Part shown: piece by piece, positions 1 to 40,340 of the stretch | How positions within the stretch are numbered: position 1 is the stretch's first letter | How the letters are laid out: the number at the start of each line of letters is the position of its first letter | Virus genome (UHGV): UHGV-1357953 | Reading direction: 5' to 3' (one strand) | Length of the DNA: 40,340 bases | DNA from: a virus | Translations under genes and position numbers: made by a program | The notes under the pieces: model-generated | What the model was told of the DNA's origin: nothing | Databases searched by the model: none | The model's input: the letters and a program-made list of their open reading frames with translations, nothing else

Positions 1-55
1 CCAGACCGCGCTGGGTAAGCGTTGACAGGTTGATGAGTAAATCTGTTTCTGCGCG
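1..55. repeat. Terminal 55-bp segment, exact reverse complement of 38178..38232 (inverted overlap A)
   Basis: Direct comparison: rc(1..55) equals 38178..38232; identity stops exactly at 56/38177. Confidence 0.9.
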
Positions 56-100
56 ATCAACGTCGCGCTGTGATAGTTTGCTGTAACTTGTTTGTTCCAT
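1..100 (-). CDS. cII: cII-like activator, N-terminal 33 codons only ([33 protein letters not shown]); runs off window start, remainder inverted at 38178..38432
   Basis: ATG at 100..98 downstream of cro and nutR; frame continues into the plus-strand fragment at 38178 whose C-terminus ([18 protein letters not shown]) is lambda CII-like. Confidence 0.6.
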   Translation of the reverse strand, partial: MEQTSYSKLSQRDVDRAETDLLINLSTLTQRGL

Positions 101-185
101 TTCTTAAGATTTCCAGTAGTGAATAGTTAGTTGAAAGGTATGCGTGGAAACGCATATGGCCTTAGTTGGTCAGATATCTTGGAAC

Positions 186-231
186 TCGCTTTTCAGCGAC
201 GTAGGACGAATGTCCGTTGTTACAAAGAGCG
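186..231 (-). promoter_or_regulatory. nutR-like site: boxA cgctctttgtaaca (218..231) and boxB hairpin tcgctgaaaagcga (186..199)
   Basis: boxA resembles CGCTCTT(T)A consensus; boxB is a 5-bp stem with GAAA loop, same core GCTGAAAAGC as the nutL copy at 1462..1475; sits between cro and cII as in lambda. Confidence 0.5.
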
Positions 232-241
232 GATCCGCTTA

Positions 242-457
242 TTAAGCGGCTTTGTGTTCCGGCGGGAACACGTCATCAAGACTGACTTTTGCGCCTAACT
301 TGTTTAGGCACGCAACAAGAGCACGGCATGTTTTAAGGTCTGGGAAGCGACGACCAGATTCCCAATGTCCGATAGCTCCCTGTGTGCATCCAACTGCCTT
401 AGCAAGTGTTGTTTGAGAGATATTCAGTGACTCTCGATATTTTCGTAGGTTGCTCAT
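242..457 (-). CDS. cro: Cro-like HTH repressor (71 aa)
   Basis: Small HTH protein (QTTLAKAVGCTQGAIGHWESGRR) divergent from cI; GGAGG RBS before ATG at 457; the listed 128-aa ORF is an upstream extension. Confidence 0.75.
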   Translation of the reverse strand: MSNLRKYRESLNISQTTLAKAVGCTQGAIGHWESGRRFPDLKTCRALVACLNKLGAKVSLDDVFPPEHKAA

Positions 458-483
458 ATGCCCTCCATAGTAACCATAACGCA

Positions 484-512
484 ATAATACGATATGTACT
501 TTTAGAATGCAA
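484..512 (-). promoter_or_regulatory. pR candidate: -35 TTGCAT (512..507), 17-bp spacer, -10 TATTAT (489..484)
   Basis: Near-consensus sigma70 hexamers with 17-bp spacing ~25 nt upstream of cro; spacer contains a GTACTTTTAG operator-like motif. Confidence 0.45.
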
Positions 513-555
513 ACAAAAAATACATCTTGTGCATGGATGATTTTAGTACAGAGCG
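490..555. promoter_or_regulatory. Candidate oR operators (GTACTTTTAG at 496..505; inverted copy TTTTAGTAC at 541..549)
   Basis: Same motif family recurs at the pL region (1362..1387); position between divergent cro and cI. Confidence 0.35.
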
Positions 556-568
556 TAATAATAAGGGT

Positions 569-1228
569 ATGAAAATGAAATGGTATGAACTGGCTAGATC
601 CAGAATGAAAGAGCTCGGCATAACTCAAGAGAAGTTAGCCGAAGAGCTTGGTATGACGCAGGGTGGAATTGGTCACTGGTTGCGCGGATCTCGTCATCCA
701 TCTCTTGACGAGATTGGTGTGGTGTTTAAATACCTTGGTATTGATAACGTCTCATTCAACCACGACGGTACATTTTCACCTGTTGGCGAATACTCATCTG
801 CCCCCGTTAAAAAACAATATGAGTACCCTGTTTTTTCTCATGTTCAGGCCGGGATGTTCTCGCCTGAGCTTAGAACCTTTACCAAAGGTGATGCGGAGAG
901 ATGGGTCAGCACAACCAAAAAAGCCAGTGATTGTGCGTTTTGGCTTGAAGTTGAAGGTAATTCCATGACCGCGCCAACAGGATCCAAGCCAAGCTTTCCT
1001 GACGGGATGTTAATTCTCGTTGACCCTGAGCAGGCTGTTGAGCCAGGTGATTTCTGCATAGCCAGACTTGGTGGTGACGAGTTTACCTTCAAGAAACTGA
1101 TCAGGGATAGCGGTCAGGTGTTCCTACAACCACTAAACCCGCAATATCCAATGATTCCATGCAATGATAGCTGTTCCGTAGTAGGGAAAGTTATCGCTAG
1201 CCAGTGGCCTGAAGAGACATTTAGTTAA
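569..1228 (+). CDS. cI: CI immunity repressor: distinct N-terminal HTH domain fused to a lambda CI-like C-terminal S24 domain (GNSM Ser and FKK Lys present)
   Basis: C-terminal ~105 residues ([58 protein letters not shown]) match lambda CI as recalled; start at 569 or 575 (ORF listed from 527). Confidence 0.9.
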
Positions 1229-1260
1229 CAGCCTCACCACTCTAAAACACACAACAATAA

Positions 1261-1290
1261 CCCGACCTTAGCGTCGGGTTTTCTTTTTCC
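1261..1290 (+). terminator. Rho-independent terminator after cI
   Basis: Stem cccgac/gtcggg with 6-nt loop followed by ttttctttttcc. Confidence 0.6.
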
Positions 1291-1354
1291 AAAATATAAA
1301 CCCATTAAATACAAAGCGTTATAAAAAACTAAACCATATTTAGAACATTTTGTA

Positions 1355-1383
1355 TTGACTCAGTAAAGTACACATCGTACTAT
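1355..1383 (+). promoter_or_regulatory. pL candidate: -35 TTGACT (1355..1360), 17-bp spacer, -10 TACTAT (1378..1383)
   Basis: Consensus-like hexamers; overlapped by GTACT-containing operator-like repeats (AGTAAAGTAC 1362..1371, GTACTATTTAG 1377..1387). Confidence 0.45.
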
Positions 1384-1427
1384 TTAGCCATCAGCAGGAA
1401 GCTGGAAGCCAAACGGAACAGACTGGC

Positions 1428-1475
1428 AGGCTCTTTAAACAACGTCGAACACTCGACTACGTGGCTGAAAAGCCA
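1428..1475 (+). promoter_or_regulatory. nutL-like site: boxA ggctctttaaac (1428..1439), boxB hairpin tggctgaaaagcca (1462..1475)
   Basis: boxA close to the rrn/lambda boxA consensus; boxB stem-loop with GAAA loop; located between pL and N. Confidence 0.5.
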
Positions 1476-1500
1476 GATCACCCAACCACATAAGCTGTGG

Positions 1501-1548
1501 GATGCAATGCCGAAGCAACCGTCTCAGGAGGGGCTTCGAGATTGCATC
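1501..1548 (+). promoter_or_regulatory. Structured N leader hairpin (gatgcaat..attgcatc with inner ccgaagc/gcttcg)
   Basis: 8-bp plus 6-bp inverted repeats between nutL and the N RBS, analogous in position to the lambda N-leader RNase III hairpin. Confidence 0.35.
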
Positions 1549-1573
1549 GCCAAAGTTTATTCGGGAGGAATCT

Positions 1574-1846
1574 ATGTCCAGAAAAACAGAATTTAAAGGA
1601 ACCGCAGCTTCTCGCCGTAGAGCTCGTCGTGCAAATCTGCAAAGTCAGGAGGCGATCAGCTCCGACAAGCTACACAGGCCAACCCCTTCACGAGTGGTCT
1701 TGCAATGCAAGCGCAAACCAGCAATGAGAGCAGAAGTGATAACTCTGACAACGTTGACCAGAAAATATGAAGGTTCAACTTGTCTTCCAAACGTAGCTCT
1801 TTACGCGGCAGGCTACCGGAAATCCAAACAACTGACAGCAAGATGA
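1574..1846 (+). CDS. N: N-like antitermination protein with N-terminal arginine-rich motif (SRRRARRANLQSQ)
   Basis: ARM resembles lambda N (RRRERRAEKQAQW); GGGAGGA RBS before ATG 1574; first gene after pL-nutL. Confidence 0.7.
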   Translation: MSRKTEFKGTAASRRRARRANLQSQEAISSDKLHRPTPSRVVLQCKRKPAMRAEVITLTTLTRKYEGSTCLPNVALYAAGYRKSKQLTAR

Positions 1847-1904
1847 CTTGTGTTGGTCGCCAGAAAATGAAATTAGGCAGCAAACCACTTATTTGAGGTG
1901 ATAT

Positions 1905-2156
1905 ATGGAATTTCATGAAAGTGCGATTTATGATTTTCGCGCTAACGCAAATTCAGTAAAACCACAGCCAATTGCAGTTCTTTTTAAAACAATGGGTGCG
2001 TGGGCTGTTTTATGCTTCGCCGCTGATGACACTGATGCAAGAATGGCAATAGGCCAAGAGATGGAGATGGACCCGACAAACGATGAATTCATAATTTATG
2101 GCGCTCCATCTAATTACTTACTTGATACCTGCAACATTTACAACAAGGCTGCCTGA
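1905..2156 (+). CDS. Hypothetical early protein (83 aa)
   Basis: ORF with GAGGTGA RBS; stop codon lies inside the following terminator hairpin. Confidence 0.5.
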   Translation: MEFHESAIYDFRANANSVKPQPIAVLFKTMGAWAVLCFAADDTDARMAIGQEMEMDPTNDEFIIYGAPSNYLLDTCNIYNKAA

Positions 2157-2173
2157 TGGTGGCCTTTATTTTT
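2147..2173 (+). terminator. Intrinsic terminator
   Basis: ggcugcc/ggugGcc stem (two G-U pairs), UGAU loop, then tttatttttgg. Confidence 0.45.
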
Positions 2174-2195
2174 GGCATAAACAACAGAGGCTAAC

Positions 2196-2492
2196 ATGGA
2201 ATTTAAAGGTACTGAAGGTAAGTGGGAAATAATGATGGATGGCGATGAGATTAAAATCATCCAGGCAGACTCACTTGAAAATGGCGCAGGCTGGCGTTCG
2301 TATATTGCAATCTGTGAGGAAGTTCAATGCATTGAAGATGCCAATCTAATAGCGGCAGCACCTGACCTTCTCGAAGCACTTCAGTTATTACTTAAGCAAA
2401 CCAAAAATAGAACAACGACAACATATCCAGAATGGTATGGAGCTGTTAATAAAGGTCTTGCAGCAATCAGAAAAGCTCTTGGGGAAGAATGA
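2196..2492 (+). CDS. Hypothetical protein with Ea22-like motif (NLIAAAPDLLEALQ)
   Basis: ORF with RBS; shares the motif with the larger protein at 6649..7467. Confidence 0.55.
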   Translation: MEFKGTEGKWEIMMDGDEIKIIQADSLENGAGWRSYIAICEEVQCIEDANLIAAAPDLLEALQLLLKQTKNRTTTTYPEWYGAVNKGLAAIRKALGEE

Positions 2493-2650
2493 TGAATAAG
2501 AAATACATTGTTGAAGTTATAGAGCGAGAAACGAAAGAAGTAATCAAACATTTCGAATTTGATAATTATAGAAAAGCTGACCGCGTAGAAGAAGGATTGT
2601 TGCGACAAAGTAATCTCGAAAAATTTGATGTTGTCATGCGATGCGAATAA
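2489..2650 (+). CDS. Small hypothetical protein (53 aa), below ORF-track cutoff
   Basis: ATGATG start overlapping the upstream TGA; translated by hand. Confidence 0.3.
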   Translation: MMNKKYIVEVIERETKEVIKHFEFDNYRKADRVEEGLLRQSNLEKFDVVMRCE

Positions 2651-2743
2651 GCGCCTATAGCAGATTTACGAGTCTGCTATGTGAGCAATGTCGCTCGTAA
2701 CTAAACAGGAGCCGACTTGTTCTGATTATTGGAAATCTTCTTT

Positions 2744-2770
2744 GCCCTCCAATGTGAGGGCGATTTTTTA
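2744..2770 (+). terminator. Intrinsic terminator
   Basis: gccctc/gagggc stem, 6-nt loop, then gattttttatctg. Confidence 0.5.
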
Positions 2771-2789
2771 TCTGTGAGGATATGAACAG

Positions 2790-3158
2790 ATGTCAAACAT
2801 CAAAAAATACATCATTGATTACGACTGGAAAGCATCAATAGAAATTGAAATCGACCATGACGTAATGACAGAGGAAAAACTTCACCAGATTAATAATTTC
2901 TGGTCAGACTCTGAATACCGACTCAATAAACACGGCGCTGTATTAAATGCTGTATTAATCATGCTGGCGCAACATGCTCTGCTTATAGCAATTTCGAAAG
3001 ACTTAAATGCATATGGTGTTGTTTGTGAGTTCGACTGGGATGATGGAAATGGTCAGGAAGGATGGCCTCCAATGGATGGTAGCGAAGGAATAAGAATTAC
3101 CGATATCGACACATCAGGAATATTTGATTCAGATGATATGACTATCAAAGCCGCCTGA
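2790..3158 (+). CDS. Hypothetical early protein (122 aa)
   Basis: ORF with GAGGA RBS. Confidence 0.5.
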   Translation: MSNIKKYIIDYDWKASIEIEIDHDVMTEEKLHQINNFWSDSEYRLNKHGAVLNAVLIMLAQHALLIAISKDLNAYGVVCEFDWDDGNGQEGWPPMDGSEGIRITDIDTSGIFDSDDMTIKAA

Positions 3159-3192
3159 GAGCGTTTTTAAAGAATACAACGAAGGAGGATAT

Positions 3193-4161
3193 ATGAGTGA
3201 AGTAACAGATTTAGTTGTTATTGAAAAAGCAAATGCAATGACTGTATTTCAGTCTTCCGACCAGATTGAAGAAATCCTTCAAAAGGTTGAACGTGAAGTT
3301 ATGTCCTTTGTGCCTGATATCACAACGGCAAAGGGCAGAAAGGAGATCGCTTCTCTGGCGTATAAAGTTGCGCAGACGAAAACATATCTCGATGGTCTTG
3401 GCAAAGACCTTGTTGCTGAACTGAAGGAAATTCCAAAGCTAATTGATGCCAACCGCAAGACAGTGCGTGATCGCCTTGATGAGCTGAAAGCCAAGGCACG
3501 CCAGCCTCTTACTGATTATGAGGAAGAACAGGCGCGGATTAAAGCCGAAGAAGAAGCTAAGGCAGCAGCTGAAGCTCTCGCAAAGCAAATTGAGTCTGAC
3601 CATGAAATAGCGATTTTGATGGATCGCGAATTTGACCGCCAAAGAGAAGAGGCAAGACTCAAAGCGGAGCAGGAAAAGCGAGAGCATGAAGAACGATTAA
3701 AAAGAGAAGCTGAAGAGAAAGCCAGAGCAGAAGCCGAAGCAAAGGCAAAAGCCGAAATTGAAGCAGCAGCAAGGCGAGAAGCAGAAGCTAAGGCCGCAGC
3801 AGAACGTGCAGAGCGTGAACGCATTGAAGCCGAGCAACGAGCACAGCGCGAAGCAAAAGAGGCAGCAGAACGAGCTGAAAGAGAAAAGCAGGCAGCAATT
3901 GAAGCAGAACGCAGAAAAGCACAGGAGGAGGCTGAACAAATCCGTCGCGATGCTGAAGCAAAAGAGCAAGCCAGAATAGCAGAAGAAAAAAGAATCAAGG
4001 ACGAAGAAGAGCGTAGAGCAAAGGATAAAGATCACCGGAAAGAAGTAAATAACAAAATACTTGCTGACCTTATCAAGGTTGGCGCATCAGAAGATGTTGC
4101 TAAAAATATCATAACAGCCATCGTAAAAGGCGAAGTATTCGCAACAAAAATAACCTACTAA
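3193..4161 (+). CDS. Hypothetical protein with long E/R/K/A-rich predicted single alpha-helix / coiled-coil region (322 aa)
   Basis: Strong RBS (gaaggagg); residues ~110-280 are almost entirely A/E/K/R repeats; minus-strand ORFs at 3516..4035 are shadows of this repeat. Confidence 0.6.
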   Translation: MSEVTDLVVIEKANAMTVFQSSDQIEEILQKVEREVMSFVPDITTAKGRKEIASLAYKVAQTKTYLDGLGKDLVAELKEIPKLIDANRKTVRDRLDELKAKARQPLTDYEEEQARIKAEEEAKAAAEALAKQIESDHEIAILMDREFDRQREEARLKAEQEKREHEERLKREAEEKARAEAEAKAKAEIEAAARREAEAKAAAERAERERIEAEQRAQREAKEAAERAEREKQAAIEAERRKAQEEAEQIRRDAEAKEQARIAEEKRIKDEEERRAKDKDHRKEVNNKILADLIKVGASEDVAKNIITAIVKGEVFATKITY

Positions 4162-4185
4162 TAAAACCAACATAAGGAACCACCC

Positions 4186-4317
4186 ATGATTTACGCAATC
4201 GCGGGAGGCGCTCGCATGGGTGCCTTCCAACTAAATGAATCTTTACTTGAACGAATCACCCGTAAATTACGTGACGGATGGAAAAGAGTTGAGGTCTTAT
4301 TATGCGCAATGAAATAG
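4186..4317 (+). CDS. cIII: CIII-like small protein (43 aa)
   Basis: Hand-translated MIYAIAGG..ESLLERITRKLRDGWKR matches the lambda CIII core as recalled; AAGGAA RBS. Confidence 0.6.
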   Translation: MIYAIAGGARMGAFQLNESLLERITRKLRDGWKRVEVLLCAMK

Positions 4318-4454
4318 CCATCAATCACCAGATGCTTCGTGCTGCACAGAACAAAGCAGTAATAGCCAGATTTATTGGTGATTCAAAAATGTGGCTTGAA
4401 GCAAATAAAGCGATGAAATCAGCTATCAACCTTCCGTGGTATCGCAGGAAATGA
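4302..4454 (+). CDS. Kil-like small protein (50 aa)
   Basis: Position after cIII and FIGD.KM-type motif; identity uncertain. Confidence 0.35.
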   Translation: MRNEIAINHQMLRAAQNKAVIARFIGDSKMWLEANKAMKSAINLPWYRRK

Positions 4455-4609
4455 GTTTTACAGATAACTGGTCAGACGAAGAATTCATTCGTCAGATGAA
4501 AGAATTAATCGGTAACGAAGGAGATATTCATGTCACTTGCAACCACAGTGAAGGAGAGCAAGTTACAGAGACGCATGTACACGCAGAAAGCTCTCTGGTA
4601 TCGCCATAA
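4451..4609 (+). CDS. Small hypothetical protein (52 aa)
   Basis: ATGA overlap with upstream gene; hand-translated. Confidence 0.3.
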   Translation: MSFTDNWSDEEFIRQMKELIGNEGDIHVTCNHSEGEQVTETHVHAESSLVSP

Positions 4610-4708
4610 TGGTGACCGCGAAGGAATGCGGGTATGCCTTAATTTGTCCCGAGTCGAAGTATTAAATCAGCGTTATTTCCTTGGGCCGTGTCCATTCTGA
4701 GGTGAATT

Positions 4709-5416
4709 ATGGATTTGAACAAATTCGATGAGCCATTCAGCCCTGAAGATATCGAATGGCGAATACAGCAAAGCGGTAAAACACGCGATGGCAAGGTGTG
4801 GGCTATGGTGCTGGCTTATGTCACGAACCGGGCAATCATGAAACGCCTGGACGATGTTTGCGGCAAAGCAGGATGGCGCAATGAATACCGCGATATTCCC
4901 AACAACGGCGGAGTTGAATGCGGCATATCAATCAAGATTGATTCCGAATGGGTAACCAAATGGGATGCTGCTGAAAACACGCAGGTAGAAGCCGTCAAAG
5001 GTGGTCGTTCCGGTGCAATGAAGCGTGCTGCCGTTCAGTGGGGAATCGGTCGGTATCTGTATAACCTTGAGGAAGGTTTCGCACAAACATCTCTCGATAA
5101 AAAGCAGGGGTGGCACAGGGCAAAACTGAAGGATGGAACAGGATTTTACTGGTCCCCTCCATCGCTGCCGGGATGGGCAATCCCAGCATCAGATAACAAA
5201 CCATCACCAGAAAATACCAACCAGAAATCTCCATCGGTTGACTGCGAACAAATCCTGAAAGACTTCAGCGATTATGCGTCAACAGAAACTGACAAGAAAA
5301 AACTCATCGAGCGTTATCAGCGTGACTGGCAATTAATGGCTGGCAACGAGGAGGCGCAGGCTAAATGCGTTCAGGTAATGAACATCAGAGTTAACGAACT
5401 AAAACAGGCGGCATAG
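4709..5416 (+). CDS. Rad52-family single-strand annealing protein (Sak-like)
   Basis: Motif GAMKRAAVQWGIGRYLY resembles the Rad52/Sak signature; immediately upstream of ssb. Confidence 0.6.
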   Translation: MDLNKFDEPFSPEDIEWRIQQSGKTRDGKVWAMVLAYVTNRAIMKRLDDVCGKAGWRNEYRDIPNNGGVECGISIKIDSEWVTKWDAAENTQVEAVKGGRSGAMKRAAVQWGIGRYLYNLEEGFAQTSLDKKQGWHRAKLKDGTGFYWSPPSLPGWAIPASDNKPSPENTNQKSPSVDCEQILKDFSDYASTETDKKKLIERYQRDWQLMAGNEEAQAKCVQVMNIRVNELKQAA

Positions 5417-5923
5417 ATGGCAAGCAGAGGCGTAAATAAGGTGATTATCCTTGGTCGGGTAGGACAAGACCCGGAAGTTCGATACTCACCATCAGGAACA
5501 GCGTTCGCTAACCTGACAATAGCCACGTCAGAACAATGGCGAGATAAAAATACTGGCGAGCAAAAGGAATTGACTGAATGGCATCGTGTTGCTGTATCCG
5601 GGAAACTGGCTGAGGTCGTGGGGCAGTATGTGAAAAAAGGTGATCAGATTTATTTCGAGGGAATGCTGAGAACCAGAAAGTGGAAAGACCAGTCAGGGCA
5701 AGACCGTTACACAACCGAGGTTCATGTCGGAATTAATGGCGTGATGCAAATGCTTGGCAGCATTGGCGACAGCAAACAACAAGCAGCCAGCAGGCAATCA
5801 CAGAAGCCACAGCAGCAATCATCACCAGCACAACACAACGAACCTCCGATGGATTTTGACGACGATATACCCTTTGCACCAGTAACTCTCCCCTTCCCTC
5901 GTCACGCTATTCACGCAATTTAA
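5417..5923 (+). CDS. ssb: Single-stranded DNA-binding protein
   Basis: OB-fold N-terminus ([18 protein letters not shown]), Gln-rich linker and C-terminal acidic tip DFDDDIPF. Confidence 0.9.
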
Positions 5924-5936
5924 TCAGGAGAAAATC

Positions 5937-6233
5937 ATGCCAGCGCCTCAGTATGGTGCGGATGACCCGCGCCGCTGTTCCGGTAATTCCGTATCGGAGG
6001 TGCTGGATAAATTCAGGAAAAACTACGACCGGATAATGTCGCTACCGCAGGAAACGAAAGAGGAAAAGGAATTTCGCCATTGTATATGGCTTGCAGAGAA
6101 AGAAGAACGCGAGCGAATTTACCAGACATTAATCCGACCATTCCGCAAAGCCACATATACCAACTTCCCTGAATATATCGACCCGCGCCTGCGTAATTAC
6201 CGCTCACGCTATGGCGCTATCAGTAATGACTGA
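5937..6233 (+). CDS. Hypothetical protein (98 aa)
   Basis: ORF with GGAG RBS. Confidence 0.5.
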
Positions 6234-6243
6234 GGAATTTACC

Positions 6244-6411
6244 ATGAGAGGACTTGCATACAATCCCGGCATTCTTCCGGCAGAAATGATTATTCGCCAA
6301 CGCGTAAAGCCAATGCCATCGAGAGAGGAATTGCTTAAGAGAAAGAGTTTCGGTTCTGTTAACGACAACAGATATCTGAATGCGACGTGGCGCAAAGGAG
6401 GCAACCAGTGA
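6244..6411 (+). CDS. Small hypothetical protein (55 aa)
   Basis: Internal ATG with GAGGAA RBS; the listed 6211 start overlaps the upstream gene. Confidence 0.35.
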
Positions 6412-6662
6412 GTAATTCAGCACGACTACAGCTTGGTTTTTCACCGCTATCAAAAACTATCATGCTGGCAAAAATGCGCGATGTTGAAGGTGGACGTATG
6501 CGCGTTGGCAATGATCCAGGTCGTGATGTTACCAATGAGGCTGCTCAATTGGTGTGGCGACTGGTCATGGCTGAAGGTGGTGAGATCGCGTGGGAGCTGG
6601 ATGATGGTTCTCGCATGGTGTTGAAGGCAGAAAAGCAGGAGGCAACCAGTGAGCAAGATTGA
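6408..6662 (+). CDS. Hypothetical protein, GTG start
   Basis: GTG preceded by aaaggaggcaaccag; the same 16-nt RBS-start module recurs at 6637..6652. Confidence 0.4.
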
Positions 6663-7467
6663 CTATCAGGCACTGCGTGCCAAGGCAGAAAAAGCAACGT
6701 GTGGTGTATGGTCGCTCGAATATGGAGAGAGCCGATTTGATTGTGATGATGCGCTAATTCATCGTGACGTTGTTGGATATCTTCCCATTTGCAGAATTGA
6801 AGGAGCGCATCCTGAAAGCGGTTTCGATGAAGATTTCCAAATGGAACAGCAGGCCAATGCTGAATTCATCGCCGCAGCTAATCCGGCTACCGTCTTGGCA
6901 TTACTGGATGAACGGGAAAGAAACCAGCAATACATCAAACGCCGCGACCAGGAGAACGAGGATATTGCGCTAACGGTAGGGAAGCTGCGCGTTGAGCTGG
7001 AAGGCAAAGACAGCAAAATAGCCAATCTTACCGCCGAACGCGATGCTCTTCGTGAAGGTGAGATGGGCGACGCTAGGCATAGCAACACACGGGCCGCAGC
7101 TGATATCTACTTCCAACTGGTCGAGGAGTGCGAAATTCCTGCTGGCGGTTCTCTGGTCGAGTACGTTGACGATATGCGAGAGAAGCTGGAAGCCTCAGAG
7201 AAGCGCATTGCAGAACTGAAAAGCAACGAAGTCCGTGAAGTCGGAAATCAGTTTCTTGTTGTTCGCCATCCTGGGAAAACTCCTGTCATCAAGCACTGCA
7301 CTGGTGACCTGGAAGAGTTTCTGCGGAAGTTAATCGAACAAGACCCGTTAGTAACTATCGACATCATTACGCATCGCTATTACGGGATTGGCGGTCAATG
7401 GGTTCAGGATGCAGTTGAGTATCTGCATATGATGTCTGACGCTGGCATTCGCATCAAAGGAGAGTGA
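6649..7467 (+). CDS. Ead/Ea22-like protein (272 aa)
   Basis: Motif NAEFIAAANPATVLALLDE plus central coiled coil; GTG start. Confidence 0.55.
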   Translation: MSKIDYQALRAKAEKATCGVWSLEYGESRFDCDDALIHRDVVGYLPICRIEGAHPESGFDEDFQMEQQANAEFIAAANPATVLALLDERERNQQYIKRRDQENEDIALTVGKLRVELEGKDSKIANLTAERDALREGEMGDARHSNTRAAADIYFQLVEECEIPAGGSLVEYVDDMREKLEASEKRIAELKSNEVREVGNQFLVVRHPGKTPVIKHCTGDLEEFLRKLIEQDPLVTIDIITHRYYGIGGQWVQDAVEYLHMMSDAGIRIKGE

Positions 7468-7468
7468 C

Positions 7469-8224
7469 ATGACCACTTTTACCGACAAAGAACTGATTAA
7501 AGAAATCAAAGAGCGAATCGGCAGCCTGGACGTGCGAGACAATATTGAGCGCCGTGCTTATGAAATTGCTCTGGCATCGCTGGAAGCAGAGCCGGTGGCG
7601 TGGATGCGTGATGACGCAGATGGTCGTGAGTATAACGCTCGCAATGAATTTTCTGGTGGAGGGGGAGGAGTTCCACTCTACGCCACCCCTCCAGCGCCAG
7701 TAGTACCGGAAGAAAAACCAATTCCTAATCCTCTTAGCATGTACGCGGTTGATGCGGTTGCCGCTATTGCAGAGGTAAGAGGCTGGAACGCCTGCCGCGC
7801 TGCCATGCTTCATAGTGCCGAACCTGCAAGTAATCATGAAGAGTTGCCGCTTGATTATCTCCAAGGTCAAAAAGATGGTCTTGAATGGGCTGCGCAGCTT
7901 GCAGAAGCAAATCACCCACAAACTGGCGACTGGCTTTACGATGACCCGCTGGAGCTGGCTAAAGCTATCAGAAAAGGTCCTGACATGCCCGAATTCGATG
8001 GACCAACTCCGGTAAATCCGGATGGTTGGATAAGCTGTAGTGAGCGAATGCCGGAAGAAACGGGTGACATTATTGTTGTTTCGGATGGCATTGTAATGTC
8101 AGGGATTTCTTATTCTCGTCGTGACGGGTTCTATATAGCCGCATTGGAGTACGACGACGATGAGCCAATTGGCGGTGTAACCCACTGGATGCTGCTACCG
8201 GAGCCGCCGCAGGAGGTGAAGTGA
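7469..8224 (+). CDS. DUF551-domain protein (251 aa)
   Basis: C-terminal GWISCSERMPEE...GGVTHWMLLPEPP matches the DUF551 signature. Confidence 0.65.
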   Translation: MTTFTDKELIKEIKERIGSLDVRDNIERRAYEIALASLEAEPVAWMRDDADGREYNARNEFSGGGGGVPLYATPPAPVVPEEKPIPNPLSMYAVDAVAAIAEVRGWNACRAAMLHSAEPASNHEELPLDYLQGQKDGLEWAAQLAEANHPQTGDWLYDDPLELAKAIRKGPDMPEFDGPTPVNPDGWISCSERMPEETGDIIVVSDGIVMSGISYSRRDGFYIAALEYDDDEPIGGVTHWMLLPEPPQEVK

Positions 8225-8508
8225 TGGACTCCTTCGCGAAATATACGATTATTGACTGGATAGCATTCCTTCAGGTTTTGCTCATCTGGTTTTATATGGC
8301 TTACAGGAGTGGACAGTGGATTGTCAGTGTAGCCTGTAGCAAGGGATGGCGTTGGTGGAACCGAAAGAATAAAAAAGCACTGGCATTGGATTCGTTTTAC
8401 GAAGCATTCAATCTTAACAGCCTTCAGCCTGGTTCTGTCATTGTAGTCACCACTCAAAGCGGCATGACGATACAAATTCACAAGCCAAAGGAGGAAGGTC
8501 GTGGCTAA
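8224..8508 (+). CDS. Hypothetical protein with N-terminal hydrophobic segment (94 aa)
   Basis: ATG 8224 with AGGAGG RBS (listed start 8221 is GTG). Confidence 0.45.
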   Translation: MDSFAKYTIIDWIAFLQVLLIWFYMAYRSGQWIVSVACSKGWRWWNRKNKKALALDSFYEAFNLNSLQPGSVIVVTTQSGMTIQIHKPKEEGRG

Positions 8509-8540
8509 CCTGCAACTTGCCGTTAAAGGTGAATAACAAT

Positions 8541-8596
8541 CCTCGCACTCGCGGGGATTTCTTTTATCTGAACTCGCTACGGCGAGTTTTGTTTTA
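8541..8596 (+). terminator. Two tandem intrinsic terminators
   Basis: cctcgc/gcgggg hairpin then atttcttttat; aactcgc/gcgagtt hairpin then ttttgttttat. Confidence 0.5.
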
Positions 8597-8608
8597 TGGA
8601 GATGATAA

Positions 8609-8776
8609 ATGCACTTCCGAGTTACAGGTGAATGGAATGGAGAACCATTCAACAGAGTTATCGAAGCCGAGAACATCAACGACTGCTATGACCACTGGAT
8701 GATATGGGCGCAGATAGCACATGCAGACGTAACCAATATTCGAATTGAAGAAATGAAAGAACACCAAGCCGCCTGA
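8609..8776 (+). CDS. Small hypothetical protein (55 aa)
   Basis: ATG with GGAG RBS; stop inside the next terminator hairpin. Confidence 0.35.
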   Translation: MHFRVTGEWNGEPFNRVIEAENINDCYDHWMIWAQIAHADVTNIRIEEMKEHQAA

Positions 8777-8792
8777 TGGCGGTTTCTTTTTG
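8767..8792 (+). terminator. Intrinsic terminator
   Basis: ccgcc/ggcgg stem with tgat loop (contains the TGA stop) then tttctttttg. Confidence 0.55.
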
Positions 8793-8806
8793 CCTGGAGA
8801 ATTAAG

Positions 8807-8998
8807 ATGACCGATACCAGCCTGATTCCTGAGAAAGAAGTGATGAACAAGCTCGGTGTTTCATCACGTCAGACAATCTGGAACTATACCAAACGGCACG
8901 GATTTCCGAAGCCAGTCAGAACCCACCCCAAATCATACCTTCGTGAAGCTGTTGAAGGGTGGATTCTTAACGGTGGCGTTAACCAGAAATGTTCCTGA
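8807..8998 (+). CDS. AlpA-family excisionase-like HTH protein (63 aa)
   Basis: IPEKEVMNKLGVSSRQTIWNYTKRHGFPKP fits the AlpA/Xis pattern; last gene of the pL operon, 20-bp 3' overlap with int. Confidence 0.65.
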   Translation: MTDTSLIPEKEVMNKLGVSSRQTIWNYTKRHGFPKPVRTHPKSYLREAVEGWILNGGVNQKCS

Positions 8999-10157
8999 TG
9001 TGCCAGAACAATTTATCAGCGTGAAGCTCATACGCTTTGCGCTGAGCCTCTATCCAATCGTGTTTATTGTACACGGACATTATCCCGCCAAGTTCATGAC
9101 CGAGCATTCGCTCAGTAACATGAGGCTCGACATTCATCTCGGACAGACGTGTAACAAGCGTTCTTCTGAAATCATGTGTTCGCCAGTAACCTATATCCAT
9201 CCCTCCCCTTATTCTATTTACGAATCGGTTGGCTGCAGCGATGCTGATCGGTTTGTTTATGTCTTCTCCAGGGAAAAGAACATCATTGTACGTTGTCATG
9301 GCCTTTTCGAGGAAAGGCTTAATTTGTTCGAAGATTGGACGGCGGATAACATTACCCATCTTGCTATGCTCTTTCGGTACGGTCCATACGTTTTCCAGCA
9401 GGTCAAATTCTGTCTTTGTTGCCAGCCTAAGCTCTGAGAGCCTCGCCCCCCACAGCATAAGCATCTGATGAAGGAGCTTATTTGACGTAGACGCACGGCT
9501 TCTTTCAATAGCAATCCAAATCTTAGCCAGTTCGTGATACGACAGTACCCGATCCCCTACCTCAGCGCGGGAGCCGAAGTCCCTTGGCTGGATGCTCATA
9601 ATTGCGCAACTATCTATCAACTGACGCCGCATGCACCAACTAATTGCTGATCTTAGTTGACTTAGCACCTGCCTTGCTCGGCGTGGATTATCTTTTTCTT
9701 CTTCGGTAAGCAGGTCAACCCATTGCTTAACCGTGATAGAAGATGCCGGACGATTAGGGAAGGCGTCATGCATGCGCTTCATAACCGTTGATCGGTAAAG
9801 TGCCTGGGTCTTTTCTCTGAGAGTTGTAGAGACGTAGTTGTCGAACCAGTAGTCGAGACACTGGGCGACCGTCATGGAGTTCTCCACCTTCTCTTCAAAA
9901 TAGGTGCGTGGATCCGTTCCTGAGAAATAGAGCTTTCGCAAGTCAGCAGTGATCTGTCTGGCATCCTTCAAAGACAGGGATGGGTATCGACCAAGCCCAA
10001 GGCGATTAGGCTTGCCATGCCAGCGATAGCGGTACTGGAACTGGATGACCCCCTTCGGTGAAATTCGTACGCTGAGGCCATCTGCATCAGCCACTTCTTG
10101 TGGGCCCGAATATGGTTTACCATAAATAGTACGCAGTTTTGTGTCGCTTATAGCCAT
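8979..10157 (-). CDS. int: Tyrosine integrase (392 aa)
   Basis: N-terminal arm-binding-type domain, C-terminal catalytic region (..HDFRRT..LGHELGG..Y); adjacent to arm-type repeats. Confidence 0.9.
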   Translation of the reverse strand: MAISDTKLRTIYGKPYSGPQEVADADGLSVRISPKGVIQFQYRYRWHGKPNRLGLGRYPSLSLKDARQITADLRKLYFSGTDPRTYFEEKVENSMTVAQCLDYWFDNYVSTTLREKTQALYRSTVMKRMHDAFPNRPASSITVKQWVDLLTEEEKDNPRRARQVLSQLRSAISWCMRRQLIDSCAIMSIQPRDFGSRAEVGDRVLSYHELAKIWIAIERSRASTSNKLLHQMLMLWGARLSELRLATKTEFDLLENVWTVPKEHSKMGNVIRRPIFEQIKPFLEKAMTTYNDVLFPGEDINKPISIAAANRFVNRIRGGMDIGYWRTHDFRRTLVTRLSEMNVEPHVTERMLGHELGGIMSVYNKHDWIEAQRKAYELHADKLFWHIRNISG

Positions 10158-10159
10158 AA

Positions 10160-10470
10160 ATAATATTTGGTACGCTCAAAAATAATGGTTTGGTACACAT
10201 CTGGTACACAATATCACATGGACAACAGCGCACAGTAAACAACTATATTTGACGTTCGTAGACATACTCAGGTGAAAAAATGGTTGTTTTTCGAGTTATA
10301 ACAGACAGTTAATTAACTACAGTGGACAATGCTAGACAATGACAGACACAGATAAACAACCTACCTTCCTCTTTCACGATTACGCGCAACACCCCTGAGA
10401 ACCGCCATGAACAAGGGTTTCATGATTTGTGATTTTAGTTTGGTACGCAATTTGGTACACAACACAATTT
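10160..10470. other. attP region: five arm-type repeats TTTGGTAC(G/A)C (10167..10176, 10189..10198, 10202..10209, 10439..10448, 10451..10460) flanking a ~230-bp putative core
   Basis: Direct repeats clustered next to the int start; core not identified and no tRNA-like sequence found. Confidence 0.5.
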
Positions 10471-10690
10471 TCACTTCAGCGGGTAGTCATCAAACTCACC
10501 ATAACGCACTTCGTTGATGATGTACGTGATCACCAAAAATATCGCATCCGGACTAGTTCCATCTTCATGCGCAGGCATATGTTCATGCCTACCTGTCTGC
10601 AAACCAGTAATAAGCCATTACAGGGTGATAGTGATGCATCAACTACGTTAAGCGCAGAGAAATGATGCAGTGGTGGGCTGACTGGATTGA

Positions 10691-10712
10691 TGAAAAGGTG
10701 GAGTAATCCACC
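10691..10712 (-). terminator. Intrinsic terminator after the tailspike / membrane-protein operon
   Basis: ggtgga/tccacc hairpin followed on the minus strand by ttttca. Confidence 0.4.
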
Positions 10713-10800
10713 TTAACCACTATCGAAGAGAACAAAGCCTTGCAATCCAGTGCAAAGCTTTGTGTGTCTCAGTTTTGTTTCATCGGTAATTATGTGTTCG

Positions 10801-11088
10801 CTACGATGCAAGAATCCATACCAATAAGCATCCGATAATTGGGAAAGAAAAATCCAACAGACTTCCCACATCCCACACGCGCGGATCAAAACCGCCCCAC
10901 CACGGCATGTTGATACGTTTCCCTTTCCCAAACCTTTCTGTCCAGCGATATTCTGCCTGGGTGTGTTCACGCGCAATGAAGAACGTACAACCGGCTATCG
11001 CACCGTAAGCCCAGTTTCCGGTAAAAAGACCAATCAGTACCTGCGCAGCCACAGCACAAAACGCATGAAGGAAAGGTGTTATATCCAT
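10801..11088 (-). CDS. Small predicted membrane protein (95 aa) between attP and tailspike
   Basis: ATG 11088 with AGGAG RBS; two or three hydrophobic segments; the longer listed ORF overlaps the tailspike gene. Confidence 0.5.
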   Translation of the reverse strand: MDITPFLHAFCAVAAQVLIGLFTGNWAYGAIAGCTFFIAREHTQAEYRWTERFGKGKRINMPWWGGFDPRVWDVGSLLDFSFPIIGCLLVWILAS

Positions 11089-11122
11089 TATCGCTCCTTT
11101 AACATAAGGATAAATAAACACA

Positions 11123-13261
11123 TCATAAAATAGATTTCGTCTTTGTAACAATAACATCTACAAAATCGCCTGCAGATATAGCTGATGGTACTGTATCTGC
11201 AAGAGTAATCTTTCCTGAAGAGATGCTTTGCACATCTAATAATTTATTTTCAATCCCATCCGTATATACCAATTTGATATCACTGAGTGGAGGGTAATAA
11301 GTGATTGTTCCTTGGTATACATATATTTCACTACCTGAAATCGATTTCACTACATACCTGCCCCTTACAAGATTAATTTTGAGTTCAGATAAATCGGTTT
11401 TATAACAGGTAATTCCTGAACCAATGTTAGCCATACTAATATCAGTATCACTATAATAAGTAAGTGCTTTCCCTTGTTTTAAAGTAAAAGTATTTTTACT
11501 TTTCCTTGGTAAGGATGTGCTATTTTTGTAATATCTACCAGTAAAGCATAGCCATGAAAATGCAGTATTCACTACATTACCACCAGAATACACAGCTAAA
11601 CGAATTGCACTAACTGGAACCCCTTCATTATTAATCCTGATCTTAATGGAAGAAATATTAACAGCAGTGACATACCTATGGTTGGCAGAATCCCATTGCA
11701 TAGAAGAAGTTATGGCTTCTGTTTGTGAGGTTATGACATTCCCATCTCTATCTAATGCATACAGGTAAATGCGAAACGATGCCGTATCTGCTGAGAATGT
11801 AAACATATCACCATTTCTTACTGGTACATCTCCAGATTCCCATAACAACCCAAAATTCCGCATAAAAGCAAACTTAGAAGAAACCAGGTGACGGATATTA
11901 TATAAACCATCAACATCTGTTTGATATGCTAATGCACCAACTTCTCCATTGTTAGCACTGGATATAAATGGGGTGTTAGCATTTAAAGAAAACAATGTTA
12001 CTTCATCGGATATATTTTCCTGAATATGAAATACTGCATTCCCCTTGCCATTATCAGTTACCTCGACATAAGTGTAAGGCGATGGATTGTATGGCTCATT
12101 TGTATACGCAGGAGATGAAAGCCATGTAGCTTCAATTGAGTTATTCCACGTATATTCACCAAAGTTAATTATCAACTGTTGGTTAGTTGGGGATGATGGA
12201 TATCGTTCAAAACGAAACCCGTAGAAGTAATTGTTATCACCTCTTTGAATATCAATTTTACCTGCCCCCTCCATAGTTCCACCATAAAACTTATTGTGGT
12301 TATGATGATATGGATTATCAGCGAAAATGATATTATTCGTACGATTCAGATAAAAATAGTTTTCATTTATCCATCCTTTCTCAACTCCAAGAAAATGAAT
12401 TGTATCGACCTTTTTCAGGTTAAAGGTTGAGTATGCTATTGAATAATCCGTCGATGCCACCGAAGCATTATAATTTGCATATAACTGTAAGTAGTCGCAA
12501 CGCTCAATGTTTATATGCTGCCCTTTTGCCCCGATAATACGAATATCCGGTGTCGTTTCAGATGAAATACCAGAATTTCTGATAATCGTTCCGAAGTTTT
12601 GTCTTGGGTTGTTAGGGTTTGATGCATTCCCGCCAAGCAATACCCCTATTCCTGAGTGGGATATGGTAAAAACAGCATTGGTCATTTCGAGGCTGACATT
12701 ACGAAGATTTAATGTCGCCGTAATAATAAAATTACCTTCCGCTCGTAATGTTCTGGATGATTCTCGTGCATATTCTGCAGCCAAGATCAATGCAGATGTA
12801 TCATCTGTTATACCATCGCCTTTTGCCCCCCACCCTCTTACATCACAATCGTCCCTCCACCGAGATATCTGCAATTCAGGATATTTTTTAGCTCCATCCG
12901 GGTCTTCTAATTGCTGCCGTAGTTGATCAGGGTCATACTTCAGCACATTTGGAAAATAGAACTGCTGCGCACCACATGCATCATAAACAGCCATAGAATG
13001 GCCTTGCACAGTTACGAATTTGGCAATCTGTCCGTTATATACTGGATACCCAGCGGCATTGATGACGATTGGCTGTGCAACAGGAACGTGAGAACCATCT
13101 TCGTTCTCAACATAGACCTGAATCTGGTTATCAGGATTTACCGGGTCAGTGTCAATTTTACCGATATAAATTTTGCCATTAGCTACGGCTTTAAAAGAAC
13201 GCGCCATAGTGAAGAGTTGCGAAGGCATGCTCACTACAACATTGGCTGTAATGTCTGTCAT
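11123..13261 (-). CDS. Tailspike protein (712 aa): P22-type head-binding N-terminal domain, divergent receptor-binding body
   Basis: First ~110 residues ([42 protein letters not shown]) match P22 tailspike as recalled; remainder not recognised. Confidence 0.9.
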
Positions 13262-13336
13262 TTAATTTGCTCCAGATACAAGGAATCGCCGCAGCATGGC
13301 TACGGCTGGTATTTGTTGCATACCGAAACGGTACGA

Positions 13337-13365
13337 TTGTTGATTTGTACAGTAGGTTTTACGAT
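13337..13365 (+). promoter_or_regulatory. Candidate mnt promoter: -35 TTGTTG, 17-bp spacer, -10 TACGAT
   Basis: Hexamers upstream of the Mnt-like gene in the divergent tailspike/mnt region. Confidence 0.3.
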
Positions 13366-13393
13366 GCCATTCCACCCATTTGGTGAGGCATTG

Positions 13394-13651
13394 ATGATGT
13401 ACAGCAAATACGATGAGGCGCAGTTCCACTTGAGGCTTACGCACGAGTTGCACGCCAAGATTAAGCAACGTGCAAAAATGAATAACAGGTCTATCAATTC
13501 CGAAATTGTGGCTACGATGGAAGAATCGCTCTCCAAACCATCACCTGTAAGCGGGTATCGTGATGAAGAAGAGAGGCTGGCCTCATTAATCTCGGAACGA
13601 GTAAAAGAAGTTGCGGCTGAAATTCTAAGGAAAGAAAAAACCCGCGATTAA
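13394..13651 (+). CDS. mnt: Mnt-like ribbon-helix-helix repressor (85 aa)
   Basis: FHLRLTHELHAKIKQRAKMNNRSINSEIVATMEESLSKPSPVSGYRDEEERLA aligns with P22 Mnt as recalled; the listed 242-aa ORF is an upstream extension. Confidence 0.7.
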   Translation: MMYSKYDEAQFHLRLTHELHAKIKQRAKMNNRSINSEIVATMEESLSKPSPVSGYRDEEERLASLISERVKEVAAEILRKEKTRD

Positions 13652-13668
13652 GCGGGTTTAGTTTTCAT
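13636..13668. terminator. Bidirectional intrinsic terminator between convergent mnt-like and antirepressor genes
   Basis: aacccgc/gcgggtt hairpin flanked by an A-run upstream and a T-run downstream. Confidence 0.55.
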
Positions 13669-13677
13669 TATAAAATG

Positions 13678-14406
13678 TTACGCCACATTTGAGCCATGTA
13701 GTAGGTGTTGTAGTGCTTTAACGCCTTCAGAATTGTAACGGAACGCCTCTACCTGTTTGCTGGAATGCGCCGATTTATCCAGGAAGAACTTCCCGTACTG
13801 CTCAGTTTTGAGGTTGTTTGCGTTAGCAATGCGACCAATCTTGTTGGCCGTTACTCCAAGCTGCTCTGCAACCTCCCCTGCTGAGTAGTAATGCTCTTCT
13901 ATTGCCGGAAGAGGTATTGCATTAAAACCAACGAGCGGGTTGATTATACTTGCTGCCGCTGTCTGCTTTGCCTCAGGCGCAAGATTTGGCATCAGATCGA
14001 ACAGATTGGTAACAGCTTCAACCGTCATTTTCAATGTTCGCGCTTGACGATACTCAACAAGTCCACTCGCTGATTTACCGCTTTTAATGTGCGCTTCTTG
14101 CATACTTTCAAGTTGGTCTACCAGTGAGCGGCGAACGGCTTTTGACTCGCGAGCGGCAACTCGCAATGCTTGCTTGATTGACATCTCAATGATAACCATC
14201 GAAGTTTTGTTCGCTTTTTGCACTACACTTTTTGTGTAGTGCTCTCCATCCAATTCATCTTCAATTTTCTCGATGAATTTGTTATTACGAACCTCCGGCT
14301 CACCGCACTGTCTACGAGCCTGATTTACCATCTCAAGAAGGCGCTGGCTGTCAATGGTTTTATCCGTGACAACGGATCCGATGTTTGCTACATTCTTAAA
14401 AGTCAT
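13678..14406 (-). CDS. Antirepressor-like protein with KilAC-type C-terminal region (242 aa)
   Basis: ATG 14406 with AAGGA RBS; C-terminal ..AGEVAEQLGVTANKIGRIANANNLKTEQYGKFF resembles the KilAC pattern. Confidence 0.55.
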   Translation of the reverse strand: MTFKNVANIGSVVTDKTIDSQRLLEMVNQARRQCGEPEVRNNKFIEKIEDELDGEHYTKSVVQKANKTSMVIIEMSIKQALRVAARESKAVRRSLVDQLESMQEAHIKSGKSASGLVEYRQARTLKMTVEAVTNLFDLMPNLAPEAKQTAAASIINPLVGFNAIPLPAIEEHYYSAGEVAEQLGVTANKIGRIANANNLKTEQYGKFFLDKSAHSSKQVEAFRYNSEGVKALQHLLHGSNVA

Positions 14407-14444
14407 TAGGCATTCCTTATGTGGTAGTAAGGGTGTGACATAGG

Positions 14445-14476
14445 CCGCCAGCAGCACACTGGCGGTTTTCTTTTTG
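14445..14476 (+). terminator. Plus-strand intrinsic terminator inside a minus-strand operon; candidate 3' end of a sar-like antisense RNA
   Basis: ccgccag/ctggcgg stem then ttttctttttg; no plus-strand CDS feeds it. Confidence 0.45.
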
Positions 14477-14494
14477 CGCCGTCCGGCGCACCAA

Positions 14495-15121
14495 TCAATG
14501 AATCCATTCCTCGCCGCGCAGTTTTGCCAGCATTGGCTGAGCGTTCTTTACGACAAAATTGTTGGTATCAAGATTCTTCATTTCACGAAGAAGTGATTTC
14601 TTGGTTTCTTCTGACATATAGCGAGTCTCATATGCGATATCGTAAATCCTTCCTGAAAGCTCAGAACAAATTTGCTTCATTCCTGGGTAGATGTGTTTGC
14701 ACATTTGTTGACTCTTCTCCATCCACAATTGTAAGTAGCAGAGATTAACCAGTTCTTCGTCAGTAAACTGTTTTGCAATCGGTGAGCATTCTGCCTGCCG
14801 ATCCAAAATATCCAGCACCCAGCGGCGGAACTCTTTGGCTACCGGAGTGCGAGCAAACATCGCGATTAGGTGGGCACCGCGTAGTGAGAAAACTCGCACT
14901 TTTTTGCGATAATTTCCTGAGGTACTCACTTCGAGTACCTGAGTCATTCCAGCGCTAAACTCATCGCTATACTTGTTATAAATCATTGTTACTGCACGAC
15001 TATTTGCGTATTTAAGTGCAGATGCAATATTAGATGATGTAAACCAAACACCATGCATATCACGGGTGGGCACCAACTCAACTCCGTGGAAGTTGTATTC
15101 TGATTTTGCTACAATATTCAT
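14495..15121 (-). CDS. ant: Antirepressor with Bro-N-like N-terminal domain (208 aa)
   Basis: NFHGVELVPTRDMHGVWFTSSNIASAL is Bro-N-like; ATG 15121 with AAGGA RBS. Confidence 0.6.
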   Translation of the reverse strand: MNIVAKSEYNFHGVELVPTRDMHGVWFTSSNIASALKYANSRAVTMIYNKYSDEFSAGMTQVLEVSTSGNYRKKVRVFSLRGAHLIAMFARTPVAKEFRRWVLDILDRQAECSPIAKQFTDEELVNLCYLQLWMEKSQQMCKHIYPGMKQICSELSGRIYDIAYETRYMSEETKKSLLREMKNLDTNNFVVKNAQPMLAKLRGEEWIH

Positions 15122-15194
15122 GTTAGTTTCCTTGCATACGGTTACTGACATAGAGGCCCGGTTTGTGTTCGCGCACTGCCGGGCTTCACTATTT

Positions 15195-15368
15195 TTATTG
15201 GATGACAACATCGCCCTTTGCCTCAAGTTTCATCAATAACTCCATTCGATAAGCTATCTCTGCCTGAATTGACCTATGGCATCTTTTTGCTGATTCGCGG
15301 ATATGTGAATCAACCTTTTCTGTAAAACGAACCTGACGCGGCTTGATGGAAGATATCTTTTCAGTCAT
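15195..15368 (-). CDS. Arc-like ribbon-helix-helix protein (57 aa), first gene of the antirepressor operon
   Basis: Hand-translated MTEKISSIKPRQVRFTEKVDSHIREASKRCHRSIQAEIAYRMELL; position equivalent to P22 arc. Confidence 0.45.
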   Translation of the reverse strand: MTEKISSIKPRQVRFTEKVDSHIRESAKRCHRSIQAEIAYRMELLMKLEAKGDVVIQ

Positions 15369-15467
15369 TATGCACTCCTGTTTTTAAAAAACTCATAATC
15401 TCACTTTTTGTAGTTTGATTATTCACTCACACTCAGTATGAGTCAATGAATTTTTTATGGTGAACTA

Positions 15468-16109
15468 ATGAATTTTGACGATCAATTCCCATCAAGAGTA
15501 TCTCTGGCAAGACAGTCCAGGGGTATGACGCAGGCGCAGTTGTCAAAATTAGCTGGTGTTGTTCAACGTCAAATAGCTGCATACGAGGGTGGTGAGGCTA
15601 AACCACGGCTTCGGGTATTGCAGGCATTAGCCAACGCATTAGGTACTACGGCTGAGTGGTTAGCTCTAGGTGAAGGTCAGGGTCCGGGAACAAAAAACGT
15701 CATGCCTGACGTTCTGGTAAAGCAAATACCAATCCTCAAACTAGATGAAGTTATGCATTACCTAAACACAGGTGAACATTCATCGTCTAGATTTCATCCG
15801 GCAATATACAATGTTGGTGACTCTGCATTTGCATTGACTATTGAAGGTGAAGCTATGACTACAAGTTCAGGTATTAGTTTTCCCAGAGGATCGGTTGTCA
15901 CGTTCAGCCCTCTAGTAAAAGCTAAAAGCAAAGATTATGTAATAGCATCATTGGATAAAGAACAAATATTGAGCTTCAAACAGGTTTACATTGGTGAAAT
16001 AGAGACAAACCTAGTATCCCTAAACCCAATGTATCCTAATATTCTTGTTAGAAATGAAGATGTTAGTATTTTGGCAACCGCAGTTTACCTTGAAATCCCG
16101 TTGCTTTGA
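15468..16109 (+). CDS. Second CI/LexA-type repressor (HTH plus S24-like domain) with the catalytic Ser replaced by Ala (EGEAM)
   Basis: N-terminal HTH (MTQAQLSKLAGVVQRQIAAYEGG); C-terminal S24-like fold; gct at 15850..15852 encodes Ala where the G-(D/N)-S-M nucleophile is expected. Confidence 0.75.
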   Translation: MNFDDQFPSRVSLARQSRGMTQAQLSKLAGVVQRQIAAYEGGEAKPRLRVLQALANALGTTAEWLALGEGQGPGTKNVMPDVLVKQIPILKLDEVMHYLNTGEHSSSRFHPAIYNVGDSAFALTIEGEAMTTSSGISFPRGSVVTFSPLVKAKSKDYVIASLDKEQILSFKQVYIGEIETNLVSLNPMYPNILVRNEDVSILATAVYLEIPLL

Positions 16110-16169
16110 TATCCTTTAGGAAGCGACACATTATCATCTGGTATCCTGCGCAAAACTAAGGAGGTTGGT

Positions 16170-16499
16170 GTGCTTGAATGGTTTCTGTTGGCTGCATTAG
16201 TCGTTTCTGGTTTGGTGTATGAGTATCGAATGCACTCTCTAACAAAAAAAATAGGAATTCTAGAAAACGAATATTGTGCTCTCAAATCCTCACTGGAACG
16301 TGAGCAAGGAGACTTAAAAATCTCTCTGTCTAGCATTGAGAGTTCTATAGAGAGCCTAGAGGATAAGGTTGATCGTATAAAGAATGAGGATATTCATGAT
16401 ATTAAGGACGACATATCCTTCTTAAAATCTTGGTTGAAAAATGTTGGTAAAATTGCCACATCAACACGAGATAAGCTCAATCCATCCATGGATGACTAA
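16170..16499 (+). CDS. Membrane-anchored coiled-coil protein (109 aa), GTG start
   Basis: TAAGGAGG RBS 5 nt before GTG; N-terminal TM helix then heptad-like repeats. Confidence 0.45.
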   Translation: MLEWFLLAALVVSGLVYEYRMHSLTKKIGILENEYCALKSSLEREQGDLKISLSSIESSIESLEDKVDRIKNEDIHDIKDDISFLKSWLKNVGKIATSTRDKLNPSMDD

Positions 16500-18659
16500 T
16501 TACTCCTGTGCCATTCCGCTTAGCGATGCCACAATTCCAGCCCTTGCTAAACGCTGGAACTCTTCGTTTCCTAGTGCCTCGCGTATTGCTTTTACGGCGG
16601 CCTTATTTGCCATAAATCTGCGTTCAGCCGCCGCTAATGCTTCTTTACTTCCGCCAGCTCTTACTGCTTTCGTGGCTTCCCGAACTGCTTTCTCTATCGC
16701 ATATCGACCGCTACGCGTGGTGGCAATTTTAGATACAGCGCCTTTTAACCCAGCGCCAACTAAAGCACCTGCGGCAGCGCCTGCAATGCCTCCTCCAGCG
16801 CCACCAACAATGGCACCTGATGTTGAATTGGCAATTGCATTTAACACTGTTGATGTGACGTTGGATAAACCAGCATCCAGATCGCGTAGTACATTGGCAG
16901 TTCTACCTGTTCTTTCAATATACTGCTGAGGTTTCACTGCTGCTCTTGCAAGAGTGCCATATGCATCAGCAATTCTTCCAAGCTCTGAGGAATATCGGCT
17001 AATGGCTTTTACATTTTGTGGAGTCAGTATCTCTGCGATATGGTTAATTCCTGCTGCATCAGCTTTGCCACCACGTACACCATGCGAGATAGCATCTTGC
17101 AACATTGATGATATAGCAGGAACACGCTCTGATTCTGGCAGCGCGCGGATCATAGAATGGAATCCAGCAGGACCATTAAGACCTTTAGCTGACGATGATT
17201 GAAGGGATTTTACTCCATTCGTAATCAGTGCATCTGTTGCCAAATCACGCCCGAAAACAGACTCTGCACTCTCTTGTGCTGATAACCTCGCTTTAGACAG
17301 ATCATTAGCTTTCTGCCAGTCATCAAGAAATCCGCCGTTTTCCGCCATTGTGCGCATATCATCAGTAATTGCCCGGCGTATTTCCCCTGCTCTCCTTGCC
17401 GCATTTGCCTCTCCGCTACGCTTATATTTTTGCTCCGCATCAGCAAATTTCGCTCTCCATGCTTTCATGCCATCAAATGTTACTCCACCTTGATTGTTTG
17501 CCTGAACAAACTGTTTCATTTCAGGAGTAAGCGGTATGCCAGCAGATCGCTCTGCCTGAATAACGGCATTACCATTTAGCATTCTTGCTTTTTGATTTGG
17601 CATTGTTGACCGCACGTCATCCCATGCCGCGCGCTCAGCATCCTTCATCTGATCAAGATTTTGAAGAATCCTTTGTTTTATAGCCGCACTTTTTTCTGAT
17701 GCCGTTCCAGATGCGGCCCCAAATTCATCAAGGTTTCGACTTAACTTTGATGATATTTCGTTAAATGCTGCCTGATGGGCATCCTGAACAATCCCTGGTG
17801 TTGATGCCAATGCGCCTTCGGCTTGTGCAATTCCACGACTTCCAGATCGCATTCCTGGTGTTAATGCGTTTATATCAATTCCAGCAGACTCAGCCGCTTT
17901 TGCTACATCTTCGGACACATTAGCGGCCTGACTGGCAATTGACTGACGCCCAGCACCTGACTTTGCCATCCTGGAAACATCATTAGCAGAATTCAGTGCT
18001 GCACCACCAAGAGCCTGTGAAACCCTTGGCGCAATAACGCGCCCGACACCTGAAAGAACGCCTTGAGCACCAATATTGATACCACCGTTAATGGCAGCAT
18101 TTTGTGCAAAATCACCCTCCTGATTTGCAGCATCAGCAAGAGAACCGGCAATCATGTTTCCTGCGGAACCGATGTCTCCTGCGAGCTTTGCTGGCGCTCC
18201 AGCAGCTTTTGCTGCTGTGCCAATTGGCAGGAGATACCCACCAATTGTTTCACCGGCTTGCGCGTAAGGGTCTGTCGGTCGATCGACTGGACGATAGACA
18301 TCATCCAAAACCTTGGGGCCACCAAGCCCCTGGCTGATTGCATTAATCAGACTTGCGCCACCCTGCAATACGTCAAATGGTATGTTTACCAGACCACGAC
18401 CAGCCTGCTCTGCAATTTGCCCTGCACTTTGACCACCAGTGAGCCAATCGCCAGCTTGTTGCATCAATGATGGTTCTTCTTTCTGCTGCTGAGGCGGAGG
18501 GTATGCTGCATAAAACTGATCTCTTGCTTCAGCCCATTTGTCACCAGCCTTAGGGGCAACAACCTCATCAAAATATTGCGCTTGAGCCTGTGCTTTCTGT
18601 TCTTCAGTTAACGCCTGATACTGTGGAGAAGCGATAACATCTTTCCATGCTTTAGCCAT
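16500..18659 (-). CDS. Ejection / internal virion protein, P22 gp16-like (719 aa)
   Basis: Gly/Ala-rich large protein last in the gp7-gp20-gp16 block. Confidence 0.7.
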
Positions 18660-20008
18660 TAATCACCCCATAAAGACGAGAAACCGGACTTATTGCTGTC
18701 GCTTCCTGATTTTCGCTCACTAACATATGTGTCATAACCTGATGAACTATATCCCATTGATTCAGCCTCCCTTGCTGCAACCTTTTGAAATACAGAATAT
18801 TGAGATCGTATTTCAGATAACTGTTTTCTGACGACCTCTTCAGGCTGTGTTATATCGAGTTTCGCGATCAGGTTTTCCAGTTTTTGGCCTTCAGCATTGG
18901 AGAGGCTACCCATACCTCGCATAGTCTGCACGTTCTGGACAAACGCACCCGACTTTAATTCTTCTATCGCATTACGGTTTGCAAGCCCTTCAGCACTTGT
19001 GAAGCCATCTATATTTCTTCCTTCGAAGCGACCAATACCTTCAAGCTCCTTCTTACCAAGCAAAGAATCAATTTTCTCTATCCCTCGCTCACCAGTAATC
19101 AACGCATTGTTGTAATTATTGTTGCCATCAAGCCATCTCTTAGCCTGAGACATTCTGGCTGACGTTGCAGCTTTACCGGTTAGCGGATCAATTCCCGTCG
19201 CTGCTATCTGTGAGTTAAGAGACAAAACATCCATATCCTGAAGTTGTCCTGCTCTTTCAAGGGCCGCCTGTGACTGCTTAAACACATACTTGTCGTGATT
19301 CAGTCTTGCCATTTGAGCCTTATAGGAAAGATCCTGCCCCCTAATAGCCCTCGCATTCGTCATGTCATTATTGCGAATGGTTTCGTTAATTCTTTGCTGC
19401 TCCTGCTGGCGACCAACCATCTTATCCTGATAATCCAGCATTTTATCCGGGCCAACAGCCCCTAGCGTCATAGTAGTCAGCATGTGTGATAGCTGCTCTG
19501 GATTCTGGATACCTGTCTGAATCATCCAGTCAGCATTAGCACCAACGCGATTTAACCTGTCCTTGTTGTCAGTAATGAATTTACTGTAGGCTTCCGGTCC
19601 CTGAGAAAGAGCGACGTTAGCCCTCATGGCTAAATCGCCCATATCGTTGCGTTGCTGATCATTAAGACCAGAAAACGCCTGTTGTGCCTGTGCAACAAAC
19701 GCTGGATTTTCCTGGGCAAACTTAAATAGTCCCGATGGATCACCAGAAGCCCATGCATCAGCGTGAACCTTATTGAACGCACTAATCGCTTTCTGTTGCT
19801 GTTCCTGATTGTAAATATCAGCAACTCCAGCCAGACCACGTAACGCGGTCAGACCAACGTTATTTGCACCTGAGCGAGCCAACTCATTGTTTTCGCGGAT
19901 CAGACCAAGCGTTGCGTTAATGTCGCTTGCCTTTGGCGCATTCTCATTTTGCGTACCGATGCCAGCCAGAAAACCACCAGAATTAATACCCTGTTGCCAC
20001 GTAGTCAT
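18659..20008 (-). CDS. Ejection protein, P22 gp20-like (449 aa)
   Basis: Synteny and size. Confidence 0.7.
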
Positions 20009-20018
20009 TGATTAACCC

Positions 20019-20714
20019 TTAATAAAGCAGTGAACCAAGCAGACCGATACCAGCACCGATACCAGCACCCCACGGAGTTGATGAACCAATTAATTTCGCA
20101 AGTCCAGCCCCAGCAATAGCACCAGACGCACCTCCGCCAATAGCAGATTGCATTGCTGATGGTCTGTTGGCATTTGCCGCTGCAAGAGCCGCACTTTGCT
20201 GCGAAATCTGACTCATGTTGTTGGCATATGTCTGCCCGGCGTTTGCCTGACCTTGCAGTGCGCCAAGACCAATATTTGCCAGATTCTGGTAGTTGTTCAT
20301 CTGACCAGACAGCCACTGCTGACCAAGCGTTGGTGCGATTGTTGATAACTGATTACCGGTTGCAGTGGAACCCAATCCACCTGTTGCTTCCGCTGCCGCC
20401 AGACTCTGATAGCGAGCCTGACCAGCAAGGTCTTTATACTGCTGAGAGTTGTAATACTGGTTAAGTGCCTGACCTTGCCCTTCCAGAGACGATAAGTTCT
20501 CAAGGCTGCCGACATACTTCCCAGCCAGAGGAGTAAACGGCTTCAGGTTGTTCATGATGGTGTTGAACTGCTGATTTTGCAGGTCTGCGGCATACTTCTG
20601 AGCTTCTGCGGCATACTTTGCACTTTTATCAGAACTGCCACCTTTCCCGCCTTTTTCAGGGCAATAAGGTTCCTCGCCGCGCAGTTTTCTGCCCAGCTTA
20701 AATGCATATAACAT
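20019..20714 (-). CDS. Ejection protein, P22 gp7-like (231 aa)
   Basis: Size and Gly/Ala/Gln-rich composition; synteny. Confidence 0.7.
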   Translation of the reverse strand: MLYAFKLGRKLRGEEPYCPEKGGKGGSSDKSAKYAAEAQKYAADLQNQQFNTIMNNLKPFTPLAGKYVGSLENLSSLEGQGQALNQYYNSQQYKDLAGQARYQSLAAAEATGGLGSTATGNQLSTIAPTLGQQWLSGQMNNYQNLANIGLGALQGQANAGQTYANNMSQISQQSAALAAANANRPSAMQSAIGGGASGAIAGAGLAKLIGSSTPWGAGIGAGIGLLGSLLY

Positions 20715-20716
20715 GG

Positions 20717-21172
20717 CTATCTCCCGTGATTCAGGAAGTCGATTAGTTCTTCGCGTGTGGCGCTGTAAAACGTCACGTCATCCACGCCTTTAAAGTATTT
20801 CTTGATGGTTCCTACACGATTAAGGCCAATCATTGCGCAGTACATCTGCCCGTGGCGGAATTTGCGTGCAGCGAACGATGTGACACACTGAACAGTGGTG
20901 TTAGTCAGAATGTATCGCCAGAACGCCAGCCCGATTTCCTTGCTGAATCCACGAACCTCTGGCAGGTACATGGCGTGGCAATCAAAGGTCAAAGGCTGAA
21001 TCTCCTGATAGTAAACAATGCCGCCGAACTGCCCGTGCACGTTCACCTCGAAGTAACGGCATTCAGGCTTGTAGTCGTATCCATCACCGTTGTTGCTCCC
21101 GGCAATAATGTCAGGGTGATTTCCGACTGCTTCGATCAGGTCGATGTTTCGCGTTTGGTTGAACTGAATCAT
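20717..21172 (-). CDS. P22 gp14-like head/tail accessory protein (151 aa)
   Basis: Synteny after the needle gene; ATG 21172 overlaps the needle stop. Confidence 0.6.
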   Translation of the reverse strand: MIQFNQTRNIDLIEAVGNHPDIIAGSNNGDGYDYKPECRYFEVNVHGQFGGIVYYQEIQPLTFDCHAMYLPEVRGFSKEIGLAFWRYILTNTTVQCVTSFAARKFRHGQMYCAMIGLNRVGTIKKYFKGVDDVTFYSATREELIDFLNHGR

Positions 21173-22125
21173 CACTGCTCCGCGATTATCTTGATGGTTG
21201 TGGCAGTAAACGCCGCCACATTTGACTGGATGGTTAACGTACTGCCATTTGTGGCAAGAAAGCCGTCTTTATCCACGCTGAAGAACGTAGCTAACAGGAT
21301 GTTATCGGTTGTTGTCGCCGAGTTGCGACTGCTTACCAGTGTGTCAGGAACAGATCCGGAAAAGGTTAGCTGCATTGACCTGTTTGCGGTTCCGCTGGGC
21401 CACGTCCCGACAATCGACAGCTTGAAGAACAGGGTTTTGTTCTCGTTGAAAACAACCATCTTGTTGTTATCAGTATCGAAGAATGGTGCCAACGTCCCGG
21501 ATGACGGCGTGAGCGTTTTCAGCAGGCTAACAAGGTTGGTCGGCGCTGTTGGAATGGTTACCGATACTCCTGAGTAAACAACCTCTGATTTCTTGCGCGT
21601 GGTGGCATACTCAAGCGCAGATATTCTTGTTGAGTGATCACCAACTGTGCTTTGTAGCGTCGAAATACTTCCCTCTGCCGCTGTGAGCCTGGTATCAAGT
21701 GCGTTGATATCGGTTGTATTCTGAGTTATTCGCGCATCATGGTTTGCTAACTCAGATTCATTGGCAGCAATTCGCGTCTCGTGATCAGCCAGCTCTGTTT
21801 CGGCAGCCGTAATCCTTGTTTCATGATCTGCAAGAGTGCTTTCCGCTGCTGCGATTCTATGTTCATGATTGACGAGAGTTGCTTCAGCAGCAGCAATTCT
21901 GGATTCATGGTCTGCAAGGGTGACATCCTGCTCATCATTCTTCACCTGTGCATCATAAGCTCCCTTCCCTGCTTCGTTGGCCTTGTTAGCCACGTTACCA
22001 ACATCAGTACCCTGTGCGATAACGTACAGCAGATATGACTGCGAGAAGATATTGCGTGGAAGGACTGATGTGTCGAGTCGTGTAGCCTGAATGATTACCG
22101 GCTCATTGAGATTCGAATCAGCCAT
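21172..22125 (-). CDS. Tail needle, P22 gp26-like (317 aa)
   Basis: N-terminus [56 protein letters not shown] matches P22 gp26 as recalled; DHE.RI heptads. Confidence 0.85.
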
Positions 22126-23543
22126 TACTCGATCCTTATCTGGCAGCCAGACAGAGTGACAGGTGACTTCGTGATAACGCGCAATTTGAAGCCGACATTT
22201 TTCCTGATGCGCCCGACTCGCTTCCACAAAACACGCTTGTCGTAAACGAACGGTTCATTCTGCTCAATCATCTGCTCACGACCGTAATTGATGCCATCAG
22301 TGGTTGCCGAGAGGAACAGGCGGTCGGCGTACTGAGCGACCCCCGTCGATGATTCCACCTCCAGATCAAAGCATCTGGCGTTATCTGCTTTGAAGAGTGG
22401 AGTAAACAGCAGGTGTTCTTGCTGTAGCCCATACTGGCTGCTGATGTCGAACTGCAATTTTCCGGTCACGGACTCCAGCTTATCGCCGCACGTTATCTGA
22501 TTGCCTTCGTAAATGAAGTCGATAGCGCGGTACACATCGTCATACAGGCCTGTTTTCAGCACACACCATTGCGGACCATTGGCGCTTGAAGATGCGTCGT
22601 ACACAAGGACGTGACGCGAAAGATGGATAATCAGCAACTCATGAGCATCAAACCGCAACGATTCCATCACACCATCAGCCAGTTCATCAGCAGTGTAGGA
22701 GCGGAGGATTTTCTCAATGCTCGCGCTGGCGATTGGTGATACCTGACCGGAGCCGATGATGTATACAGACGGAGCACCTGTTGCCGGATTGCTGATAAAC
22801 GCATAGGAATCAGCAAACGGCGTTTTGCAGTAAGTTCCGGCAATGCCTTTCTGCACCATCAGTGATGGCTGTGCGACATACAAAGCGGCACCAACGGTGG
22901 TTGCCCCAGTCAGGGAAAAATATTCAATCGTCGATGAACCAAAGCAGACGATGAAGTCTCGCCATGTTCCGATGCCGAGGATACCGTCCGGCTGCGATTC
23001 TGCGCGATATTGTGCGCTGTAACGGTCAGGATGCGATTCGTCTTCAGGGTCAGTGATAAACCATGAATCCGTGCCGTCTTTTGACCACGCATAACGCCCA
23101 CGTAAACGCGTAATGTCGCGAACCGAACCTAACTCATACTGAGTGAATCCGCTGTCTGTAGGCCAGTTTGAGACTGTTTTAACCGTTCCATCATAGCGAT
23201 ACTCGACCAGTTGACCATTAACGCCTACCGCCTGAGATGTTCGACCATGCGCCATTGATACGCGACCACTTCCGGCAACATCACCGACCTCGCTTTCGCC
23301 CTTATACAACTTGCCACCGCAAACGCGATAAACAGCATTCTGCGCCATGTTGTACTCGACACCGCGCGATACACCATTCACATCAGAGCGTTTGGCAATG
23401 CCAGGGAATGAGCGAAGATATCCACTGCTGTTGAGGATTTCTTTGGGGGTTGCCAGCATATTCACTGGCAGATAGTCGATATAGTCGGCGTTTCGAAAGT
23501 CTTTGCCGACACCTTTCATAAGCGGAAGTTGCTGAATCGGCAT
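22125..23543 (-). CDS. Tail hub protein, P22 gp10-like (472 aa)
   Basis: Synteny and size. Confidence 0.75.
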
Positions 23544-24020
23544 TATTCGCTCCCGTTATCGCAAGGTTCCTTTCGCTGGAAGTAATTCCAACCGTTCCAC
23601 TTCGCCAACTGGTTACCACTACCAACAGGCATACGGTTTGGATAACCGGACTTACATTTAGCGGCTTTTGCTCTGTCCATTGCAGACAGTTTGACGAGTC
23701 TCTCTTTCCCGTATCTGGCAGTGGTTATAAGTTTTGCAGACGCTTCCAGCGCATAATCCGGAGCAATGCGGCAGGCAAGGTTGAAAATGACGGCATTGAT
23801 AGCGTTATTTGATAAACCGTGCTCATCGCCCGGATCTGGAGCGACATCTGCATCAGCGAAAATGTAGCCAACGTTGATACCAGGTGACACATCACCGCCA
23901 AGCCATTCAGCCATCATCATTTCAAGGTCGTTGACGCCGTCTTCCATAGACTGCGGTTCGACATCGGTTAACGTGGCATTTGATGCCACACCGAGCTTAC
24001 GTAATGCCGCAAGAACTAAA

Positions 24021-24043
<23 letters not shown>
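23543..24043 (-). CDS. Tail accessory protein, P22 gp4-like (166 aa)
   Basis: [47 protein letters not shown] matches P22 gp4 as recalled; ATG at 24043. Confidence 0.85.
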
Positions 24044-24364
<321 letters not shown>

Positions 24365-24376
24365 GCTTGTCTCCAG

Positions 24377-24400
24377 ATAAAAAAGGGAGCCGAAGCTCCC
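24377..24400 (-). terminator. Intrinsic terminator immediately after the coat gene
   Basis: gggagc/gctccc hairpin with 4-nt loop followed on the minus strand by ttttttat. Confidence 0.6.
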
Positions 24401-24408
24401 TCTGGTTA

Positions 24409-25704
24409 TCACGCAGTCTGGTTAGGCAGACCAACACCAATTGCCTCTGGTCGTACAGCACATGCTGAATACCACACAGCAATACGGCACTTACCAGACA
24501 GAGTGTTGATATCACCCTGCGTTGCGAAGATGCCGTTAACACCAATACCTGGAATGCTGAAGGAAGAAGTTTTCATGCCAGCAAACAGTTCATGGGTTAC
24601 CGGAATCGGCTGAGACAGCAGGCGGATTGAGTCATCAGCCCAGAACACGTTAGCGGTGGTTGTTGCCACGTTCAGAACGTTTACCGGAGTGGTATTAGCA
24701 AGAGAGGTGTTTACGTTAGCGTAAGCCTTCTCTTCTTTTGTCAGTGACGCGTCATCCAGCGCAATCGGCTTCGGCGTGATTTCGATGTGAGTACTATCGA
24801 TCACTCGGGTGATTGAGAAAGTCGCATCATCAGTCAGCACGTTCTTCGCCATCTGAGACAGGAATTTCACACCAGTGAAGCTGATTTTGTCGCCGCGCTT
24901 AAATCCGGTGGTGGAGGATACGGTCACCGTTGCAACACGGTTGTCGACGTTCTCCTTGTTACCATCGGTATCAATGGTGTATGCCTGCGGCTTAAACTTC
25001 TGCGCTCCAGACACAGTTACACCAGTAGCGGTTGACTTGGTAACTGCCGGAAGTTTCGGTGAGCGAAGAATTTCATCAAAGCCAGCAATCTGACGCTGAA
25101 TAGTACCGTTGCGATACGCTTCTTCAGGAACGCGACCGAAGATGTCACCATCTACCAGGTTGCGGCCTGCTTTGCGGTAATCGTCAGGATTCAGGAAGTA
25201 ACTGATGCCCATATCGCGGTTTAGCTCACGGGAGAACATCAGTCGCTCTGCATCAGACACAAAATCCCATCCAGACAGGCCAGTAGATGGACCAATTGCG
25301 CGGGTATCGTGAACAACAAGCGAGCCCATTTCAGTTGCCTGTTTGGCAATTGCTGACTCAATGTTATTCGCCAGTTTTTTGGCGGATGCCTGGATGCGGC
25401 GACGGTAAGAACGCTCATCACGCAGGTCATCTGCACGAAGCTCGAAGAAATCGTTATCCGGATCGCCCATGTTGCATTTCACGGAGAGTTCCAGAATCCC
25501 GGTTGCGTTGTCAGTTAAATCCCAGCCAGTCTGGGTTGGCGCTTCCTGCTCAACAGGCATCCACACGGTGTTGCTTGAACGCTGCATTGATTCTGCCGGA
25601 GGGGTGTATTTTGTCACTTTGGACGCCATTGGCGTCAGGTTCTGGGCGGTTTCGATGATTTCATCCAGAGCATATGTGACCAGTTGACCTTCATTTAATG
25701 CCAT
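24409..25704 (-). CDS. Major capsid (coat) protein, P22 gp5-like (431 aa)
   Basis: Extensive match to P22 coat as recalled ([40 protein letters not shown]..). Confidence 0.9.
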
Positions 25705-26615
25705 TATCGAATTCCTTTATTCAGTTGCGCCTTAAGCTTGCGGTACGTCTCTACATCCCCTTTGTTTGCTGCCGCTTCCATCTGCTTTTCAATCGCAGAG
25801 ATATTTGCAGCAACAGCGTGTCCCTGAATGGGTTCATCAGGTAACGGGGCTTCTGAAACAGGCTTTGCTCGAGGCTTGAGAGTTAAACGTTCTGACAGTC
25901 GAGTGAGTTCAATCAGCGCGGATTGCCCGTCCATCGCCAGCAACTGGCGTGTTTTCTCAGGATTAGCACCAAGGTGATACATGAGAGCAGCGGATTTCTC
26001 CGGGAAGAGGCGCATGATGTCGGCACCGACTGCTGGCGGCACCAGTTGCATGAATGCATCCTCTTTCTCCTGATAGTCAGGGATATTGAGCTTTTCCGCT
26101 GCGTCGTAGTGCTTACGGGCTGCCTCGACGTATTGCGCTGATTGCTGGGTGAACTCCTGAGTTTTGCGACCCTGCTCGGCGACAGCCTGGCTTCGTGCGT
26201 CCATAGCCTTGATCTGCCATTCACTGTTTGCCTGCTGGAAGGCAGCCAGTGCGCGGCTCTGGTCATAGTCGTACTTAGCCAGTGCATCTTCGGAAAGATA
26301 ATCGTTAGGGTCTGGTTGTTTTGGTAACTCAGGGTTCACCCGCAGGTGCTCCGGCAACTCTCCACGCTTAACCGCTTCCATCTGCTGCTCAAGCTCACGC
26401 TGGCGTTTGCGTTCGATGCGGCGACGGGCAAATTCAGCATTAGTTGCCGGGTCTTGTTTTGGTTTCTCATCGTCTTTCAGGACAATCTCAAAGCCTTCTT
26501 CCTGACCTGCACTGTCGTTGGCATTATCGACAACTAAGCCATCAGCAGATGCCGCTGCATGATTGCCGGGCAGGGTTAATTCTTCAGAAGCCTGAATGTC
26601 GGTGGTTTGGTCCAT
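25704..26615 (-). CDS. Scaffolding protein, P22 gp8-like (303 aa)
   Basis: Match to P22 gp8 as recalled (..[29 protein letters not shown].. and C-terminal ..[12 protein letters not shown]). Confidence 0.85.
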
Positions 26616-26628
26616 GGTTAACTCTCTC

Positions 26629-28794
26629 TTATTGAGGTGTCTCGGCTACTCCGCCGGAGGGGATTTGAACTTGACGCATAAGATTCGCGAAATCCATGCG
26701 TTGTGAATGAGTCTGGTCTGCATCTTTAAGAAGCAGCTCAGCGTTAGCACGAGCATCTTTGCTGCGCTGTTGCTGGAATTGACCTACGAGCTTGAGGTAC
26801 TCACGCAGTTCTGCCTGCTTGTCGAGGTCCATATTGTTGAAGATTTCTGCAATCTTCGCGGCGTTGAGTTGGTTTTGGGCTTCAACCTTGGCGGCTTCAA
26901 CCTGAATCTGCGCCTGTTGGTTCTCTGCCTTGAGCAATTCAGCCTGACCTTGCAGAAGGATACCCTGCGCCTGAATTTGCTCTGCTGATGGCTGCTGCGG
27001 CTGCTGTTGAGCCTGCTGTACCATCTCCATCTCTTCAGGTGTTTCTGGTTTCTTCAGCCCCATCATCACCAGTTGCTTGTTCGCGTACTCTCGCATCATC
27101 TCGACGCCTTTACCGTCAAGCAGCGTGAAGTATTGCAGCATCAGCATCTGGAACTCTGGAGTACCTTGCGGAACCTTTGTTAGCAACTCCTGAATCTCTG
27201 CGCGGTTCTGTTCCTTCATGCTCTGGAAGGATGGTCCAACTCCTATATAGCACTCGTAGCGACCGCGAATGTCGTTGAGTGTGACCACATTACCGGACTG
27301 GTAATCGACAACTTGCGCGTAGAGTTGAACGTCTTTCTCGCTTCCATCTTCAAGTGTCAGCGTTACATGACGAGGGATGTCATAAATATCATTGACCATT
27401 GAGGCATAAATCTCGCCATCACGCCGCATTGCGGTAGCCAGGTTATCCTGAAACACGTATGTCTCAAGGTCTGACCGCATGTTCAGTTGATTGACGGTAT
27501 CGAAAGAGACCTGAGAGTTTGCTGCCTGTGCATCCACGCCAAGACTAGCCACCTCTTTCACTGCGTTGGTGGCAGCCTCAAGCATGTAAGCGTTGGCTTG
27601 CGGCACTTCAGGGTTTTCCATGTAGGAGATTGGACCAATCGGCAGGTCGTTACCGTTTTCATCAGTCCTGTTCTGGAGATAGTACGGATAGTCATCATTT
27701 CCACCGTACATGTATTCGTAGCCTTCGATTTGCTCAGGGAAGAAGGTCGGTTTCTTCTTCGGTGAACGACCAACAATATCGGCGTTGAATGACATGATCA
27801 TGTTACGAAGGCGTTGACCGTCTTTCGTCAGCCTTACCACTCCTTCGTAGCACTCCTTGTCACCAGCGAATGACCATTCGCCATACACTGGAACGATTGG
27901 AATATGCTCTCCTGCTATCTTCTCGCGGTCTTTCAGTATCTGTGTGCAGGTGATGATCGACTTATACACACGCCGACGCTTCACCTTGCGCTCTGCTACC
28001 TTAATGAATCCACGATTAGCCAGGTCGTCGATGACGTCTTTAATATCCTGCTGGTAATAGCTGACCGGCTCACCTGTCAGCGGGTCGCGGTAGATGAAGA
28101 CCTTCTCTTTCTTCTCTTCTATCTCGTAATACTCAGCGACGTAGACGACATCATTCGATACCCACGGAAACAGCCATGTGTCGTTCGGATTCTGGAAAGA
28201 TGGCAAGGTGTCCGGATCAATACCGTAATCCTCTGCGAACTCTTTCCAGCCATTGCGTGACAAGGCGTTAATCACCGTGCAGTGCTTAGCGTCGCTCTTA
28301 TCCATCTGCTTGCTGTTGGCGTCCCATATGACGTGTGAGCAGGCCTCATGGATTGGCAGGCGTCTGATTACCTGATTGTTGCTTGTTGGGTCGTTGTCTT
28401 CGTACTGTGTGACCAGACGCCATGCACCAACGCCGGACTCTATCTGCTCACGAACGCCAACGTTAACGGCAATCTTTGCCGTGTTATGGCGCATATCAGT
28501 ACGATACATCCCCATCAACACATCGGCTGCATCAGGATTAGCGCCGTCTTTGGGTCGGAAGAGAACGTCGATAGGGTTCCGGCGCATCTCTGCGACCAGT
28601 TTCCTGACCACTGGGCGAACAACATCGAATTGTCCGCGATATTGCAGGGTGGTGTAGTTTGATAGCCAGTCATCCCATTGCGACACTCGGCTAAAAAACA
28701 GGTCATTTGTCGCCTCGGTTCTGGCTTCATCGCTCGCCATCCAGTCTGCGTCAAACTTACACAGAATGGAATTGAGTCTGTTTTCGTCGGCCAT
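26629..28794 (-). CDS. Portal protein, P22 gp1-like (721 aa)
   Basis: Size and position between TerL and scaffold. Confidence 0.85.
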
Positions 28795-30294
28795 TTAAGT
28801 TCTCCGTGCGATGGGCCTGATTGGGGCTGGTATCTTTTTCTCTTTTGGTTTTTTGATGTCGCGCATCATTTTGGCGAAGCGGCGCATCATGTATGCATAG
28901 CGAACGGCTGAGAGAACGTCGTCGTTAAGCTTGACGATCTTCCCGTTTTCATCACGGTGATAGAGGCGGAACTCCTCAAAGAATGGCTCACAGGTGTTGA
29001 ATACTTTGAAGCGACCATCGAGCATCATGTCGCGCAATTCAGTGATGCCAGGCTCCACAGCATTACCGCCATCAGGCCATGTCGCATGCTCCTGCAACAT
29101 CATAAAACCAGCGTCTGCATACTGCCCTTTGAGCTGCTCACCGCCGCCCTTCTCATGCTGGTTTCCGTCATGAGGCCATGCGGTTGGCACTTTATGCGCC
29201 CATGATTTAACAGCTCCCCACGCCTGAACGGCTGTTTTTTCTTTCGCCTTCCACACGCGTGAAACGTAGATTGTGTCTGCGTCCTTATCCCACCAAAGCT
29301 GAACCTGCGCCTGTGGGTGATCCCATCCGAAATCCATCCCGCCAATTACGTAGAAGTGATCAGGACACTCGAACGGCTGACACTTAATCGTCTCTTCCGG
29401 TATCTGGAAGATTCGACCGCTACCCATCGTAGGAATACCGCGAGAACGCGCCTCTCTCTCATGCTCGGGATAGGATGCGATGATTTGCTCTTTCTGTTCG
29501 TCTGTGTAGTGCTCAGCGTCGTAGATGGTCATGTTGACCACTTTCTGCGACTTGCTGGGATTCTTCAGGAACTTGGTAACAACGTCAGACATCCCCATCA
29601 GCGGGGTAAACGTCAGAATTGAGAATTGCCCGTATTTGTTGGTACGGGTAAGACCTTCGCCATAAATGCTGTATGGTGGCTCTTCGTCAAACCACACGCC
29701 GTGGATTGTGTCACCCTGCCAGCGAGCGCGGCCTTGCGAGTATGGTTTGAAGTAGCAGATTGAAATGCCATCTTCAACGCCATCAGCCGTGTGATGCTTA
29801 ACCAGAAGATGATCAACAAGGTTCGGAAAGAAAGGAGACTTCTTCCAGCTAATGATGTCCTCTTTCGGTATAGAACCGTAGCCCGGTTCATCATTCTCTT
29901 CAATACGACCGCACAGGATGCGTTGAGTCGTTTTGGTTACCGTCTCGTTTGTCTCGCCACCAATCCAGAAGACAACAGGCTCATAGAAACGCTTACCTTT
30001 CCACTCCCCACCATATTTACCATCAGCAGGATAGCCTTTTGTGCCCGGATAACGCCCTGTAAGGTGAAACGCGACTTCAGCAGCACCAGTAAATGACTTA
30101 CCAAGCTGGTTACCAGCCATAAAACAGCGCTCTGGATAGTCATGCCCGGCGTCGATGAACTCACGCTGTTTGCTGTATGGCGTAAATTCATATAGCAGGT
30201 GTGTGTTCCGGTAGTTCTCTTCTTCTTCGAGTAGCTCGAGCAATTCGATTTGCTCTTCGTCGCTCAGGTTATCAAGAATCGCGTCCAGTTCCAC
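28795..30294 (-). CDS. Terminase large subunit, P22 gp2-like (499 aa), GTG start
   Basis: Size equals P22 gp2; ATPase and nuclease regions; overlaps TerS by 23 nt. Confidence 0.9.
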
Positions 30295-30760
30295 GGTTGA
30301 ATAGCTCCTTGATACGAGAGCGTCGCTTATCGCGATCTCCCTTATCAGGTGTCACGTCTTCAACTTGCGACTGCTCTTTGAGGCCCAAATCACGGGCGAT
30401 GATGTTAGCGTTGAGAAGGTCAGCGGCTGCGCCAGAGAATTTCTGGTCGTAGATGATGTCTTCCGCTCGTGATGTGACGTCAGAAAAACCTTCCATTGAC
30501 CGGAAGGTTCCCCATGTTTGCCTGGTGATATCAAGGAAGGTACACAATCCTGAAATAGTCATGGCTCGCATCTTAGGGACATTAGCCTTAATTATTTCTC
30601 CCTGATATGAAAATACCTTACCCTCCCATAGCGGGTTATCATCAGCCCACTCGAAGTATTCACAACAAGCTGCCCACAGCGCCTCAGGCGATTCGAATTT
30701 AGGATTTCGCCCATGACTACTGCGGGCCTCCCAAAATCGGTTGCCCTTTGGTGCTGCCAT
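30272..30760 (-). CDS. Terminase small subunit, P22 gp3-like (162 aa)
   Basis: [38 protein letters not shown].. and C-terminal ..[31 protein letters not shown] match P22 gp3 as recalled. Confidence 0.85.
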
Positions 30761-30795
30761 ATTCATCTCACTTAATCGTTATTTCAGGTTGAGCA

Positions 30796-31038
30796 TCATG
30801 CTCCGGTGGTGAACAGGTCTAACGCCTCCTTCGATTTACGCACCGCTTCGATTGTGCGGGTCGTGATATCTGAATTAGCGCCACCTGACTGGAAGTGAAT
30901 TTTGAATAGCTCAAGCTTCAGCTCGTCAGTGCCAATGAACTGAAATGCTTCTTCTGCGGCTGCGTTCTGGTTCATGACCAGTTTGTAAATCTCTAACTGG
31001 AATTTCTGTTCTTCAGTCATGGGAATAATCTCTGCCAT
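30796..31038 (-). CDS. Hypothetical protein (80 aa)
   Basis: ORF upstream of TerS. Confidence 0.45.
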   Translation of the reverse strand: MAEIIPMTEEQKFQLEIYKLVMNQNAAAEEAFQFIGTDELKLELFKIHFQSGGANSDITTRTIEAVRKSKEALDLFTTGA

Positions 31039-31177
31039 TGTTGGCTCCGTTTATCCGTTAAAAGGGATATCAGTTAAGTTATCCCGTGTAGGGTATAAGC
31101 CATTACCAAAGCCACTCTGTAGGGAATGGCTTTTGTGATGGCAATAAAAAAGGCCGCCTGAGCGACCTGTTAGTTGT

Positions 31178-31348
31178 TCACAACTTCCATTGAAGGTCCA
31201 GCATGTCGAAAAATGATCCGCATTTAGGGGGATTTTCTATTCTTGCCCTCTCTTCAGCCGCTTTGTAATAAGCCATTGGTCTTTTCACACCATCAGCACC
31301 AGTGATGTATTCAACGCCTTCCTTCGGATCTTTGTTCACGGAAACCAT
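31178..31348 (-). CDS. Small hypothetical protein (56 aa)
   Basis: ATG 31348 with GAGG RBS; the listed 31363 start is GTG. Confidence 0.3.
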   Translation of the reverse strand: MVSVNKDPKEGVEYITGADGVKRPMAYYKAAEERARIENPPKCGSFFDMLDLQWKL

Positions 31349-31729
31349 CGCAACCTCTTCCACTTGTTTATCATCGATTCAGCGGATGTCTTTCCATCAG
31401 TCCGCCACCACAAAGAATCTTTTTTGCCATAAGGCTGGAGGTTCATCTTTCAGTGGCTGCCAGTGTTATTTCCCCACTTTCTGGCTTGGGTTGTTTCGCG
31501 GTACTGCCGTAACTGGTTGCCCAGAATAAATTCCGGTTTCATTATCAAGCCCACCCGTAGATAGGCTTTGTAATGAACTGGCTCTTATCTCAACGCAGCC
31601 CCTTACCGCGCGCCAGATGCTCAACTTCAAGCATCAGCAATGAGATGTTTAATCTGGATTCACTCCAGAAGTGATCACCCCCCTGTCTACAGAGCCAGAT
31701 GTGAAGGATGATGAGTAAAATTATCGCTA

Positions 31730-32197
31730 TCATCGAAGGCATTGCGTCCTGATGTATTCCTGAAGCGTTCTCAGTGCTGTTTGGTCGCGGATAATTCCGT
31801 CCCGGATATCGAGAACGTTTCGTCCAGCAACTGGAGAGAGTTCGACGGTGGCATCATTGCCCATGCCGGAGGCGCTGGAGGTTTCGGCTGAGGATGGCAT
31901 ATGGCATTTTCCTTTGACGAACACCCGACCACCATTATCAAGCTTGCGCCGAAGAGCATCATTTTCAGCTTTCGCATCAGCTAACTCCTTCGTGTATTTA
32001 GCATCAAGTGCATCAGCAGTACGCTGGCGCTGCTGCATGTCAGTAATGGTGGCAGTCGCCTGCTTCAGCTCACTGACTTTTTTATCGCGCTGCTCTTTGT
32101 AGGTCATGGCGTTATCACGGTAATGATTAACAGCCCATGACAGGCAGACGATGATGCAGATAACCAGAGCGGAGATAATCGCGGTGACTCTGCTCAT
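31730..32197 (-). CDS. Rz: Rz i-spanin (155 aa)
   Basis: N-terminal TM then coiled coil; closely matches lambda Rz as recalled. Confidence 0.85.
31771..31977 (-). CDS. Rz1: Rz1 o-spanin lipoprotein embedded in Rz in the +1 frame
   Basis: Lipobox LIMVVGCSS and Pro-rich [16 protein letters not shown], as in lambda Rz1. Confidence 0.7.
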
Positions 32198-32670
32198 ACC
32201 TCAATCTCTCTGACCGTTCCGCCCGCTTCTTTGAATTTTGCAATCAGGCTATCAGCCTTATGCTCGAACTGACCATAACCAGCGCCCGGAAGTGAAGCCC
32301 AGATATTGCTGCAACGGTCAATTGCCTGACGAATATCACCGCGATCAATCATCGGTAAAGCGCCACGTTCTTTAATCTGTTGCAGTGCCACAGCGTCCTG
32401 GCTTTTCGGAGAGAAGTCTTTCAGGCCAAGCTGCTTACAATAGGCATCCCACCAACGGGAAAGAAGCTGGTAACGCCCGGCGGCTGTTGATTTGAGTTTT
32501 GGGTTTAGCGTGACAAGTTTGCGAGGGTGATCGGAGTAATCAGTGAATAGCTCTCCTCCTACAATGACGTCATAACCATGATTTCTGGTTTTCTGTCGTC
32601 CGTTATCAGTTCCCTCTGACCACGCCAGCATATCGAGGAACGCCTTACGTTGATTATTGATTTCCACCAT
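32194..32670 (-). CDS. R: Endolysin, lambda R-type lytic transglycosylase (158 aa)
   Basis: Near-identical to lambda R as recalled ([53 protein letters not shown]..). Confidence 0.95.
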
Positions 32671-32977
32671 CTTCTACTCCGGCTTTTTTAGCAGCGAAGC
32701 GTTTGATAAGCGAACCAATCGAGTCAGTACCGATGTAGCCGATGAACACGCTCGTTATATAAGCGAGATTGCTACTTAGTCCGGCGAAGTCGAGAAGGTC
32801 ACGAATGAACCAGGCGATAATGGCGCACATCGTTGCGTCGATTACTGTTTTTGTAAACGCACCGCCATTATATCTGCCGCGAAGGTACGCCATTGCAAAC
32901 GCAAGGATTGCCCCGATGCCTTGTTCCTTTGCCGCGAGAATGGCGGCTAACAGGTCATGTTTTTCTGGCATCTTCAT
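32654..32977 (-). CDS. S: Holin, lambda S-type with dual start MKM (107 aa)
   Basis: Near-identical to lambda S as recalled ([41 protein letters not shown]..). Confidence 0.95.
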
Positions 32978-33373
32978 GTCTTACCCCCAATAAGGGGATT
33001 TGCTCTATTTAATTAGGAATAAGGTCGATTACTGATAGAACAAATCCAGGCTACTGTGTTTAGTAATCAGATTTGTTCGTGACCGATATGCACGGGCAAA
33101 GCGGCATGAGGTTGTTAGCGCAGCCTCTTGCCACCCGCTTTCACGAAGGTCATGTGTAGAAGGCCGCAGCGTAACTATCACTGATGAATTCAGGATAGCC
33201 AGTGGCTACGGCTCAGTTTGGGTTGTGCTGTTGCTGGGCGGCGATGACGCCTGTACGCATTTGGTGATCCGGTTCTGCTTCCGGCATTCGCTTAATTCAG
33301 CACAACGGAAAGAGCACTCGGTGCATTTAAGACAAGCTCCATAAGGGAGAATGCTCTTACCTGTTACACAGAT

Positions 33374-33431
33374 ATAAAAAATCCCGAAACCGTTATGCAG
33401 GCTCTAACTATTGCCTGCGAACTGTTTCGGG
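33374..33431 (-). terminator. tR'-like terminator ending the 6S transcript
   Basis: cccgaaac..gtttcggg stem followed on the minus strand by attttttat; lambda-like. Confidence 0.55.
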
Positions 33432-33568
33432 ATTGCATTTTACAGACCTCTCAGCCTGCGATGGTTGGAGTTCCAGACGATACGTCGAAGTGACCAACTA
33501 GGCGGAATCGGTAGTAAGCGCCGCCTCTTTTCATCTCACTACCACAACGAGCGAATTAACCCATCGTT
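33376..33568 (-). ncRNA. Lambda-type 6S RNA (pR' to tR' short transcript) including the qut region
   Basis: ~190-nt interval between the pR'-like promoter and tR' that matches the lambda pR'-tR' region as recalled. Confidence 0.5.
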
Positions 33569-33574
33569 GGGTCA

Positions 33575-33603
33575 AATTTACCCAAGTTTATTCAAAAAGT
33601 CAA
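33575..33603 (-). promoter_or_regulatory. Late promoter pR': -35 TTGACT, 17-bp spacer, -10 TAAATT
   Basis: Hexamers and spacing as in lambda pR'; directly downstream of Q. Confidence 0.6.
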
Positions 33604-33645
33604 TATCATGCCGTTAATATGTTGCCATCCGTGGAAATCATGCTG

Positions 33646-34269
33646 CTAACGTGTGACCGCATTCAAAATGTTGTCTGCGATTGACTCTTCCTTGTGGCAT
33701 TGCACCACCAGAGCGTCATACAGCGGCTTAACAGTGCGTGACCAGGTGGGTTGGGTAAGGTTTGGGATTAGCATCGTTACAGCGCGATATGCGGCGCTTG
33801 CTGGCATCCTGGAATAGCCGACGCCTTTGCATCTTCCGCACTCTTTCTCAACAACTCTCCCCCACTGCTCTGTTTTTGCTATATCAACCGCACGACCTGT
33901 ACCGTGGCAATCTCTGCATCTTGCGCCCGGCGTCGCGGCACTACGGCAATAATCCGCATAAGCGAATGTTGCGAGCACTTGCAGTACCTTTGCCTTAGTA
34001 TTTCCTTCAAGCTTTGCCACACCACGGTATTTCCCCGATACCTTGTGTGCAAATTGCATCAGATAGTTGATAGCCTTTTGTTTGTCGTTCTGGCTGAGTT
34101 CGTGCTTACCGCAGAATGCAGCCATACCGAATCCGGCTTGTGATTGCGCCATCCCCATAGCAGCCATCACATCAGTACCGGAAAGAGAGTCAGAAGCCGT
34201 AGCCCGTGGTGAGTCGCTCATCATTGGGCTTTTTGGCGAATGAAATTTAGCTACGCTTTCGAGTCTCAT
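33646..34269 (-). CDS. Q: Late antiterminator Q (207 aa)
   Basis: Near-identical to lambda Q as recalled (MRLESVAKFHSPKSPMMSDSPRATASDSLSGTDVMAAMGMAQSQAGFGMAAFCGKHELSQNDKQKAINYLMQFAHKVSGKYRG..). Confidence 0.95.
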   Translation of the reverse strand: MRLESVAKFHSPKSPMMSDSPRATASDSLSGTDVMAAMGMAQSQAGFGMAAFCGKHELSQNDKQKAINYLMQFAHKVSGKYRGVAKLEGNTKAKVLQVLATFAYADYCRSAATPGARCRDCHGTGRAVDIAKTEQWGRVVEKECGRCKGVGYSRMPASAAYRAVTMLIPNLTQPTWSRTVKPLYDALVVQCHKEESIADNILNAVTR

Positions 34270-34454
34270 CGTCTTCCCCTCTTGCCCTGTTTGACCATCA
34301 GGACGCCGTTAACTATTACGTGACGCTCACCTTTGCTGTCTCGGTTGTACTTGAGCACTGTTCCTCTTGCGCAGGAAAGCATCCTCGCCACTTCGGTCTG
34401 ATTGTCTCGTGTCTGGATAAGAAGCTCTGGTATCGTTTGAATTGTGGCGTTCAT
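34266..34454 (-). CDS. ninH: NinH-like protein (62 aa)
   Basis: ..GNQTEVAR.L.C.RGTV.KY..D..G..H.IVN.VLMV pattern as in lambda NinH. Confidence 0.55.
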   Translation of the reverse strand: MNATIQTIPELLIQTRDNQTEVARMLSCARGTVLKYNRDSKGERHVIVNGVLMVKQGKRGRR

Positions 34455-34813
34455 GCGTTCTCCAGTTCGGTGATTTTTATTCCAAGCCGTCCGCCTGGTA
34501 CTTTCACACCACGAATTACGCGAATGTCATCGAATTGCTCGTCGTCTTCCGCAAATCCGGCGTGGATAAGGGAATCGAGTAAACCTTTCAGGATGTTGTC
34601 GAGGTCGCGGCGGCGGGAGTCTGGAACGTCTGCGATGACTTTGATGCGGAGTCGTGATTTGGTGAAAATGTCTAACTTAAGTTGGCGGATGATTTGCTGA
34701 ACGTCTTTTCGGTATTTCTGGCCTTTATCGCTTATGTAATATTGGCTTCCCCGTCTTCGCCAGTAGGTATTCACCGACGGCGGGTATGGAAGCACAAACT
34801 GATATTCGTTCAT
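34451..34813 (-). CDS. rusA: RusA-family Holliday-junction resolvase (120 aa)
   Basis: PDSRRRDLDNILKGLLDSL and GGRLGIKITE motifs typical of RusA. Confidence 0.85.
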   Translation of the reverse strand: MNEYQFVLPYPPSVNTYWRRRGSQYYISDKGQKYRKDVQQIIRQLKLDIFTKSRLRIKVIADVPDSRRRDLDNILKGLLDSLIHAGFAEDDEQFDDIRVIRGVKVPGGRLGIKITELENA

Positions 34814-35100
34814 GACTTAATCTTCCCCTCCCTCAGCAGTATCGCCTGCGTCCTGATCACGCCTTCGAGGTGGTAAAGTCTGGCGTCTTTGTTGTCGATA
34901 TTATGGGTGCGTCGGTCGATCTCCGCGTGGCAGTCACTACAAGCCCATGCACCGATCAGGTCGTCAGGCTTCATTCCCGTTCCGCAAATTCCAGCCATCC
35001 GGTAATGTGCCAGAACTGTAGTTTCAGGATTGCCATTGCATACGCCGTAAATACGTACCTGGCATTCTCTGTTGCGCGCTTCTTTGCGTAGGTTAGCCAT
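34810..35100 (-). CDS. ybcO: YbcO-like / DUF1364 protein (96 aa)
   Basis: MANLRKEARNRECQVRIYGVCNGNPETTVLAH...CSDCHAEIDRR resembles E. coli YbcO as recalled. Confidence 0.6.
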   Translation of the reverse strand: MANLRKEARNRECQVRIYGVCNGNPETTVLAHYRMAGICGTGMKPDDLIGAWACSDCHAEIDRRTHNIDNKDARLYHLEGVIRTQAILLREGKIKS

Positions 35101-35825
35101 TAAGCAGCCTCTCCTGTTACTTTCAGCATTCCGTTATCGAGCAGCTTTCTGGTCAGCCACTGTTGGCCACGTCCGGTGATTTTTGTAGTGAACGATATCT
35201 GTATTCCGTGATTTGTGTTGACCGCTGTTTCTTTCACTGTGAAATAGCCGCGATCCATATATTCCTGCATTGGCACATTGCGCCGGGAACCTGAAGCAAT
35301 AAGGATTTTGTGATCGCGCATCCACGCAAACAGTTTGTTTGGACCAATTCCAACAACCTTTGCAAAGTTTCCAATCAAAATTCCGCTGGCCTCGCCAACG
35401 CGATCGGCAAACTCAACTTTAGGTGCGGCAATTGCGAGCTGGTTTTCCAGTTGCATTTTCTGCTCAGCAAGGTTAGCAGCAAGGCGCAACGCTTCTGGTA
35501 GCGTTTTGGGGATATTAACCGCAGCTTCTTCAAGCTCTCGCCAACGGTCAACAAGGCGAGCGGTGAACTCTGGCGACAACTGGGCGACGACAATAATGCT
35601 GTCTCGCTTTCCTTGTTCGCCCTCGAAGACGTAGAAATCACGCTTCCCGGTAATAACACCTAAATCATTGATTATGTTAGTGTGCTGCAATGCAGGAGGC
35701 TTGATAACGCCACGTTTCACCAATCTATCTATGGATACTTTTACATTGCTATGGCGGCTTTCTACCAACTCAGCGATTTCAATGCTTGTCATTTTGATGG
35801 CATTGCCATTTATTAACTCATTCAT
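35100..35825 (-). CDS. Rha/KilAC-type antirepressor-like regulatory protein in the nin region (241 aa)
   Basis: C-terminal ..ILIGNFAKVVGIGPNKLFAWMRDHKIL.. is KilAC-like. Confidence 0.6.
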   Translation of the reverse strand: MNELINGNAIKMTSIEIAELVESRHSNVKVSIDRLVKRGVIKPPALQHTNIINDLGVITGKRDFYVFEGEQGKRDSIIVVAQLSPEFTARLVDRWRELEEAAVNIPKTLPEALRLAANLAEQKMQLENQLAIAAPKVEFADRVGEASGILIGNFAKVVGIGPNKLFAWMRDHKILIASGSRRNVPMQEYMDRGYFTVKETAVNTNHGIQISFTTKITGRGQQWLTRKLLDNGMLKVTGEAA

Positions 35826-35988
35826 CGTCTTCTTCCTCGAACATTGAGCTATTCGGATCGCTCATCAGTTCTGCGCAGCAGTGCTCACATACGTGAACTT
35901 CCAGCACATGCAGCTTCTGACCGCAATTAGCGCACGTTAAAGCCCGCTCGACGCTTTCTTGTTCGTAACTTCGATTTGGGTCAATCAC
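35818..35988 (-). CDS. Small Cys-rich zinc-ribbon-like protein (56 aa), GTG start
   Basis: [20 protein letters not shown]; GAGGA RBS 7 nt before GTG that overlaps the upstream TGA. Confidence 0.35.
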
Positions 35989-36167
35989 CTTGTATTCCTC
36001 GCACGATTTCTTAGCCACCGGATATCCCACAAGTGAGCCGTGTAGTTGAAGGTTTTTACGTCAGATTCTTTTGGAATTGGCTTGCGTTTATTTCTGGAGC
36101 GTTTCGTTGGAAGGTATTTGCAGTTTTCGCAGATGATGTCGGTGAAACTTCGTCGCTGTCGTCTCAT
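35985..36167 (-). CDS. Small basic hypothetical protein (60 aa)
   Basis: ATG 36167 overlapping the methylase stop. Confidence 0.3.
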
Positions 36168-36691
36168 GTCGCCCTCCTGACGCCCTGCCCGATCGCCATC
36201 AATGCCGCTTTGGATACGGTAGTAAACATCCGTCGAGGACTGATGAACGGTCGCCAAATCAGCAGCATGGAGCCTTTGCTGTTTCCCTTCTTCTCCAGCC
36301 CCGTCGATGGTTCGATAAAATTAATCCGTCCATCAGTGATGATGCGAACTTCGTCAACGCTCTCCAGAGCCTTGCTGAACCATCCGACTGACATATCCTC
36401 TGGCACAAGCATCACTACCGTCTGTCGCTGTTGTATGCACTGCTCAGCAGCTTTTTCCACCCACGGCCTGATATTGCTGTACGGTGGGTTATTCCAGATT
36501 GCACCGTGGCTTACCCACTCAGAATTGAGCGCGTCGTCGGCCTCAGTTAGCCAGTGAGCGCACAGAGCATTTTTGTCGCTCGCTGCCGAATCCAGCCAGA
36601 ATCCAAACTCAATATCCAGTGCATCAAAAAGCCAAAGCGGCGTTTGCCAGCAGTCCTTGTCGTGTGCCGGCGTATTTGATTTGATAGTCAC
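36164..36691 (-). CDS. Phage Dam-type N6-adenine DNA methyltransferase
   Basis: NPPY catalytic motif (WNNPPYSN) and [17 protein letters not shown]-terminal region; probable GTG start at 36691 overlapping the ninB stop. Confidence 0.75.
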
Positions 36692-37113
36692 TCTACTTGC
36701 CTCTCCTTTAGATCCAGGTACTCGCAATTATCAGGAATGGTTAGTCGTAATCCCTTCTGATGCGCCCACTGGTCAATATCGGTCAGATATTTGTGCATAT
36801 CTCCAATATCAAGCTGACGTGTTGATTTAACGCATCGTGTAATATTAAAAATCGTCACCCTTTTAGCCGGACAAAACATATCTTTCAGCCACTCATGAAC
36901 CTCTTCAGGCGTGAAGTTTTCAGCAGAAGCAGCAGATAACTGTGCGGCTATTTCTGCATTCCACACCCACATCAGATTGTTTTGTGACAATGTACGCTTC
37001 TCACGGTACTCAGATATTTTGATTCGCCAGCGTTTGCCGGTAGAGAGGATTTGTTTCAGAACTAACCAGAATTGTGATTTATTGGTTTCGTGCAGAATGA
37101 AATCATTCATCAT
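36688..37113 (-). CDS. ninB: NinB (Orf) recombination mediator (141 aa)
   Basis: ..REKRTLSQNNLMWVWNAEIAAQL.. resembles lambda NinB; nin-region synteny. Confidence 0.75.
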   Translation of the reverse strand: MMNDFILHETNKSQFWLVLKQILSTGKRWRIKISEYREKRTLSQNNLMWVWNAEIAAQLSAASAENFTPEEVHEWLKDMFCPAKRVTIFNITRCVKSTRQLDIGDMHKYLTDIDQWAHQKGLRLTIPDNCEYLDLKERQVE

Positions 37114-37330
37114 CAGTCATCAAATCTAATTGCTGGATAATTCTGTCACACTGAAAATCATTATCGATTTTAACCAACCGGCGAAGAACGCGGTCACGCG
37201 GATAGATACGTGGCTTAGGGGCGTTTTTCTGTCTCTCGCCAGTCGGAAGTCTGGAAGCAGACCAGTACCGATTTGCACGACCAATGTTCTCCTGAAAGTC
37301 GGCGCGGACAAGCTCAGTCATCGAACTCAT
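37103..37330 (-). CDS. Hypothetical nin-region protein (75 aa)
   Basis: ORF with ATG start. Confidence 0.4.
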   Translation of the reverse strand: MSSMTELVRADFQENIGRANRYWSASRLPTGERQKNAPKPRIYPRDRVLRRLVKIDNDFQCDRIIQQLDLMTDDE

Positions 37331-37359
37331 TTCTTAAAGCCTCCAATTACTCTCCCCCA

Positions 37360-37390
37360 AATAAAAAGGCCTGCGATTACCAGCAGGCCT
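37360..37390 (-). terminator. Intrinsic terminator downstream of the helicase gene (tR2-like position)
   Basis: aggcctgc/gcaggcct 8-bp stem followed on the minus strand by ttttatt. Confidence 0.5.
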
Positions 37391-37415
37391 GTTATTAGCT
37401 CAGTGATGTAGATGG

Positions 37416-38177
37416 TCATACGTCAGCCCCTTGTGCATATCGTCTGCCACGCGCAGCAGGTGCATTTGATGCTGTGCAAATCTGTCTGGCTTCATCCTGG
37501 TCACACGCAACAAAGTGTCCGTTGCAGAACCGCTGGTAAACCGTACCAAGTGAGCCAAAACGGTTTTTCGTCACGATGATTTCAGCAAATGGCGCGGCGC
37601 TACTGTTCTCGTCATATACAGCTTCCCGATAGAGCATGATGATTGAGTCTGCGTCCTGTTCAATGCTTCCTGAATCACGCAAATCTGCGTTTGTCGGGCG
37701 CTTGTTTGGTCGCTTCTCAACATCGCGTGAAAGCTGACTCAGGGAAATAACCGGTGTTTTCAGGTCTTTCGCCATCGCCTTCATGCTTCCGGAGATGTGA
37801 GCAATTGCGAGGTCGTTGCGGTCTGCTTTCGGCTTCTCAATCAGGCCAAGATAATCCGCCATGATGAGTGACAGGTTTGGATTTTCCTGTTTGTGCCTTT
37901 CTGCGATTGAGCGAATTTCTTCGACCGATAACCGCGAGGCATCGACTACCCATACATCCAAATCTGCAAGCTGACTCATGCCGTTAGCAACACGCGCCCA
38001 GCCTTCGTCATCCATCGATGCAGGATTTCGCAGTACGCTAACCGACATTCTCCCGGCGTTGGCAATGCTTCGCTCTGCAATCTGCAATGCGCTCATTTCC
38101 ATTGAGAAAATCAATACTCCGCGCCGGACGTCAGAACCAGGAATAACGCGGCTTGCAACGCCTTCGGCAATCTTCAG
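37416..38177 (-). CDS. DnaB-like replicative helicase, C-terminal 253 codons ([29 protein letters not shown]... to stop); N-terminal part lies inverted at 39674..40340
   Basis: Frame stays open upstream of the listed start (which is an internal TTG) back to 38177; first 17 codons duplicate the last 17 codons of the plus-strand fragment. Confidence 0.8.
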
Positions 38178-38232
38178 CGCGCAGAAACAGATTTACTCAT
38201 CAACCTGTCAACGCTTACCCAGCGCGGTCTGG
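38126..38232. repeat. Junction composite: 38126..38180 is the reverse complement of 40286..40340, and 38178..38232 is the reverse complement of 1..55
   Basis: Both identities are exact, exactly 55 bp, and abut with a 3-bp overlap (cgc) at 38178..38180. Confidence 0.9.
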
Positions 38233-38432
38233 CAAAGATGATTGGCTGTCATGAATCGAAGATAAGCAGAACGGACTGGAGATTTATTGCTTCGGTCTTG
38301 TGTGCTTTCGGAATGGCATCAGACATCAGTCCGATTAGCAGGGCTTTTAAGTATGCGCTTGATGAAATCACCAATAAAAAACGCCCGGTGTGCAAGACCG
38401 AGCGTTCTGAACAAATCCAGATGGATTTTTAA
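38178..38432 (+). CDS. cII: cII-like activator, C-terminal 84 codons (RAETDLL...[21 protein letters not shown]); no start codon, truncated at the junction
   Basis: Open frame begins at the junction without an initiator; C-terminus is lambda CII-like; first 18 codons duplicate the minus-strand fragment at 1..55. Confidence 0.6.
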
Positions 38433-38454
38433 CAACATCCAACGAGGTAATTAT

Positions 38455-38727
38455 ATGCGAAACAAAGGCTTTAATCCACCTGATACACACAAAGAAGCTA
38501 AGCGTTTGCGCTTCCTTCGTTCCATTGATGAAAGAACTCAAATCTCTTTTGTGAAAGTTGCCAGAACTGAGCTTCTGAAGGCTGAGGCGAGGGCGTTGCT
38601 CCAGTCTCTACCAAAAGAGGAGGGATATACGTTCATTCCAAACGCATTTCTGGAAAAGCTTCTCAAAGAAGACATATCCGTAAGTCAGTTTAACGATGTT
38701 CTTAAGGTCTTTCGTCAAGGCAGGTAG
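38455..38727 (+). CDS. Hypothetical protein between cII and O (90 aa)
   Basis: ATG 38455 with GAGGT RBS; the listed ORF from 38287 is an upstream extension. Confidence 0.5.
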   Translation: MRNKGFNPPDTHKEAKRLRFLRSIDERTQISFVKVARTELLKAEARALLQSLPKEEGYTFIPNAFLEKLLKEDISVSQFNDVLKVFRQGR

Positions 38728-38729
38728 TT

Positions 38730-39677
38730 ATGAGCAATACAGCAAAAATCTACGATTTCAGCGCCGCACACGAGCGCAGGAGCAACAGGATGGAGAACCA
38801 GAAAACTGGTTACATTCCGTTGTACCGGAGCATTCTGAAACAGTCATGGGCGAAAGATGTTTATCTTCGCACCCTGTGGGAAAACCTTCTCCTGAATGCC
38901 GCCAGAAAGCCATACAAAGCGAATTTCAAAGGTAATGAATGGCATCTGCAACCCGGTCAACTGGTTGTGACAGCAGCTGATTTAGGTCTTCAGTTATGCG
39001 ACAGACATGGCAAGCCAGCAAGCCGTGATCAGGTTGAGCGGATGCTTCAGGTTTTTGTGAAAGAGGGGATGATCTCCATTGATGGAGAGAAGCAAAAAGG
39101 TCGTGTGATAACCATCACAAATTACCATGAATATGCTCAAAAAATGGACGATTTACCCGCACATGAAGCCGCACAAACAACCGCACATGATTCCGCACAT
39201 GATGAAGCCAGCAATGGCGCGGCTTTCAGCGTACATGCCGCACATGAAAGCGCACATGAAGCCGCACAAACAACCGCACATCATGAACAAGAAGGTATTA
39301 ACAAGAATATAAATAATACCCCCCTACCCCCCAATGGGGGAGGCGATGGGCAGGTTAAACCTGAACGTCGCAAGGCAGAACGAATCGACTACGAATCCTT
39401 CCTGAACGCCTACAACACCGAAGTCGGTGACAGACTGCCACACGCTGTTGCGGTCAACGAGAAACGCAAACGCCGCCTGAAGAAAATCATCCCGCAACTG
39501 AAAACGCCAAACGTGGACGGTTTCAGGGCGTATGTCAGGGCGTTTGTGCATCAGGCCAAGCCGTTTTACTTCGGAGACAACGACACGGGCTGGACGGCTG
39601 ATTTTGATTACCTGCTGAGAGAAGACTCGTTAACGGGAGTTCGGGAAGGGAAGTTTGCAGACAGGGGGATTGCATGA
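38730..39677 (+). CDS. O: O-like replication initiator (315 aa) containing the origin iterons
   Basis: N-terminus [10 protein letters not shown] resembles lambda O (MTNTAKILNF); internal [10 protein letters not shown] repeats are encoded by the iterons; TGA overlaps the helicase ATG. Confidence 0.75.
39157..39345. other. Replication origin-like region: eight CCGCACA(T/A)GA-type iterons, AT-rich segment, then cccccctaccccccaatggggg
   Basis: Direct repeats inside the O-like gene followed by an AT-rich stretch, as in lambda ori. Confidence 0.5.
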
Positions 39678-40340
39678 AACAGGATATCGAAGCGAGCGTT
39701 ATCGGTGGCCTGCTGATTGGTGGATTAACACCAACCGCCAGCGACGTTCTGGCAACGCTGGAGCCGGAAGCGTTTTCAATTCCGCTCTACCGGAAAGCCT
39801 TCGAGGTTATCCGCAAGCAGGCGCGAAACAGAAACCTAATCGACGCGCTGATGGTTGCCGAGGCGTGCGGAGAGGAGCATTTCACGTCAATCCTGATGAC
39901 CAGCAAAAACTGCCCGAGTGCCGCAAACCTGAAGGGATATGCCGGAATGGTCGCGGATAACTATCACCGCCGTCTGGTGCTGGAAATCATGGATGAAATG
40001 CGTGAACCAATTCAGAGCGGAACCATCGATACATCGAGTCAGGCGATGGACGAGCTCGTAAAGCGTCTTTCAGCTATCAGAAAGCCCCGTGACGAGGTTA
40101 AACCTGTACGGTTAGGGGAAATCATCACCGACTACACTGACACGCTTGACAGGCGTCTGAGGAACGGAGAAGAGTCCGATACCCTGAAGACCGGAATCGA
40201 AGAGCTTGACGCTATCACCGGAGGGATGAACGCAGAAGACCTGGTGATAATCGCTGCTCGTCCTGGTATGGGGAAAACCGAACTGGCGCTGAAGATTGCC
40301 GAAGGCGTTGCAAGCCGCGTTATTCCTGGTTCTGACGTCC
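39674..40340 (+). CDS. DnaB-like replicative helicase, N-terminal 222 codons including Walker A ([17 protein letters not shown]); runs off window end, C-terminal part inverted at 38177..37416
   Basis: ATG 39674 overlapping the O stop; N-terminal DnaB-like domain; last 55 nt are the reverse complement of 38126..38180. Confidence 0.8.
40286..40340. repeat. Terminal 55-bp segment, exact reverse complement of 38126..38180 (inverted overlap B)
   Basis: Direct comparison; identity stops exactly at 40285/38181. Confidence 0.9.

Follow-up and report, generated by a model that had tools for sequence, protein, structure and literature searches.

P22-type virion genes joined to lambda-type late control and lysis in the mosaic genome of a lambdoid podovirus

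Can the particle genes of a P22-like phage and the late-control and lysis genes of lambda belong to one real genome, and where would such parts meet? The question arises from the window (the whole 40,340-nucleotide stretch of viral DNA analysed here), for which the initial annotation proposed a P22-like virion module combined with lambda-like late control and lysis and a lambda-type C-terminal domain in the CI repressor. Comparison with lambda, P22, HK620, Sf6 and CUS-3, the check proposed at that time, upheld this general reading: the mosaic is real, its particle genes being of P22 type and its late-control and lysis genes of lambda type. The assignments of Q, pR′, the 6S region, S, R, the CI C-terminal domain and the P22-type virion stood, and those of Rz/Rz1, the needle, the junction position and an ORF-free interval at 31364-31729 had to be revised.

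The window is very probably the entire genome of a temperate E. coli phage (a lambdoid podovirus, genus Lederbergvirus, P22-like) and a patchwork drawn from the shared lambdoid pool through recombination; the true form of the genome is a circle of 40,233 bp. Its portal, scaffold, coat, gp4, gp10, gp26 needle, gp14, gp7/gp20/gp16 and tailspike head-binding domain belong to P22 families and follow the P22 order, with Pfam matches far over the cut-off (PF16510, PF09306, PF11651, PF11650, PF11134, PF16532, PF11039, PF25688, PF16928, and PF09008). Alignment showed the virion genes to be collinear with those of P22, HK620, Sf6, and CUS-3, and the best relatives in the databases are classified as Lederbergvirus. 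The regulatory layout is lambdoid, with divergent cI and cro, an early-left operon (ea10, cIII, and the kil region), cII-O-P-nin-Q (the nin genes and Q were found by alignment and amino acid comparison), a late operon that opens with the lysis genes and is predicted to depend on Q, and an integrase (Table 1). All late genes are intact and fall into the expected Pfam families, and parts of the region were matched in 5199 of 5426 complete E. coli genomes. P22-like phages have been described as typically carrying a Q/qut identical to that of lambda, lysis cassettes that can be interchanged, an "ant moron", and a repressor whose C-terminal domain resembles that of lambda (PMC2629481).

Table 1. 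Features of the window, with percentages of amino acid (aa) or nucleotide (nt) identity
Feature	Position	Strand	Basis and remarks
cro	245-457	-	lambdoid layout
cI repressor	527-1228	+	PF01381, PF00717; N-terminal HTH, residues 1-97; C-terminal S24, residues 98-233 (nt ~818-1225)
Integrase	8979-10157		lambdoid layout
Tailspike	11123-13261	-	P22-type head-binding domain (residues 1-~113), non-P22 receptor-binding domain; PF09008, E=1e-66; phrog_18162
Ant moron (immI-equivalent) region	13394-16499	mixed	Pfam and PHROG matches
Mnt homologue	13394-13651	+	45% aa to P22 Mnt
Second antirepressor-like gene	13678-14457	-	ant moron region
Bro-N/P22_AR_C antirepressor	14495-15226	-	ant moron region
Small ORF	15195-15368	-	ant moron region
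CI/C2-like HTH+S24 repressor	15468-16109	+	ant moron region
hkcB-like gene	16170-16499	+	ant moron region
gp16, ejection protein	16500-18659	-	99% aa to CUS-3
gp20, ejection protein	18659-20008	-	96-98% aa to CUS-3
gp7, ejection protein	20019-20714	-	93% aa to P22
gp14	20717-21175	-	89% aa to P22
gp26, needle (317 aa)	21172-22125	-	Sf6-type knob; PF16532, E=1e-105
gp10, tail adaptor/plug	22125-23543	-	PF11134; 93% aa to P22, 93-99% in all references
gp4, tail adaptor/plug	23543-24043	-	PF11650; 58% aa to P22
ORF69-position gene, (Glu-Pro)n repeat protein	24021-24364	-	broken by 10-N gap
Packaging and procapsid block, P22 type	24409-30766	-	77.9% nt to P22; PF16677, PF03237/PF17289, PF16510, PF09306, PF11651
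Coat	24409-25704	-	73% aa to P22
Scaffold	25704-26615	-	85% aa to P22
Portal	26629-28794	-	77% aa to P22
TerL	28795-30294	-	92% aa to P22
TerS	30272-30766	-	82% aa to P22 and to APC_JM3.2
hkbM/P22 ORF80 homologue (DUF2560)	30796-31038	-	PF10834; common to all P22-like phages
Slot B moron, small ORF	31151-31363	-	probable start 31339 (53 aa); phrog_5425, E=6e-40, aligned from residue 9
Non-coding boundary block (~125-141 nt) between two variable slots	31385-31525	-	conservation in phage records
Empty accessory-gene slot A (~41 nt)	31526-31566	-	flanking alignments
Conserved small ORF (47-50 aa, hydrophobic N-terminus), Sf6 gene 65 homologue	31590-31742	-	phrog_11822, E=8.6e-38
Rz1, o-spanin lipoprotein	31771-31977	-	inside Rz, +1 frame; HK620/Kapi1 allele; PF06085
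Rz, i-spanin, hybrid	31730-32197	-	codons 1-~82 lambda-like, C-terminal half HK620/Kapi1 allele; PF03245
R, endolysin, lambda type	32194-32670	-	98% aa to lambda
S, holin/antiholin, lambda type	32654-32977	-	99% aa to lambda; PF05106; Met-Lys-Met dual start, ATGAAGATG
pR′, qut/pause region, 6S leader RNA, tR′	33374-33603	-	lambda alignment; promoter scan
Q, late antiterminator, lambda type	33646-34269	-	100% aa to lambda, 96% to P22 gp23; PF03589

The lambda-type tract and the interval before TerS

Positions 31950-34279 align collinearly with lambda 43875-46213 at 95.2% nucleotide identity (blastn), covering Q, pR′, the 6S leader, tR′, S, R, and the start of Rz (~82 codons). The pR′ promoter reads TTGACT-17-TAAATT at 33603-33575 (-35 at 33603-33598, -10 at 33580-33575), and the tR′ hairpin lies at ~33374-33434. 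These elements, the sdi stem, and the dual start of S, ATGAAGATG, are near-identical to lambda 44495-45200, with only ~45 nt substituted in the pR′-S interval, directly past tR′. Thus, Q and the target sequences that go with it (pR′, the qut/pause site, the 6S leader, and tR′) are both present, and antitermination of the lambda type is predicted from them. The lysis genes, which had been called lambda-like, do comprise a class I dual-start holin, whose Met-Lys-Met start is kept along with the stem-loop ahead of it, and the R transglycosylase; amino acid comparison found no match to R in P22, whose lysozyme is different.

The same description had been extended to Rz and Rz1, and here it fails. 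Their Pfam families are those of lambda, but the alleles are of the HK620/Kapi1 type: identity to the lambda proteins is 61% for Rz and 43% for Rz1, compared with 90 to 96% for the pair in HK620 and Kapi1 (94 to 96% for Rz1). Windowed nucleotide identity to lambda drops from 25-30/30 to 10-20/30 beyond Rz nucleotide ~240, whereas HK620 and Kapi1 hold 27-30/30. The Rz1 lipobox, read off the sequence, is VVGC. The alignments therefore place the lambda/non-lambda breakpoint at ~31953, within Rz, where the embedded Rz1 begins, and not between Rz and the two small ORFs, as had been suggested.

From ~31953 to 30794, the window carries a stretch common to P22-like phages, shared at 95 to 100% with HK620, Sf6, CUS-3, and Kapi1 and partly with P22. 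Its first ORF, which overlaps the Rz stop codon, is 92 to 100% identical in HK620, APC_JM3.2, Kapi1, Sf6, and CUS-3. Slot A, reduced to ~41 bp here and also empty in SEN22 and Sf6, holds 1042 bp in HK620, 805 bp in APC_JM3.2, and 590 bp in Kapi1; its occupants in relatives are Rha, KilA-N with hkbL, P22 ORF201, GIY-YIG or HNH nuclease, or anti-CRISPR genes. An imperfect CATYACAAA repeat borders the Kapi1 insert, as would fit its acquisition or loss by short-homology recombination. The boundary block recurs at 93 to 99% identity in 163 phage records, among them P22, HK620, Sf6, and CUS-3 as well as the siphoviruses HK544, HK140, and mEpX1; folding of its RNA gave no significant structure (z = -0.52). 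Among the reference phages, only Gally shares the slot B moron, which is followed by an intrinsic-terminator-like hairpin (31168-31151; AGGTCGC-TCAG-GCGGCCT and a T-run, from a terminator scan). The hkbM/ORF80 product is 98 to 100% identical in P22, HK620, Sf6, CUS-3, Kapi1, and APC_JM3.2.

It is thus very unlikely that lambda-type and P22-type DNA meet at one junction past the end of Rz (31730) and ahead of the small ORFs, with 31364-31729 as a gene-free scar. The empty slot, filled in relatives by 0.6 to 1 kb of varied accessory genes, and the repeat around the Kapi1 insert do recall such a scar, but the word fits only those 41 nt, since the rest of the supposedly ORF-free interval consists of the conserved ORF and the ~141-nt block, which is too widely kept to be debris. 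Moreover, lambda homology stops 220 nt upstream of the proposed junction, and P22-type sequence starts, sharply, only at 30793. Together, the breakpoints, the ORF, the block, and this start imply that no fewer than four boundaries separate Rz from TerS.

Structural genes and the repressor

Procapsid-assembly gene clusters were reportedly divided into P22, Sf6, and CUS-3 subtypes by Casjens and Thuman-Commike in 2011. The cluster in the window is of the P22 subtype: from TerS to coat, the proteins are 73 to 92% identical to those of P22, compared with no match or 26 to 34% in Sf6, HK620, CUS-3, and Kapi1. As first annotated, TerS, scaffold, and coat are P22-type, and P22-specific Pfam matches run throughout the particle genes.

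For gp4, said to be close to P22, the family stands, at an identity of only 58%; for the needle, the resemblance covers the N-terminal part (54%) and not the remainder, which ends in the Sf6-type knob, and its DNA is 95 to 96% identical to that of JEP4 and Gally. The gp14 and ejection genes (16500-21175) are of the CUS-3/HK620 type (PF11039, PF25688, and PF16928), and gp20 and gp16 match P22 only partially. The ant moron genes are 76 to 100% identical at the amino acid level to JEP4 genes 14-19, and among the references, only JEP4 matches their DNA. The N-terminus of the tailspike proved P22-like, as proposed (76% identity to P22, 90 to 91% to HK620 and CUS-3), with similarity limited to this part.

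The CI repressor is itself a hybrid. Residues 98-233 are identical to lambda CI at 133 of 136 positions, confirming the proposed lambda-like C-terminal domain, and 818-1222 aligns with lambda 37637-37233 at 94.1% (blastn). This S24 autocleavage and cooperativity (oligomerisation) domain (PF00717, E=1e-28) includes the Ala-Gly cleavage-site context (VQAGMF). No imm-lambda operator-binding domain was found in residues 1-97, where only 18 of 95 positions agree with lambda CI, and this HTH domain has an immunity specificity other than that of lambda. Translation probably begins at an internal ATG of the ORF (M15 or M17). The whole protein is identical in Dewey, 683R2, 720R6, and phi458 and ~97% identical in Nil2 and Stx phages. 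The gene lies outside the range 11123-34269 to which the initial annotation was assigned.

Relatives and competing accounts of the origin

Four relatives, IME10 (JF974339), APC_JM3.2 (MG197996), Dewey (PQ850600), and a prophage of E. coli W46 (NZ_CP163115) that adjoins tRNA-Arg and yfdC, resemble the window in combining P22-type TerS-to-coat DNA (96 to 98% nucleotide identity) with lambda-type Q, S, and R (99 to 100% amino acid identity). Their TerL, portal, scaffold, and coat are 98 to 100% identical to those of the window, and the N-terminal half of TerS reaches only 75 to 79% nucleotide identity in any of them. Dewey unites the hybrid CI with lambda-type Q-S-R and the P22-type procapsid block, and the W46 prophage has an identical tailspike receptor domain (100% in nucleotides). 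Each covers at most 50% of the whole window, and they vary in early-left and replication genes, ant moron, needle, gp16/gp20, and integrase. Slot A, empty in the window, is occupied in all four, for instance by Rha in APC_JM3.2 and W46 and by HNH, KilA-like, and hkbL-like genes in Dewey.

HK620 (AF335538; Clark et al. 2001) has in common with the window its lambdoid order, lambda-type Q/pR′/S/R, the non-lambda Rz/Rz1 allele (90 to 94% amino acid identity), orf50, hkbM, hkcB, gp10, gp14, gp7, gp20, and the tailspike head-binding domain; in its GenBank record (2001), Q, S, and R are already labelled lambda-like, and Rz is noted as resembling that of phage PS119. The terminase, portal, scaffold, and coat of HK620, by contrast, are of the Sf6 type (no match or 27 to 32% amino acid identity), its needle lacks a knob, as in P22, and its cI and tailspike receptor domain are different ones; it also carries hkbK/hkbL in slot A and an insertion that separates pR′ from S. 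Thus, the pattern has been known in lambdoid phages since HK620 (2001), is common to many deposited phages and prophages, and is nothing novel here.

The Salmonella phage P22 (AF217253) shares virion gene order and families, gp23 (Q) with lambda specificity, the hkbM/ORF80 homologue, and the 141-nt block, yet only 34% of the window aligns with it, at 83% identity. P22 differs in its endolysin gp19, Rz, knobless needle, c2 immunity, mnt-arc-ant immI, sieA, and endorhamnosidase tailspike, and its gtrABC conversion cassette and int have no match in the window. Lambda (J02459) aligns with only 11% of the window, namely the tract running from Q into the N-terminal half of Rz, the part of cI for the C-terminal domain, ea10, and short patches in the nin and b regions; its head and tail genes, cos terminase, and immunity are missing, and the Rz C-terminus and Rz1 differ.

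That reads of a lambda-like and a P22-like phage from one sample were misjoined seems scarcely credible. The assembly is imperfect, as two artefacts show: a 2.1-kb segment (38181-40340) is flipped between 55-nt overlaps (the reverse complement of 1-55 is 38178-38232, and that of 40286-40340 is 38126-38180), as is typical of a k=55 graph with one unitig inverted, and a run of 10 Ns (24149-24158) joins two ORFs within a tandem repeat, at which position APC_JM3.2 carries an annotated repeat_region. However, both artefacts, in replication genes and in the repeat, lie away from every module junction, and reversing the segment makes P and cII whole again, with O intact as well. Furthermore, independent finished genomes (HK620, Kapi1, APC_JM3.2, IME10, Dewey, and the W46 prophage) cross all junctions in 11123-34269 collinearly at 94 to 98%. 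For example, Kapi1 (31567-33218, 97%) and HK620 (31567-33100, 94.5%) span the lambda/non-lambda breakpoint, APC_JM3.2 matches 24168-31117 at 96.1%, and the W46 prophage covers 80% of the range at 96.9%.

A recent direct cross of lambda itself with P22 itself, as in laboratory lambda-P22 hybrids, is more improbable still: the identity of Q, S, and R to the lambda proteins would suit it, but the lambda tract is 95.2% and not ~100% identical, the P22-type block is ~78% identical to P22 and 96 to 98% to E. coli phages and prophages, the remaining modules are of CUS-3, HK620, Sf6, JEP4, and W46 types, and the relatives imply an E. coli and not a Salmonella host range. Judged from these identities, the modules are not derived from lambda or P22 themselves.

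A patchwork of exchangeable units

The positions of the breakpoints suggest that the genome was built over evolutionary time from the lambdoid gene pool, through recombination at gene and domain boundaries and in short conserved linkers, with each swapped unit a self-contained functional set. Q would move together with its own pR′/qut/6S/tR′ target, S and R as a holin-endolysin pair, and the C-terminal half of Rz with the embedded Rz1, its obligatory binding partner. Similarly, the CI N-terminal domain would move with cro and the operators, and the lambda-type C-terminal domain, responsible for RecA cleavage and oligomerisation, would be a separately exchangeable unit. TerS, TerL, portal, scaffold, and coat may travel as a single P22-type block, and the needle knob, ejection proteins, and tailspike receptor domain as more independent units. 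In such a genome, Q is predicted to modify RNA polymerase at pR′/qut, permitting readthrough of tR′ and internal terminators (e.g., 31151-31168), and the minus-strand late operon would be read whole, from 33567 to the tailspike at 11123.

A P22-type virion joined to lambda-type late control

The window comprises the whole genome of a Lederbergvirus, apparently intact and about 40 kb long, in which ORF listing and composition show plus-strand early genes at 500-8800 and a long minus-strand operon from about 34269 to 11123. A megablast search of 50,697 phage records returned 559 matching records, the best being E. coli Lederbergvirus phages (APC_JM3.2, IME10, HZ41, Dewey, Louie, and HK620); those of the Salmonella P22 group align at about 82% identity, and the region of Q and the lysis genes is 95.3% identical to lambda and its derivatives. 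We compared modules by local blastn and tblastn against lambda, P22, HK620, Sf6, and CUS-3, which the initial annotation had named, and against APC_JM3.2, Kapi1, JEP4, Gally, Dewey, and the prophage of E. coli W46. The proposal of a P22-like virion combined with lambda-like late control and lysis was borne out by the comparison with the five named phages and by a Pfam search, which found P22-specific families throughout the virion module. The best single fetched reference covers at most 50% of the window, and the W46 prophage accounts for 80% of the mosaic range (11123-34269) at 96.9% identity.

Only 11% of the window aligns to lambda by blastn. At the amino acid level, Q is 100%, S 99%, and R 98% identical to lambda, and the Q-to-S interval is near-identical to it, including pR′ (TTGACT-17-TAAATT, aligned to lambda and also picked up in a promoter scan), the pause/qut region, the 6S leader, the tR′ hairpin, and the sdi stem, as is the dual-start ATGAAGATG of S; the sole replacement in this interval is about 45 nt directly 3′ of tR′. 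A scan found no tRNAs in the window, whereas Sf6 and Kapi1 carry tRNAs downstream of Q, and there were no Rfam matches at gathering thresholds across the window. Outside the mosaic range, lambda patches of 89-97% nucleotide identity lie at 2683-3177, 6896-7470, 8533-8796, and 35823-36160 and contain ea10 as well as fragments of the b-region/ea and ninE/F genes; sequence from the lambda pool is therefore scattered in the early operons too.

Rz and Rz1, which had also been called lambda-like, depart from this pattern, with only 61% and 43% amino acid identity to lambda. In a windowed nucleotide comparison, Rz is of the lambda type up to about nucleotide 240 (window position ~31953), beyond which lambda matches 10-20 of every 30 nt and HK620 and Kapi1 match 27-30. 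This abrupt loss indicates that the C-terminal half of Rz and Rz1 form one non-lambda unit. In spanins, the Rz C-terminal half and Rz1 interact in the periplasm, and as the lambda tract stops at the start of Rz1, about 25 nt downstream of its embedded ATG (31977), the interacting parts were therefore inherited together. The HK620 record of 2001 already describes its own Rz as "similar to Rz protein of Bacteriophage PS119", not lambda.

The assignment of the CI C-terminal domain to lambda was right, although the gene lies outside the mosaic range: 133 of 136 residues at positions 98-233 are identical to lambda CI, against 18 of 95 in residues 1-97. This hybrid CI is a known allele, found at 100% identity in Dewey, vB_EcoP-683R2, vB_EcoP-720R6, and phi458, and at about 97% in Nil2 and many Stx phages.

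Coordinates and closest relatives of the features discussed
Feature	Coordinates	Strand	Relatives or families	Identity
CI	527-1228	+
lambda cI 3′ part	818-1222		lambda	94.1% nt
lambda ea10	2683-3177		lambda	97% nt
lambda b-region, three short patches	between 6896 and 8796		lambda	89-96% nt
Tailspike receptor domain	11123-12750		W46 prophage	100%
Tailspike head-binding domain	12924-13305		common to all references
"ant moron"	13306-16139		JEP4 only
Mnt homologue	13394-13651
Second antirepressor-like gene	13678-14457		phrog_1726
Antirepressor-like gene	14495-15226		Bro-N and P22_AR_C
CI/C2-like repressor with S24 self-cleavage domain, divergent from small ORF and antirepressor-like genes	15468-16109	+
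gp14, gp7, gp20, gp16	16378-21174		CUS-3, W46, HK620
Needle	21172-22125		PF16532 knob
Needle shaft and knob	~21250-22000		JEP4, Gally
gp4 and gp10	21896-24142		shared broadly	gp10 93-99% aa, all references
TerS to coat	24168-30793		APC_JM3.2, W46, Dewey type	96-98% nt
hkbM/DUF2560	30796-31038		common to all P22-like phages
Slot B ORF (53-61 aa), terminator-like hairpin 31168-31151	31151-31363		phrog_5425
Conserved block	31385-31525		163 phage records	93-99%
Slot A	31526-31566
Small conserved ORF (47-50 aa)	31590-31742		phrog_11822, E=9e-38	92-100% to Sf6 gene 65 and homologues
lambda Q to mid-Rz	31950-34279		lambda	95.2% nt
lambda ninE/F	35823-36160		lambda	95% nt

Finer units within the virion block

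Amino acid identity to P22 is 82% for TerS, 92% for TerL, 77% for the portal, 85% for the scaffold, 73% for the coat, 58% for gp4, 93% for gp10, 89% for gp14, and 93% for gp7, and the match of gp20 and gp16 is partial. A 250-bp donor map divides this "P22-like module" into at least seven units. For the 5′ half of TerS (30500-30766), nucleotide identity is only 75-79% to each of the references, even those that match the remaining block at 96-98%, and the N-terminal half may represent a distinct pac-recognition allele. Next to it, the 5′ half of TerL (29500-30250) is 92-97% identical to P22 itself, versus 70-76% elsewhere in the block.

The needle had been called P22-like, which holds for its N-terminal part (54%); at its other end the 317-aa protein has a knob of the Sf6 type (PF16532, E=1e-105), and its DNA is 95-96% identical to the needle genes of JEP4 and Gally, not to that of P22. 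The tailspike N-terminus does resemble P22 as proposed, with 76% amino acid identity confined to the head-binding domain.

The "ant moron" holds a CI/C2-like HTH and S24 repressor, two antirepressor-like genes, and a Mnt homologue, and JEP4 carries the same cassette at 76-100% amino acid identity. Neither arc nor sieA is present in this immI region (13394-16109). The presence of a second S24 repressor beside antirepressor-like genes suggests that the antirepressors could be under SOS-cleavable control.

The interval between Rz and TerS

The junction had been placed between Rz (31730) and two small ORFs preceding TerS, but lambda similarity ends at about 31953, and the P22-type block begins sharply at 30793, where P22 identity in blastn falls from 95% to 78%. 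The intervening 31364-31729 had been described as lacking a convincing ORF and as a possible recombination scar; instead, we found a conserved ORF whose product has a hydrophobic N-terminus. Downstream of it lies an accessory slot (slot A) of about 41 nt with no accessory gene, as in Sf6 and SEN22, in which this slot is also empty. By contrast, it holds 1042 bp (hkbK, hkbL) in HK620, 805 bp (Rha) in APC_JM3.2, and 590 bp in Kapi1, and in other phages P22 ORF201, GIY-YIG or HNH nucleases, or anti-CRISPR genes.

Next to slot A is an unannotated block of about 125-141 nt found in P22-like podoviruses and in the lambda-like siphoviruses HK544, HK140, and mEpX1; ES18 matches it in part. The block always lies between the lysis and packaging genes, with hypervariable accessory slots on each side. 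It has no Rfam match, and its predicted fold (z = -0.52) gives no support for a structured RNA. Nor does it hold a conserved ORF, as the 31-codon ORF from 31541 was rejected owing to an early stop in Sf6. We see only a slim chance that it is an uncharacterised cis-acting late-operon element or a dedicated docking sequence for moron gain or loss, in which case it might be something other than a passive recombination linker only.

Between this block and hkbM, inside the late operon, the second slot (slot B) holds an ORF with its own intrinsic-terminator-like hairpin, which makes it a classic moron. Of the references compared, Gally alone has this ORF, where it is unannotated.

Assembly corrections and the predicted late cycle

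Two artefacts, both away from the module junctions, need correction before the contig is annotated. The reverse complement of the first 55 nt (1-55) is exactly 38178-38232, and that of the last 55 nt (40286-40340) is exactly 38126-38180; such exact inverted overlaps at both ends are characteristic of a k=55 assembly graph. When the segment that holds cII, a small ORF, O, and the 5′ part of P (38181-40340) is flipped and the overlaps are trimmed, a 40,233-bp circle results, with intact cII and an intact P of 458 aa (DnaB-like, 99% to Kapi1). Thus, the segment was joined in the wrong orientation, and the same evidence led us to reject a real inversion. Within O, direct repeats of CGCACATGAAGCCGCACAAACAACCGCACATGAT-like units occur at 39158-39284, a position matching that of the iteron-type origin of replication in the annotated O genes of HK620 and Sf6.

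The second artefact is a 10-N gap (24149-24158) left where assembly could not resolve a hexanucleotide repeat (24091-24219; (GGCTCT)n on the plus strand, (GAGCCA)n in the coding sense) that encodes (Glu-Pro)n, with at least 24 repeats, in a small gene lying between coat and gp4. The frameshift caused by the Ns produces a spurious 289-aa ORF (23543-24412), which fuses the repeat ORF to gp4 across the gap and was for that reason not accepted as a gene. APC_JM3.2 has an annotated repeat_region at this position, so the number of repeats probably differs among phages. An assembly chimera as the origin of the mosaic itself was rejected, since independent finished genomes cross every junction in 11123-34269 collinearly. 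The mosaic is biological.

Judging from the sequence and established lambdoid biology, Q would bind qut within pR′ and make RNA polymerase termination-resistant, allowing it to transcribe the entire late operon past tR′ and internal terminators. Cell lysis would fall to S, R, Rz, and Rz1, and the P22-type terminase is predicted to fill a scaffold-assembled T=7 procapsid with DNA by the headful mechanism; gp4, gp10, and the needle would then close it, and the tailspike would set O-antigen specificity. Repression by CI would rely on an N-terminal domain whose specificity is not that of lambda, and RecA-stimulated self-cleavage, mediated by the lambda-type C-terminal domain, would inactivate the protein. 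The breakpoints appear to lie at the edges of co-functioning units, as would be expected if selection filters recombinants.

The ε34 genome paper (PMC2629481) reported that Q of P22, ε34, and related prophages is 99% identical to lambda Q, that ε34 qut is identical to that of lambda, that the ε34 repressor pairs a C-terminal domain about 80% identical to lambda and HK97 with a divergent N-terminal domain, that lysis cassettes are interchangeable, and that a hypervariable "ant moron" precedes the tailspike gene. These features are likewise annotated in the records of HK620, Sf6, and CUS-3, and the latter two also mark "boundary sequences". The initial annotation thus correctly recognised a known architecture but erred on some details. 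That lambdoid phages exchange modules is textbook knowledge; this mosaic architecture is already known and ordinary, and the exact combination is present in GenBank. Its significance beyond right annotation is small, and the practical results are the most useful.

Follow-up and report, generated by a model that had tools for sequence, protein, structure and literature searches.

A P22-type prophage tailspike with a predicted depolymerase body for K4-like capsules of Escherichia coli

The window analysed here is the whole 40,340-nucleotide sequence of the UHGV virus genome UHGV-1357953. It is an excised, circularly permuted form of a P22-like temperate prophage. E. coli MS14385 carries this sequence as a prophage of roughly 40 kb between sbcB and dacD, with its integrase and tailspike at opposite ends and with genes for P22-type terminase, portal, scaffold, coat, gp4, gp10, needle and ejection proteins. 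In this strain, the inferred attachment site is at the end of the sbcB-dacD interval that is nearer to sbcB. As is typical of P22-like phages, the tailspike gene resides at the end of the late operon and adjoins an immI/ant region and the attP-int segment (Table 1). The immI-like region of MS14385 differs, and contains Arc-family genes, a gene for a protein with a P22AR C-terminal domain and a YafO toxin gene.

Table 1. Features at the tailspike locus, in positions of the window
Feature	Position	Strand	Basis
Tyrosine integrase	8979..10157	minus	ORF; tyrosine-type recombinase annotation in matching genomes
Inferred attP core	10355..10384		30-bp overlap of two MS14385 prophage-chromosome junction matches
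Small membrane-protein gene, 95 aa (phrog_1443, unknown function)	10801..11088	minus	E 2.5e-53
Tailspike gene	11123..13261	minus	Single ORF, 712 aa + stop (ORF list)
Two C-terminal beta-sandwich-like domains (about 418-581, 599-711), residues 413-712	11126..12025	minus	Model secondary structure
Right-handed parallel beta-helix, putative catalytic domain, residues 159-412	12026..12787	minus	AlphaFold (pLDDT mostly >90); Foldseek
Invariant-residue stack, candidate active site, residues 277-352	12206..12433	minus	47-sequence alignment, model
Connector/recombination zone with 16-residue beta-helix cap motif, residues 114-158	12788..12922	minus	Homology start/end points
P22-type head-binding (virion anchor) domain, residues 1-113	12923..13261	minus	PF09008; Sf6/P22 N-domains in PDB
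Two adjacent anti-repressor-type genes (phrog_1726, phrog_245)	13678-15226	minus	Upstream of tailspike

A first-pass annotation of the tailspike gene had proposed that only the first ~110 residues are of P22 type and that the remaining body is different; the interval it marked, 11123-12930, takes in the stop codon and residues about 111-712. Our searches agree with this division. Pfam family PF09008 (Head_binding) matches residues 1-113 over the full length of the model (E = 1.1e-66), and no second family is found in a Pfam search at E <= 1. A search of every PDB sequence aligned the N-terminus with two solved tailspikes, that of Sf6 (7sg7; residues 1-118, E = 1.9e-63) and that of P22 (8tvr/2xc1; residues 1-117, E about 1e-50). 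The protein thus carries the head-binding domain that is characteristic of P22-like phages, and the spike, presumably a trimer, would be fixed to the phage tail through residues 1-113. The full gene is present in 11 of 5,426 complete E. coli genomes with 96-99.7% nucleotide identity, where it is annotated as "phage head-binding domain-containing protein."

Residues 1-158 are common to P22-type spikes that have other bodies, including CUS-3-type endosialidases (about 91% identity). Residues 114-711 are common to relatives with a PF18668 anchor (93%), residues 134-712 to relatives with another anchor, found in proteins of a 771-aa type (94%), and in copies that share the body only, the DNA match starts near residue 144. 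Because the homology break-points of these differently anchored relatives nest within residues 114-158, this segment appears to be a zone of module exchange, at which bodies would be swapped by recombination. Because the segment is also found in spikes with other bodies, the truly body-specific part presumably begins near residue 159. A PDB entry named "Tail spike protein" (9vvr, 843 aa) matches residues 113-254 (E = 1.9e-15), a stretch that takes in the connector and the initial rungs of the beta-helix.

The body is rich in the residues that the first-pass annotation had noted (9.5% serine, 9.0% asparagine, 8.0% threonine and 6.1% tyrosine). The same annotation had called it unrecognised, which holds in one sense only. 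The bodies of the P22, Sf6, HK620 and CUS-3 spikes do not match it in PDB sequence searches or in tblastn searches of GenBank phages: P22- and Sf6-type PDB matches end at residue about 117-124, and tblastn matches end at residue 124 (HK620) or 183 (Sf6). Endosialidase domains PF12217, PF12218 and PF12219 are likewise absent at E <= 1 in Pfam, and similarity to endosialidase spikes stops at residue 158. The body is not an orphan, however: its profile match (phrog_18162, "tail fiber protein," E = 1.2e-299, profile positions 217-800) places it in PHROG 18162, and it is also part of a family that numbers a few hundred protein clusters. A search of 1.84 billion cluster representatives gave 452 matching proteins at E <= 1e-3 and 91 at E <= 1e-30; alignment over the whole body is limited to about 14 clusters, which include Pasteurella phage proteins. 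A tblastn search of GenBank phages found unannotated Vectrevirus genomes with 48% identity over residues 134-707, and tail fibers of the Pasteurella multocida phages PHB02, Pa7, Pmp1, ZA29 and F108 with 31-34% identity over residues about 122-711. We found no literature on the Vectrevirus PDP21 phages.

The GC content of the body cassette (window positions 11001-13000) is 36-40%, versus 45-53% for the remainder of the phage. This difference is consistent with acquisition of the body from a lower-GC source. Low GC is also a feature of K4-type kps region 2 and of the Pasteurellaceae.

A monomer was modeled with AlphaFold2 from a 47-sequence alignment (mean pLDDT 89.2, pTM 0.78). In this model, a right-handed parallel beta-helix spans about residues 138-412 and two beta-rich domains come after it. 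The best PDB matches in Foldseek are tailspike depolymerases, namely CBA120 TSP4, Klebsiella DpK2, Depo32 and K2-2 TSP, and Det7, although these matches are weak (TM <= 0.33, about 10% identity). The match to Sf6 is also weak (E about 1e-2, TM about 0.16-0.2), and the best match among viral models is a fragment from Pasteurella phage F108. Residues about 159-712 would be a beta-helix capsule depolymerase followed by two beta-domains.

Thirteen columns of the 47-sequence alignment, which extends to 23% identity, are invariant: G210, G244, Y277, W297, I298, N299, E300, F303, Y318, N323, E331, R350 and E352. H320 and N321 are nearly so. The model places the candidate residues among these (Y277 to E352) at the ends of strands, on rungs that follow one another at intervals of 21-31 residues, an arrangement that a substrate groove would be expected to show. 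Catalysis would most likely use E300, E331, E352, R350, H320, Y318 and Y277 within this groove of the beta-helix.

These residues could serve either of two chemistries, and we regard a lyase and a hydrolase as about equally likely. Three carboxylates would suit a hydrolase, whereas Glu/Asn metal ligands combined with Arg, His or Tyr would suit a uronate lyase. When a profile of the family alignment was searched against the PDB, the region of the cap motif (profile positions about 50-165) was the only part that aligned, with GH55, GH28 and AlgE epimerases. Because the cap motif alone matched, this search does not separate lyase from hydrolase. No catalytic rungs were aligned in it with members of the pectate-lyase superfamily (PF12708; GH28, GH55 and PL6-type), and close relatives of the body fall below the Pfam cut-off for that superfamily.

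The closest characterized relative of the body is gp17 of Pasteurella phage PHB02 (968 aa). This protein, also called Dep-ORF8 (109.6 kDa), is a capsule depolymerase that acts on P. multocida serogroup A; the recombinant enzyme produced translucent spots on 31 of 31 serogroup A strains and on none of the capsule-deficient mutants (PMC6090149). Pairwise alignment of the two proteins extends from end to end of the body, with residues 133-711 matching residues 361-967 of Dep-ORF8 at 31% identity (E = 7e-78). Both proteins keep the motifs GWINEN, YHHNHN, MEG and RFER, so that the likeness extends to the proposed catalytic motifs, and it includes the two C-terminal domains as well. No characterized relative is closer than this 31%, which falls short of the high identity to a tailspike of known specificity that would have spoken against the first-pass annotation. 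Its reading of the body as a beta-helix glycanase also fits the model, the fold matches to depolymerases and the homology with Dep-ORF8.

Dep-ORF8 differs from the tailspike in several respects. It has a T7-type N-terminal anchor, belongs to a lytic phage of the Autographiviridae and acts on a Pasteurella host, and its substrate is the type A capsule rather than the polymer made by KfoC that is predicted for the tailspike. The type A capsule of P. multocida is hyaluronan, which is unbranched, and the K4 polysaccharide of E. coli is a fructosylated chondroitin. Because the backbones of hyaluronan and chondroitin differ only at C4 of the hexosamine, distant homology between enzymes for these two polymers is chemically plausible. 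Dep-ORF8 is a virion-borne enzyme for an acidic, glycosaminoglycan-like capsule, and the tailspike is predicted to be the same. We found no literature on the chemistry of the Pasteurella enzyme, which a 2024 review of hyaluronidases omits.

The gene for a predicted 95-aa membrane protein begins 34 nucleotides downstream of the tailspike. The protein has no Pfam match. In strain JNE070796, the body is part of a 771-aa protein from a different prophage, one that encodes a T7 gp14-family core protein. Directly downstream of this alternatively anchored spike is a copy of the 95-aa protein (86% amino acid identity), and DNA identity continues past the tailspike stop codon into its gene. The presence of this copy and the identity across the stop codon indicate that the 95-aa gene travels with the body cassette. 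P22, Sf6 and CUS-3 carry genes that modify surface polysaccharides at the corresponding position.

We then surveyed 5,426 complete E. coli genomes for the body and found it in 15, comprising the 11 with the full gene and four with the body only. The genomes of PS_131_S11 (NZ_CP145099.1) and AST20 (NZ_AP043617.1) each contain two copies of the body, one with a P22-type anchor and one with the 771-aa anchor, at separate chromosomal positions. Fourteen of the 15 carriers have a group 2 kps locus that includes a KfoC-family gene. A sensitive blastn search identified kfoC homologs in 70 of the 5,426 genomes, and 13 carriers are within this set: MS14385 and EC11 with a locus type we call variant A, nine with variant B, and 23CRST013 and PEC011 with the KL4 locus. 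The hypergeometric probability is 9e-24 for 13 of 15 carriers, and 4e-18 when the carriers are collapsed to 12 groups with 10 hits (S87 and W46 counted as misses), but the genomes are not phylogenetically independent and these values therefore overstate the significance.

The capsule loci of carriers fall into related types. Region 2 of the MS14385 kps locus (variant A) encodes an epimerase, a KfoB-like protein, a 690-aa two-domain GT2 glycosyltransferase, a pyruvyl transferase, a UDP-glucose dehydrogenase and a 446-aa GT2 protein. Against the E. coli K4 enzyme KfoC, a chondroitin polymerase (PDB 2Z86), the 690-aa protein reaches 1,124 bits, and it is 73% identical to KL4 KfoC. This region is matched in 45 genomes, 27 of variant A and 18 of variant B, which lacks the pyruvyl transferase; 11 carriers are among them. 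An authentic K4 gene set is found in 23CRST013, whose 686-aa KfoC scores 1,455 bits against 2Z86, and the KL4 locus occurs in 20 genomes, these two KL4 carriers included. KL4 and closely related K4-like loci have been described by Gladstone et al. 2026 (PMC13171598). Strain S87 has a fourth locus type (NZ_CM151376.1, 1871777-1889065) with a polymerase 57% identical to K4 KfoC and also with a KfoB homolog, a UDP-glucose dehydrogenase and the 446-aa GT2 protein. No epimerase ORF is present in the 1.2-kb gap that follows kpsT in S87. Because this gene is absent, the S87 polymer may be without GalNAc, and the locus may direct a different glycosaminoglycan-like polymer, perhaps one based on GlcNAc.

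Independent support comes from a divergent allele of the body (63% identical; 766 aa, 98% identical to P0010) that is found in exactly two genomes, N1131 and 20AR0300. Both have the variant A capsule locus. Carriers of the body also differ in virion anchor (P22-type versus 771-aa type) and in the site at which the prophage is inserted. In carriers other than MS14385 the prophage is near evgA/dsdA or near hyaA/tRNA-Ser, and those of W46, PEC011, 100117 and AST240 are at sites other than that of MS14385. Because insertion sites and anchors vary in this way, simple clonal hitch-hiking is disfavored as the cause of the association.

The single exception is W46, which carries the tailspike at 99.1% nucleotide identity and has a K2-like kps region 2 (NZ_CP163115.1, 4236475-4251806) that includes a CDP-glycerol glycerophosphotransferase. 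The kps region 1 proteins of this strain and those of the flanking island do not differ from their MS14385 counterparts, so that a capsule switch may have followed lysogeny within one lineage.

Taken with the homology to Dep-ORF8, the gene association suggests that the tailspike is probably a capsule depolymerase for K4-like capsules with a chondroitin backbone, and that it sets the host range of the phage. The body would bind and cleave the group 2 capsule of strains whose kps locus includes a KfoC-type polymerase. The target capsules would be K4 and K4-like, probably with a chondroitin-type GlcA-GalNAc backbone as the element recognized. Cleavage of the capsule would let the virion reach the outer membrane, and it is in this manner that the body would determine host range. 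Some caution is warranted, as the tailspike of a prophage need not fit its present host, one carrier (W46) has a K2-like rather than a K4-like region 2, and the nearest characterized relative, at only 31% identity, has another polymer as its substrate.

The first-pass annotation had left the choice between O antigen and capsule open, and of the two it is the capsule that carriers have in common. Most P22-like phages use the O antigen, and the spike might be an O-antigen endoglycosidase like those of P22, Sf6 and HK620, with the capsule association arising as a by-product of O:K linkage in clones; MS14385, the closest host, has an O1 locus, as does EC11. A single O type was ruled out as the common factor, for the O loci of carriers are O1, O17/O44/O73/O77/O106-family and O166. 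Nearly identical bodies thus occur across at least three O loci, and only two carriers are among the 60 O1 genomes listed, of 102 that have the O1 locus. The body moreover shows no sequence similarity to those of the three O-antigen enzymes, and its characterized homolog acts on capsule. We therefore judge this explanation to be the most improbable of those considered. Hardly more probable is the proposal that the body serves as a receptor-binding module without catalytic activity, or is the decayed or mismatched spike of a defective prophage that has no current function. The capsule locus of W46 does not match, as this proposal would allow, but none of the 15 carriers has a broken ORF, and the P22-like genome around the gene seems to be complete. 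Sequences as distant as 23% identity also keep three glutamates, an arginine and aromatic residues without change, and a histidine nearly so, and the homolog Dep-ORF8 does degrade capsule.

A K4-like capsule might instead be recognized through a feature other than a chondroitin-type backbone, such as a side chain or other decoration that the types have in common, or something else that the conserved dehydrogenase and 446-aa GT2 genes produce. Many depolymerases need side groups, and genes for UDP-glucose dehydrogenase and the 446-aa, KfoG-like GT2 protein are present with high sequence identity in all four locus types, reaching about 97% of nucleotides between KL4 and variant A. The decoration genes themselves vary, however: KL4 has kfoD, kfoE, a HAD-family gene and an extra GT2 gene, variant A has the pyruvyl transferase, and variant B has neither. 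The substrate of the distant Pasteurella homolog, being unbranched, also argues against a need for side groups. We consider recognition of this kind unlikely, and favor the chondroitin-type backbone as the probable target.

A tailspike for K4-like capsules would be similar in design to the endosialidase tailspike of CUS-3, which is directed at the K1 capsule. The head-binding domain and connector of the two (residues 1-158) are about 90% identical, and in CUS-3 this anchor is fused to a body specific for a capsule rather than for an O antigen, as is predicted here. The CUS-3 prophage resides in strains that have the matching group 2 capsule, and the same pattern would apply to the present phage. 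The bodies, in contrast, are unrelated: that of CUS-3 is an endosialidase (PF12217, PF12218 and PF12219) whose target is polysialic acid. The spikes of P22, Sf6 and HK620 share with this tailspike the N-terminal head-binding domain, the position in the genome and, as predicted here, a right-handed parallel beta-helix body; they differ in that they cleave O antigen. The Klebsiella K2 depolymerases (Depo32, DpK2 and K2-2 TSP) and CBA120 TSP4 resemble the model in having a beta-helix that is followed by C-terminal beta-domains, although sequence identity is only about 10%, TM is <= 0.33 and the substrates are different.

Virion-associated enzymes that degrade glycosaminoglycan-like capsules are already known, and the tailspike is predicted to join them in this function. 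They include the K5 lyases KflA/ElmA, which act on heparosan, and the streptococcal enzyme HylP (PL16), which acts on hyaluronan; these are triple-stranded beta-helix proteins (PMC11669647). In the tailspike model, each chain forms its own right-handed beta-helix, unlike the triple-stranded arrangement. Neither KflA nor HylP was returned when the tailspike was searched against the PDB by phmmer and by profile or compared by Foldseek.

The body and the Pasteurella phage enzymes may represent a new family of single-chain right-handed beta-helix depolymerases for glycosaminoglycan-like capsules, with chondroitin-type K4-like capsules and the hyaluronan of type A as substrates. Such a family would be distinct from the classified hyaluronidase and chondroitinase families and from the triple-stranded beta-helix phage lyases, and the body would be the first receptor-binding enzyme identified in a phage for the K4 capsule group of E. 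coli. We offer this broader proposal tentatively, as its chances appear to be slightly less than even. A search for phage enzymes that act on K4 or chondroitin capsules found no characterized example in the open literature covered. Modular tailspike depolymerases are a known kind of protein; what is new is the predicted K4-like specificity, in a family that is enzymologically unclassified.

K4-like capsules are present in lineages of extraintestinal pathogenic E. coli, and the K4 polysaccharide serves industry as the source of non-animal chondroitin. If the prediction is correct, a K4-specific depolymerase could provide a typing reagent for K4-like strains, a component for anti-virulence treatment or phage therapy, and a tool for the preparation of defined chondroitin oligosaccharides. 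With regard to phage biology, the receptor-binding cassette and the small membrane-protein gene downstream of it appear to move as a unit between unrelated virion anchors, and the capsule specificity of a prophage spike may be readable from the genomes of its lysogens.

Follow-up and report, generated by a model that had tools for sequence, protein, structure and literature searches.

A probable immunity I-type antirepressor cassette with a CI-like repressor in the genome of virus UHGV-1357953

Positions 13678-16109 of the window, the whole 40,340-nucleotide stretch of viral genome UHGV-1357953 that we analysed, form, in this P22-like phage of E. coli, a conserved mobile cassette with four genes: that of a CI-like repressor, Rep, and, divergent from it, those of an Arc-like protein, an antirepressor, and another regulator. 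We read the cassette as a self-contained, horizontally mobile antirepressor unit of the immunity I (immI) type, acting by a P22-like mechanism under a Rep protein that does not respond to SOS and accompanied by an orphan Mnt homolog, and we give this reading a probability of about 0.6. The immI region of P22 is a textbook regulatory circuit, the natural role of which is still debated.

The sequence shows a strong promoter, P_ant, in front of the genes for an Arc-like ribbon-helix-helix (RHH) protein, an antirepressor with Bro-N and P22_AR_C domains, and a Rha-like/winged-helix protein, with the operon stopping at a terminator at 13638-13659. By analogy with P22, Rep would take the role of Mnt in the lysogen, sitting on a dyad over the -35 element and spacer of P_ant and keeping the antirepressor off. 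Infection of a cell free of Rep would allow P_ant to fire, and the antirepressor would then inactivate repressors of the CI type, whether encoded by the phage itself or by resident prophages, before the Arc-like protein and an antisense RNA together shut off its synthesis.

Layout and distribution of the cassette

The six open reading frames listed in an earlier sequence-only reading of the window are present exactly at the coordinates given there (6/6), and its gene order around the antirepressor region was also correct: the tailspike gene (11123-13261, minus strand), mnt (plus), the three-gene ant operon (minus), rep (plus), and the gene 16 homolog (16500-18659, minus). The antirepressor region lies between the homologs of gene 16 and gene 9, the tailspike gene, as does P22-type immunity I. 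Between mnt and the ant operon, which converge, lies a bidirectional intrinsic terminator (13638..13659) with an 8-bp stem and a T-run on either strand. Of the domain assignments in that reading, five out of six hold (Mnt, Bro-N/P22_AR_C, Arc-like RHH, HTH plus S24, and the Rha/KilAC protein of the nin region); the KilAC assignment of the product of 13678-14406 does not. A scan of 13000-16700 against Rfam returned chance-level matches only.

The repressor complement, which had been described as unusual, is not unique to this phage. About 90 prophage loci of Enterobacterales retain the divergent pair of rep and the 57-aa Arc-like gene; Rep identities among them are 35-100%, about 99 bp separate the two genes, and annotated loci have an antirepressor-family gene downstream. 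These loci are found in Yersinia, Klebsiella, Pantoea, Xenorhabdus, Morganella, Leclercia, Salmonella, and Providencia, and they fall into three genomic settings: P22-like "ant morons", within lambda-like tail clusters, and beside integrases. Among 5426 E. coli genomes, about 25 have the cassette, and phage JEP4 carries it too. It had also been drawn before, in the HS-1 ant moron of a P22-like prophage of E. coli HS, which is 96% identical over 88% of the region and in which an IS3 element interrupts the HS copy. Villafane et al. [quoted passage not shown] Relative to that description, the Arc-like gene, the sar homolog, and the CI-like repressor of the HS-1-type moron are now identified. Our literature search did not find a functional study of the cassette.

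The antirepressor operon and its predicted antisense RNA

The first gene of the operon (15195..15368, minus strand) encodes the Arc-like RHH protein of 57 aa and is found at the same position in essentially every cassette locus. The protein alone gives weak Pfam scores that fall under the cut-off (ParD_like 8e-4, Arc 0.011). A profile of the family has Arc (2e-4, 0.01), Mnt (0.013), and CopG as its first structure matches, and some members bear PF03869 or the name 'Arc family', in agreement with the earlier RHH call. Identity to Arc itself is about 25%, with the alignment running through an RS.N.EI motif.

The antirepressor (14495..15121, minus strand, 208 aa) matches Pfam Bro-N at 2e-10 (41.7 bits vs a 25.6-bit cut-off) and P22_AR_C at 5e-13, as expected from its designation as a Bro-N antirepressor. 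With P22 Ant it has only the C-terminal domain in common (29% identity over 69 aa), Bro-N standing in place of P22_AR_N at the N-terminus. Across the ant ribosome-binding site, on the plus strand at 15107..15200, we predict a sar-like antisense RNA of about 78 nt. Its extended -10 element, TGcTACAAT, occupies 15107-15115, the start lies near the ant ATG (15119-15121), and the terminator consists of a hairpin at 15153-15187 followed by a T-run; the predicted fold has an energy of -36.2 kcal/mol with a z of -4.9. The region is homologous to P22 Psar/sar in promoter, start, and terminator. Across 12 sequences the -10 positions TAnAnT are invariant, and 7 of the 12 terminator stem pairs show compensatory changes. 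The presence of a P22 sar homolog, with promoter and terminator, at the arc-ant junction bears out the proposal of an immI-like region and implies that the cassette is a true relative of immI with Rep in place of Mnt.

The third operon gene, p242 (13678..14406, minus strand, 242 aa), looks Rha-like at its N-terminus, with a C-terminal winged helix of the MerR/RacA type. Its 'anti-repressor' annotation comes from PHROG only; the product has no Pfam match at E <= 0.01 and no NCBIfam match, and a sequence search of solved structures gave no match. The KilAC identity proposed for it was rejected, since hhalign gave a probability of 0.3% against the phage's own nin-region KilAC protein and Pfam ANT (PF03374) is absent. 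That nin-region protein (35100..35825, minus strand) matches Pfam ANT/KilAC at 1e-32 together with pRha, confirming the third antirepressor-like gene.

Rep, the ant promoter and rival readings

Rep (15468..16109, plus strand, 213 aa) combines a 434-like HTH with a lambda-CI-like S24 domain (Pfam HTH_3 9e-13, Peptidase_S24 1e-12), and its PDB matches are the lambda CI C-terminal domain and the 434 repressor, so the divergent partner at the arc promoter is the HTH plus S24-like protein that had been claimed. On the plus strand no match of 9/12 or better to the promoter consensus was found for rep. P_ant (15418..15446, minus strand; TTGACT, a 17-bp spacer, AATAAT) matches the consensus at 10/12 positions, and nothing else between the two genes resembles a strong promoter; of 58 distinct intergenic regions, almost all have TTGAC with a -10-like element at this spacing. 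Over its -35 element and spacer lies the candidate Rep operator O1 (15429..15445; minus strand TGACTCA-TAC-TGAGTGT), which contains a 13-bp perfect dyad, ACTCA-N3-TGAGT. Dyads anchored on TGAC are enriched at a length of 17 bp, where 3.4 of 8 pairs are symmetric vs 1.6-2.5 at other lengths; the phage has 5/8 and some relatives 2/8. The 17-bp register fits many lineages but not all, and one of 18 bp seems to suit one clade. An inverted copy of the outer half-site of O1, AAAACTCATA, is present in the P_ant leader at 15388..15397, about 50 bp away, and covaries with the right-hand motif across lineages; it may be a second Rep site or the -35 element of the rep promoter.

What points to Rep binding beside the -35 element of P_ant is the covariation of a recognition-helix residue with the adjoining bases. 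Residue 33 of Rep aligns with Gln28 of 434, a base-contacting residue. With kinship ignored, loci with Arg at this position have [A/G]CA after TTGAC (25/25), those with Gln have TCAT or ATAT (21/22), and those with Pro, Ser, His, or Ala have TCA(A/T) or TCTA (9/9). Residue 33 and the TGAC(T/A)CA motif thus offer a simple candidate specificity rule. The Arc-like protein could occupy the spacer instead, as the operator of P22 Arc begins directly after the TTGAC of Pant, at the equivalent spacer position, and Rep would then bind elsewhere, for example at the left motif, or act mainly on its own promoter. We consider this unlikely, as the motif shifts with the Rep residue within single β-strand classes of the Arc-like protein (PMAYRM, QISYRP, and PISYRP each show the switch) and does not shift with the Arc-like protein; a search for an Arc-like operator that tracks these classes yielded only lineage-specific palindromes near the left motif. 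The other contender for the promoter is the Mnt homolog (13394..13651, plus strand, 85 aa), which adjoins the operon and is correctly named: it matches Pfam Arc at 3e-15 and shares 45% identity with P22 Mnt across 73 aa that include the C-terminal part (E 2e-23). Were it the real maintenance repressor of the cassette ant promoter, Rep would control something else, such as a downstream membrane protein or incoming phages. However, Mnt is confined to P22-like contexts, and most cassette settings have no mnt gene at all. One identical cassette combines with Mnt alleles of 44-100% identity, and where Rep is 100% identical and the intergenic region nearly so, the accompanying Mnt alleles can share only 44-69% identity. 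No motif is common to 15369-15467 and the sequence upstream of mnt. In L024, L012, and L026 mnt still has its own arc and ant beside it, and in related phages, L024 among them, the two complete systems stand in tandem. A role for Mnt as the cassette repressor is accordingly very unlikely; it is what remains of another immI, of the P22 type, from which arc and ant have been lost, and it lies outside the mobile cassette. Its orientation is canonical, so that the earlier description of it as 'displaced' does not apply. Its most likely role is that of an orphan repressor acting on its own promoter or on matching ant promoters carried by superinfecting phages.

If Rep rather than Mnt holds P_ant, the S24 domain raises the question of release by DNA damage, in which Rep would be a private LexA whose self-cleavage, promoted by RecA*, frees the antirepressor to inactivate the prophage repressor; the LexA-controlled antirepressors of Gifsy phages, 186 (Tum), and SPC32H would be a parallel. 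Many relatives look suited to this: both Ser and Lys are kept in 47 of 54, and VQA stands at the lambda-CI cleavage position in many, which suggests that the Rep family may be cleavable in general. The phage's own Rep is different. Alignment with LexA and with the phage's own CI places Ala129 (codon GCT, 15852-15854) where the nucleophilic Ser (LexA S119) would be; the general-base Lys (LexA K156) is retained as Lys171, within SFKQ. The equivalent changes LexA S119A and lambda CI S149A abolish cleavage. The linker IPILKLDEVMHYL has neither an A-G nor a C-G cleavage site, the position reading DEVM-HY. With Ala for the catalytic Ser and no Ala-Gly site, Rep is probably not SOS-cleavable, and the 'LexA-type' designation holds for the fold only. 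Ala-Gly is found in only 1 of the 54 relatives, among which there were several independent losses of catalytic residues (Ser replaced by Ala in two clades, Lys by Arg, and Lys by Met). No LexA box (CTGT-N8-ACAG) is present in 15369-15467 even with one mismatch, and the genome-wide count is at chance level. The phage also has a primary CI repressor (569..1228, plus strand) that is SOS-cleavable by sequence, its VQAG, GNSM, and FKK motifs aligning with A84-G85, S119, and K156 of LexA, and we infer that this CI is the target of the antirepressor. With Rep uncleaved, SOS induction of the phage would run through CI. An SOS-triggered module is therefore quite improbable for this phage, and its clade of Rep may answer another signal. 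We give less credence still to a function outside immunity, in which the RHH protein would be the antitoxin of a toxin-antitoxin or abortive-infection unit and the Bro/KilA-type protein its toxic partner. Toxicity is known for some KilA/Bro proteins, and ParD_like is the best single Pfam match of the 57-aa protein, but PADLOC returned nothing beyond generic HTH matches, the RHH family bridges to Arc and not to antitoxins, and the P22_AR_C domain and sar homology link the cassette to P22 immI.

Relation to known systems

The immI-type reading rests on several likenesses to P22: the location between the genes for gp16 and the tailspike, the small RHH gene that opens the ant operon, a predicted antisense RNA homologous to sar that covers the ant ribosome-binding site, P22_AR_C in the antirepressor, and a strong TTGAC-type ant promoter opposite a divergent repressor gene. 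The differences are that the divergent repressor here is an HTH plus S24 protein of the 434/lambda-CI type whereas that of P22 is the RHH tetramer Mnt, that the antirepressor N-terminus is Bro-N and not P22_AR_N, that an extra Rha-like/winged-helix gene is present, and that the whole unit travels to non-P22 phages as a cassette. With the LexA-controlled antirepressors of the Gifsy phages, coliphage 186 (Tum), and Salmonella phage SPC32H the cassette shares an ant gene outside the main immunity region and an S24-family repressor; in contrast to those systems, the repressor is phage-encoded rather than host LexA, P_ant has no LexA box, and the nucleophile is absent. Rep has the HTH_3 N-terminal and S24 C-terminal domains of lambda CI, 434, and P22 C2, but differs from them in having Ala for Ser, in lacking the Ala-Gly site, and in its predicted target, which is the accessory ant operon and not the early lytic promoters; a separate, canonical CI is present.

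These comparisons suggest that the arc-sar-ant core is a mobile cassette in which one kind of maintenance repressor can be exchanged for another, here an RHH tetramer for a protein of the CI type, and thus that the P22 immI circuit is modular. A more speculative extension, which we regard as doubtful, is that the cassette family is a portable, self-sufficient antirepressor switch with a private LexA-like sensor: most relatives, with their Ser-Lys dyad and VQA site, would release the antirepressor on DNA damage, the E. coli P22-like lineage would have turned its sensor into a locked pseudo-protease, and tandem immI modules would form an inter-prophage code of immunity and anti-immunity in polylysogeny. 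The family contains natural variant pairs, namely Ser vs Ala repressors, single vs tandem immI, and podovirus vs siphovirus hosts. The analysis also provides working names for genes labelled 'hypothetical', 'C2', 'KilA', or 'Rha' in JEP4, PSTNGR2lys, and many prophages. Upstream of mnt, the sequence TACCGAAACGGTA (13321-13333) was considered as a Mnt operator and set aside: the palindrome is unique in the window, but VSe13 does not have it.

Gene content and distribution of the cassette

The window spans the whole genome, circularly permuted, of an E. coli P22-like phage (Lederbergvirus type), and its late genes lie on the minus strand. The cassette occupies the P22 slot of immI (immunity I region), with the tailspike gene (11123-13261) on one side and the gene 16 homolog (16500-18659) on the other. 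All ORFs named in the sequence-only reading are present at the coordinates it gave, and Pfam searches bore out its domain calls with HTH_3 plus Peptidase_S24 for the repressor Rep (15468-16109), Bro-N plus P22_AR_C for the antirepressor (14495-15121), and an RHH domain (Arc, 3e-15) for the Mnt-like protein (13394-13651), whose identity to P22 Mnt is 45% over a stretch of 73 residues that takes in the C-terminal part. The 57-aa product of 15195-15368 gave weak matches alone (ParD_like, 8e-4; Arc, 0.011). Its assignment as an Arc-like RHH protein was upheld at the family level, where a 19-member profile best matched the structures of Arc, Mnt, AmrZ, and CopG, and database search linked the family to PF03869-carrying proteins named ‘Arc family’. 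The antirepressor-like gene in the nin region (35100-35825, minus strand) was likewise confirmed as ANT/KilAC plus pRha (ANT, 1e-32); it is the third antirepressor-family gene of the phage and is unrelated in sequence to either cassette antirepressor-type protein.

The only gene label to fail was ‘KilAC-type’ for the 242-aa protein (13678-14406), which had no match in Pfam or NCBIfam and a 0.3% hhalign probability against the phage's own nin KilAC protein. Its family carries the PHROG label ‘anti-repressor’ (7e-101), an ortholog of 42% identity contains a Pfam pRha domain, and homologs often lie downstream of the antirepressor gene in other cassette loci. A terminator-like hairpin with a 10-bp stem and T-run (14442-14468, plus strand) sits between the antirepressor and 242-aa genes, antisense to the ant operon.

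Rep homologs of 35-49% identity were traced into their own contigs. Each showed the same divergent pair, Rep opposite a 56-58-aa Arc-like gene, with an antirepressor-family gene following the latter on the same strand. A Salmonella copy adjoins an integrase, further copies lie within lambda-like tail clusters between tail-assembly and tip genes, and a Leclercia P22-like phage matches the window layout gene for gene, Mnt-like gene included. Two collection scans gave ~90 loci from Yersinia, Klebsiella, Pantoea, Rosenbergiella, Xenorhabdus, Morganella, Lonsdalea, and other hosts, nearly all with the small Arc-like gene ~99 bp upstream of rep; their antirepressors are of the Bro-N/P22_AR_C, P22_AR_N, ORF6N, or pRha type. 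The cassette is also present in ~25 of 5426 complete E. coli genomes, strain HS among them. Judged from these genomic contexts, it is a conserved, mobile unit. Phage JEP4 (L001, MT740315) carries it with a 100% identical Rep, annotated in the deposited record from a later start codon as ‘repressor protein C2’; its 242-aa homolog is named ‘KilA protein’ and its Bro-N antirepressor ‘Rha protein’, and none of these labels agrees with the domain evidence. In Providencia phage PSTNGR2lys all cassette genes are labelled ‘hypothetical’.

Directly downstream of rep, a gene with a strong ribosome-binding site (16170-16499, plus strand) and a promoter-like site at 16106-16134 encodes a 109-aa protein that combines a hydrophobic N-terminal helix with a coiled-coil. 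The protein matches phrog_5962 (unknown function), and its DNA matches the hkcB/hkcC area of HK620. It occupies the sieA slot of P22 and accompanies the cassette in a few loci only, so a role in lysogenic conversion or exclusion is possible.

Kinship with P22 immI

The plus strand at the arc-like/ant junction (15107-15200) can form a two-hairpin fold with a T-run after the second hairpin (z -4.9), downstream of an extended -10 element, TGcTACAAT. The window DNA aligns with P22 Psar/sar as TTGC-TAnAnT-ATTCATGTT, then TTACTGACA, then GAAGCC...GGCTTC; the sar-like RNA would be ~78 nt long, compared with ~70 nt for P22 sar as counted on the P22 sequence. In a set of 12 sequences, little or no variation affects the -10 TAnAnT and the ant start codon, and the terminator shows compensatory changes in 7 of 12 pairs. 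The antirepressor also shares its P22_AR_C domain with P22 Ant. Collectively, these features indicate that the cassette and P22 immI are related.

The arrangement is common and falls within a known kind of system; as sequence it is not new, having appeared in databases, and in one figure, from 2008 onwards. Villafane et al. (2008; PMC2629481) named the slot the ‘ant moron’ and drew the HS-1 type, for which they described an ‘apparent lack of arc genes’ and stated that control must differ from that of P22. The arc-like gene, the sar homolog, and a candidate controller, all absent from that account, are now supplied. New here are the assignment of the cassette parts, the sar homology, and the mobility across phage types, together with the pseudo-protease state of Rep in the window lineage and the covariation of residue 33 with the promoter motif. 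Our literature search found no functional study of the cassette.

Rep and the ant promoter

The N-terminal domain of Rep resembles the 434 repressor and the C-terminal domain lambda CI. Alignment with LexA and the primary CI of the window placed Ala129 (GEAM; codon GCT, 15852-15854) at the position of the nucleophilic Ser, while the general-base Lys is retained as Lys171. The linker, IPILKLDEVMHYL, contains no Ala-Gly. LexA and lambda CI no longer cleave themselves when the corresponding Ser is changed to Ala. Given Ala129 and this linker, Rep has very probably lost self-cleavage. The primary CI (527-1228, plus strand) retains VQAG, GNSM, and FKK; it has a C-terminal domain apparently near-identical to that of lambda CI, a different N-terminal HTH, and a divergent cro-like gene (242-460, minus strand).

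Between rep and the arc-like gene (99 bp), the only strong promoter-like site is P_ant (TTGACT-17-AATAAT; 15446-15418, minus strand), which reads into the latter; no rep promoter could be placed. TTGAC and a -10-like element recur at the same spacing across nearly all of 58 distinct intergenic sequences. The bases after TTGAC vary by lineage and track Rep residue 33 (V-V-X-R-Q): in counts not corrected for phylogeny, they are [A/G]CA with Arg (25 of 25 loci), TCAT or ATAT with Gln (21 of 22), and TCAA, TCTA, or TCAT with Pro, Ser, His, or Ala (9 of 9). Residue 33 aligns with Gln28 of the 434 repressor, a base-contacting residue. The window motif lies within a dyad, TGACTCA-TAC-TGAGTGT (15445-15429). 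Family-wide, symmetry is higher in a TGAC-anchored register of 17 bp than in neighbouring registers; in some lineages the dyad is weak. An inverted half-site copy ~50 bp off, in the P_ant leader, shows the same covariation. These observations are suggestive of Rep acting at P_ant, with the spacer dyad as candidate operator.

We propose that Rep is an analog of Mnt that would keep P_ant off in the lysogen and would not be removed by the SOS response. Upon infection of a Rep-free cell the ant operon would fire, the Bro-N/P22_AR_C protein could then inactivate CI-type repressors, and the Arc-like protein and antisense RNA would afterwards limit antirepressor synthesis. The orphan Mnt and Rep may both protect the lysogen from antirepressors of superinfecting relatives.

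Occupation of the spacer dyad by the Arc-like protein instead of Rep would fit the P22 Arc operator, which lies at the equivalent position, but is unlikely, as the motif still switches with Rep residue 33 within a single Arc-like beta-strand class. An SOS-cleavable Rep would be in keeping with the catalytic residues of the family, in which 47 of 54 distinct sequences retain both Ser and Lys; Ala replaces Ser in 4 (three window-clade sequences and L085) and Arg or Met replaces Lys in 6, these groups overlapping in L085, which lacks both. Ala-Gly occurs in only 1 of the 54, many having VQA followed by R, A, S, K, or H. With Ala129 and the window linker set against it, cleavable Rep is quite improbable. 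Control of the cassette ant promoter by Mnt is very improbable: mnt alleles of 44-100% identity are found alongside one and the same Rep and an intergenic region that hardly varies, evidence against an action of Mnt there. We consider a toxin-antitoxin unit the least likely reading of the cassette, and give it hardly any weight against Rep as controller.

In the P_ant leaders of related loci, among them L007, L009, L053, L068, L095, and L041, the left half-site lies inside lineage-specific palindromes or ahead of them. Their sequences differ while dyad character is maintained, and they may serve as an operator of the Arc-like protein or form a hairpin in the 5' leader. The candidate Rep operator recurs with 15 of 17 bases matching, 14 of them in an unbroken run (ACTCATACTGAGTG), at 23130-23146 (plus strand) in the gene 10 homolog (22125-23543, minus strand). 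This copy belongs to coding sequence that is conserved among 34 P22-like viral contigs, taken regardless of cassette presence, and could be a coincidence or a secondary site.

The Mnt-like gene

Mnt homologs adjoin the cassette only in P22-like genomes, and L017 and L020 are without mnt. In L024 (1-4700), a complete P22-type immI (ant 86%, arc 88%, and mnt 78% identical to P22) adjoins the tailspike gene, and the same cassette comes next; L012 (676-4642) and L026, also E. coli P22-like phages, similarly carry P22-type mnt/arc/ant and the CI-type cassette in tandem. VSe13 has an identically oriented mnt adjoining its tailspike gene, together with only a fragment of ant. The description of Mnt as ‘displaced’ therefore does not hold: its orientation is normal, and arc and ant are missing between mnt and gene 9. 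Morons with mnt only are described in ST64T and ST104 (PMC2629481). A search for an operator of the window Mnt identified none. L012 has a ClpP-like protease gene (Pfam CLP_protease, 2e-11) after mnt. A near LexA box (CTGT-N8-ACAA, minus strand) lies in the mnt-tailspike intergenic region at 13337-13352, such near-matches occurring genome-wide at chance level; VSe13 has this box too, and L009 has a version whose spacer bases differ.

Follow-up and report, generated by a model that had tools for sequence, protein, structure and literature searches.

A candidate sar-like antisense RNA unit opposite the second antirepressor gene in the ant operon of a P22-like prophage

The stretch analysed here (the window, 40,340 nt) comes from a P22-like (Lederbergvirus) E. 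coli prophage and carries its "ant moron", the immunity I region. Among sequenced phages JEP4 is the closest, with 94% identity over 88% of positions 13200-15500, and E. coli chromosomes hold identical DNA. The ant operon is on the minus strand, in the same orientation as the late genes that flank it, namely the DNA-transfer gene (16500-18659, minus) and the tailspike gene (11123-13261, minus), and sits inside the late operon. Using a consensus scan, we found a promoter-like sequence, TTGACT-17-AATAAT, upstream of the operon (15446-15418, minus). The first cistron occupies the position of arc (15195-15368, minus; 57 aa; phrog_10182), and its Pfam match is weak and ParD-like. It is followed by ant1 (14495-15121, minus), an Ant-type antirepressor gene with the Pfam domains Bro-N and P22_AR_C and the PHROGs assignment anti-repressor Ant, and then by the second antirepressor gene, ant2 (13678-14406, minus; 242 aa), which belongs to phrog_1726 ("anti-repressor", E 7e-101), yielded no family in a Pfam search and has a counterpart in JEP4 annotated as a KilA protein. 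Convergent with the operon lies mnt (13394-13651, plus), which encodes an Arc-family protein. A preliminary description of this DNA had the mnt transcript stopping at a terminator at 13636..13668, and the scan indeed places a bidirectional hairpin at 13638-13659, after mnt and before the ant operon.

Upstream of the ant2 start codon, the plus strand carries an intrinsic terminator at 14442-14476. Its core pairs CCGCCAG (14445-14451) with CTGGCGG (14459-14465) ahead of ttttctttttg (14466-14476); these are the coordinates, 14445..14476, at which a plus-strand terminator had been described before, all of them correct, and the scan extends the stem to 14442-14468, with the loop CAGCACA and the T-run TTTTCTTTTT. 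In the scan the hairpin has 10 pairs, 6 of them G-C, a loop of 7 and the tail TCTTTTTGCG, and TTTTCTTTTTG runs to 14476 after the stem. Terminator-like sites are frequent in 12500-16500 (11 found, compared with 3.1 +/- 1.9 in shuffles), and 14442-14468 has the longest stem among those listed. After the same hairpin the minus strand reads CCTATGTCAC, without a T-run, so that the hairpin is unidirectional, on the plus strand only; termination of the sense transcript between ant1 and ant2 was rejected, the minus strand being without a U-run. The element displays what defines a rho-independent terminator: a GC stem-loop, a U-run directly after it and compensatory change in its stem.

Within the first codons of ant2 we located a candidate plus-strand promoter that could feed this terminator, hereafter Psar2, with the consensus-scan form GTGACA-17-TACATT (9 of 12 consensus positions) plus a TG. 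The -35 element GTGACA (14366-14371, plus) falls inside ant2 codons 12-14, and the extended -10 element TGcTACATT (14386-14394, plus) inside codons 5-7, with the TG at 14386-14387 and the hexamer TACATT at 14389-14394. The preliminary description had pointed to gtgaca around 14365 and tacatt around 14389 as a possible plus-strand promoter, and both motifs were recovered at these positions, with their bases conserved in relatives. The features of an extended -10 sigma-70 promoter are all present in the sequence: TG at -15/-14, T-12, A-11, T-7 and a -35 element at 17 bp. Promoter-like matches are not enriched in the scanned region, however, with 10 found and 9.1 +/- 3.0 expected, so Psar2 taken alone could be a chance match, and the case for it rests on comparative data. 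Another plus-strand promoter-like site able to feed the terminator, at 13922-13950, is present in the window and in 0 of 11 divergent relatives, and was treated as chance.

Transcription from Psar2 would yield a short antisense RNA, sar2 (14401-14476, plus; approximately 72-76 nt), whose 5' end we infer to lie 7 nt after the -10 element (about 14401) and whose 3' end would fall within the T-run. Its presumed target on the operon mRNA (14404-14419, minus) comprises the Shine-Dalgarno sequence TAAGGAA (14419-14413) and the ATG (14406-14404). The earlier proposal of an RNA of about 75 nt complementary to the ribosome-binding site and start codon of ant2 fits this prediction, in which 14401-14476 spans both 14413-14419 and the ATG; as sar2 would be cis-encoded, its pairing with the ant2 leader is automatic. 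The predicted RNA ends before the upstream cistron, whose stop codon is at 14495-14497. It holds no notable plus-strand ORF, and we rejected a coding reading of sar2: the RNA contains just AUG-UGG-UAG, and a 29-aa ORF at 14354-14443 begins upstream of the promoter. The predicted fold comprises two stem-loops (dG -25.1 kcal/mol, z = -2.5), of which the 5' one (14402-14439, plus) carries the anti-Shine-Dalgarno motif UUCCUU (14414-14419) and GUC/GAC closing pairs. When the other ant2-type leaders tested, P22 sar and sar1 are folded one by one, a similar 5' stem-loop appears in each, sar1 being the element at ant1 described below; it is less clear in a Proteus leader (L085) than in the other leaders folded. 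Consensus folding of 17 ant2-type leaders recovered the terminator helix alone; the alignment is unreliable over the 5' stem-loop, and covariation is therefore not demonstrable there.

To compare the promoter region among relatives, we gathered 98 ant2 loci, with codon comparison on 11 representatives of 61-100% protein identity, and 80 additional loci in which the corresponding gene is of ORF6N type. Leaders from 161 loci gave 64 distinct sequences, 24 ant2-type and 40 ORF6N-type; many of the 161 loci are close kin, and locus counts are counts of non-independent events. The pattern nnGACA-17-TGnTAnnnT is kept in all 64 distinct leaders (161 loci, both gene families). Columns that never change are GACA, TG and positions 1, 2, 4 and 6 of the -10 hexamer, whereas the spacer sequence, the discriminator and positions 3 and 5 of the hexamer differ between leaders. 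The complete GTGACA is invariant in the ant2-type leaders (24/24), and nnGACA is kept throughout the ORF6N-type leaders (40/40). A working sigma-70 promoter would be expected to leave such a footprint, and a protein motif would not. Phylogenetic footprinting over the 161 loci reveals selection acting on exactly the promoter-defining bases, and the hairpin regions of 158 of these loci reveal it for the terminator.

The codons of ant2 tell the same bases apart. Among the 11 representatives, codon 6 is GTA or TTA throughout, encoding Val or Leu, codon 7 is GCA and codon 13 is GTC in every one (11/11), and the wobble base of codon 12 is T in all despite the residue being V, I or S, with A in Proteus; at codons 10, 11 and 14 the wobble position varies. 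These fixed bases complement exactly T-12, A-11, the TG motif and the -35 hexamer. Over codons 1-12 synonymous differences amount to 0.14, compared with 0.47 over the whole gene. Synonymous variation near translation starts is often reduced for reasons other than a promoter. Low synonymous diversity is also seen in two other stretches of ant2. We then scanned 12 divergent ant2 genes on their antisense strand, finding one promoter-like site in 12/12 at the same position, which is Psar2 and the only antisense promoter-like site conserved among those 12 genes.

The same arrangement occurs in front of a second gene family. Downstream of Ant, phage SPN3UB and some of the E. coli prophages have a gene for an ORF6N-domain protein, and BLASTP found no similarity between ant2-type and ORF6N-type proteins; the SPN3UB protein has a secondary match to phrog_1726 (E 8e-21), so a remote relation between the two is possible. 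The SPN3UB gene bears TCGACA-17-TGcTACATT within its first codons, and all 80 ORF6N-type loci carry T(C/G)GACA-17-TGcTA(A/C/G)ATT in the first codons together with a T-run hairpin upstream of the ribosome-binding site. Ant genes of very different kinds stand upstream (Bro-N types, and P22 Ant itself in L011), with the ant2 unit retained behind them. Four loci (L070-L073) join the ant2 body to a different leader with a GTG start, and there the antisense unit is absent: the hairpin is weak (-9.3 kcal/mol, z +0.7) and without a T-run, and the upstream neighbour, judged by eye, is unlike Ant-type genes. The unit thus tracks the leader and the operon position, not the protein body.

These comparisons bear on a simpler account, in which the hairpin and T-run are a mere insulator against stray plus-strand transcription, such as mnt read-through or spurious promoters in ant2, and the "promoter" is non-functional. 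Such an insulator would keep antisense transcription from running into ant1 and the operon promoter; of all the features the terminator is the strongest, and it is the most widely shared part of the unit, it also follows Ant genes that stand beside different downstream genes, as in SPN3UB, and the promoter match by itself is at chance level. We nevertheless consider this account unlikely, as it would have to accommodate promoter bases that stay invariant in 64/64 leaders through residue changes and wobble sites, across a 17-bp spacer of fixed length and variable sequence. Furthermore, ant2 holds no other conserved antisense promoter to feed the terminator, mnt has a terminator of its own, and the ORF6N gene of SPN3UB, too, bears the -35 and extended -10 elements at the same spacing.

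The terminator hairpin is itself conserved as a structure. We collected hairpin regions from 158 of the 161 loci, representing 48 distinct sequences, and found a GC-rich hairpin with a T-run on the antisense strand in 48/48, the T-run lying 3' of the stem on the plus strand in every case. Alignment of 36 distinct hairpins gives 96.7% paired cells, with double changes in 5 of the 10 pairs; none of 500 shuffles matched these pairing and covariation values, and sliding the partner columns abolished the signal. Compensated stem changes include CAG/CTG to CAA/TTG in Erwinia phage Midgardsormr38, an A-U replacement, and GCCGCCAG/CTGGCGGC to GCCGGTAG/CTACCGGC in the ORF6N class, and Proteus faecis has a different stem of the same shape, with the T-run retained. 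In 23/36 variants the antisense-RNA strand forms the more stable hairpin (Wilcoxon p = 0.008, kinship ignored), owing to G-U pairs in several of them. The window stem, by contrast, is near-symmetric, with -14.8 kcal/mol on minus-strand RNA and -14.9 kcal/mol on the plus strand; hairpins of its class fold equally on both strands, and their direction therefore rests on the T-run.

This symmetry lends itself to a reading in which the hairpin works in the sense transcript, either as a structure that serves to process or stabilise the mRNA or as an attenuator between ant1 and ant2, and the ant2 leader does fold on the sense mRNA as well, with the Shine-Dalgarno sequence within a stem. We regard this as quite improbable as a replacement for an antisense unit, given that the T-run keeps to the plus-strand 3' side, that the G-U pairs of the ORF6N type become A-C mismatches on sense RNA, with the antisense form the more stable in 23 of the 36 variants overall, and that the conserved promoter is left unexplained; a sense-strand role may nonetheless coexist with the antisense unit that we favour. 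The hairpin also coincides with mosaic breakpoints: 14444 is where homology to SPN3UB-type phages sets in, and for some E. coli prophages the match stops at 14472-14473. The stem might accordingly be viewed as a DNA-level recombination joint, kept as a crossover site for the exchange of antirepressor modules, and many types of Ant gene are indeed joined to ant2 at this point. Crossover needs sequence identity, not pairing, yet the stem has compensatory double changes and, in Proteus, a different sequence with the same shape and T-run. A joint of this kind would not account for the promoter footprint either, and a mosaic junction is in any case to be expected at a conserved regulatory element, which leaves it very improbable as the reason for the conservation, while it, too, may coexist with an antisense function.

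To place sar2 among known RNAs, we turned to covariance models. The Rfam sar family (RF00262) scored 97.8 bits on P22 and 27-84 bits upstream of ant1 homologues at many of the related loci, never at the ant2 position. In the window it gave no sar match, either over the whole length at the gathering threshold (43 bits) or within 13200-15600 at E <= 10. Rfam matches within 13200-15600 at E <= 10 were at chance level, among them SgrS with 13 bits over 14380-14473, and the SymR model reached a chance-level 21.8 bits (gathering score 61) on the element at ant1, not on sar2. That element, sar1 (15123-15195, plus), lies opposite the ant1 ribosome-binding site and fell below RF00262 detection too; the preliminary description does not include it. 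A broadened sar covariance model built from P22 sar and nine relatives (R1) matches sar1 at 15123-15195 with 40.2 bits (E 3e-7), identifying it as a true P22 sar homologue, with an extended -10 element TGcTACAAT at 15107-15115, inside the first ant1 codons, and a fold of dG -35.1 kcal/mol (z -5.7). The same model returned no match to sar2 (14401-14476) at E <= 10, so the operon would hold two tandem antisense units, one per cistron.

We also built a model from ant2-type leaders alone (R2), which gives 92.3 bits on the window's sar2, one of its own training sequences. R2 recovers ORF6N-type leaders on which it was not trained, with 31-46 bits and E 1e-7 to 2e-4: SPN3UB scores 45.2 bits, L151 46.0, L167 44.9, L165 44.1, L175 41.8, L104 35.8 and L113 30.6. 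Searched in the reciprocal direction, R2 found neither P22 sar nor the window's sar1. Sequence homology between sar2 and P22 sar is thus rejected by RF00262, R1 and reciprocal R2 alike, and sar2 is a candidate for a new RNA family, an antisense unit of ant2 and ORF6N leaders. About 80 loci combine a sar-family element at the start of ant1 with a sar2-type element at ant2, and a tandem pair of such elements is the norm for this operon type.

Taken together, we favour the interpretation, with a probability of roughly 0.75, that 14366-14476 on the plus strand is a sar-like cis-antisense unit silencing ant2, and that ant1 has a sar homologue of its own. An extended -10 sigma-70 promoter within ant2 codons 5-14 would start plus-strand transcription, and the intrinsic terminator, about 40 nt after the predicted start, would end it, producing a non-coding RNA of about 75 nt that would be complementary over its full length to the ant2 leader (about -70 to +6). 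On the model of P22 sar, the product would pair with the operon mRNA over the Shine-Dalgarno sequence and start codon and block ant2 translation, possibly triggering cleavage of the duplex as well, and sar1 would silence ant1 likewise, giving each antirepressor cistron its own antisense silencer. Read-through transcripts from the late promoter would escape repressor control at the ant operon's own promoter, in which case silencing would be possible only at translation; this offers a plausible reason for an RNA per cistron.

The comparative data raise a broader prospect, to which we assign even odds: that a portable antisense cassette, consisting of the leader codons MT-x-x-N-V/L-A..., the 5' UTR and the terminator, has become joined to two or more antirepressor-like protein bodies without detectable pairwise similarity, that the rule is a dedicated RNA for every antirepressor cistron in the path of late-operon transcription, and that the family is new and widespread. 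If this is true, operons with several antirepressor genes carry one such RNA per cistron, and a widespread RNA family is absent from Rfam; we found sar2-type units at more than 150 loci and in 84 of 5426 complete E. coli genomes. Antirepressors decide between prophage silence and induction, and their tight control bears on prophage-encoded traits and on cross-induction. A real sar2 would also explain the otherwise puzzling block of 5' synonymous-site conservation in ant2-type genes. For annotation, nnGACA-17-TGnTAnnnT in the first codons combined with an upstream antisense terminator may serve as a rule applicable to many enterobacterial prophages.

Several phage and bacterial RNAs invite comparison. 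In the immI region of phages P1 and P7, the small antisense RNA c4 keeps the antirepressor gene ant translationally silent; c4 is processed from its target's own transcript and acts in trans through short complementary sites upstream of icd-ant, unlike the unit proposed for sar2, which is cis-antisense and has a convergent promoter of its own. Lambda OOP RNA and type I antitoxin RNAs such as SymR are short cis-antisense RNAs with intrinsic-terminator ends, and SymR covers a ribosome-binding site, but their targets and biology differ from those of sar2. Within the operon, sar1 and sar2 share strand, architecture, the -10 core TGcTACA and the motifs TTCCTT and TGACATAG before the terminator, whereas their terminator stems differ (GAGGCCCGG.../...CCGGGCUUC in sar1, GGCCGCCAG/CUGGCGGUU in sar2). 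Searching the literature for another sar-like RNA, or for ant morons that encode antisense RNAs, turned up descriptions for P22 and epsilon34 only.

The closest parallel is P22 sar, a demonstrated regulator according to Liao et al. 1987 and Wu et al. 1987 as cited in PMC2629481, and one reported in PMC13397905 as detected by small-RNA sequencing of infected cells. In the P22 RefSeq annotation, sar occupies 15021-15090, its terminator 15021-15058 and its promoter 15097-15125, with the ant start at 15091; Psar reads GTGTTA-17-TGcTATACT, lies in ant codons 3-12 and starts the RNA next to the ATG. Like P22 sar, sar2 would be a cis-encoded, non-coding RNA of about 70 nt with an extended -10 promoter in the first antirepressor codons, two stem-loops of which the 3' one is an intrinsic terminator, complementarity to an antirepressor ribosome-binding site, and a location between an antirepressor cistron and the preceding cistron of a P22-like ant moron. 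The -10 cores are near-identical (TGcTAtACT in P22 sar, TGcTACAAT in sar1, TGcTACATT in sar2; shared TGcTA(C/T)A(T/A/C)T), and the three predicted folds are alike, with the extreme 5' end pairing with a TGAC motif ahead of the terminator hairpin. Unlike P22 sar, sar2 would act on a second cistron outside the Ant family and has a -35 element nearer consensus (GTGACA versus GTGTTA), its predicted start lies 3 nt inside the coding sequence with the -10 element two codons further in, so that the predicted RNA covers the ATG as well, it has no sequence or covariance-model similarity detectable to P22 sar, and it shares its operon with a true sar. The preliminary description had likened this locus to the arrangement of P22 sar: the likeness holds for the geometry, with promoter, coverage of the ribosome-binding site and terminator all matching the P22 annotation, and does not extend to sequence homology. 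The mechanism proposed for sar2 is already familiar from P22; notable beyond that are its predicted duplication cistron by cistron, the possible portable leader cassette and the lack of this family in Rfam, and sar2, if real, would mean that P22's one-RNA solution is repeated for each cistron in phages with two antirepressor genes.

A second antisense element faces the first antirepressor gene of the operon. At the junction of the arc-position gene with ant1, and facing the ant1 RBS, lies sar1 (15107-15195, plus strand), which comprises an extended -10 element (TGcTACAAT, 15107-15115) followed by an RNA at 15123-15195 that scores 40.2 bits with our broadened sar covariance model and folds with a dG of -35.1 kcal/mol (z -5.7). 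The Rfam sar model, RF00262, did not detect it in a search of the window. The element opposite the ant1 RBS is a genuine homologue of P22 sar. The arc-position gene itself (15195-15368, minus strand), the first cistron of the operon, encodes a 57-aa protein belonging to phrog_10182, a family of unknown function; the product has no Arc match in Pfam, its sole match there being a sub-threshold one to a ParD-like family. According to the epsilon34 genome paper (PMC2629481), arc seems to be missing from ant morons of the E. coli HS type.

The terminator hairpin of the antisense unit opposite ant2 coincides with two homology breakpoints: similarity of SPN3UB-type siphophages to the window starts at 14444 and extends rightward only, and the match of some E. 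coli prophages ends at 14472-14473. This hairpin appears to be a joint at which antirepressor gene modules are exchanged. Between its T-run and the ant1 stop codon lies a perfect palindrome, GCGCCGTCCGGCGC (14478-14491), which is probably not functional, because it is disrupted in many close relatives (e.g., GCGCCGTCCTGTGC). A bidirectional terminator-like hairpin, AAACCCGC...GCGGGTTT (13638-13659), with T-runs on both strands, is common to the convergent ant2 and mnt genes, and the several Rfam sRNA and leader models that match it do so at chance level.

Related loci carry variant arrangements. Klebsiella phage phiKp_30 (locus L002, 3445-3560) retains ant2, the antisense unit, and ~40 bp of the ant1 3' end, with unrelated DNA in place of the remaining ant1, so that what is left is a remnant of the two-gene ant1-ant2 arrangement. 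In loci L070-L073, the ant2 body (homologous from about 1492) stands under a different leader with a GTG start, the preceding gene is, by eye, unlike the Ant-type neighbours, and the promoter-terminator unit is absent at the ant2 homologue; L070 also contains two above-threshold matches to Rfam sRNA-Xcc1 (2408-2496 and 2947-3032). Downstream of the ant2 homologue, two further loci have an extra sar-family match to the broadened model (L081, 3171-3241, minus strand, 73.6 bits; L043, 3160-3231, plus strand, 44.2 bits), a hint that there is either a second operon close by or a third antirepressor cistron served by a dedicated antisense RNA.

Within the ant moron, a LexA/C2-like repressor gene (15468-16109, plus strand) with HTH_3 and Peptidase_S24 domains diverges from the antirepressor operon, which suggests that the operon is controlled by a self-cleaving, SOS-responsive repressor. 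In P22, this slot is occupied by mnt, whereas the mnt of the window lies at the opposite end of the operon and converges with it.

Follow-up and report, generated by a model that had tools for sequence, protein, structure and literature searches.

The window, a 40,340-nucleotide stretch of viral DNA (UHGV virus genome UHGV-1357953) from a P22-like phage, contains in addition to its primary CI gene a second repressor gene (15468..16109, forward strand), whose 213-residue product joins an HTH_3 DNA-binding domain to an S24 peptidase fold in which the catalytic serine is replaced by alanine and the Ala-Gly cleavage site is missing. The gene faces an antirepressor operon across a short divergent control region. 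We propose, with a probability of roughly two in three, that it encodes a cleavage-dead, Mnt-like maintenance repressor of the antirepressor promoter (Pant), and that the SOS response acts on this phage only by way of the primary CI. A full-text literature search for a paper characterising the second repressor or its cassette found none.

The open reading frame list, Pfam, PHROG, AF2 modelling and Foldseek all contribute to the assignment of this gene. The ATG at 15468 is the conserved start (the product begins MNFDD), and the N-terminus is kept in homologues. Pfam places HTH_3 at residues 14-65 (48.4 bits) and Peptidase_S24 (PF00717) at residues 108-206 (47.9 bits, with a cutoff of 23.3), and the product matches the PHROG 4 transcriptional repressor family with an E value of 7.5e-30. 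Its N-terminal DNA-binding domain is matched by that of 434 repressor (4e-6), and lambda CI is the best PDB match of the protein by both phmmer (1e-7) and Foldseek (2e-11). The AF2 model, computed from an input of 23 homologues, has a pLDDT of 86.5 and matches the C-terminal domain (CTD) of lambda CI (1f39) with a TMt of 0.84 and an rmsd of 1.8 Å; it also matches the CTDs of LexA and UmuD'. The protein is a CI-derived two-domain repressor, with a 434/CI-type HTH, a linker and an S24-fold CTD. Membership of a defence system was considered and dropped, as PADLOC returns only generic HTH matches for the repressor and none for the neighbouring genes. The WLxxGxG sequence that follows the HTH was likewise considered as an alternative cleavage motif and dropped, as we take it to be the ordinary end of 434/P22-type HTH domains.

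The first-pass annotation of this DNA had claimed that the nucleophile position of the second repressor is occupied by alanine, in the context EGEAM, and that the lysine region (SFKQ) is retained. Both claims stand. Positions 15840-15857 read ATT GAA GGT GAA GCT ATG (I-E-G-E-A-M) in the frame of the gene, and in a phmmer comparison with the PDB the segment TIEGEAMT aligns to the Ser149 region of lambda CI, placing Ala129 opposite Ser149 (Ser119 of LexA), while the lambda segment ftFKKl aligns to lsFKQv, placing Lys171 opposite Lys192 (Lys156 of LexA). The same register is obtained with MAFFT, in an alignment with lambda CI, E. coli LexA and the window's own CI, and with hmmalign, using the family profile. 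As Foldseek also agrees with this one register, the idea of another serine aligned as the nucleophile was rejected; T131, T132, S133 and S134 lie close to Ala129 and outside the G-x-S-M position, and none of the alignments, those against LexA and lambda CI included, puts an intact serine at the nucleophile position. The Ser nucleophile of the G-x-S-M motif is absent from the second repressor, and the Lys general base is present. Only the location given for the alanine codon needs correction: it had been put at 15850..15852, two bases off, and the GCT codon of Ala129 is at 15852..15854, with the diagnostic G at 15852. The AAA codon of Lys171 is at 15978..15980.

The serine is not the only determinant that is missing. 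Self-cleavage of S24 proteins is defined by an Ala-Gly (or Cys-Gly) bond together with a Ser-Lys dyad (PMC8565304; PMC3121763), and two of these three determinants fail in the second repressor. Counting from the Pro of a conserved hPhh strand, LexA, lambda CI and the window's CI have their scissile Ala-Gly at +7/+8 (YPVFSHVQA/G in lambda CI). The second repressor reads IPILKLDEV-M in the corresponding segment, so that Val95-Met96 (GTT ATG, 15750..15755, located by alignment with lambda CI, LexA and the window CI) occupies P+7/P+8 after the IPIL strand, and neither Ala-Gly nor Cys-Gly is present at the aligned site. Furthermore, the AF2 model shows residues 92-101 as helical (block pLDDT 90) instead of strand-loop-strand. 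With the Ala-Gly gone and a helix modelled at the cleavage loop, reversion of Ala129 to serine would by itself be expected not to restore cleavage. From the sequence and the model we predict neither RecA*-stimulated nor alkaline self-cleavage of the second repressor; the first-pass annotation had predicted the lack of RecA-stimulated autocleavage from the alanine, a prediction that is supported and was if anything understated, given that the Ala-Gly bond is missing too.

Might the alanine codon be an error of sequencing or assembly, or the gene a decaying pseudogene in a defective prophage? A single base separates TCT from GCT, as the first-pass annotation had pointed out in warning of sequencing error, and in another part of the window, at 38.1-40.3 kb, there is a 2.2-kb inversion that looks like a fault of assembly or orientation. 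The distribution of the allele reduces the probability of such explanations to a negligible level. GCT is present in all 28 of the independent near-identical loci fetched (the isolated phage JEP4, E. coli HS and 26 IMG/VR contigs), which excludes a sequencing error. JEP4 (MT740315, a Lederbergvirus) encodes an identical protein from a gene differing at four synonymous and no non-synonymous sites, the exact protein is present on at least 1000 contigs of the protein collection (a lower bound), and the region is found in 28 of 5426 complete E. coli genomes at 98.5-99.9% identity, counting those in which at least 80% of 15150-16200 is covered. EGEAM is present in every listed member of the 90% cluster, with sources in E. 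coli and Salmonella, and alanine is also found in homologues of 76% and 72% identity, the latter (locus L005) again using GCT; a homologue of 81% identity (locus L003) has TCT, and therefore Ser, at the nucleophile codon. Finally, the open reading frame is intact and dN is far below dS. In comparisons with L003 and L005 dS is saturated and dN in the CTD is only 0.18-0.27, which points to purifying selection on the S24 fold even though the nucleophile is gone. By analogy with CI, the role retained by the CTD would be non-catalytic, in dimerisation and cooperative DNA binding.

Loss of the cleavage site is a property of the whole family. The related loci number 91 (18 from genomes, phages and metagenomes, and 73 from IMG/VR; the fetched loci rarely include immC), and not one has Ala-Gly or Cys-Gly at the aligned position. 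Only two of about 45 close representatives at 50% identity keep Ala-Gly (P0016 and P0045). The family profile recovered 119 representatives at 50% identity, of which 34 have Ala-Gly or Cys-Gly, and 32 of these keep both Ser and Lys; the other 85 comprise 49 that keep Ser and Lys, 11 that have lost Ser, 15 that have lost Lys (to Arg) and 10 that have lost both. The association between the cleavage site and retention of the dyad has a Fisher p of 6e-5, a value uncorrected for phylogeny. A neighbour-joining tree, built without bootstrap, shows four or more changes at the Ser position, and a group with Ser, from Atlantibacter and Enterobacter, is nested, in this tree without support values, inside the Ala clade that contains the window, which suggests that the nucleophile position toggles between Ser and Ala without return of the Ala-Gly. 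The repeated loss of Ser and Lys is, as read from these sequences, the pattern of relaxed constraint on catalysis that would be expected once the substrate site was gone. The dyad is kept in over half of the members without Ala-Gly, and a purely dead-protease view accounts for this only in part.

These counts also allow a broader and rather speculative reading, which we think improbable: that the cassette family is a natural stepwise series in the decay of S24 self-cleavage, and that the coupling of a portable antirepressor 'weapon' to DNA damage depends on the state of decay. A few members would represent the starting state, with Ala-Gly, Ser and Lys; most would have lost Ala-Gly and kept the dyad; and several lineages would then have lost Ser, Lys or both. 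Members with Ser and Lys and no Ala-Gly might cleave a non-canonical bond or act in trans. If this were so, phages could move back and forth between SOS-coupled and SOS-uncoupled cross-induction of co-resident prophages by changing one residue, as in the Ala/Ser difference that separates the window allele from its 81% relative. In any case the natural variants (a pair with Ala and Ser respectively at 81% identity, and P0016, in which Ala-Gly, Ser and Lys are all intact) offer a means to probe the role of the S24 domain after catalysis, and could show how many changes are needed to restore cleavage.

The genes around the second repressor form a recognisable cassette: the repressor gene, a control region of about 100 bp, and in the divergent direction a 57-aa ribbon-helix-helix (RHH)-like gene and one or more antirepressor genes. 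In the window the 57-aa gene (15195..15368, reverse strand) is the first of the operon and matches PHROG 10182 (E 2e-36), a family of unknown function. Behind it are ant1 (14495..15226, reverse strand), with Bro-N (Pfam, 2.1e-10) and P22_AR_C (8.5e-13) domains, a match to PHROG 245, anti-repressor Ant (1e-64), and a true start that is probably an internal ATG, and ant2 (13678..14457, reverse strand), which matches PHROG 1726, anti-repressor (9e-101), and has no Pfam match. The operon that the repressor had been said to face is thus indeed an antirepressor operon, with two antirepressor genes recognised by PHROG, one of them by Pfam as well. When the profile of the 57-aa family is compared with the PDB the best matches are all RHH proteins, AmrZ with an E value of 0.0025 followed by CopG and Arc at 0.08-0.4 (0.24-0.4 for Arc). 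Direct homology with P22 Arc was considered and set aside: BLASTP of the 57-aa protein against Arc gives no match, the hhalign probability is a weak 24%, Pfam ParD_like falls below its cutoff, and the profile methods point only weakly to the RHH fold. We call it a probable Arc analogue.

Downstream of the repressor gene is a 109-aa open reading frame (ORF109; 16170..16499, forward strand) with a strong AAGGAGG Shine-Dalgarno sequence, probably co-transcribed with the repressor, whose product has an N-terminal hydrophobic helix and a coiled coil, matches PHROG 5962 (1e-60, function unknown) and has no match in Pfam or PADLOC. It occupies the sieA slot of P22, and E. coli HS has a different ORF of 212 aa in this position. 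RNA structure in the spacer between the repressor gene and ORF109 is no different from that of shuffled sequences (z = -0.37), and an Rfam scan of the whole window, whose models may or may not cover the sar antisense RNA of P22-type immI, gives no match. The cassette as a whole sits within the late operon, flanked by the homologues of gene 16 and of the tailspike gene (gene 9), an arrangement with which the JEP4 and E. coli HS annotations agree; the ejection protein gene is at 16500..18659 and the tailspike gene at 11123..13261, both on the reverse strand. A true Mnt homologue (13394..13651, forward strand; Arc Pfam, 3e-15) coexists with the second repressor in the window, convergent with ant2 and separated from it by a bidirectional terminator-like hairpin (13638..13659; an 8-bp stem with five GC pairs, and T runs on both strands).

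Elsewhere the cassette is found in several settings: in P22-like phages, in a lambda-like siphovirus between tape-measure and minor-tail genes (L003), in another tailspike phage (L005), and beside an integrase gene in Salmonella (L006-L008). A divergent gene of the 57-aa family lies about 100 nt upstream of the repressor gene in 91 of the 91 related loci, with Ant homologues behind it in most. The cassette is portable and moves between podovirus and siphovirus tail regions.

The divergent control region between the repressor gene and the RHH-ant operon (15369..15467) is 99-100 bp, a length kept in distant homologues; the spacer is about 99-106 nt in most of the 91 loci, reaching about 132 where the tblastn match to the RHH gene is partial. 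A candidate Pant, TTGACT-17-AATAAT, reads into the RHH-ant operon (15418..15446, reverse strand) and scores 10/12 in a consensus scan, although scanning the control region for promoters gives no more matches than shuffled sequence. Of 13 non-redundant control regions, 10 have TTGACT/AGTCAA, and its distance from the repressor ATG is constant. The candidate promoter is bracketed by an inverted repeat (15385..15457) whose arms, at 15385-15403 and 15439-15457, are 19 nt long and 79% complementary; its core is ACTCAT...ATGAGT, and there is a local palindrome, ACTCA-GTA-TGAGT, at 15432-15444. ACTCAT/ATGAGT is the most conserved non-A/T hexamer, again in 10 of the 13 control regions, and the Providencia/Morganella clade has ACTTCAT/ATGAAGT in its place. 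We regard these arms as candidate operator half-sites or promoter elements, nothing more, and the conserved ATGAGTCAA could be a promoter hexamer instead of an operator. A LexA box at Pant was also considered and rejected, there being no CTGT-N8-ACAG with one mismatch or fewer in 15368-15468; the 11 matches to CTGT-N8-ACAG in the whole window are no more than expected by chance. With alanine aligned to the nucleophile, a single alignment register and no LexA box, the predictions stand that the second repressor does not cleave itself and that, as the first-pass annotation had argued, the antirepressor operon would not be directly derepressed by SOS through it.

The primary CI/C2-type repressor (569..1228, forward strand; Pfam Peptidase_S24, 100 bits) has an intact Ala-Gly, Ser and Lys, in the sequences VQAG, EGNSM and TFKK; the alignments confirm the retention of GNSM that had been claimed for it. 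A Cro-like HTH gene lies divergent from it (242..436, reverse strand). The primary CI is presumed to be both the SOS sensor and the target of Ant. In the mechanism that we propose, the second repressor would bind in the lysogen, probably as a dimer, to operators overlapping the candidate Pant and hold RHH-ant1-ant2 off, as Mnt does, and the RHH protein, playing the part of Arc, would curb the expression of ant after infection. The intact primary CI would be the sole sensor of DNA damage, the second repressor not being removable by RecA-stimulated self-cleavage. Ant would be made only on superinfection, before repressor accumulates, or through read-through from the late operon, a route that is possible because the cassette has the orientation of the late genes. 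Ant could then act on the repressors of other prophages, an activity discussed for P22 Ant (PMC3121763). The cassette is common (the exact protein is on at least 1000 contigs, and besides E. coli the cassette occurs in Salmonella) and so bears on how induction is coordinated in polylysogens and on cross-induction through antirepressors.

Two other accounts of the second repressor deserve consideration. It might still respond to a signal, possibly DNA damage, in a non-canonical way: it could be cut in trans by an S24 protein that has its Ser, such as the primary CI or LexA, be cut at another bond, be degraded by a host protease or be inactivated by a dedicated antirepressor, in which case ant would be inducible. 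In favour of this are the retention of Lys171 and of the overall active-site scaffold, and the relatives, a majority, that keep Ser and Lys without Ala-Gly and whose substrate could be a non-canonical one. Intermolecular cleavage is known for UmuD and LexA. We nevertheless consider a response of this kind quite improbable, since the aligned site has no Ala-Gly or Cys-Gly and its loop is modelled as a helix, since the repeated, independent losses of Ser and Lys across the family are what relaxed catalytic constraint predicts, and since the Ala allele could only be a substrate and never the enzyme.

The remaining account is that the second repressor does not control ant at all, and is instead either a moron regulator under its own control, with ORF109 as the main gene that it drives, or an additional immunity repressor directed against other phages, leaving ant under the RHH protein, the Mnt homologue or both. 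The Mnt homologue is a real one, a strong Shine-Dalgarno sequence precedes ORF109 downstream of the repressor gene, and the operators are candidates. It is the conservation of synteny that makes this account unlikely: E. coli HS, JEP4 and L003-L008 have either a varying ORF or none in the ORF109 slot, whereas the divergent RHH-ant partner is invariant across the 91 loci, siphovirus contexts without mnt among them, and the mnt homologue, which lies at a distance of 1.7 kb and converges with ant2, is elsewhere not associated with the cassette.

The second repressor shares with lambda CI, P22 C2 and 434 repressor (MEROPS S24) the same two domains, with a 434-type HTH ending in WLxxG, an hPhh-strand linker and an S24 CTD, and it keeps the Lys. 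It differs from all three in having Ala for Ser, Val-Met for Ala-Gly and a predicted helix in place of the cleavage loop, and its gene is outside immC, inside the late operon and facing an antirepressor operon. The individual changes have counterparts among laboratory non-inducible mutants. LexA S119A and lambda CI S149A carry the same residue change as Ala129, and the loss of the P1' Gly is comparable to that in LexA G85D (Ind-); lambda CI K192A is also non-inducible, at a position where the second repressor keeps its lysine (Lys171). Structures of such mutants (1jhh, 1jhf and 2ho0) are among the Foldseek matches. What distinguishes the second repressor is that its changes arose in nature, occur together in a single protein and are fixed in an allele that is widespread, and the labels 'LexA family' and 'peptidase S24' on proteins of this kind should not be taken to mean that they are SOS-inducible.

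In position and inferred function the closest parallel is P22 Mnt, in the immI or 'ant moron' slot of P22-like phages, as defined in PMC2629481. As with the second repressor, the gene for Mnt lies between genes 16 and 9 and diverges from an operon of RHH and ant genes, and the second repressor would share with Mnt both the job of keeping ant off in the lysogen and the insensitivity to SOS. The proteins are unrelated, Mnt being a tetrameric ribbon-helix-helix protein and the second repressor an HTH-S24 protein, so that the divergent maintenance repressor of P22 immI is an RHH Mnt and that of the window would be an HTH-S24 repressor, with the Mnt homologue elsewhere. The first-pass annotation had presented the alanine as a notable defect. 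The change is real, but it is not well described as a lesion, in that the whole family is without the cut site and the gene sits in the slot of Mnt; because Mnt in the same position is also not SOS-responsive, non-inducibility would be the expected design. Non-self-cleaving phage repressors together with antirepressor genes are also found in Gifsy-1, -2 and -3 (GfoR/GtgR), N15 (CB/AntC) and 186 (CI/Tum). In those systems the non-cleavable protein is the primary repressor (small and without an S24 domain in Gifsy) and ant is under a LexA box, whereas in the window the non-cleavable protein would control ant, no LexA box is found at Pant and the primary CI has the determinants of a cleavable protein.

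The E. coli HS prophage ('HS-1') is 98.5% identical to the window over 15150-16163 and has the same cassette, with an IS3 insertion. Villafane et al. 2008 (PMC2629481), in the passages available, describe HS-1 as having ant genes and no recognisable arc, so that control of ant must differ from that in P22; in those passages on the 'HS-1 type ant moron' neither the small RHH gene nor the losses of catalytic and cleavage residues are identified, and the HTH-S24 gene is not named as the controller. The HTH-S24 gene and the small RHH gene likely supply this missing control, which would give the 'HS-1 type' ant moron a named controller in a CI homologue turned pseudo-protease. The Kapi1 transcriptome paper (PMC12922286) deals with a P22-like phage whose mnt-arc-ant region is of the classical type, and since among phage records only JEP4 matches the window protein above 60% identity, it does not bear on this cassette. 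An immI-type antirepressor cassette that uses a CI-derived pseudo-protease as its maintenance repressor would be an unsurprising variant of known biology, and a clean natural system in which to study it.

The same cassette as in the window, comprising the genes for a repressor, a divergent ribbon-helix-helix (RHH) protein and an antirepressor, is present in a Logan contig (ERR885451; L003:3100-10400) whose repressor is 81% identical to the window's 15468..16109 (+) product. There it sits within a lambda-like siphovirus tail operon, with the tape-measure gene on one side of the insertion point and minor tail genes on the other, and the cassette is therefore mobile between unrelated virion modules.

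The identical repressor of the Lederbergvirus phage JEP4 (MT740315) is listed in the public record as JEP4_14, 'repressor protein C2', with its coding sequence (L001:6073-6642) starting 24 codons too late, from a TTG within the part that encodes the HTH domain. The conservation of the MNFDD N-terminus shows the real start to be the ATG at L001:6001.

There are two points of orientation elsewhere in the window. The tyrosine integrase gene (8979..10157, minus strand; Arm-DNA-bind_3 and Phage_integrase domains) shares its strand with the late genes. The early-left genes (Rad52-like, SSB, Ead/Ea22 and DUF551) all run the other way, on the plus strand, and the integrase gene of JEP4 likewise has the opposite orientation. 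The final 2.2 kb (38126..40340, together with 1..55) appears inverted relative to the remainder of the window. A DnaB-like helicase gene is split into a C-terminal part at 38114..37416 (minus strand) and an N-terminal part running from 39674 to the window end (plus strand), and between them lie a Phage_rep_O gene (38730..39677, plus strand) and a 146-aa ORF, both oriented opposite to cro and the nin genes. When this segment is flipped, the helicase parts join into one ORF (about 480 aa) and, on a circular map, the genes regain the canonical order cro-O-helicase-nin. The reverse complement of 38178-38232 matches window positions 1-55 (100% identity) and that of 38126-38184 matches 40283-40340 (98.3% identity); since these overlaps, 55-59 nt long, resemble those between unitigs of an assembly graph, the inversion is most probably an artefact of orientation.

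The repressor gene is followed immediately by a 109-aa ORF (16170..16499, plus strand), preceded by a strong ribosome-binding site (AAGGAGG), whose product combines a hydrophobic N-terminal helix with a coiled coil. Its PHROG match is to 5962 ('function unknown'), and Pfam and PADLOC searches gave no match. It occupies the slot of sieA in P22, which in the E. coli HS prophage is filled by an unrelated 212-aa ORF, and is a candidate for a moron or exclusion gene expressed in the lysogen.

The plus-strand gene at 13394..13651, between the tailspike gene and the second antirepressor gene, encodes a true homologue of Mnt (Pfam Arc, 2.9e-15); it is convergent with the latter gene, and the two have a putative bidirectional terminator (13638-13659) in common. 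JEP4 and E. coli HS also carry this homologue, and outside these the cassette travels without it. Its N-terminal strand residues differ from those of P22 Mnt, and its gene is located elsewhere than mnt in P22.

What the first reader, a model, noticed from the sequence alone, without database searches (positions are those of the whole stretch)
38126..38232. Replication module is split and inverted; both window ends are 55-bp reverse-complement copies of the internal junction
Seen directly: rc(1..55) = 38178..38232 and rc(40286..40340) = 38126..38180, both exact and exactly 55 bp, meeting at 38177/38178 with a 3-bp overlap. cII is broken into codons 1-33 (100..1, minus) and codons 16-99 (38178..38432, plus, no start codon). 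The DnaB-like helicase is broken into an N-terminal 222 codons (39674..40340, plus) and a C-terminal 253 codons (38177..37416, minus). Re-inverting 38178..40340 and merging the two 55-bp overlaps gives a circular genome of ~40.2 kb with intact cII (99 aa) and helicase (458 aa) in canonical cro-cII-O-helicase order. Because 55 is a standard de Bruijn k-mer length and the record contains an N-gap, the likeliest explanation is two contigs of a circular phage genome joined in the wrong relative orientation; a genuine inversion is the less likely alternative. As written, the sequence predicts a phage without functional cII or helicase.
Basis: partly seen in the sequence, partly recalled or inferred. 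Interest (0 to 1): 0.85.

Follow-up and report, generated by a model that had tools for sequence, protein, structure and literature searches.

The report
Assembly artefact: flipped phage replication segment
The "split and inverted" replication genes come from how this phage genome was assembled (k-mer size 55): turning the last 2.1 kb around restores an ordinary 40,233-bp circular P22-like phage with intact cII and helicase genes.

Summary
Both matches are exact, neither extends to 56 nt, and the two internal copies overlap by 3 nt. Inverting 38178..40340 and merging the two 55-nt overlaps gives a 40,233-bp circle with a full-length cII (99 aa) and DnaB-type helicase (458 aa).

No sequence in five collections spans the junction as written.

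The window also contradicts a simple inversion by itself. It still contains the canonical sequence running 55 nt past each breakpoint.

A k=55 de Bruijn graph of the repaired circle plus the 107-nt junction branches at exactly four new 55-mers. These are the two window ends and the two internal copies. The path through the graph is 40,340 nt, the window length.

The 10-N gap shows the same k-related signature: a hexamer tract reaching 58 and 61 nt into the repeat on its two sides.

Verdict: not a biological feature. I add that the join looks like a graph path through a short chimeric or minor-variant junction, not a blunt concatenation of contigs.

The parts
1..55 (.). Terminal 55-mer Y': exact reverse complement of 38178..38232. 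It is a graph vertex shared by the long and short segments.
1..100 (-). cII N-terminal fragment (codons 1-33, ATG at 100). It continues canonically 55 nt past the breakpoint.
242..457 (-). cro-like HTH gene (71 aa), upstream of cII in the rightward early operon
   Evidence: 100% identical contig L179, Pfam HTH_3/HTH_31
533..1228 (+). cI-like repressor (231 aa, HTH_3 + Peptidase_S24), divergent from cro
37416..38180 (-). DnaB-type helicase C-terminal fragment (in-frame codons 206-458 from 38177, plus stop). It has no start codon of its own.
38126..38180 (.). 55-mer X: last 55 nt of the long segment, exact reverse complement of 40286..40340
38126..38232 (.). 107-nt artefactual junction (X and Y overlapping by CGC). 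Its 51 internal 55-mers (52 56-mers) occur nowhere in the repaired genome.
38178..38232 (.). 55-mer Y: first 55 nt of the flipped segment, exact reverse complement of 1..55
38178..38432 (+). cII C-terminal fragment (codons 16-99 plus stop)
38455..38727 (+). 90-aa ORF of unknown function between cII and O. The same gene is called in all contigs that carry the identical O protein.
38730..39677 (+). Replication initiator O (315 aa, Pfam Phage_rep_O), with 12-nt periodic repeats at 39158..39284
39674..40340 (+). DnaB-type helicase N-terminal fragment (codons 1-222, includes Walker A GMGKT). It runs off the window end.
40286..40340 (.). Terminal 55-mer X': exact reverse complement of 38126..38180
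24091..24219 (.). Second assembly artefact: a 10-N gap (24149..24158) inside a (GGCTCT)n tract. The periodic flanks are 58 and 61 nt (k+3, k+6), and the gap shifts the reading frame.

Best explanation
The window is a mis-assembled record of an ordinary circular (circularly permuted) P22-like/Sf6-like E. coli phage of 40,233 bp. The true gene order is cI / cro-cII-orf90-O-DnaB helicase-nin genes-Q.

The data were assembled with a de Bruijn graph at k=55. In that graph the true circle consists of a 38,180-nt segment (window 1..38180) and a 2,163-nt segment (window 38178..40340). The two segments share the 55-mers X and Y' as vertices.

A third, short edge is the 107-nt junction 38126..38232. It leaves the circle at X inside the helicase gene. 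It re-enters on the opposite strand at Y inside cII, with a 3-nt microhomology (CGC). The reported sequence is the walk long segment -> junction -> short segment. The short segment is therefore traversed backwards, and the walk stops at X' because the only way on is the reverse complement of what has already been used.

That is why each window end is a 55-nt reverse-complement copy of one side of the internal junction, and why cII and the helicase each appear as two overlapping fragments.

Shown: the repeats, the repaired genes, the canonical order in identical and related sequences, the absence of the written junction elsewhere, and that the graph model reproduces the anatomy.

Inferred: the assembler was SPAdes-like, and the junction edge came from chimeric (fold-back or template-switch type) reads and not from real genomes.
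For: 1. Both repeats are exact and exactly 55 nt, each with one arm at a window end. 55-nt overlapping ends are what a default SPAdes run gave for a circular phage (PMC8483715).

2. The repaired circle gives a 99-aa cII covering the whole Pfam Phage_CII model. It also gives a 458-aa helicase with both DnaB domains.

L180 and L184 are also 100%, and L049 is 99.99%. Against the written sequence, each of these matches breaks into pieces at the junction (38178-38184) and at 40340/1, with the 55-nt overlaps visible in the subject coordinates.

4. Eight of the nine contigs on record that encode the identical O protein were shown. Wherever the contig reaches far enough, each has cII (97-99 aa)-O-DnaB (458 aa) on one strand. 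The annotated EC11 prophage does too.

5. Written 3-kb region: 0 of 442 matching phage records hold it in one place, and matches start exactly at 38178. Repaired region: 53 records hold it in one place.

6. A 300-nt stretch around the junction matches 1,617 complete E. coli genomes, and none spans the junction.

7. The junction 27-mer has 0 hits in the viral, genome and metagenome collections. The repaired joins are found in at least 120 and in 59 viral contigs. Among 186 fetched loci, 86 span repaired join 1, 132 span repaired join 2, and 0 span either written join.

8. In a k=55 graph of the repaired circle, the only branching vertices are in the hexamer tract. Adding the 107-nt junction creates exactly four new branching vertices: X, X', Y and Y'. 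The path length 38180+52+2108 equals 40340.

9. The N gap lies in a (GGCTCT)n tract with 58- and 61-nt periodic flanks and breaks the reading frame. This is a second k=55-type signature.

10. There is no inverted repeat above chance near the breakpoints: the longest is 8 nt, with 4 found and 5.5 expected.
Against: No reads, assembly graph or assembly metadata are available. The assembler, the k value and the existence of junction-bearing reads are therefore inferred from the sequence alone.

A path chooser would normally prefer the well-covered true edge over a chimeric one. The walk through the junction therefore implies either appreciable junction coverage or a less careful assembler.

The 100%-identical contigs come from other samples. 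They show what the same sequence looks like elsewhere, not what was in this sample.
Confidence: 0.94

Rival explanations
1. Same artefact, different step. Two finished contigs (38,180 and 2,163 nt) of the circular genome were joined afterwards by a scaffolder, an overlap-merging tool or the submitter. The short contig went in the wrong orientation, and the shared CGC was merged. In this case no read carries the junction.
For: The record was clearly scaffolded somewhere (10-N gap). The contig ends are graph vertices at k=55. The junction 27-mer is found nowhere else.
Against: A circle made of only two segments would have been merged into one contig unless something made X and Y' branch. The repaired circle alone has no branching 55-mers there. 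Relatives show no mosaic boundary exactly at either join. Blunt concatenation predicts abutting 55-mers (40,343 nt), not a 3-nt overlap. A 3-nt merge is below any usual overlap threshold (my own knowledge of such tools, not tested).
Confidence: 0.25
2. The junction is real but rare. A subpopulation of phage DNA molecules carries an inverted join between helicase nt ~613 and cII nt ~46. It arose by template switching or microhomology-mediated repair, and the assembler threaded it into the consensus.
For: The graph model requires junction k-mers in the data. The join has a 3-nt microhomology, with 6 of 8 bases matching when extended. The helicase breakpoint lies 9-12 nt from the site where related phages carry an intein with a homing endonuclease.
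Against: Such molecules lack an intact cII and helicase, so they cannot be the propagating genome. Nothing in the window supports the reciprocal junction. Inverted joins with 2-21 nt of complementarity are the typical signature of amplification chimeras (PMC1855051). Either way, the record's structure is still wrong for the phage.
Confidence: 0.05
3. A genuine, fixed inversion of the 2.1-kb cII-O-helicase segment in this phage or prophage. That would make it a replication-defective element.
For: Taken at face value, the written sequence shows the segment on the opposite strand.
Against: An inversion moves sequence but does not duplicate it. Here both 55-mers are present twice. The window still contains the canonical sequence through both breakpoints (helicase nt 558-667 at 40231..40340; cII nt 1-100 at 100..1). 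Canonical molecules were therefore in the data.

There are no flanking inverted repeats. No invertase family appears among the Pfam labels of the neighbouring genes. No other sequence has this arrangement.
Confidence: 0.01

Closest known systems
k-mer-length terminal overlap of circular genomes assembled with SPAdes (for example the 55-bp overlapping ends trimmed from phage 132, PMC8483715)
   Same: Exact duplications of exactly 55 nt sit at the contig ends. They are a by-product of graph vertices, and the genome is a circular or circularly permuted phage genome.
   Different: Normally the two ends are direct copies of each other. Here each end is a reverse-complement copy of one side of an internal junction, because one segment of the circle was traversed backwards.
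Inverted chimeric junctions from amplification or library preparation (Lasken & Stockwell 2007, PMC1855051)
   Same: The join is intramolecular and inverted, between sites about 2.1 kb apart, with a short complementary overlap of 3 nt. The reported range is 2-21 nt, and more than 85% of the reported chimeras are inverted.
   Different: It is not known whether this sample was amplified. The origin of the junction k-mers is inferred, not shown.
Site-specific invertible segments of phages (Mu G/Gin, P1 C/Cin; recalled from the literature, not tested against those sequences)
   Same: A DNA segment of a few kb lies in the opposite orientation to its relatives.
   Different: There are no flanking inverted crossover sites and no invertase nearby. 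The breakpoints fall inside two essential genes, so only one orientation encodes functional proteins.
Lambdoid early-right replication module with a DnaB-type helicase, as in P22-like phages and the prophage of E. coli EC11 (NZ_CM169490)
   Same: After repair, the order and sizes of cro, cII, O, DnaB helicase, DUF7301, NinB and Dam are the same. The EC11 prophage is 99.9% identical over 5.8 kb, and contig L179 is 100% identical over 8.4 kb.
   Different: Nothing differs once repaired. As written, cII and the helicase are each split.

Membership tests
de Bruijn-graph (k=55) assembly artefact | Duplicated sequence at segment ends is exact and of one fixed length equal to a usual k | tested here: met
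   Both repeats are exactly 55 nt at 100% identity, and the match fails at 56. 55-nt overlapping ends are reported for a default SPAdes phage assembly.
de Bruijn-graph (k=55) assembly artefact | A graph model reproduces the segment boundaries and the total length | tested here: met
   The circle plus the 107-nt junction gives exactly four new branching 55-mers, which are the window ends and the internal copies. The path is 40,340 nt.
de Bruijn-graph (k=55) assembly artefact | Undoing the join restores intact genes and the order seen in independent sequences | tested here: met
   cII of 99 aa and helicase of 458 aa, both full length in Pfam. L179 is 100% identical over 8,395 nt through both joins.
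de Bruijn-graph (k=55) assembly artefact | Reads and read pairs support the canonical joins and do not support the written one as the majority form | not testable with these tools
   No reads or assembly graph are available.
Site-specific invertible DNA segment (Gin/Cin/Hin type) | Inverted-repeat crossover sites flank the segment | tested here: not met
   The longest inverted match within 300 nt either side of the two breakpoints is 8 nt. Four were found against 5.5 expected by chance.
Site-specific invertible DNA segment (Gin/Cin/Hin type) | An adjacent serine invertase gene | tested here: not met
   The Pfam labels on all called genes for several kb on either side, in 100%-identical contigs, list no resolvase or invertase family. 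Only the neighbourhood was checked, not the whole window.
Site-specific invertible DNA segment (Gin/Cin/Hin type) | Both orientations are compatible with function | tested here: not met
   The written orientation truncates cII and the helicase.
Genuine chromosomal inversion | Sequence is moved, not duplicated, and the canonical junctions are absent | tested here: not met
   Both 55-mers are present twice, and the canonical sequence continues through both breakpoints at the window ends.

The most novel reading that the evidence does not exclude
The inverted junction might come from real DNA molecules and not from chimeric reads. The helicase-side breakpoint (window 40285-40288, equivalent to 38177-38180) lies 9-12 nt from the exact site (40276|40277, between K and T of the Walker A GMGKT) where related Stx2a phages carry an intein with a LAGLIDADG homing endonuclease.

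If the phage was grown in a host that expresses such an endonuclease, cleavage of its intein-less allele could be repaired by microhomology-mediated joining. That could produce a detectable population of fold-back or inverted genomes.
Probability: 0.03. Interest if true: 0.4.

Novelty: not a real feature. Interest (0 to 1): 0.05.

Why it matters
The value is practical. As deposited, the record would be annotated with a truncated cII, two helicase fragments and a frame-shifted head gene. It could be misread as a replication-defective or rearranged phage.

The correct genome is a 40,233-bp circle. To obtain it, invert 38178..40340, merge the two 55-nt overlaps and size the hexamer repeat at 24149..24158.

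The case also gives a recognisable signature for automated quality control. The signature is window ends that are k-length reverse-complement copies of the two sides of one internal point. It marks a segment traversed backwards in a de Bruijn graph. It holds no new biology.

Tried and rejected
(1) Second related prophage as the cause of the graph break. I tabulated where alignments of 186 related loci end. Boundaries cluster at repaired-region positions of about 3350, 5150, 6000-6050, 6350 and 6450, not at either join. The few ends near join 1 are the intein insertion.

(2) An intein-containing helicase allele in the sample as the cause of the break at X. The four intein-plus alleles read ACGGAACTGGCGCTG after the intein. 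The first shared 55-mer would then start at 40280, not 40286, so the fit is not exact.

(3) Looking for the source record, or any gene call of the written fragments, among 15 billion proteins. Five candidate fragment ORFs were not found. This is a weak negative: the look-up is by exact sequence, and start-codon choice and the terminal stop may differ.

(4) Inverted repeats or crossover sites at the breakpoints. None exceeds chance.

(5) Hairpin-telomere or terminal-inverted-repeat readings. The two window ends are not copies of each other. Their partners lie inside coding sequence of two genes.

Full report
**Observation**

The reverse complement of 1..55 is found at 38178..38232, and that of 40286..40340 at 38126..38180. 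Both matches are exact and both fail at 56 nt. The two internal copies share 38178..38180, CGC.

They are the only long inverted repeats in the window; the next best pair is 33 nt at 79%. With about 1.6e9 position pairs and a probability of 4^-55 each, about 1e-24 such matches are expected by chance. Each match also has one arm exactly at a window end.

A single 10-N run lies at 24149..24158.

- cII has its ATG at 100 on the minus strand and runs off the start of the window after codon 33.
- 38178..38432 carries cII codons 16-99.
- 39674..40340 carries helicase codons 1-222.
- 38177..37416 carries helicase codons 206-458.

**What is there**

The window is a P22-like/Sf6-like (Lederbergvirus) E. 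coli phage. Its best relatives are phages JEP4, APC_JM3.2, Louie, Sf101 and Sf6, at 92-95% identity over collinear stretches.

I took 1..38180 as one segment and the reverse complement of 38178..40340 as the other. Their ends overlap by exactly 55 nt at both joins, and they close into a circle of 40,233 bp.

In that circle:
- cII is 99 aa and covers the whole Pfam Phage_CII model (positions 1-91 of 91).
- The helicase is 458 aa, with the DnaB N-terminal and DnaB_C domains.
- The gene between them is a Phage_rep_O protein.
- The order is cI / cro-cII-orf90-O-DnaB-DUF7301-NinB-Dam...Q on one strand. The annotated prophage of E. coli EC11 has the same order.

**Comparison with other sequences**

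The written 3-kb region (37300..40340) is not held in one place by any of 442 matching phage records, and the matches begin exactly at 38178. The repaired 3.3-kb region is held in one place by 53 records.

A 300-nt stretch centred on the written junction matches 1,617 of 5,426 complete E. coli genomes. None spans it.

A 27-mer across the written junction has no match in IMG/VR viral contigs, in 185,579 species-representative genomes or in JGI metagenome contigs. Patterns that bridge the repaired joins (12 nt + 55 N + 12 nt) find at least 120 viral contigs for cII. For the helicase they find 59 viral contigs and one genome.

Eight of the nine contigs on record that encode the identical O protein were shown. 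Wherever the contig reaches far enough, each carries cII (97-99 aa), O and a 458-aa DnaB on one strand.

The strongest result comes from identical contigs. L180 and L184 are also 100%, L049 is 99.99%, and the EC11 prophage is 99.9% through join 1.

Against the written sequence, each of these alignments breaks into pieces at the junction (38178-38184) and at 40340/1. The 55-nt overlaps are visible in the subject coordinates.

Of 186 fetched loci, 86 span repaired join 1, 132 span repaired join 2, and none spans either written join. These loci were selected with the repaired patterns, so the counts are not independent of that choice. The written pattern, however, recruited no locus at all.

**Why a real inversion does not fit**

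An inversion relocates sequence without duplicating it. Here both 55-mers occur twice.

The window also still contains the canonical sequence running through each breakpoint. Helicase nt 558-667 are contiguous at 40231..40340, and cII nt 1-100 are contiguous at 100..1. Whatever produced the record therefore had canonical molecules in its data.

There are no inverted repeats above chance within 300 nt of the breakpoints: the longest is 8 nt, with 4 found against 5.5 expected. No invertase family appears among the Pfam labels of the neighbouring genes. The written orientation destroys two essential genes.

**How the artefact most likely arose**

I built a k=55 de Bruijn graph of the repaired circle. 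Its only branching vertices lie in the hexamer tract at the N gap.

Adding the 107-nt written junction (38126..38232) creates exactly four new branching 55-mers. They are X (38126..38180), X' (40286..40340), Y (38178..38232) and Y' (1..55). The walk long segment -> junction -> short segment has length 38180 + 52 + 2108 = 40,340, the window length.

This one model accounts for:
- why the circle fell into these two segments;
- why both window ends are whole vertices;
- why the internal copies overlap by 3 nt. That overlap is the microhomology at a junction, where the last true 55-mer on one side and the first on the other both include the shared bases.

The model implies that 51 junction-specific 55-mers were present in the reads. 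The simplest source is chimeric reads. Inverted intramolecular joins primed on 2-21 nt of complementarity are the dominant chimera type in displacement amplification (PMC1855051). Whether this sample was amplified is unknown.

An alternative is that two finished contigs were concatenated afterwards. I think this less likely. Nothing else would make X and Y' branch, and blunt concatenation would give abutting 55-mers, not overlapping ones.

k=55 is the final k of a default SPAdes run on short reads (my own knowledge). A published phage assembly reports exactly such 55-bp overlapping ends (PMC8483715).

**Second artefact in the same record**

The 10-N gap sits in a (GGCTCT)n tract. The perfectly periodic flanks are 58 and 61 nt, that is k+3 and k+6. 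This is what a k=55 graph yields when a tandem repeat exceeds k.

Ten is not a multiple of three, so the Glu-Pro repeat (EPEPEP) becomes QSQSQS after the gap. The small repeat-containing ORF is thereby fused in frame with the gp4 head-tail adaptor gene. In phage APC_JM3.2 these are two separate genes, and a repeat_region is annotated there.

**Leads that did not hold**

- A second related prophage as the cause of the graph break is not supported by the mosaic boundaries.
- The helicase breakpoint lies 9-12 nt from the site where related Stx2a phages carry a 339-aa intein with a LAGLIDADG endonuclease. However, the intein-plus alleles predict a shared 55-mer starting at 40280, not 40286. The proximity may be coincidence.
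- An exact look-up of five written-fragment ORFs among 15 billion proteins found nothing. This is a weak negative.

**Verdict**

The feature is an assembly artefact, not biology.

The correct genome is the 40,233-bp circle with intact cII and helicase. Interest is low. The residual novel reading is that the junction reflects real rearranged molecules, perhaps linked to the intein homing site. I put it at about 3%.

Noticed in passing
window 24091..24219 (gap at 24149..24158); ORF 23543..24412 (-): The 10-N gap lies in a (GGCTCT)n tract that encodes a Glu-Pro repeat. The periodic flanks are 58 and 61 nt. The gap length shifts the frame (EPEP... becomes QSQS...) and fuses a small repeat protein with the gp4 head-tail adaptor gene. 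Relatives have two genes here and a much shorter repeat (51 nt annotated in APC_JM3.2), so this phage has an expanded repeat of unknown length.
   Followed up: partly
L001 2669..3685 (Stx2a phage LC616031.1); also L019, L059, L075; the homologous site in the window is 40276|40277: Related phages carry a 339-aa in-frame insert in the same helicase, between K and T of the Walker A motif GMGKT. It starts with Ala and ends THN followed by Thr. It has two LAGLIDADG-like motifs, with Pfam hits to LAGLIDADG_3 and Hom_end. It is an intein with a homing endonuclease. From memory its features (Ala1, Trp in NHLW, Cys in ECLCI, T-H-N) resemble class 3 inteins. The window carries the intein-less allele.
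   Followed up: partly
window 39158..39284 (+), inside the O gene: There are 12-nt periodic repeats (CCGCACATGAAG / CCGCACAAACAA / CCGCACATGATT...) that encode AHE/AQTT/AHD repeats in the O protein. This may be an iteron-type origin inside O, as in lambda.
   Followed up: no
window 3193..4161 (+): A 322-aa ORF contains long Glu/Ala/Lys-rich imperfect repeats (repeat families D3 and D4). It lies in the early-left region next to a DUF2528 gene in relatives. Its function was not examined.
   Followed up: no
L002 6060..6488 and L178 4222..4650: Some near-identical relatives (EC11 prophage, JGI contig Ga0250193_00774) carry an extra 142-aa HNH endonuclease gene between cII and the 90-aa ORF. That gene is absent from the window.
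   Followed up: no
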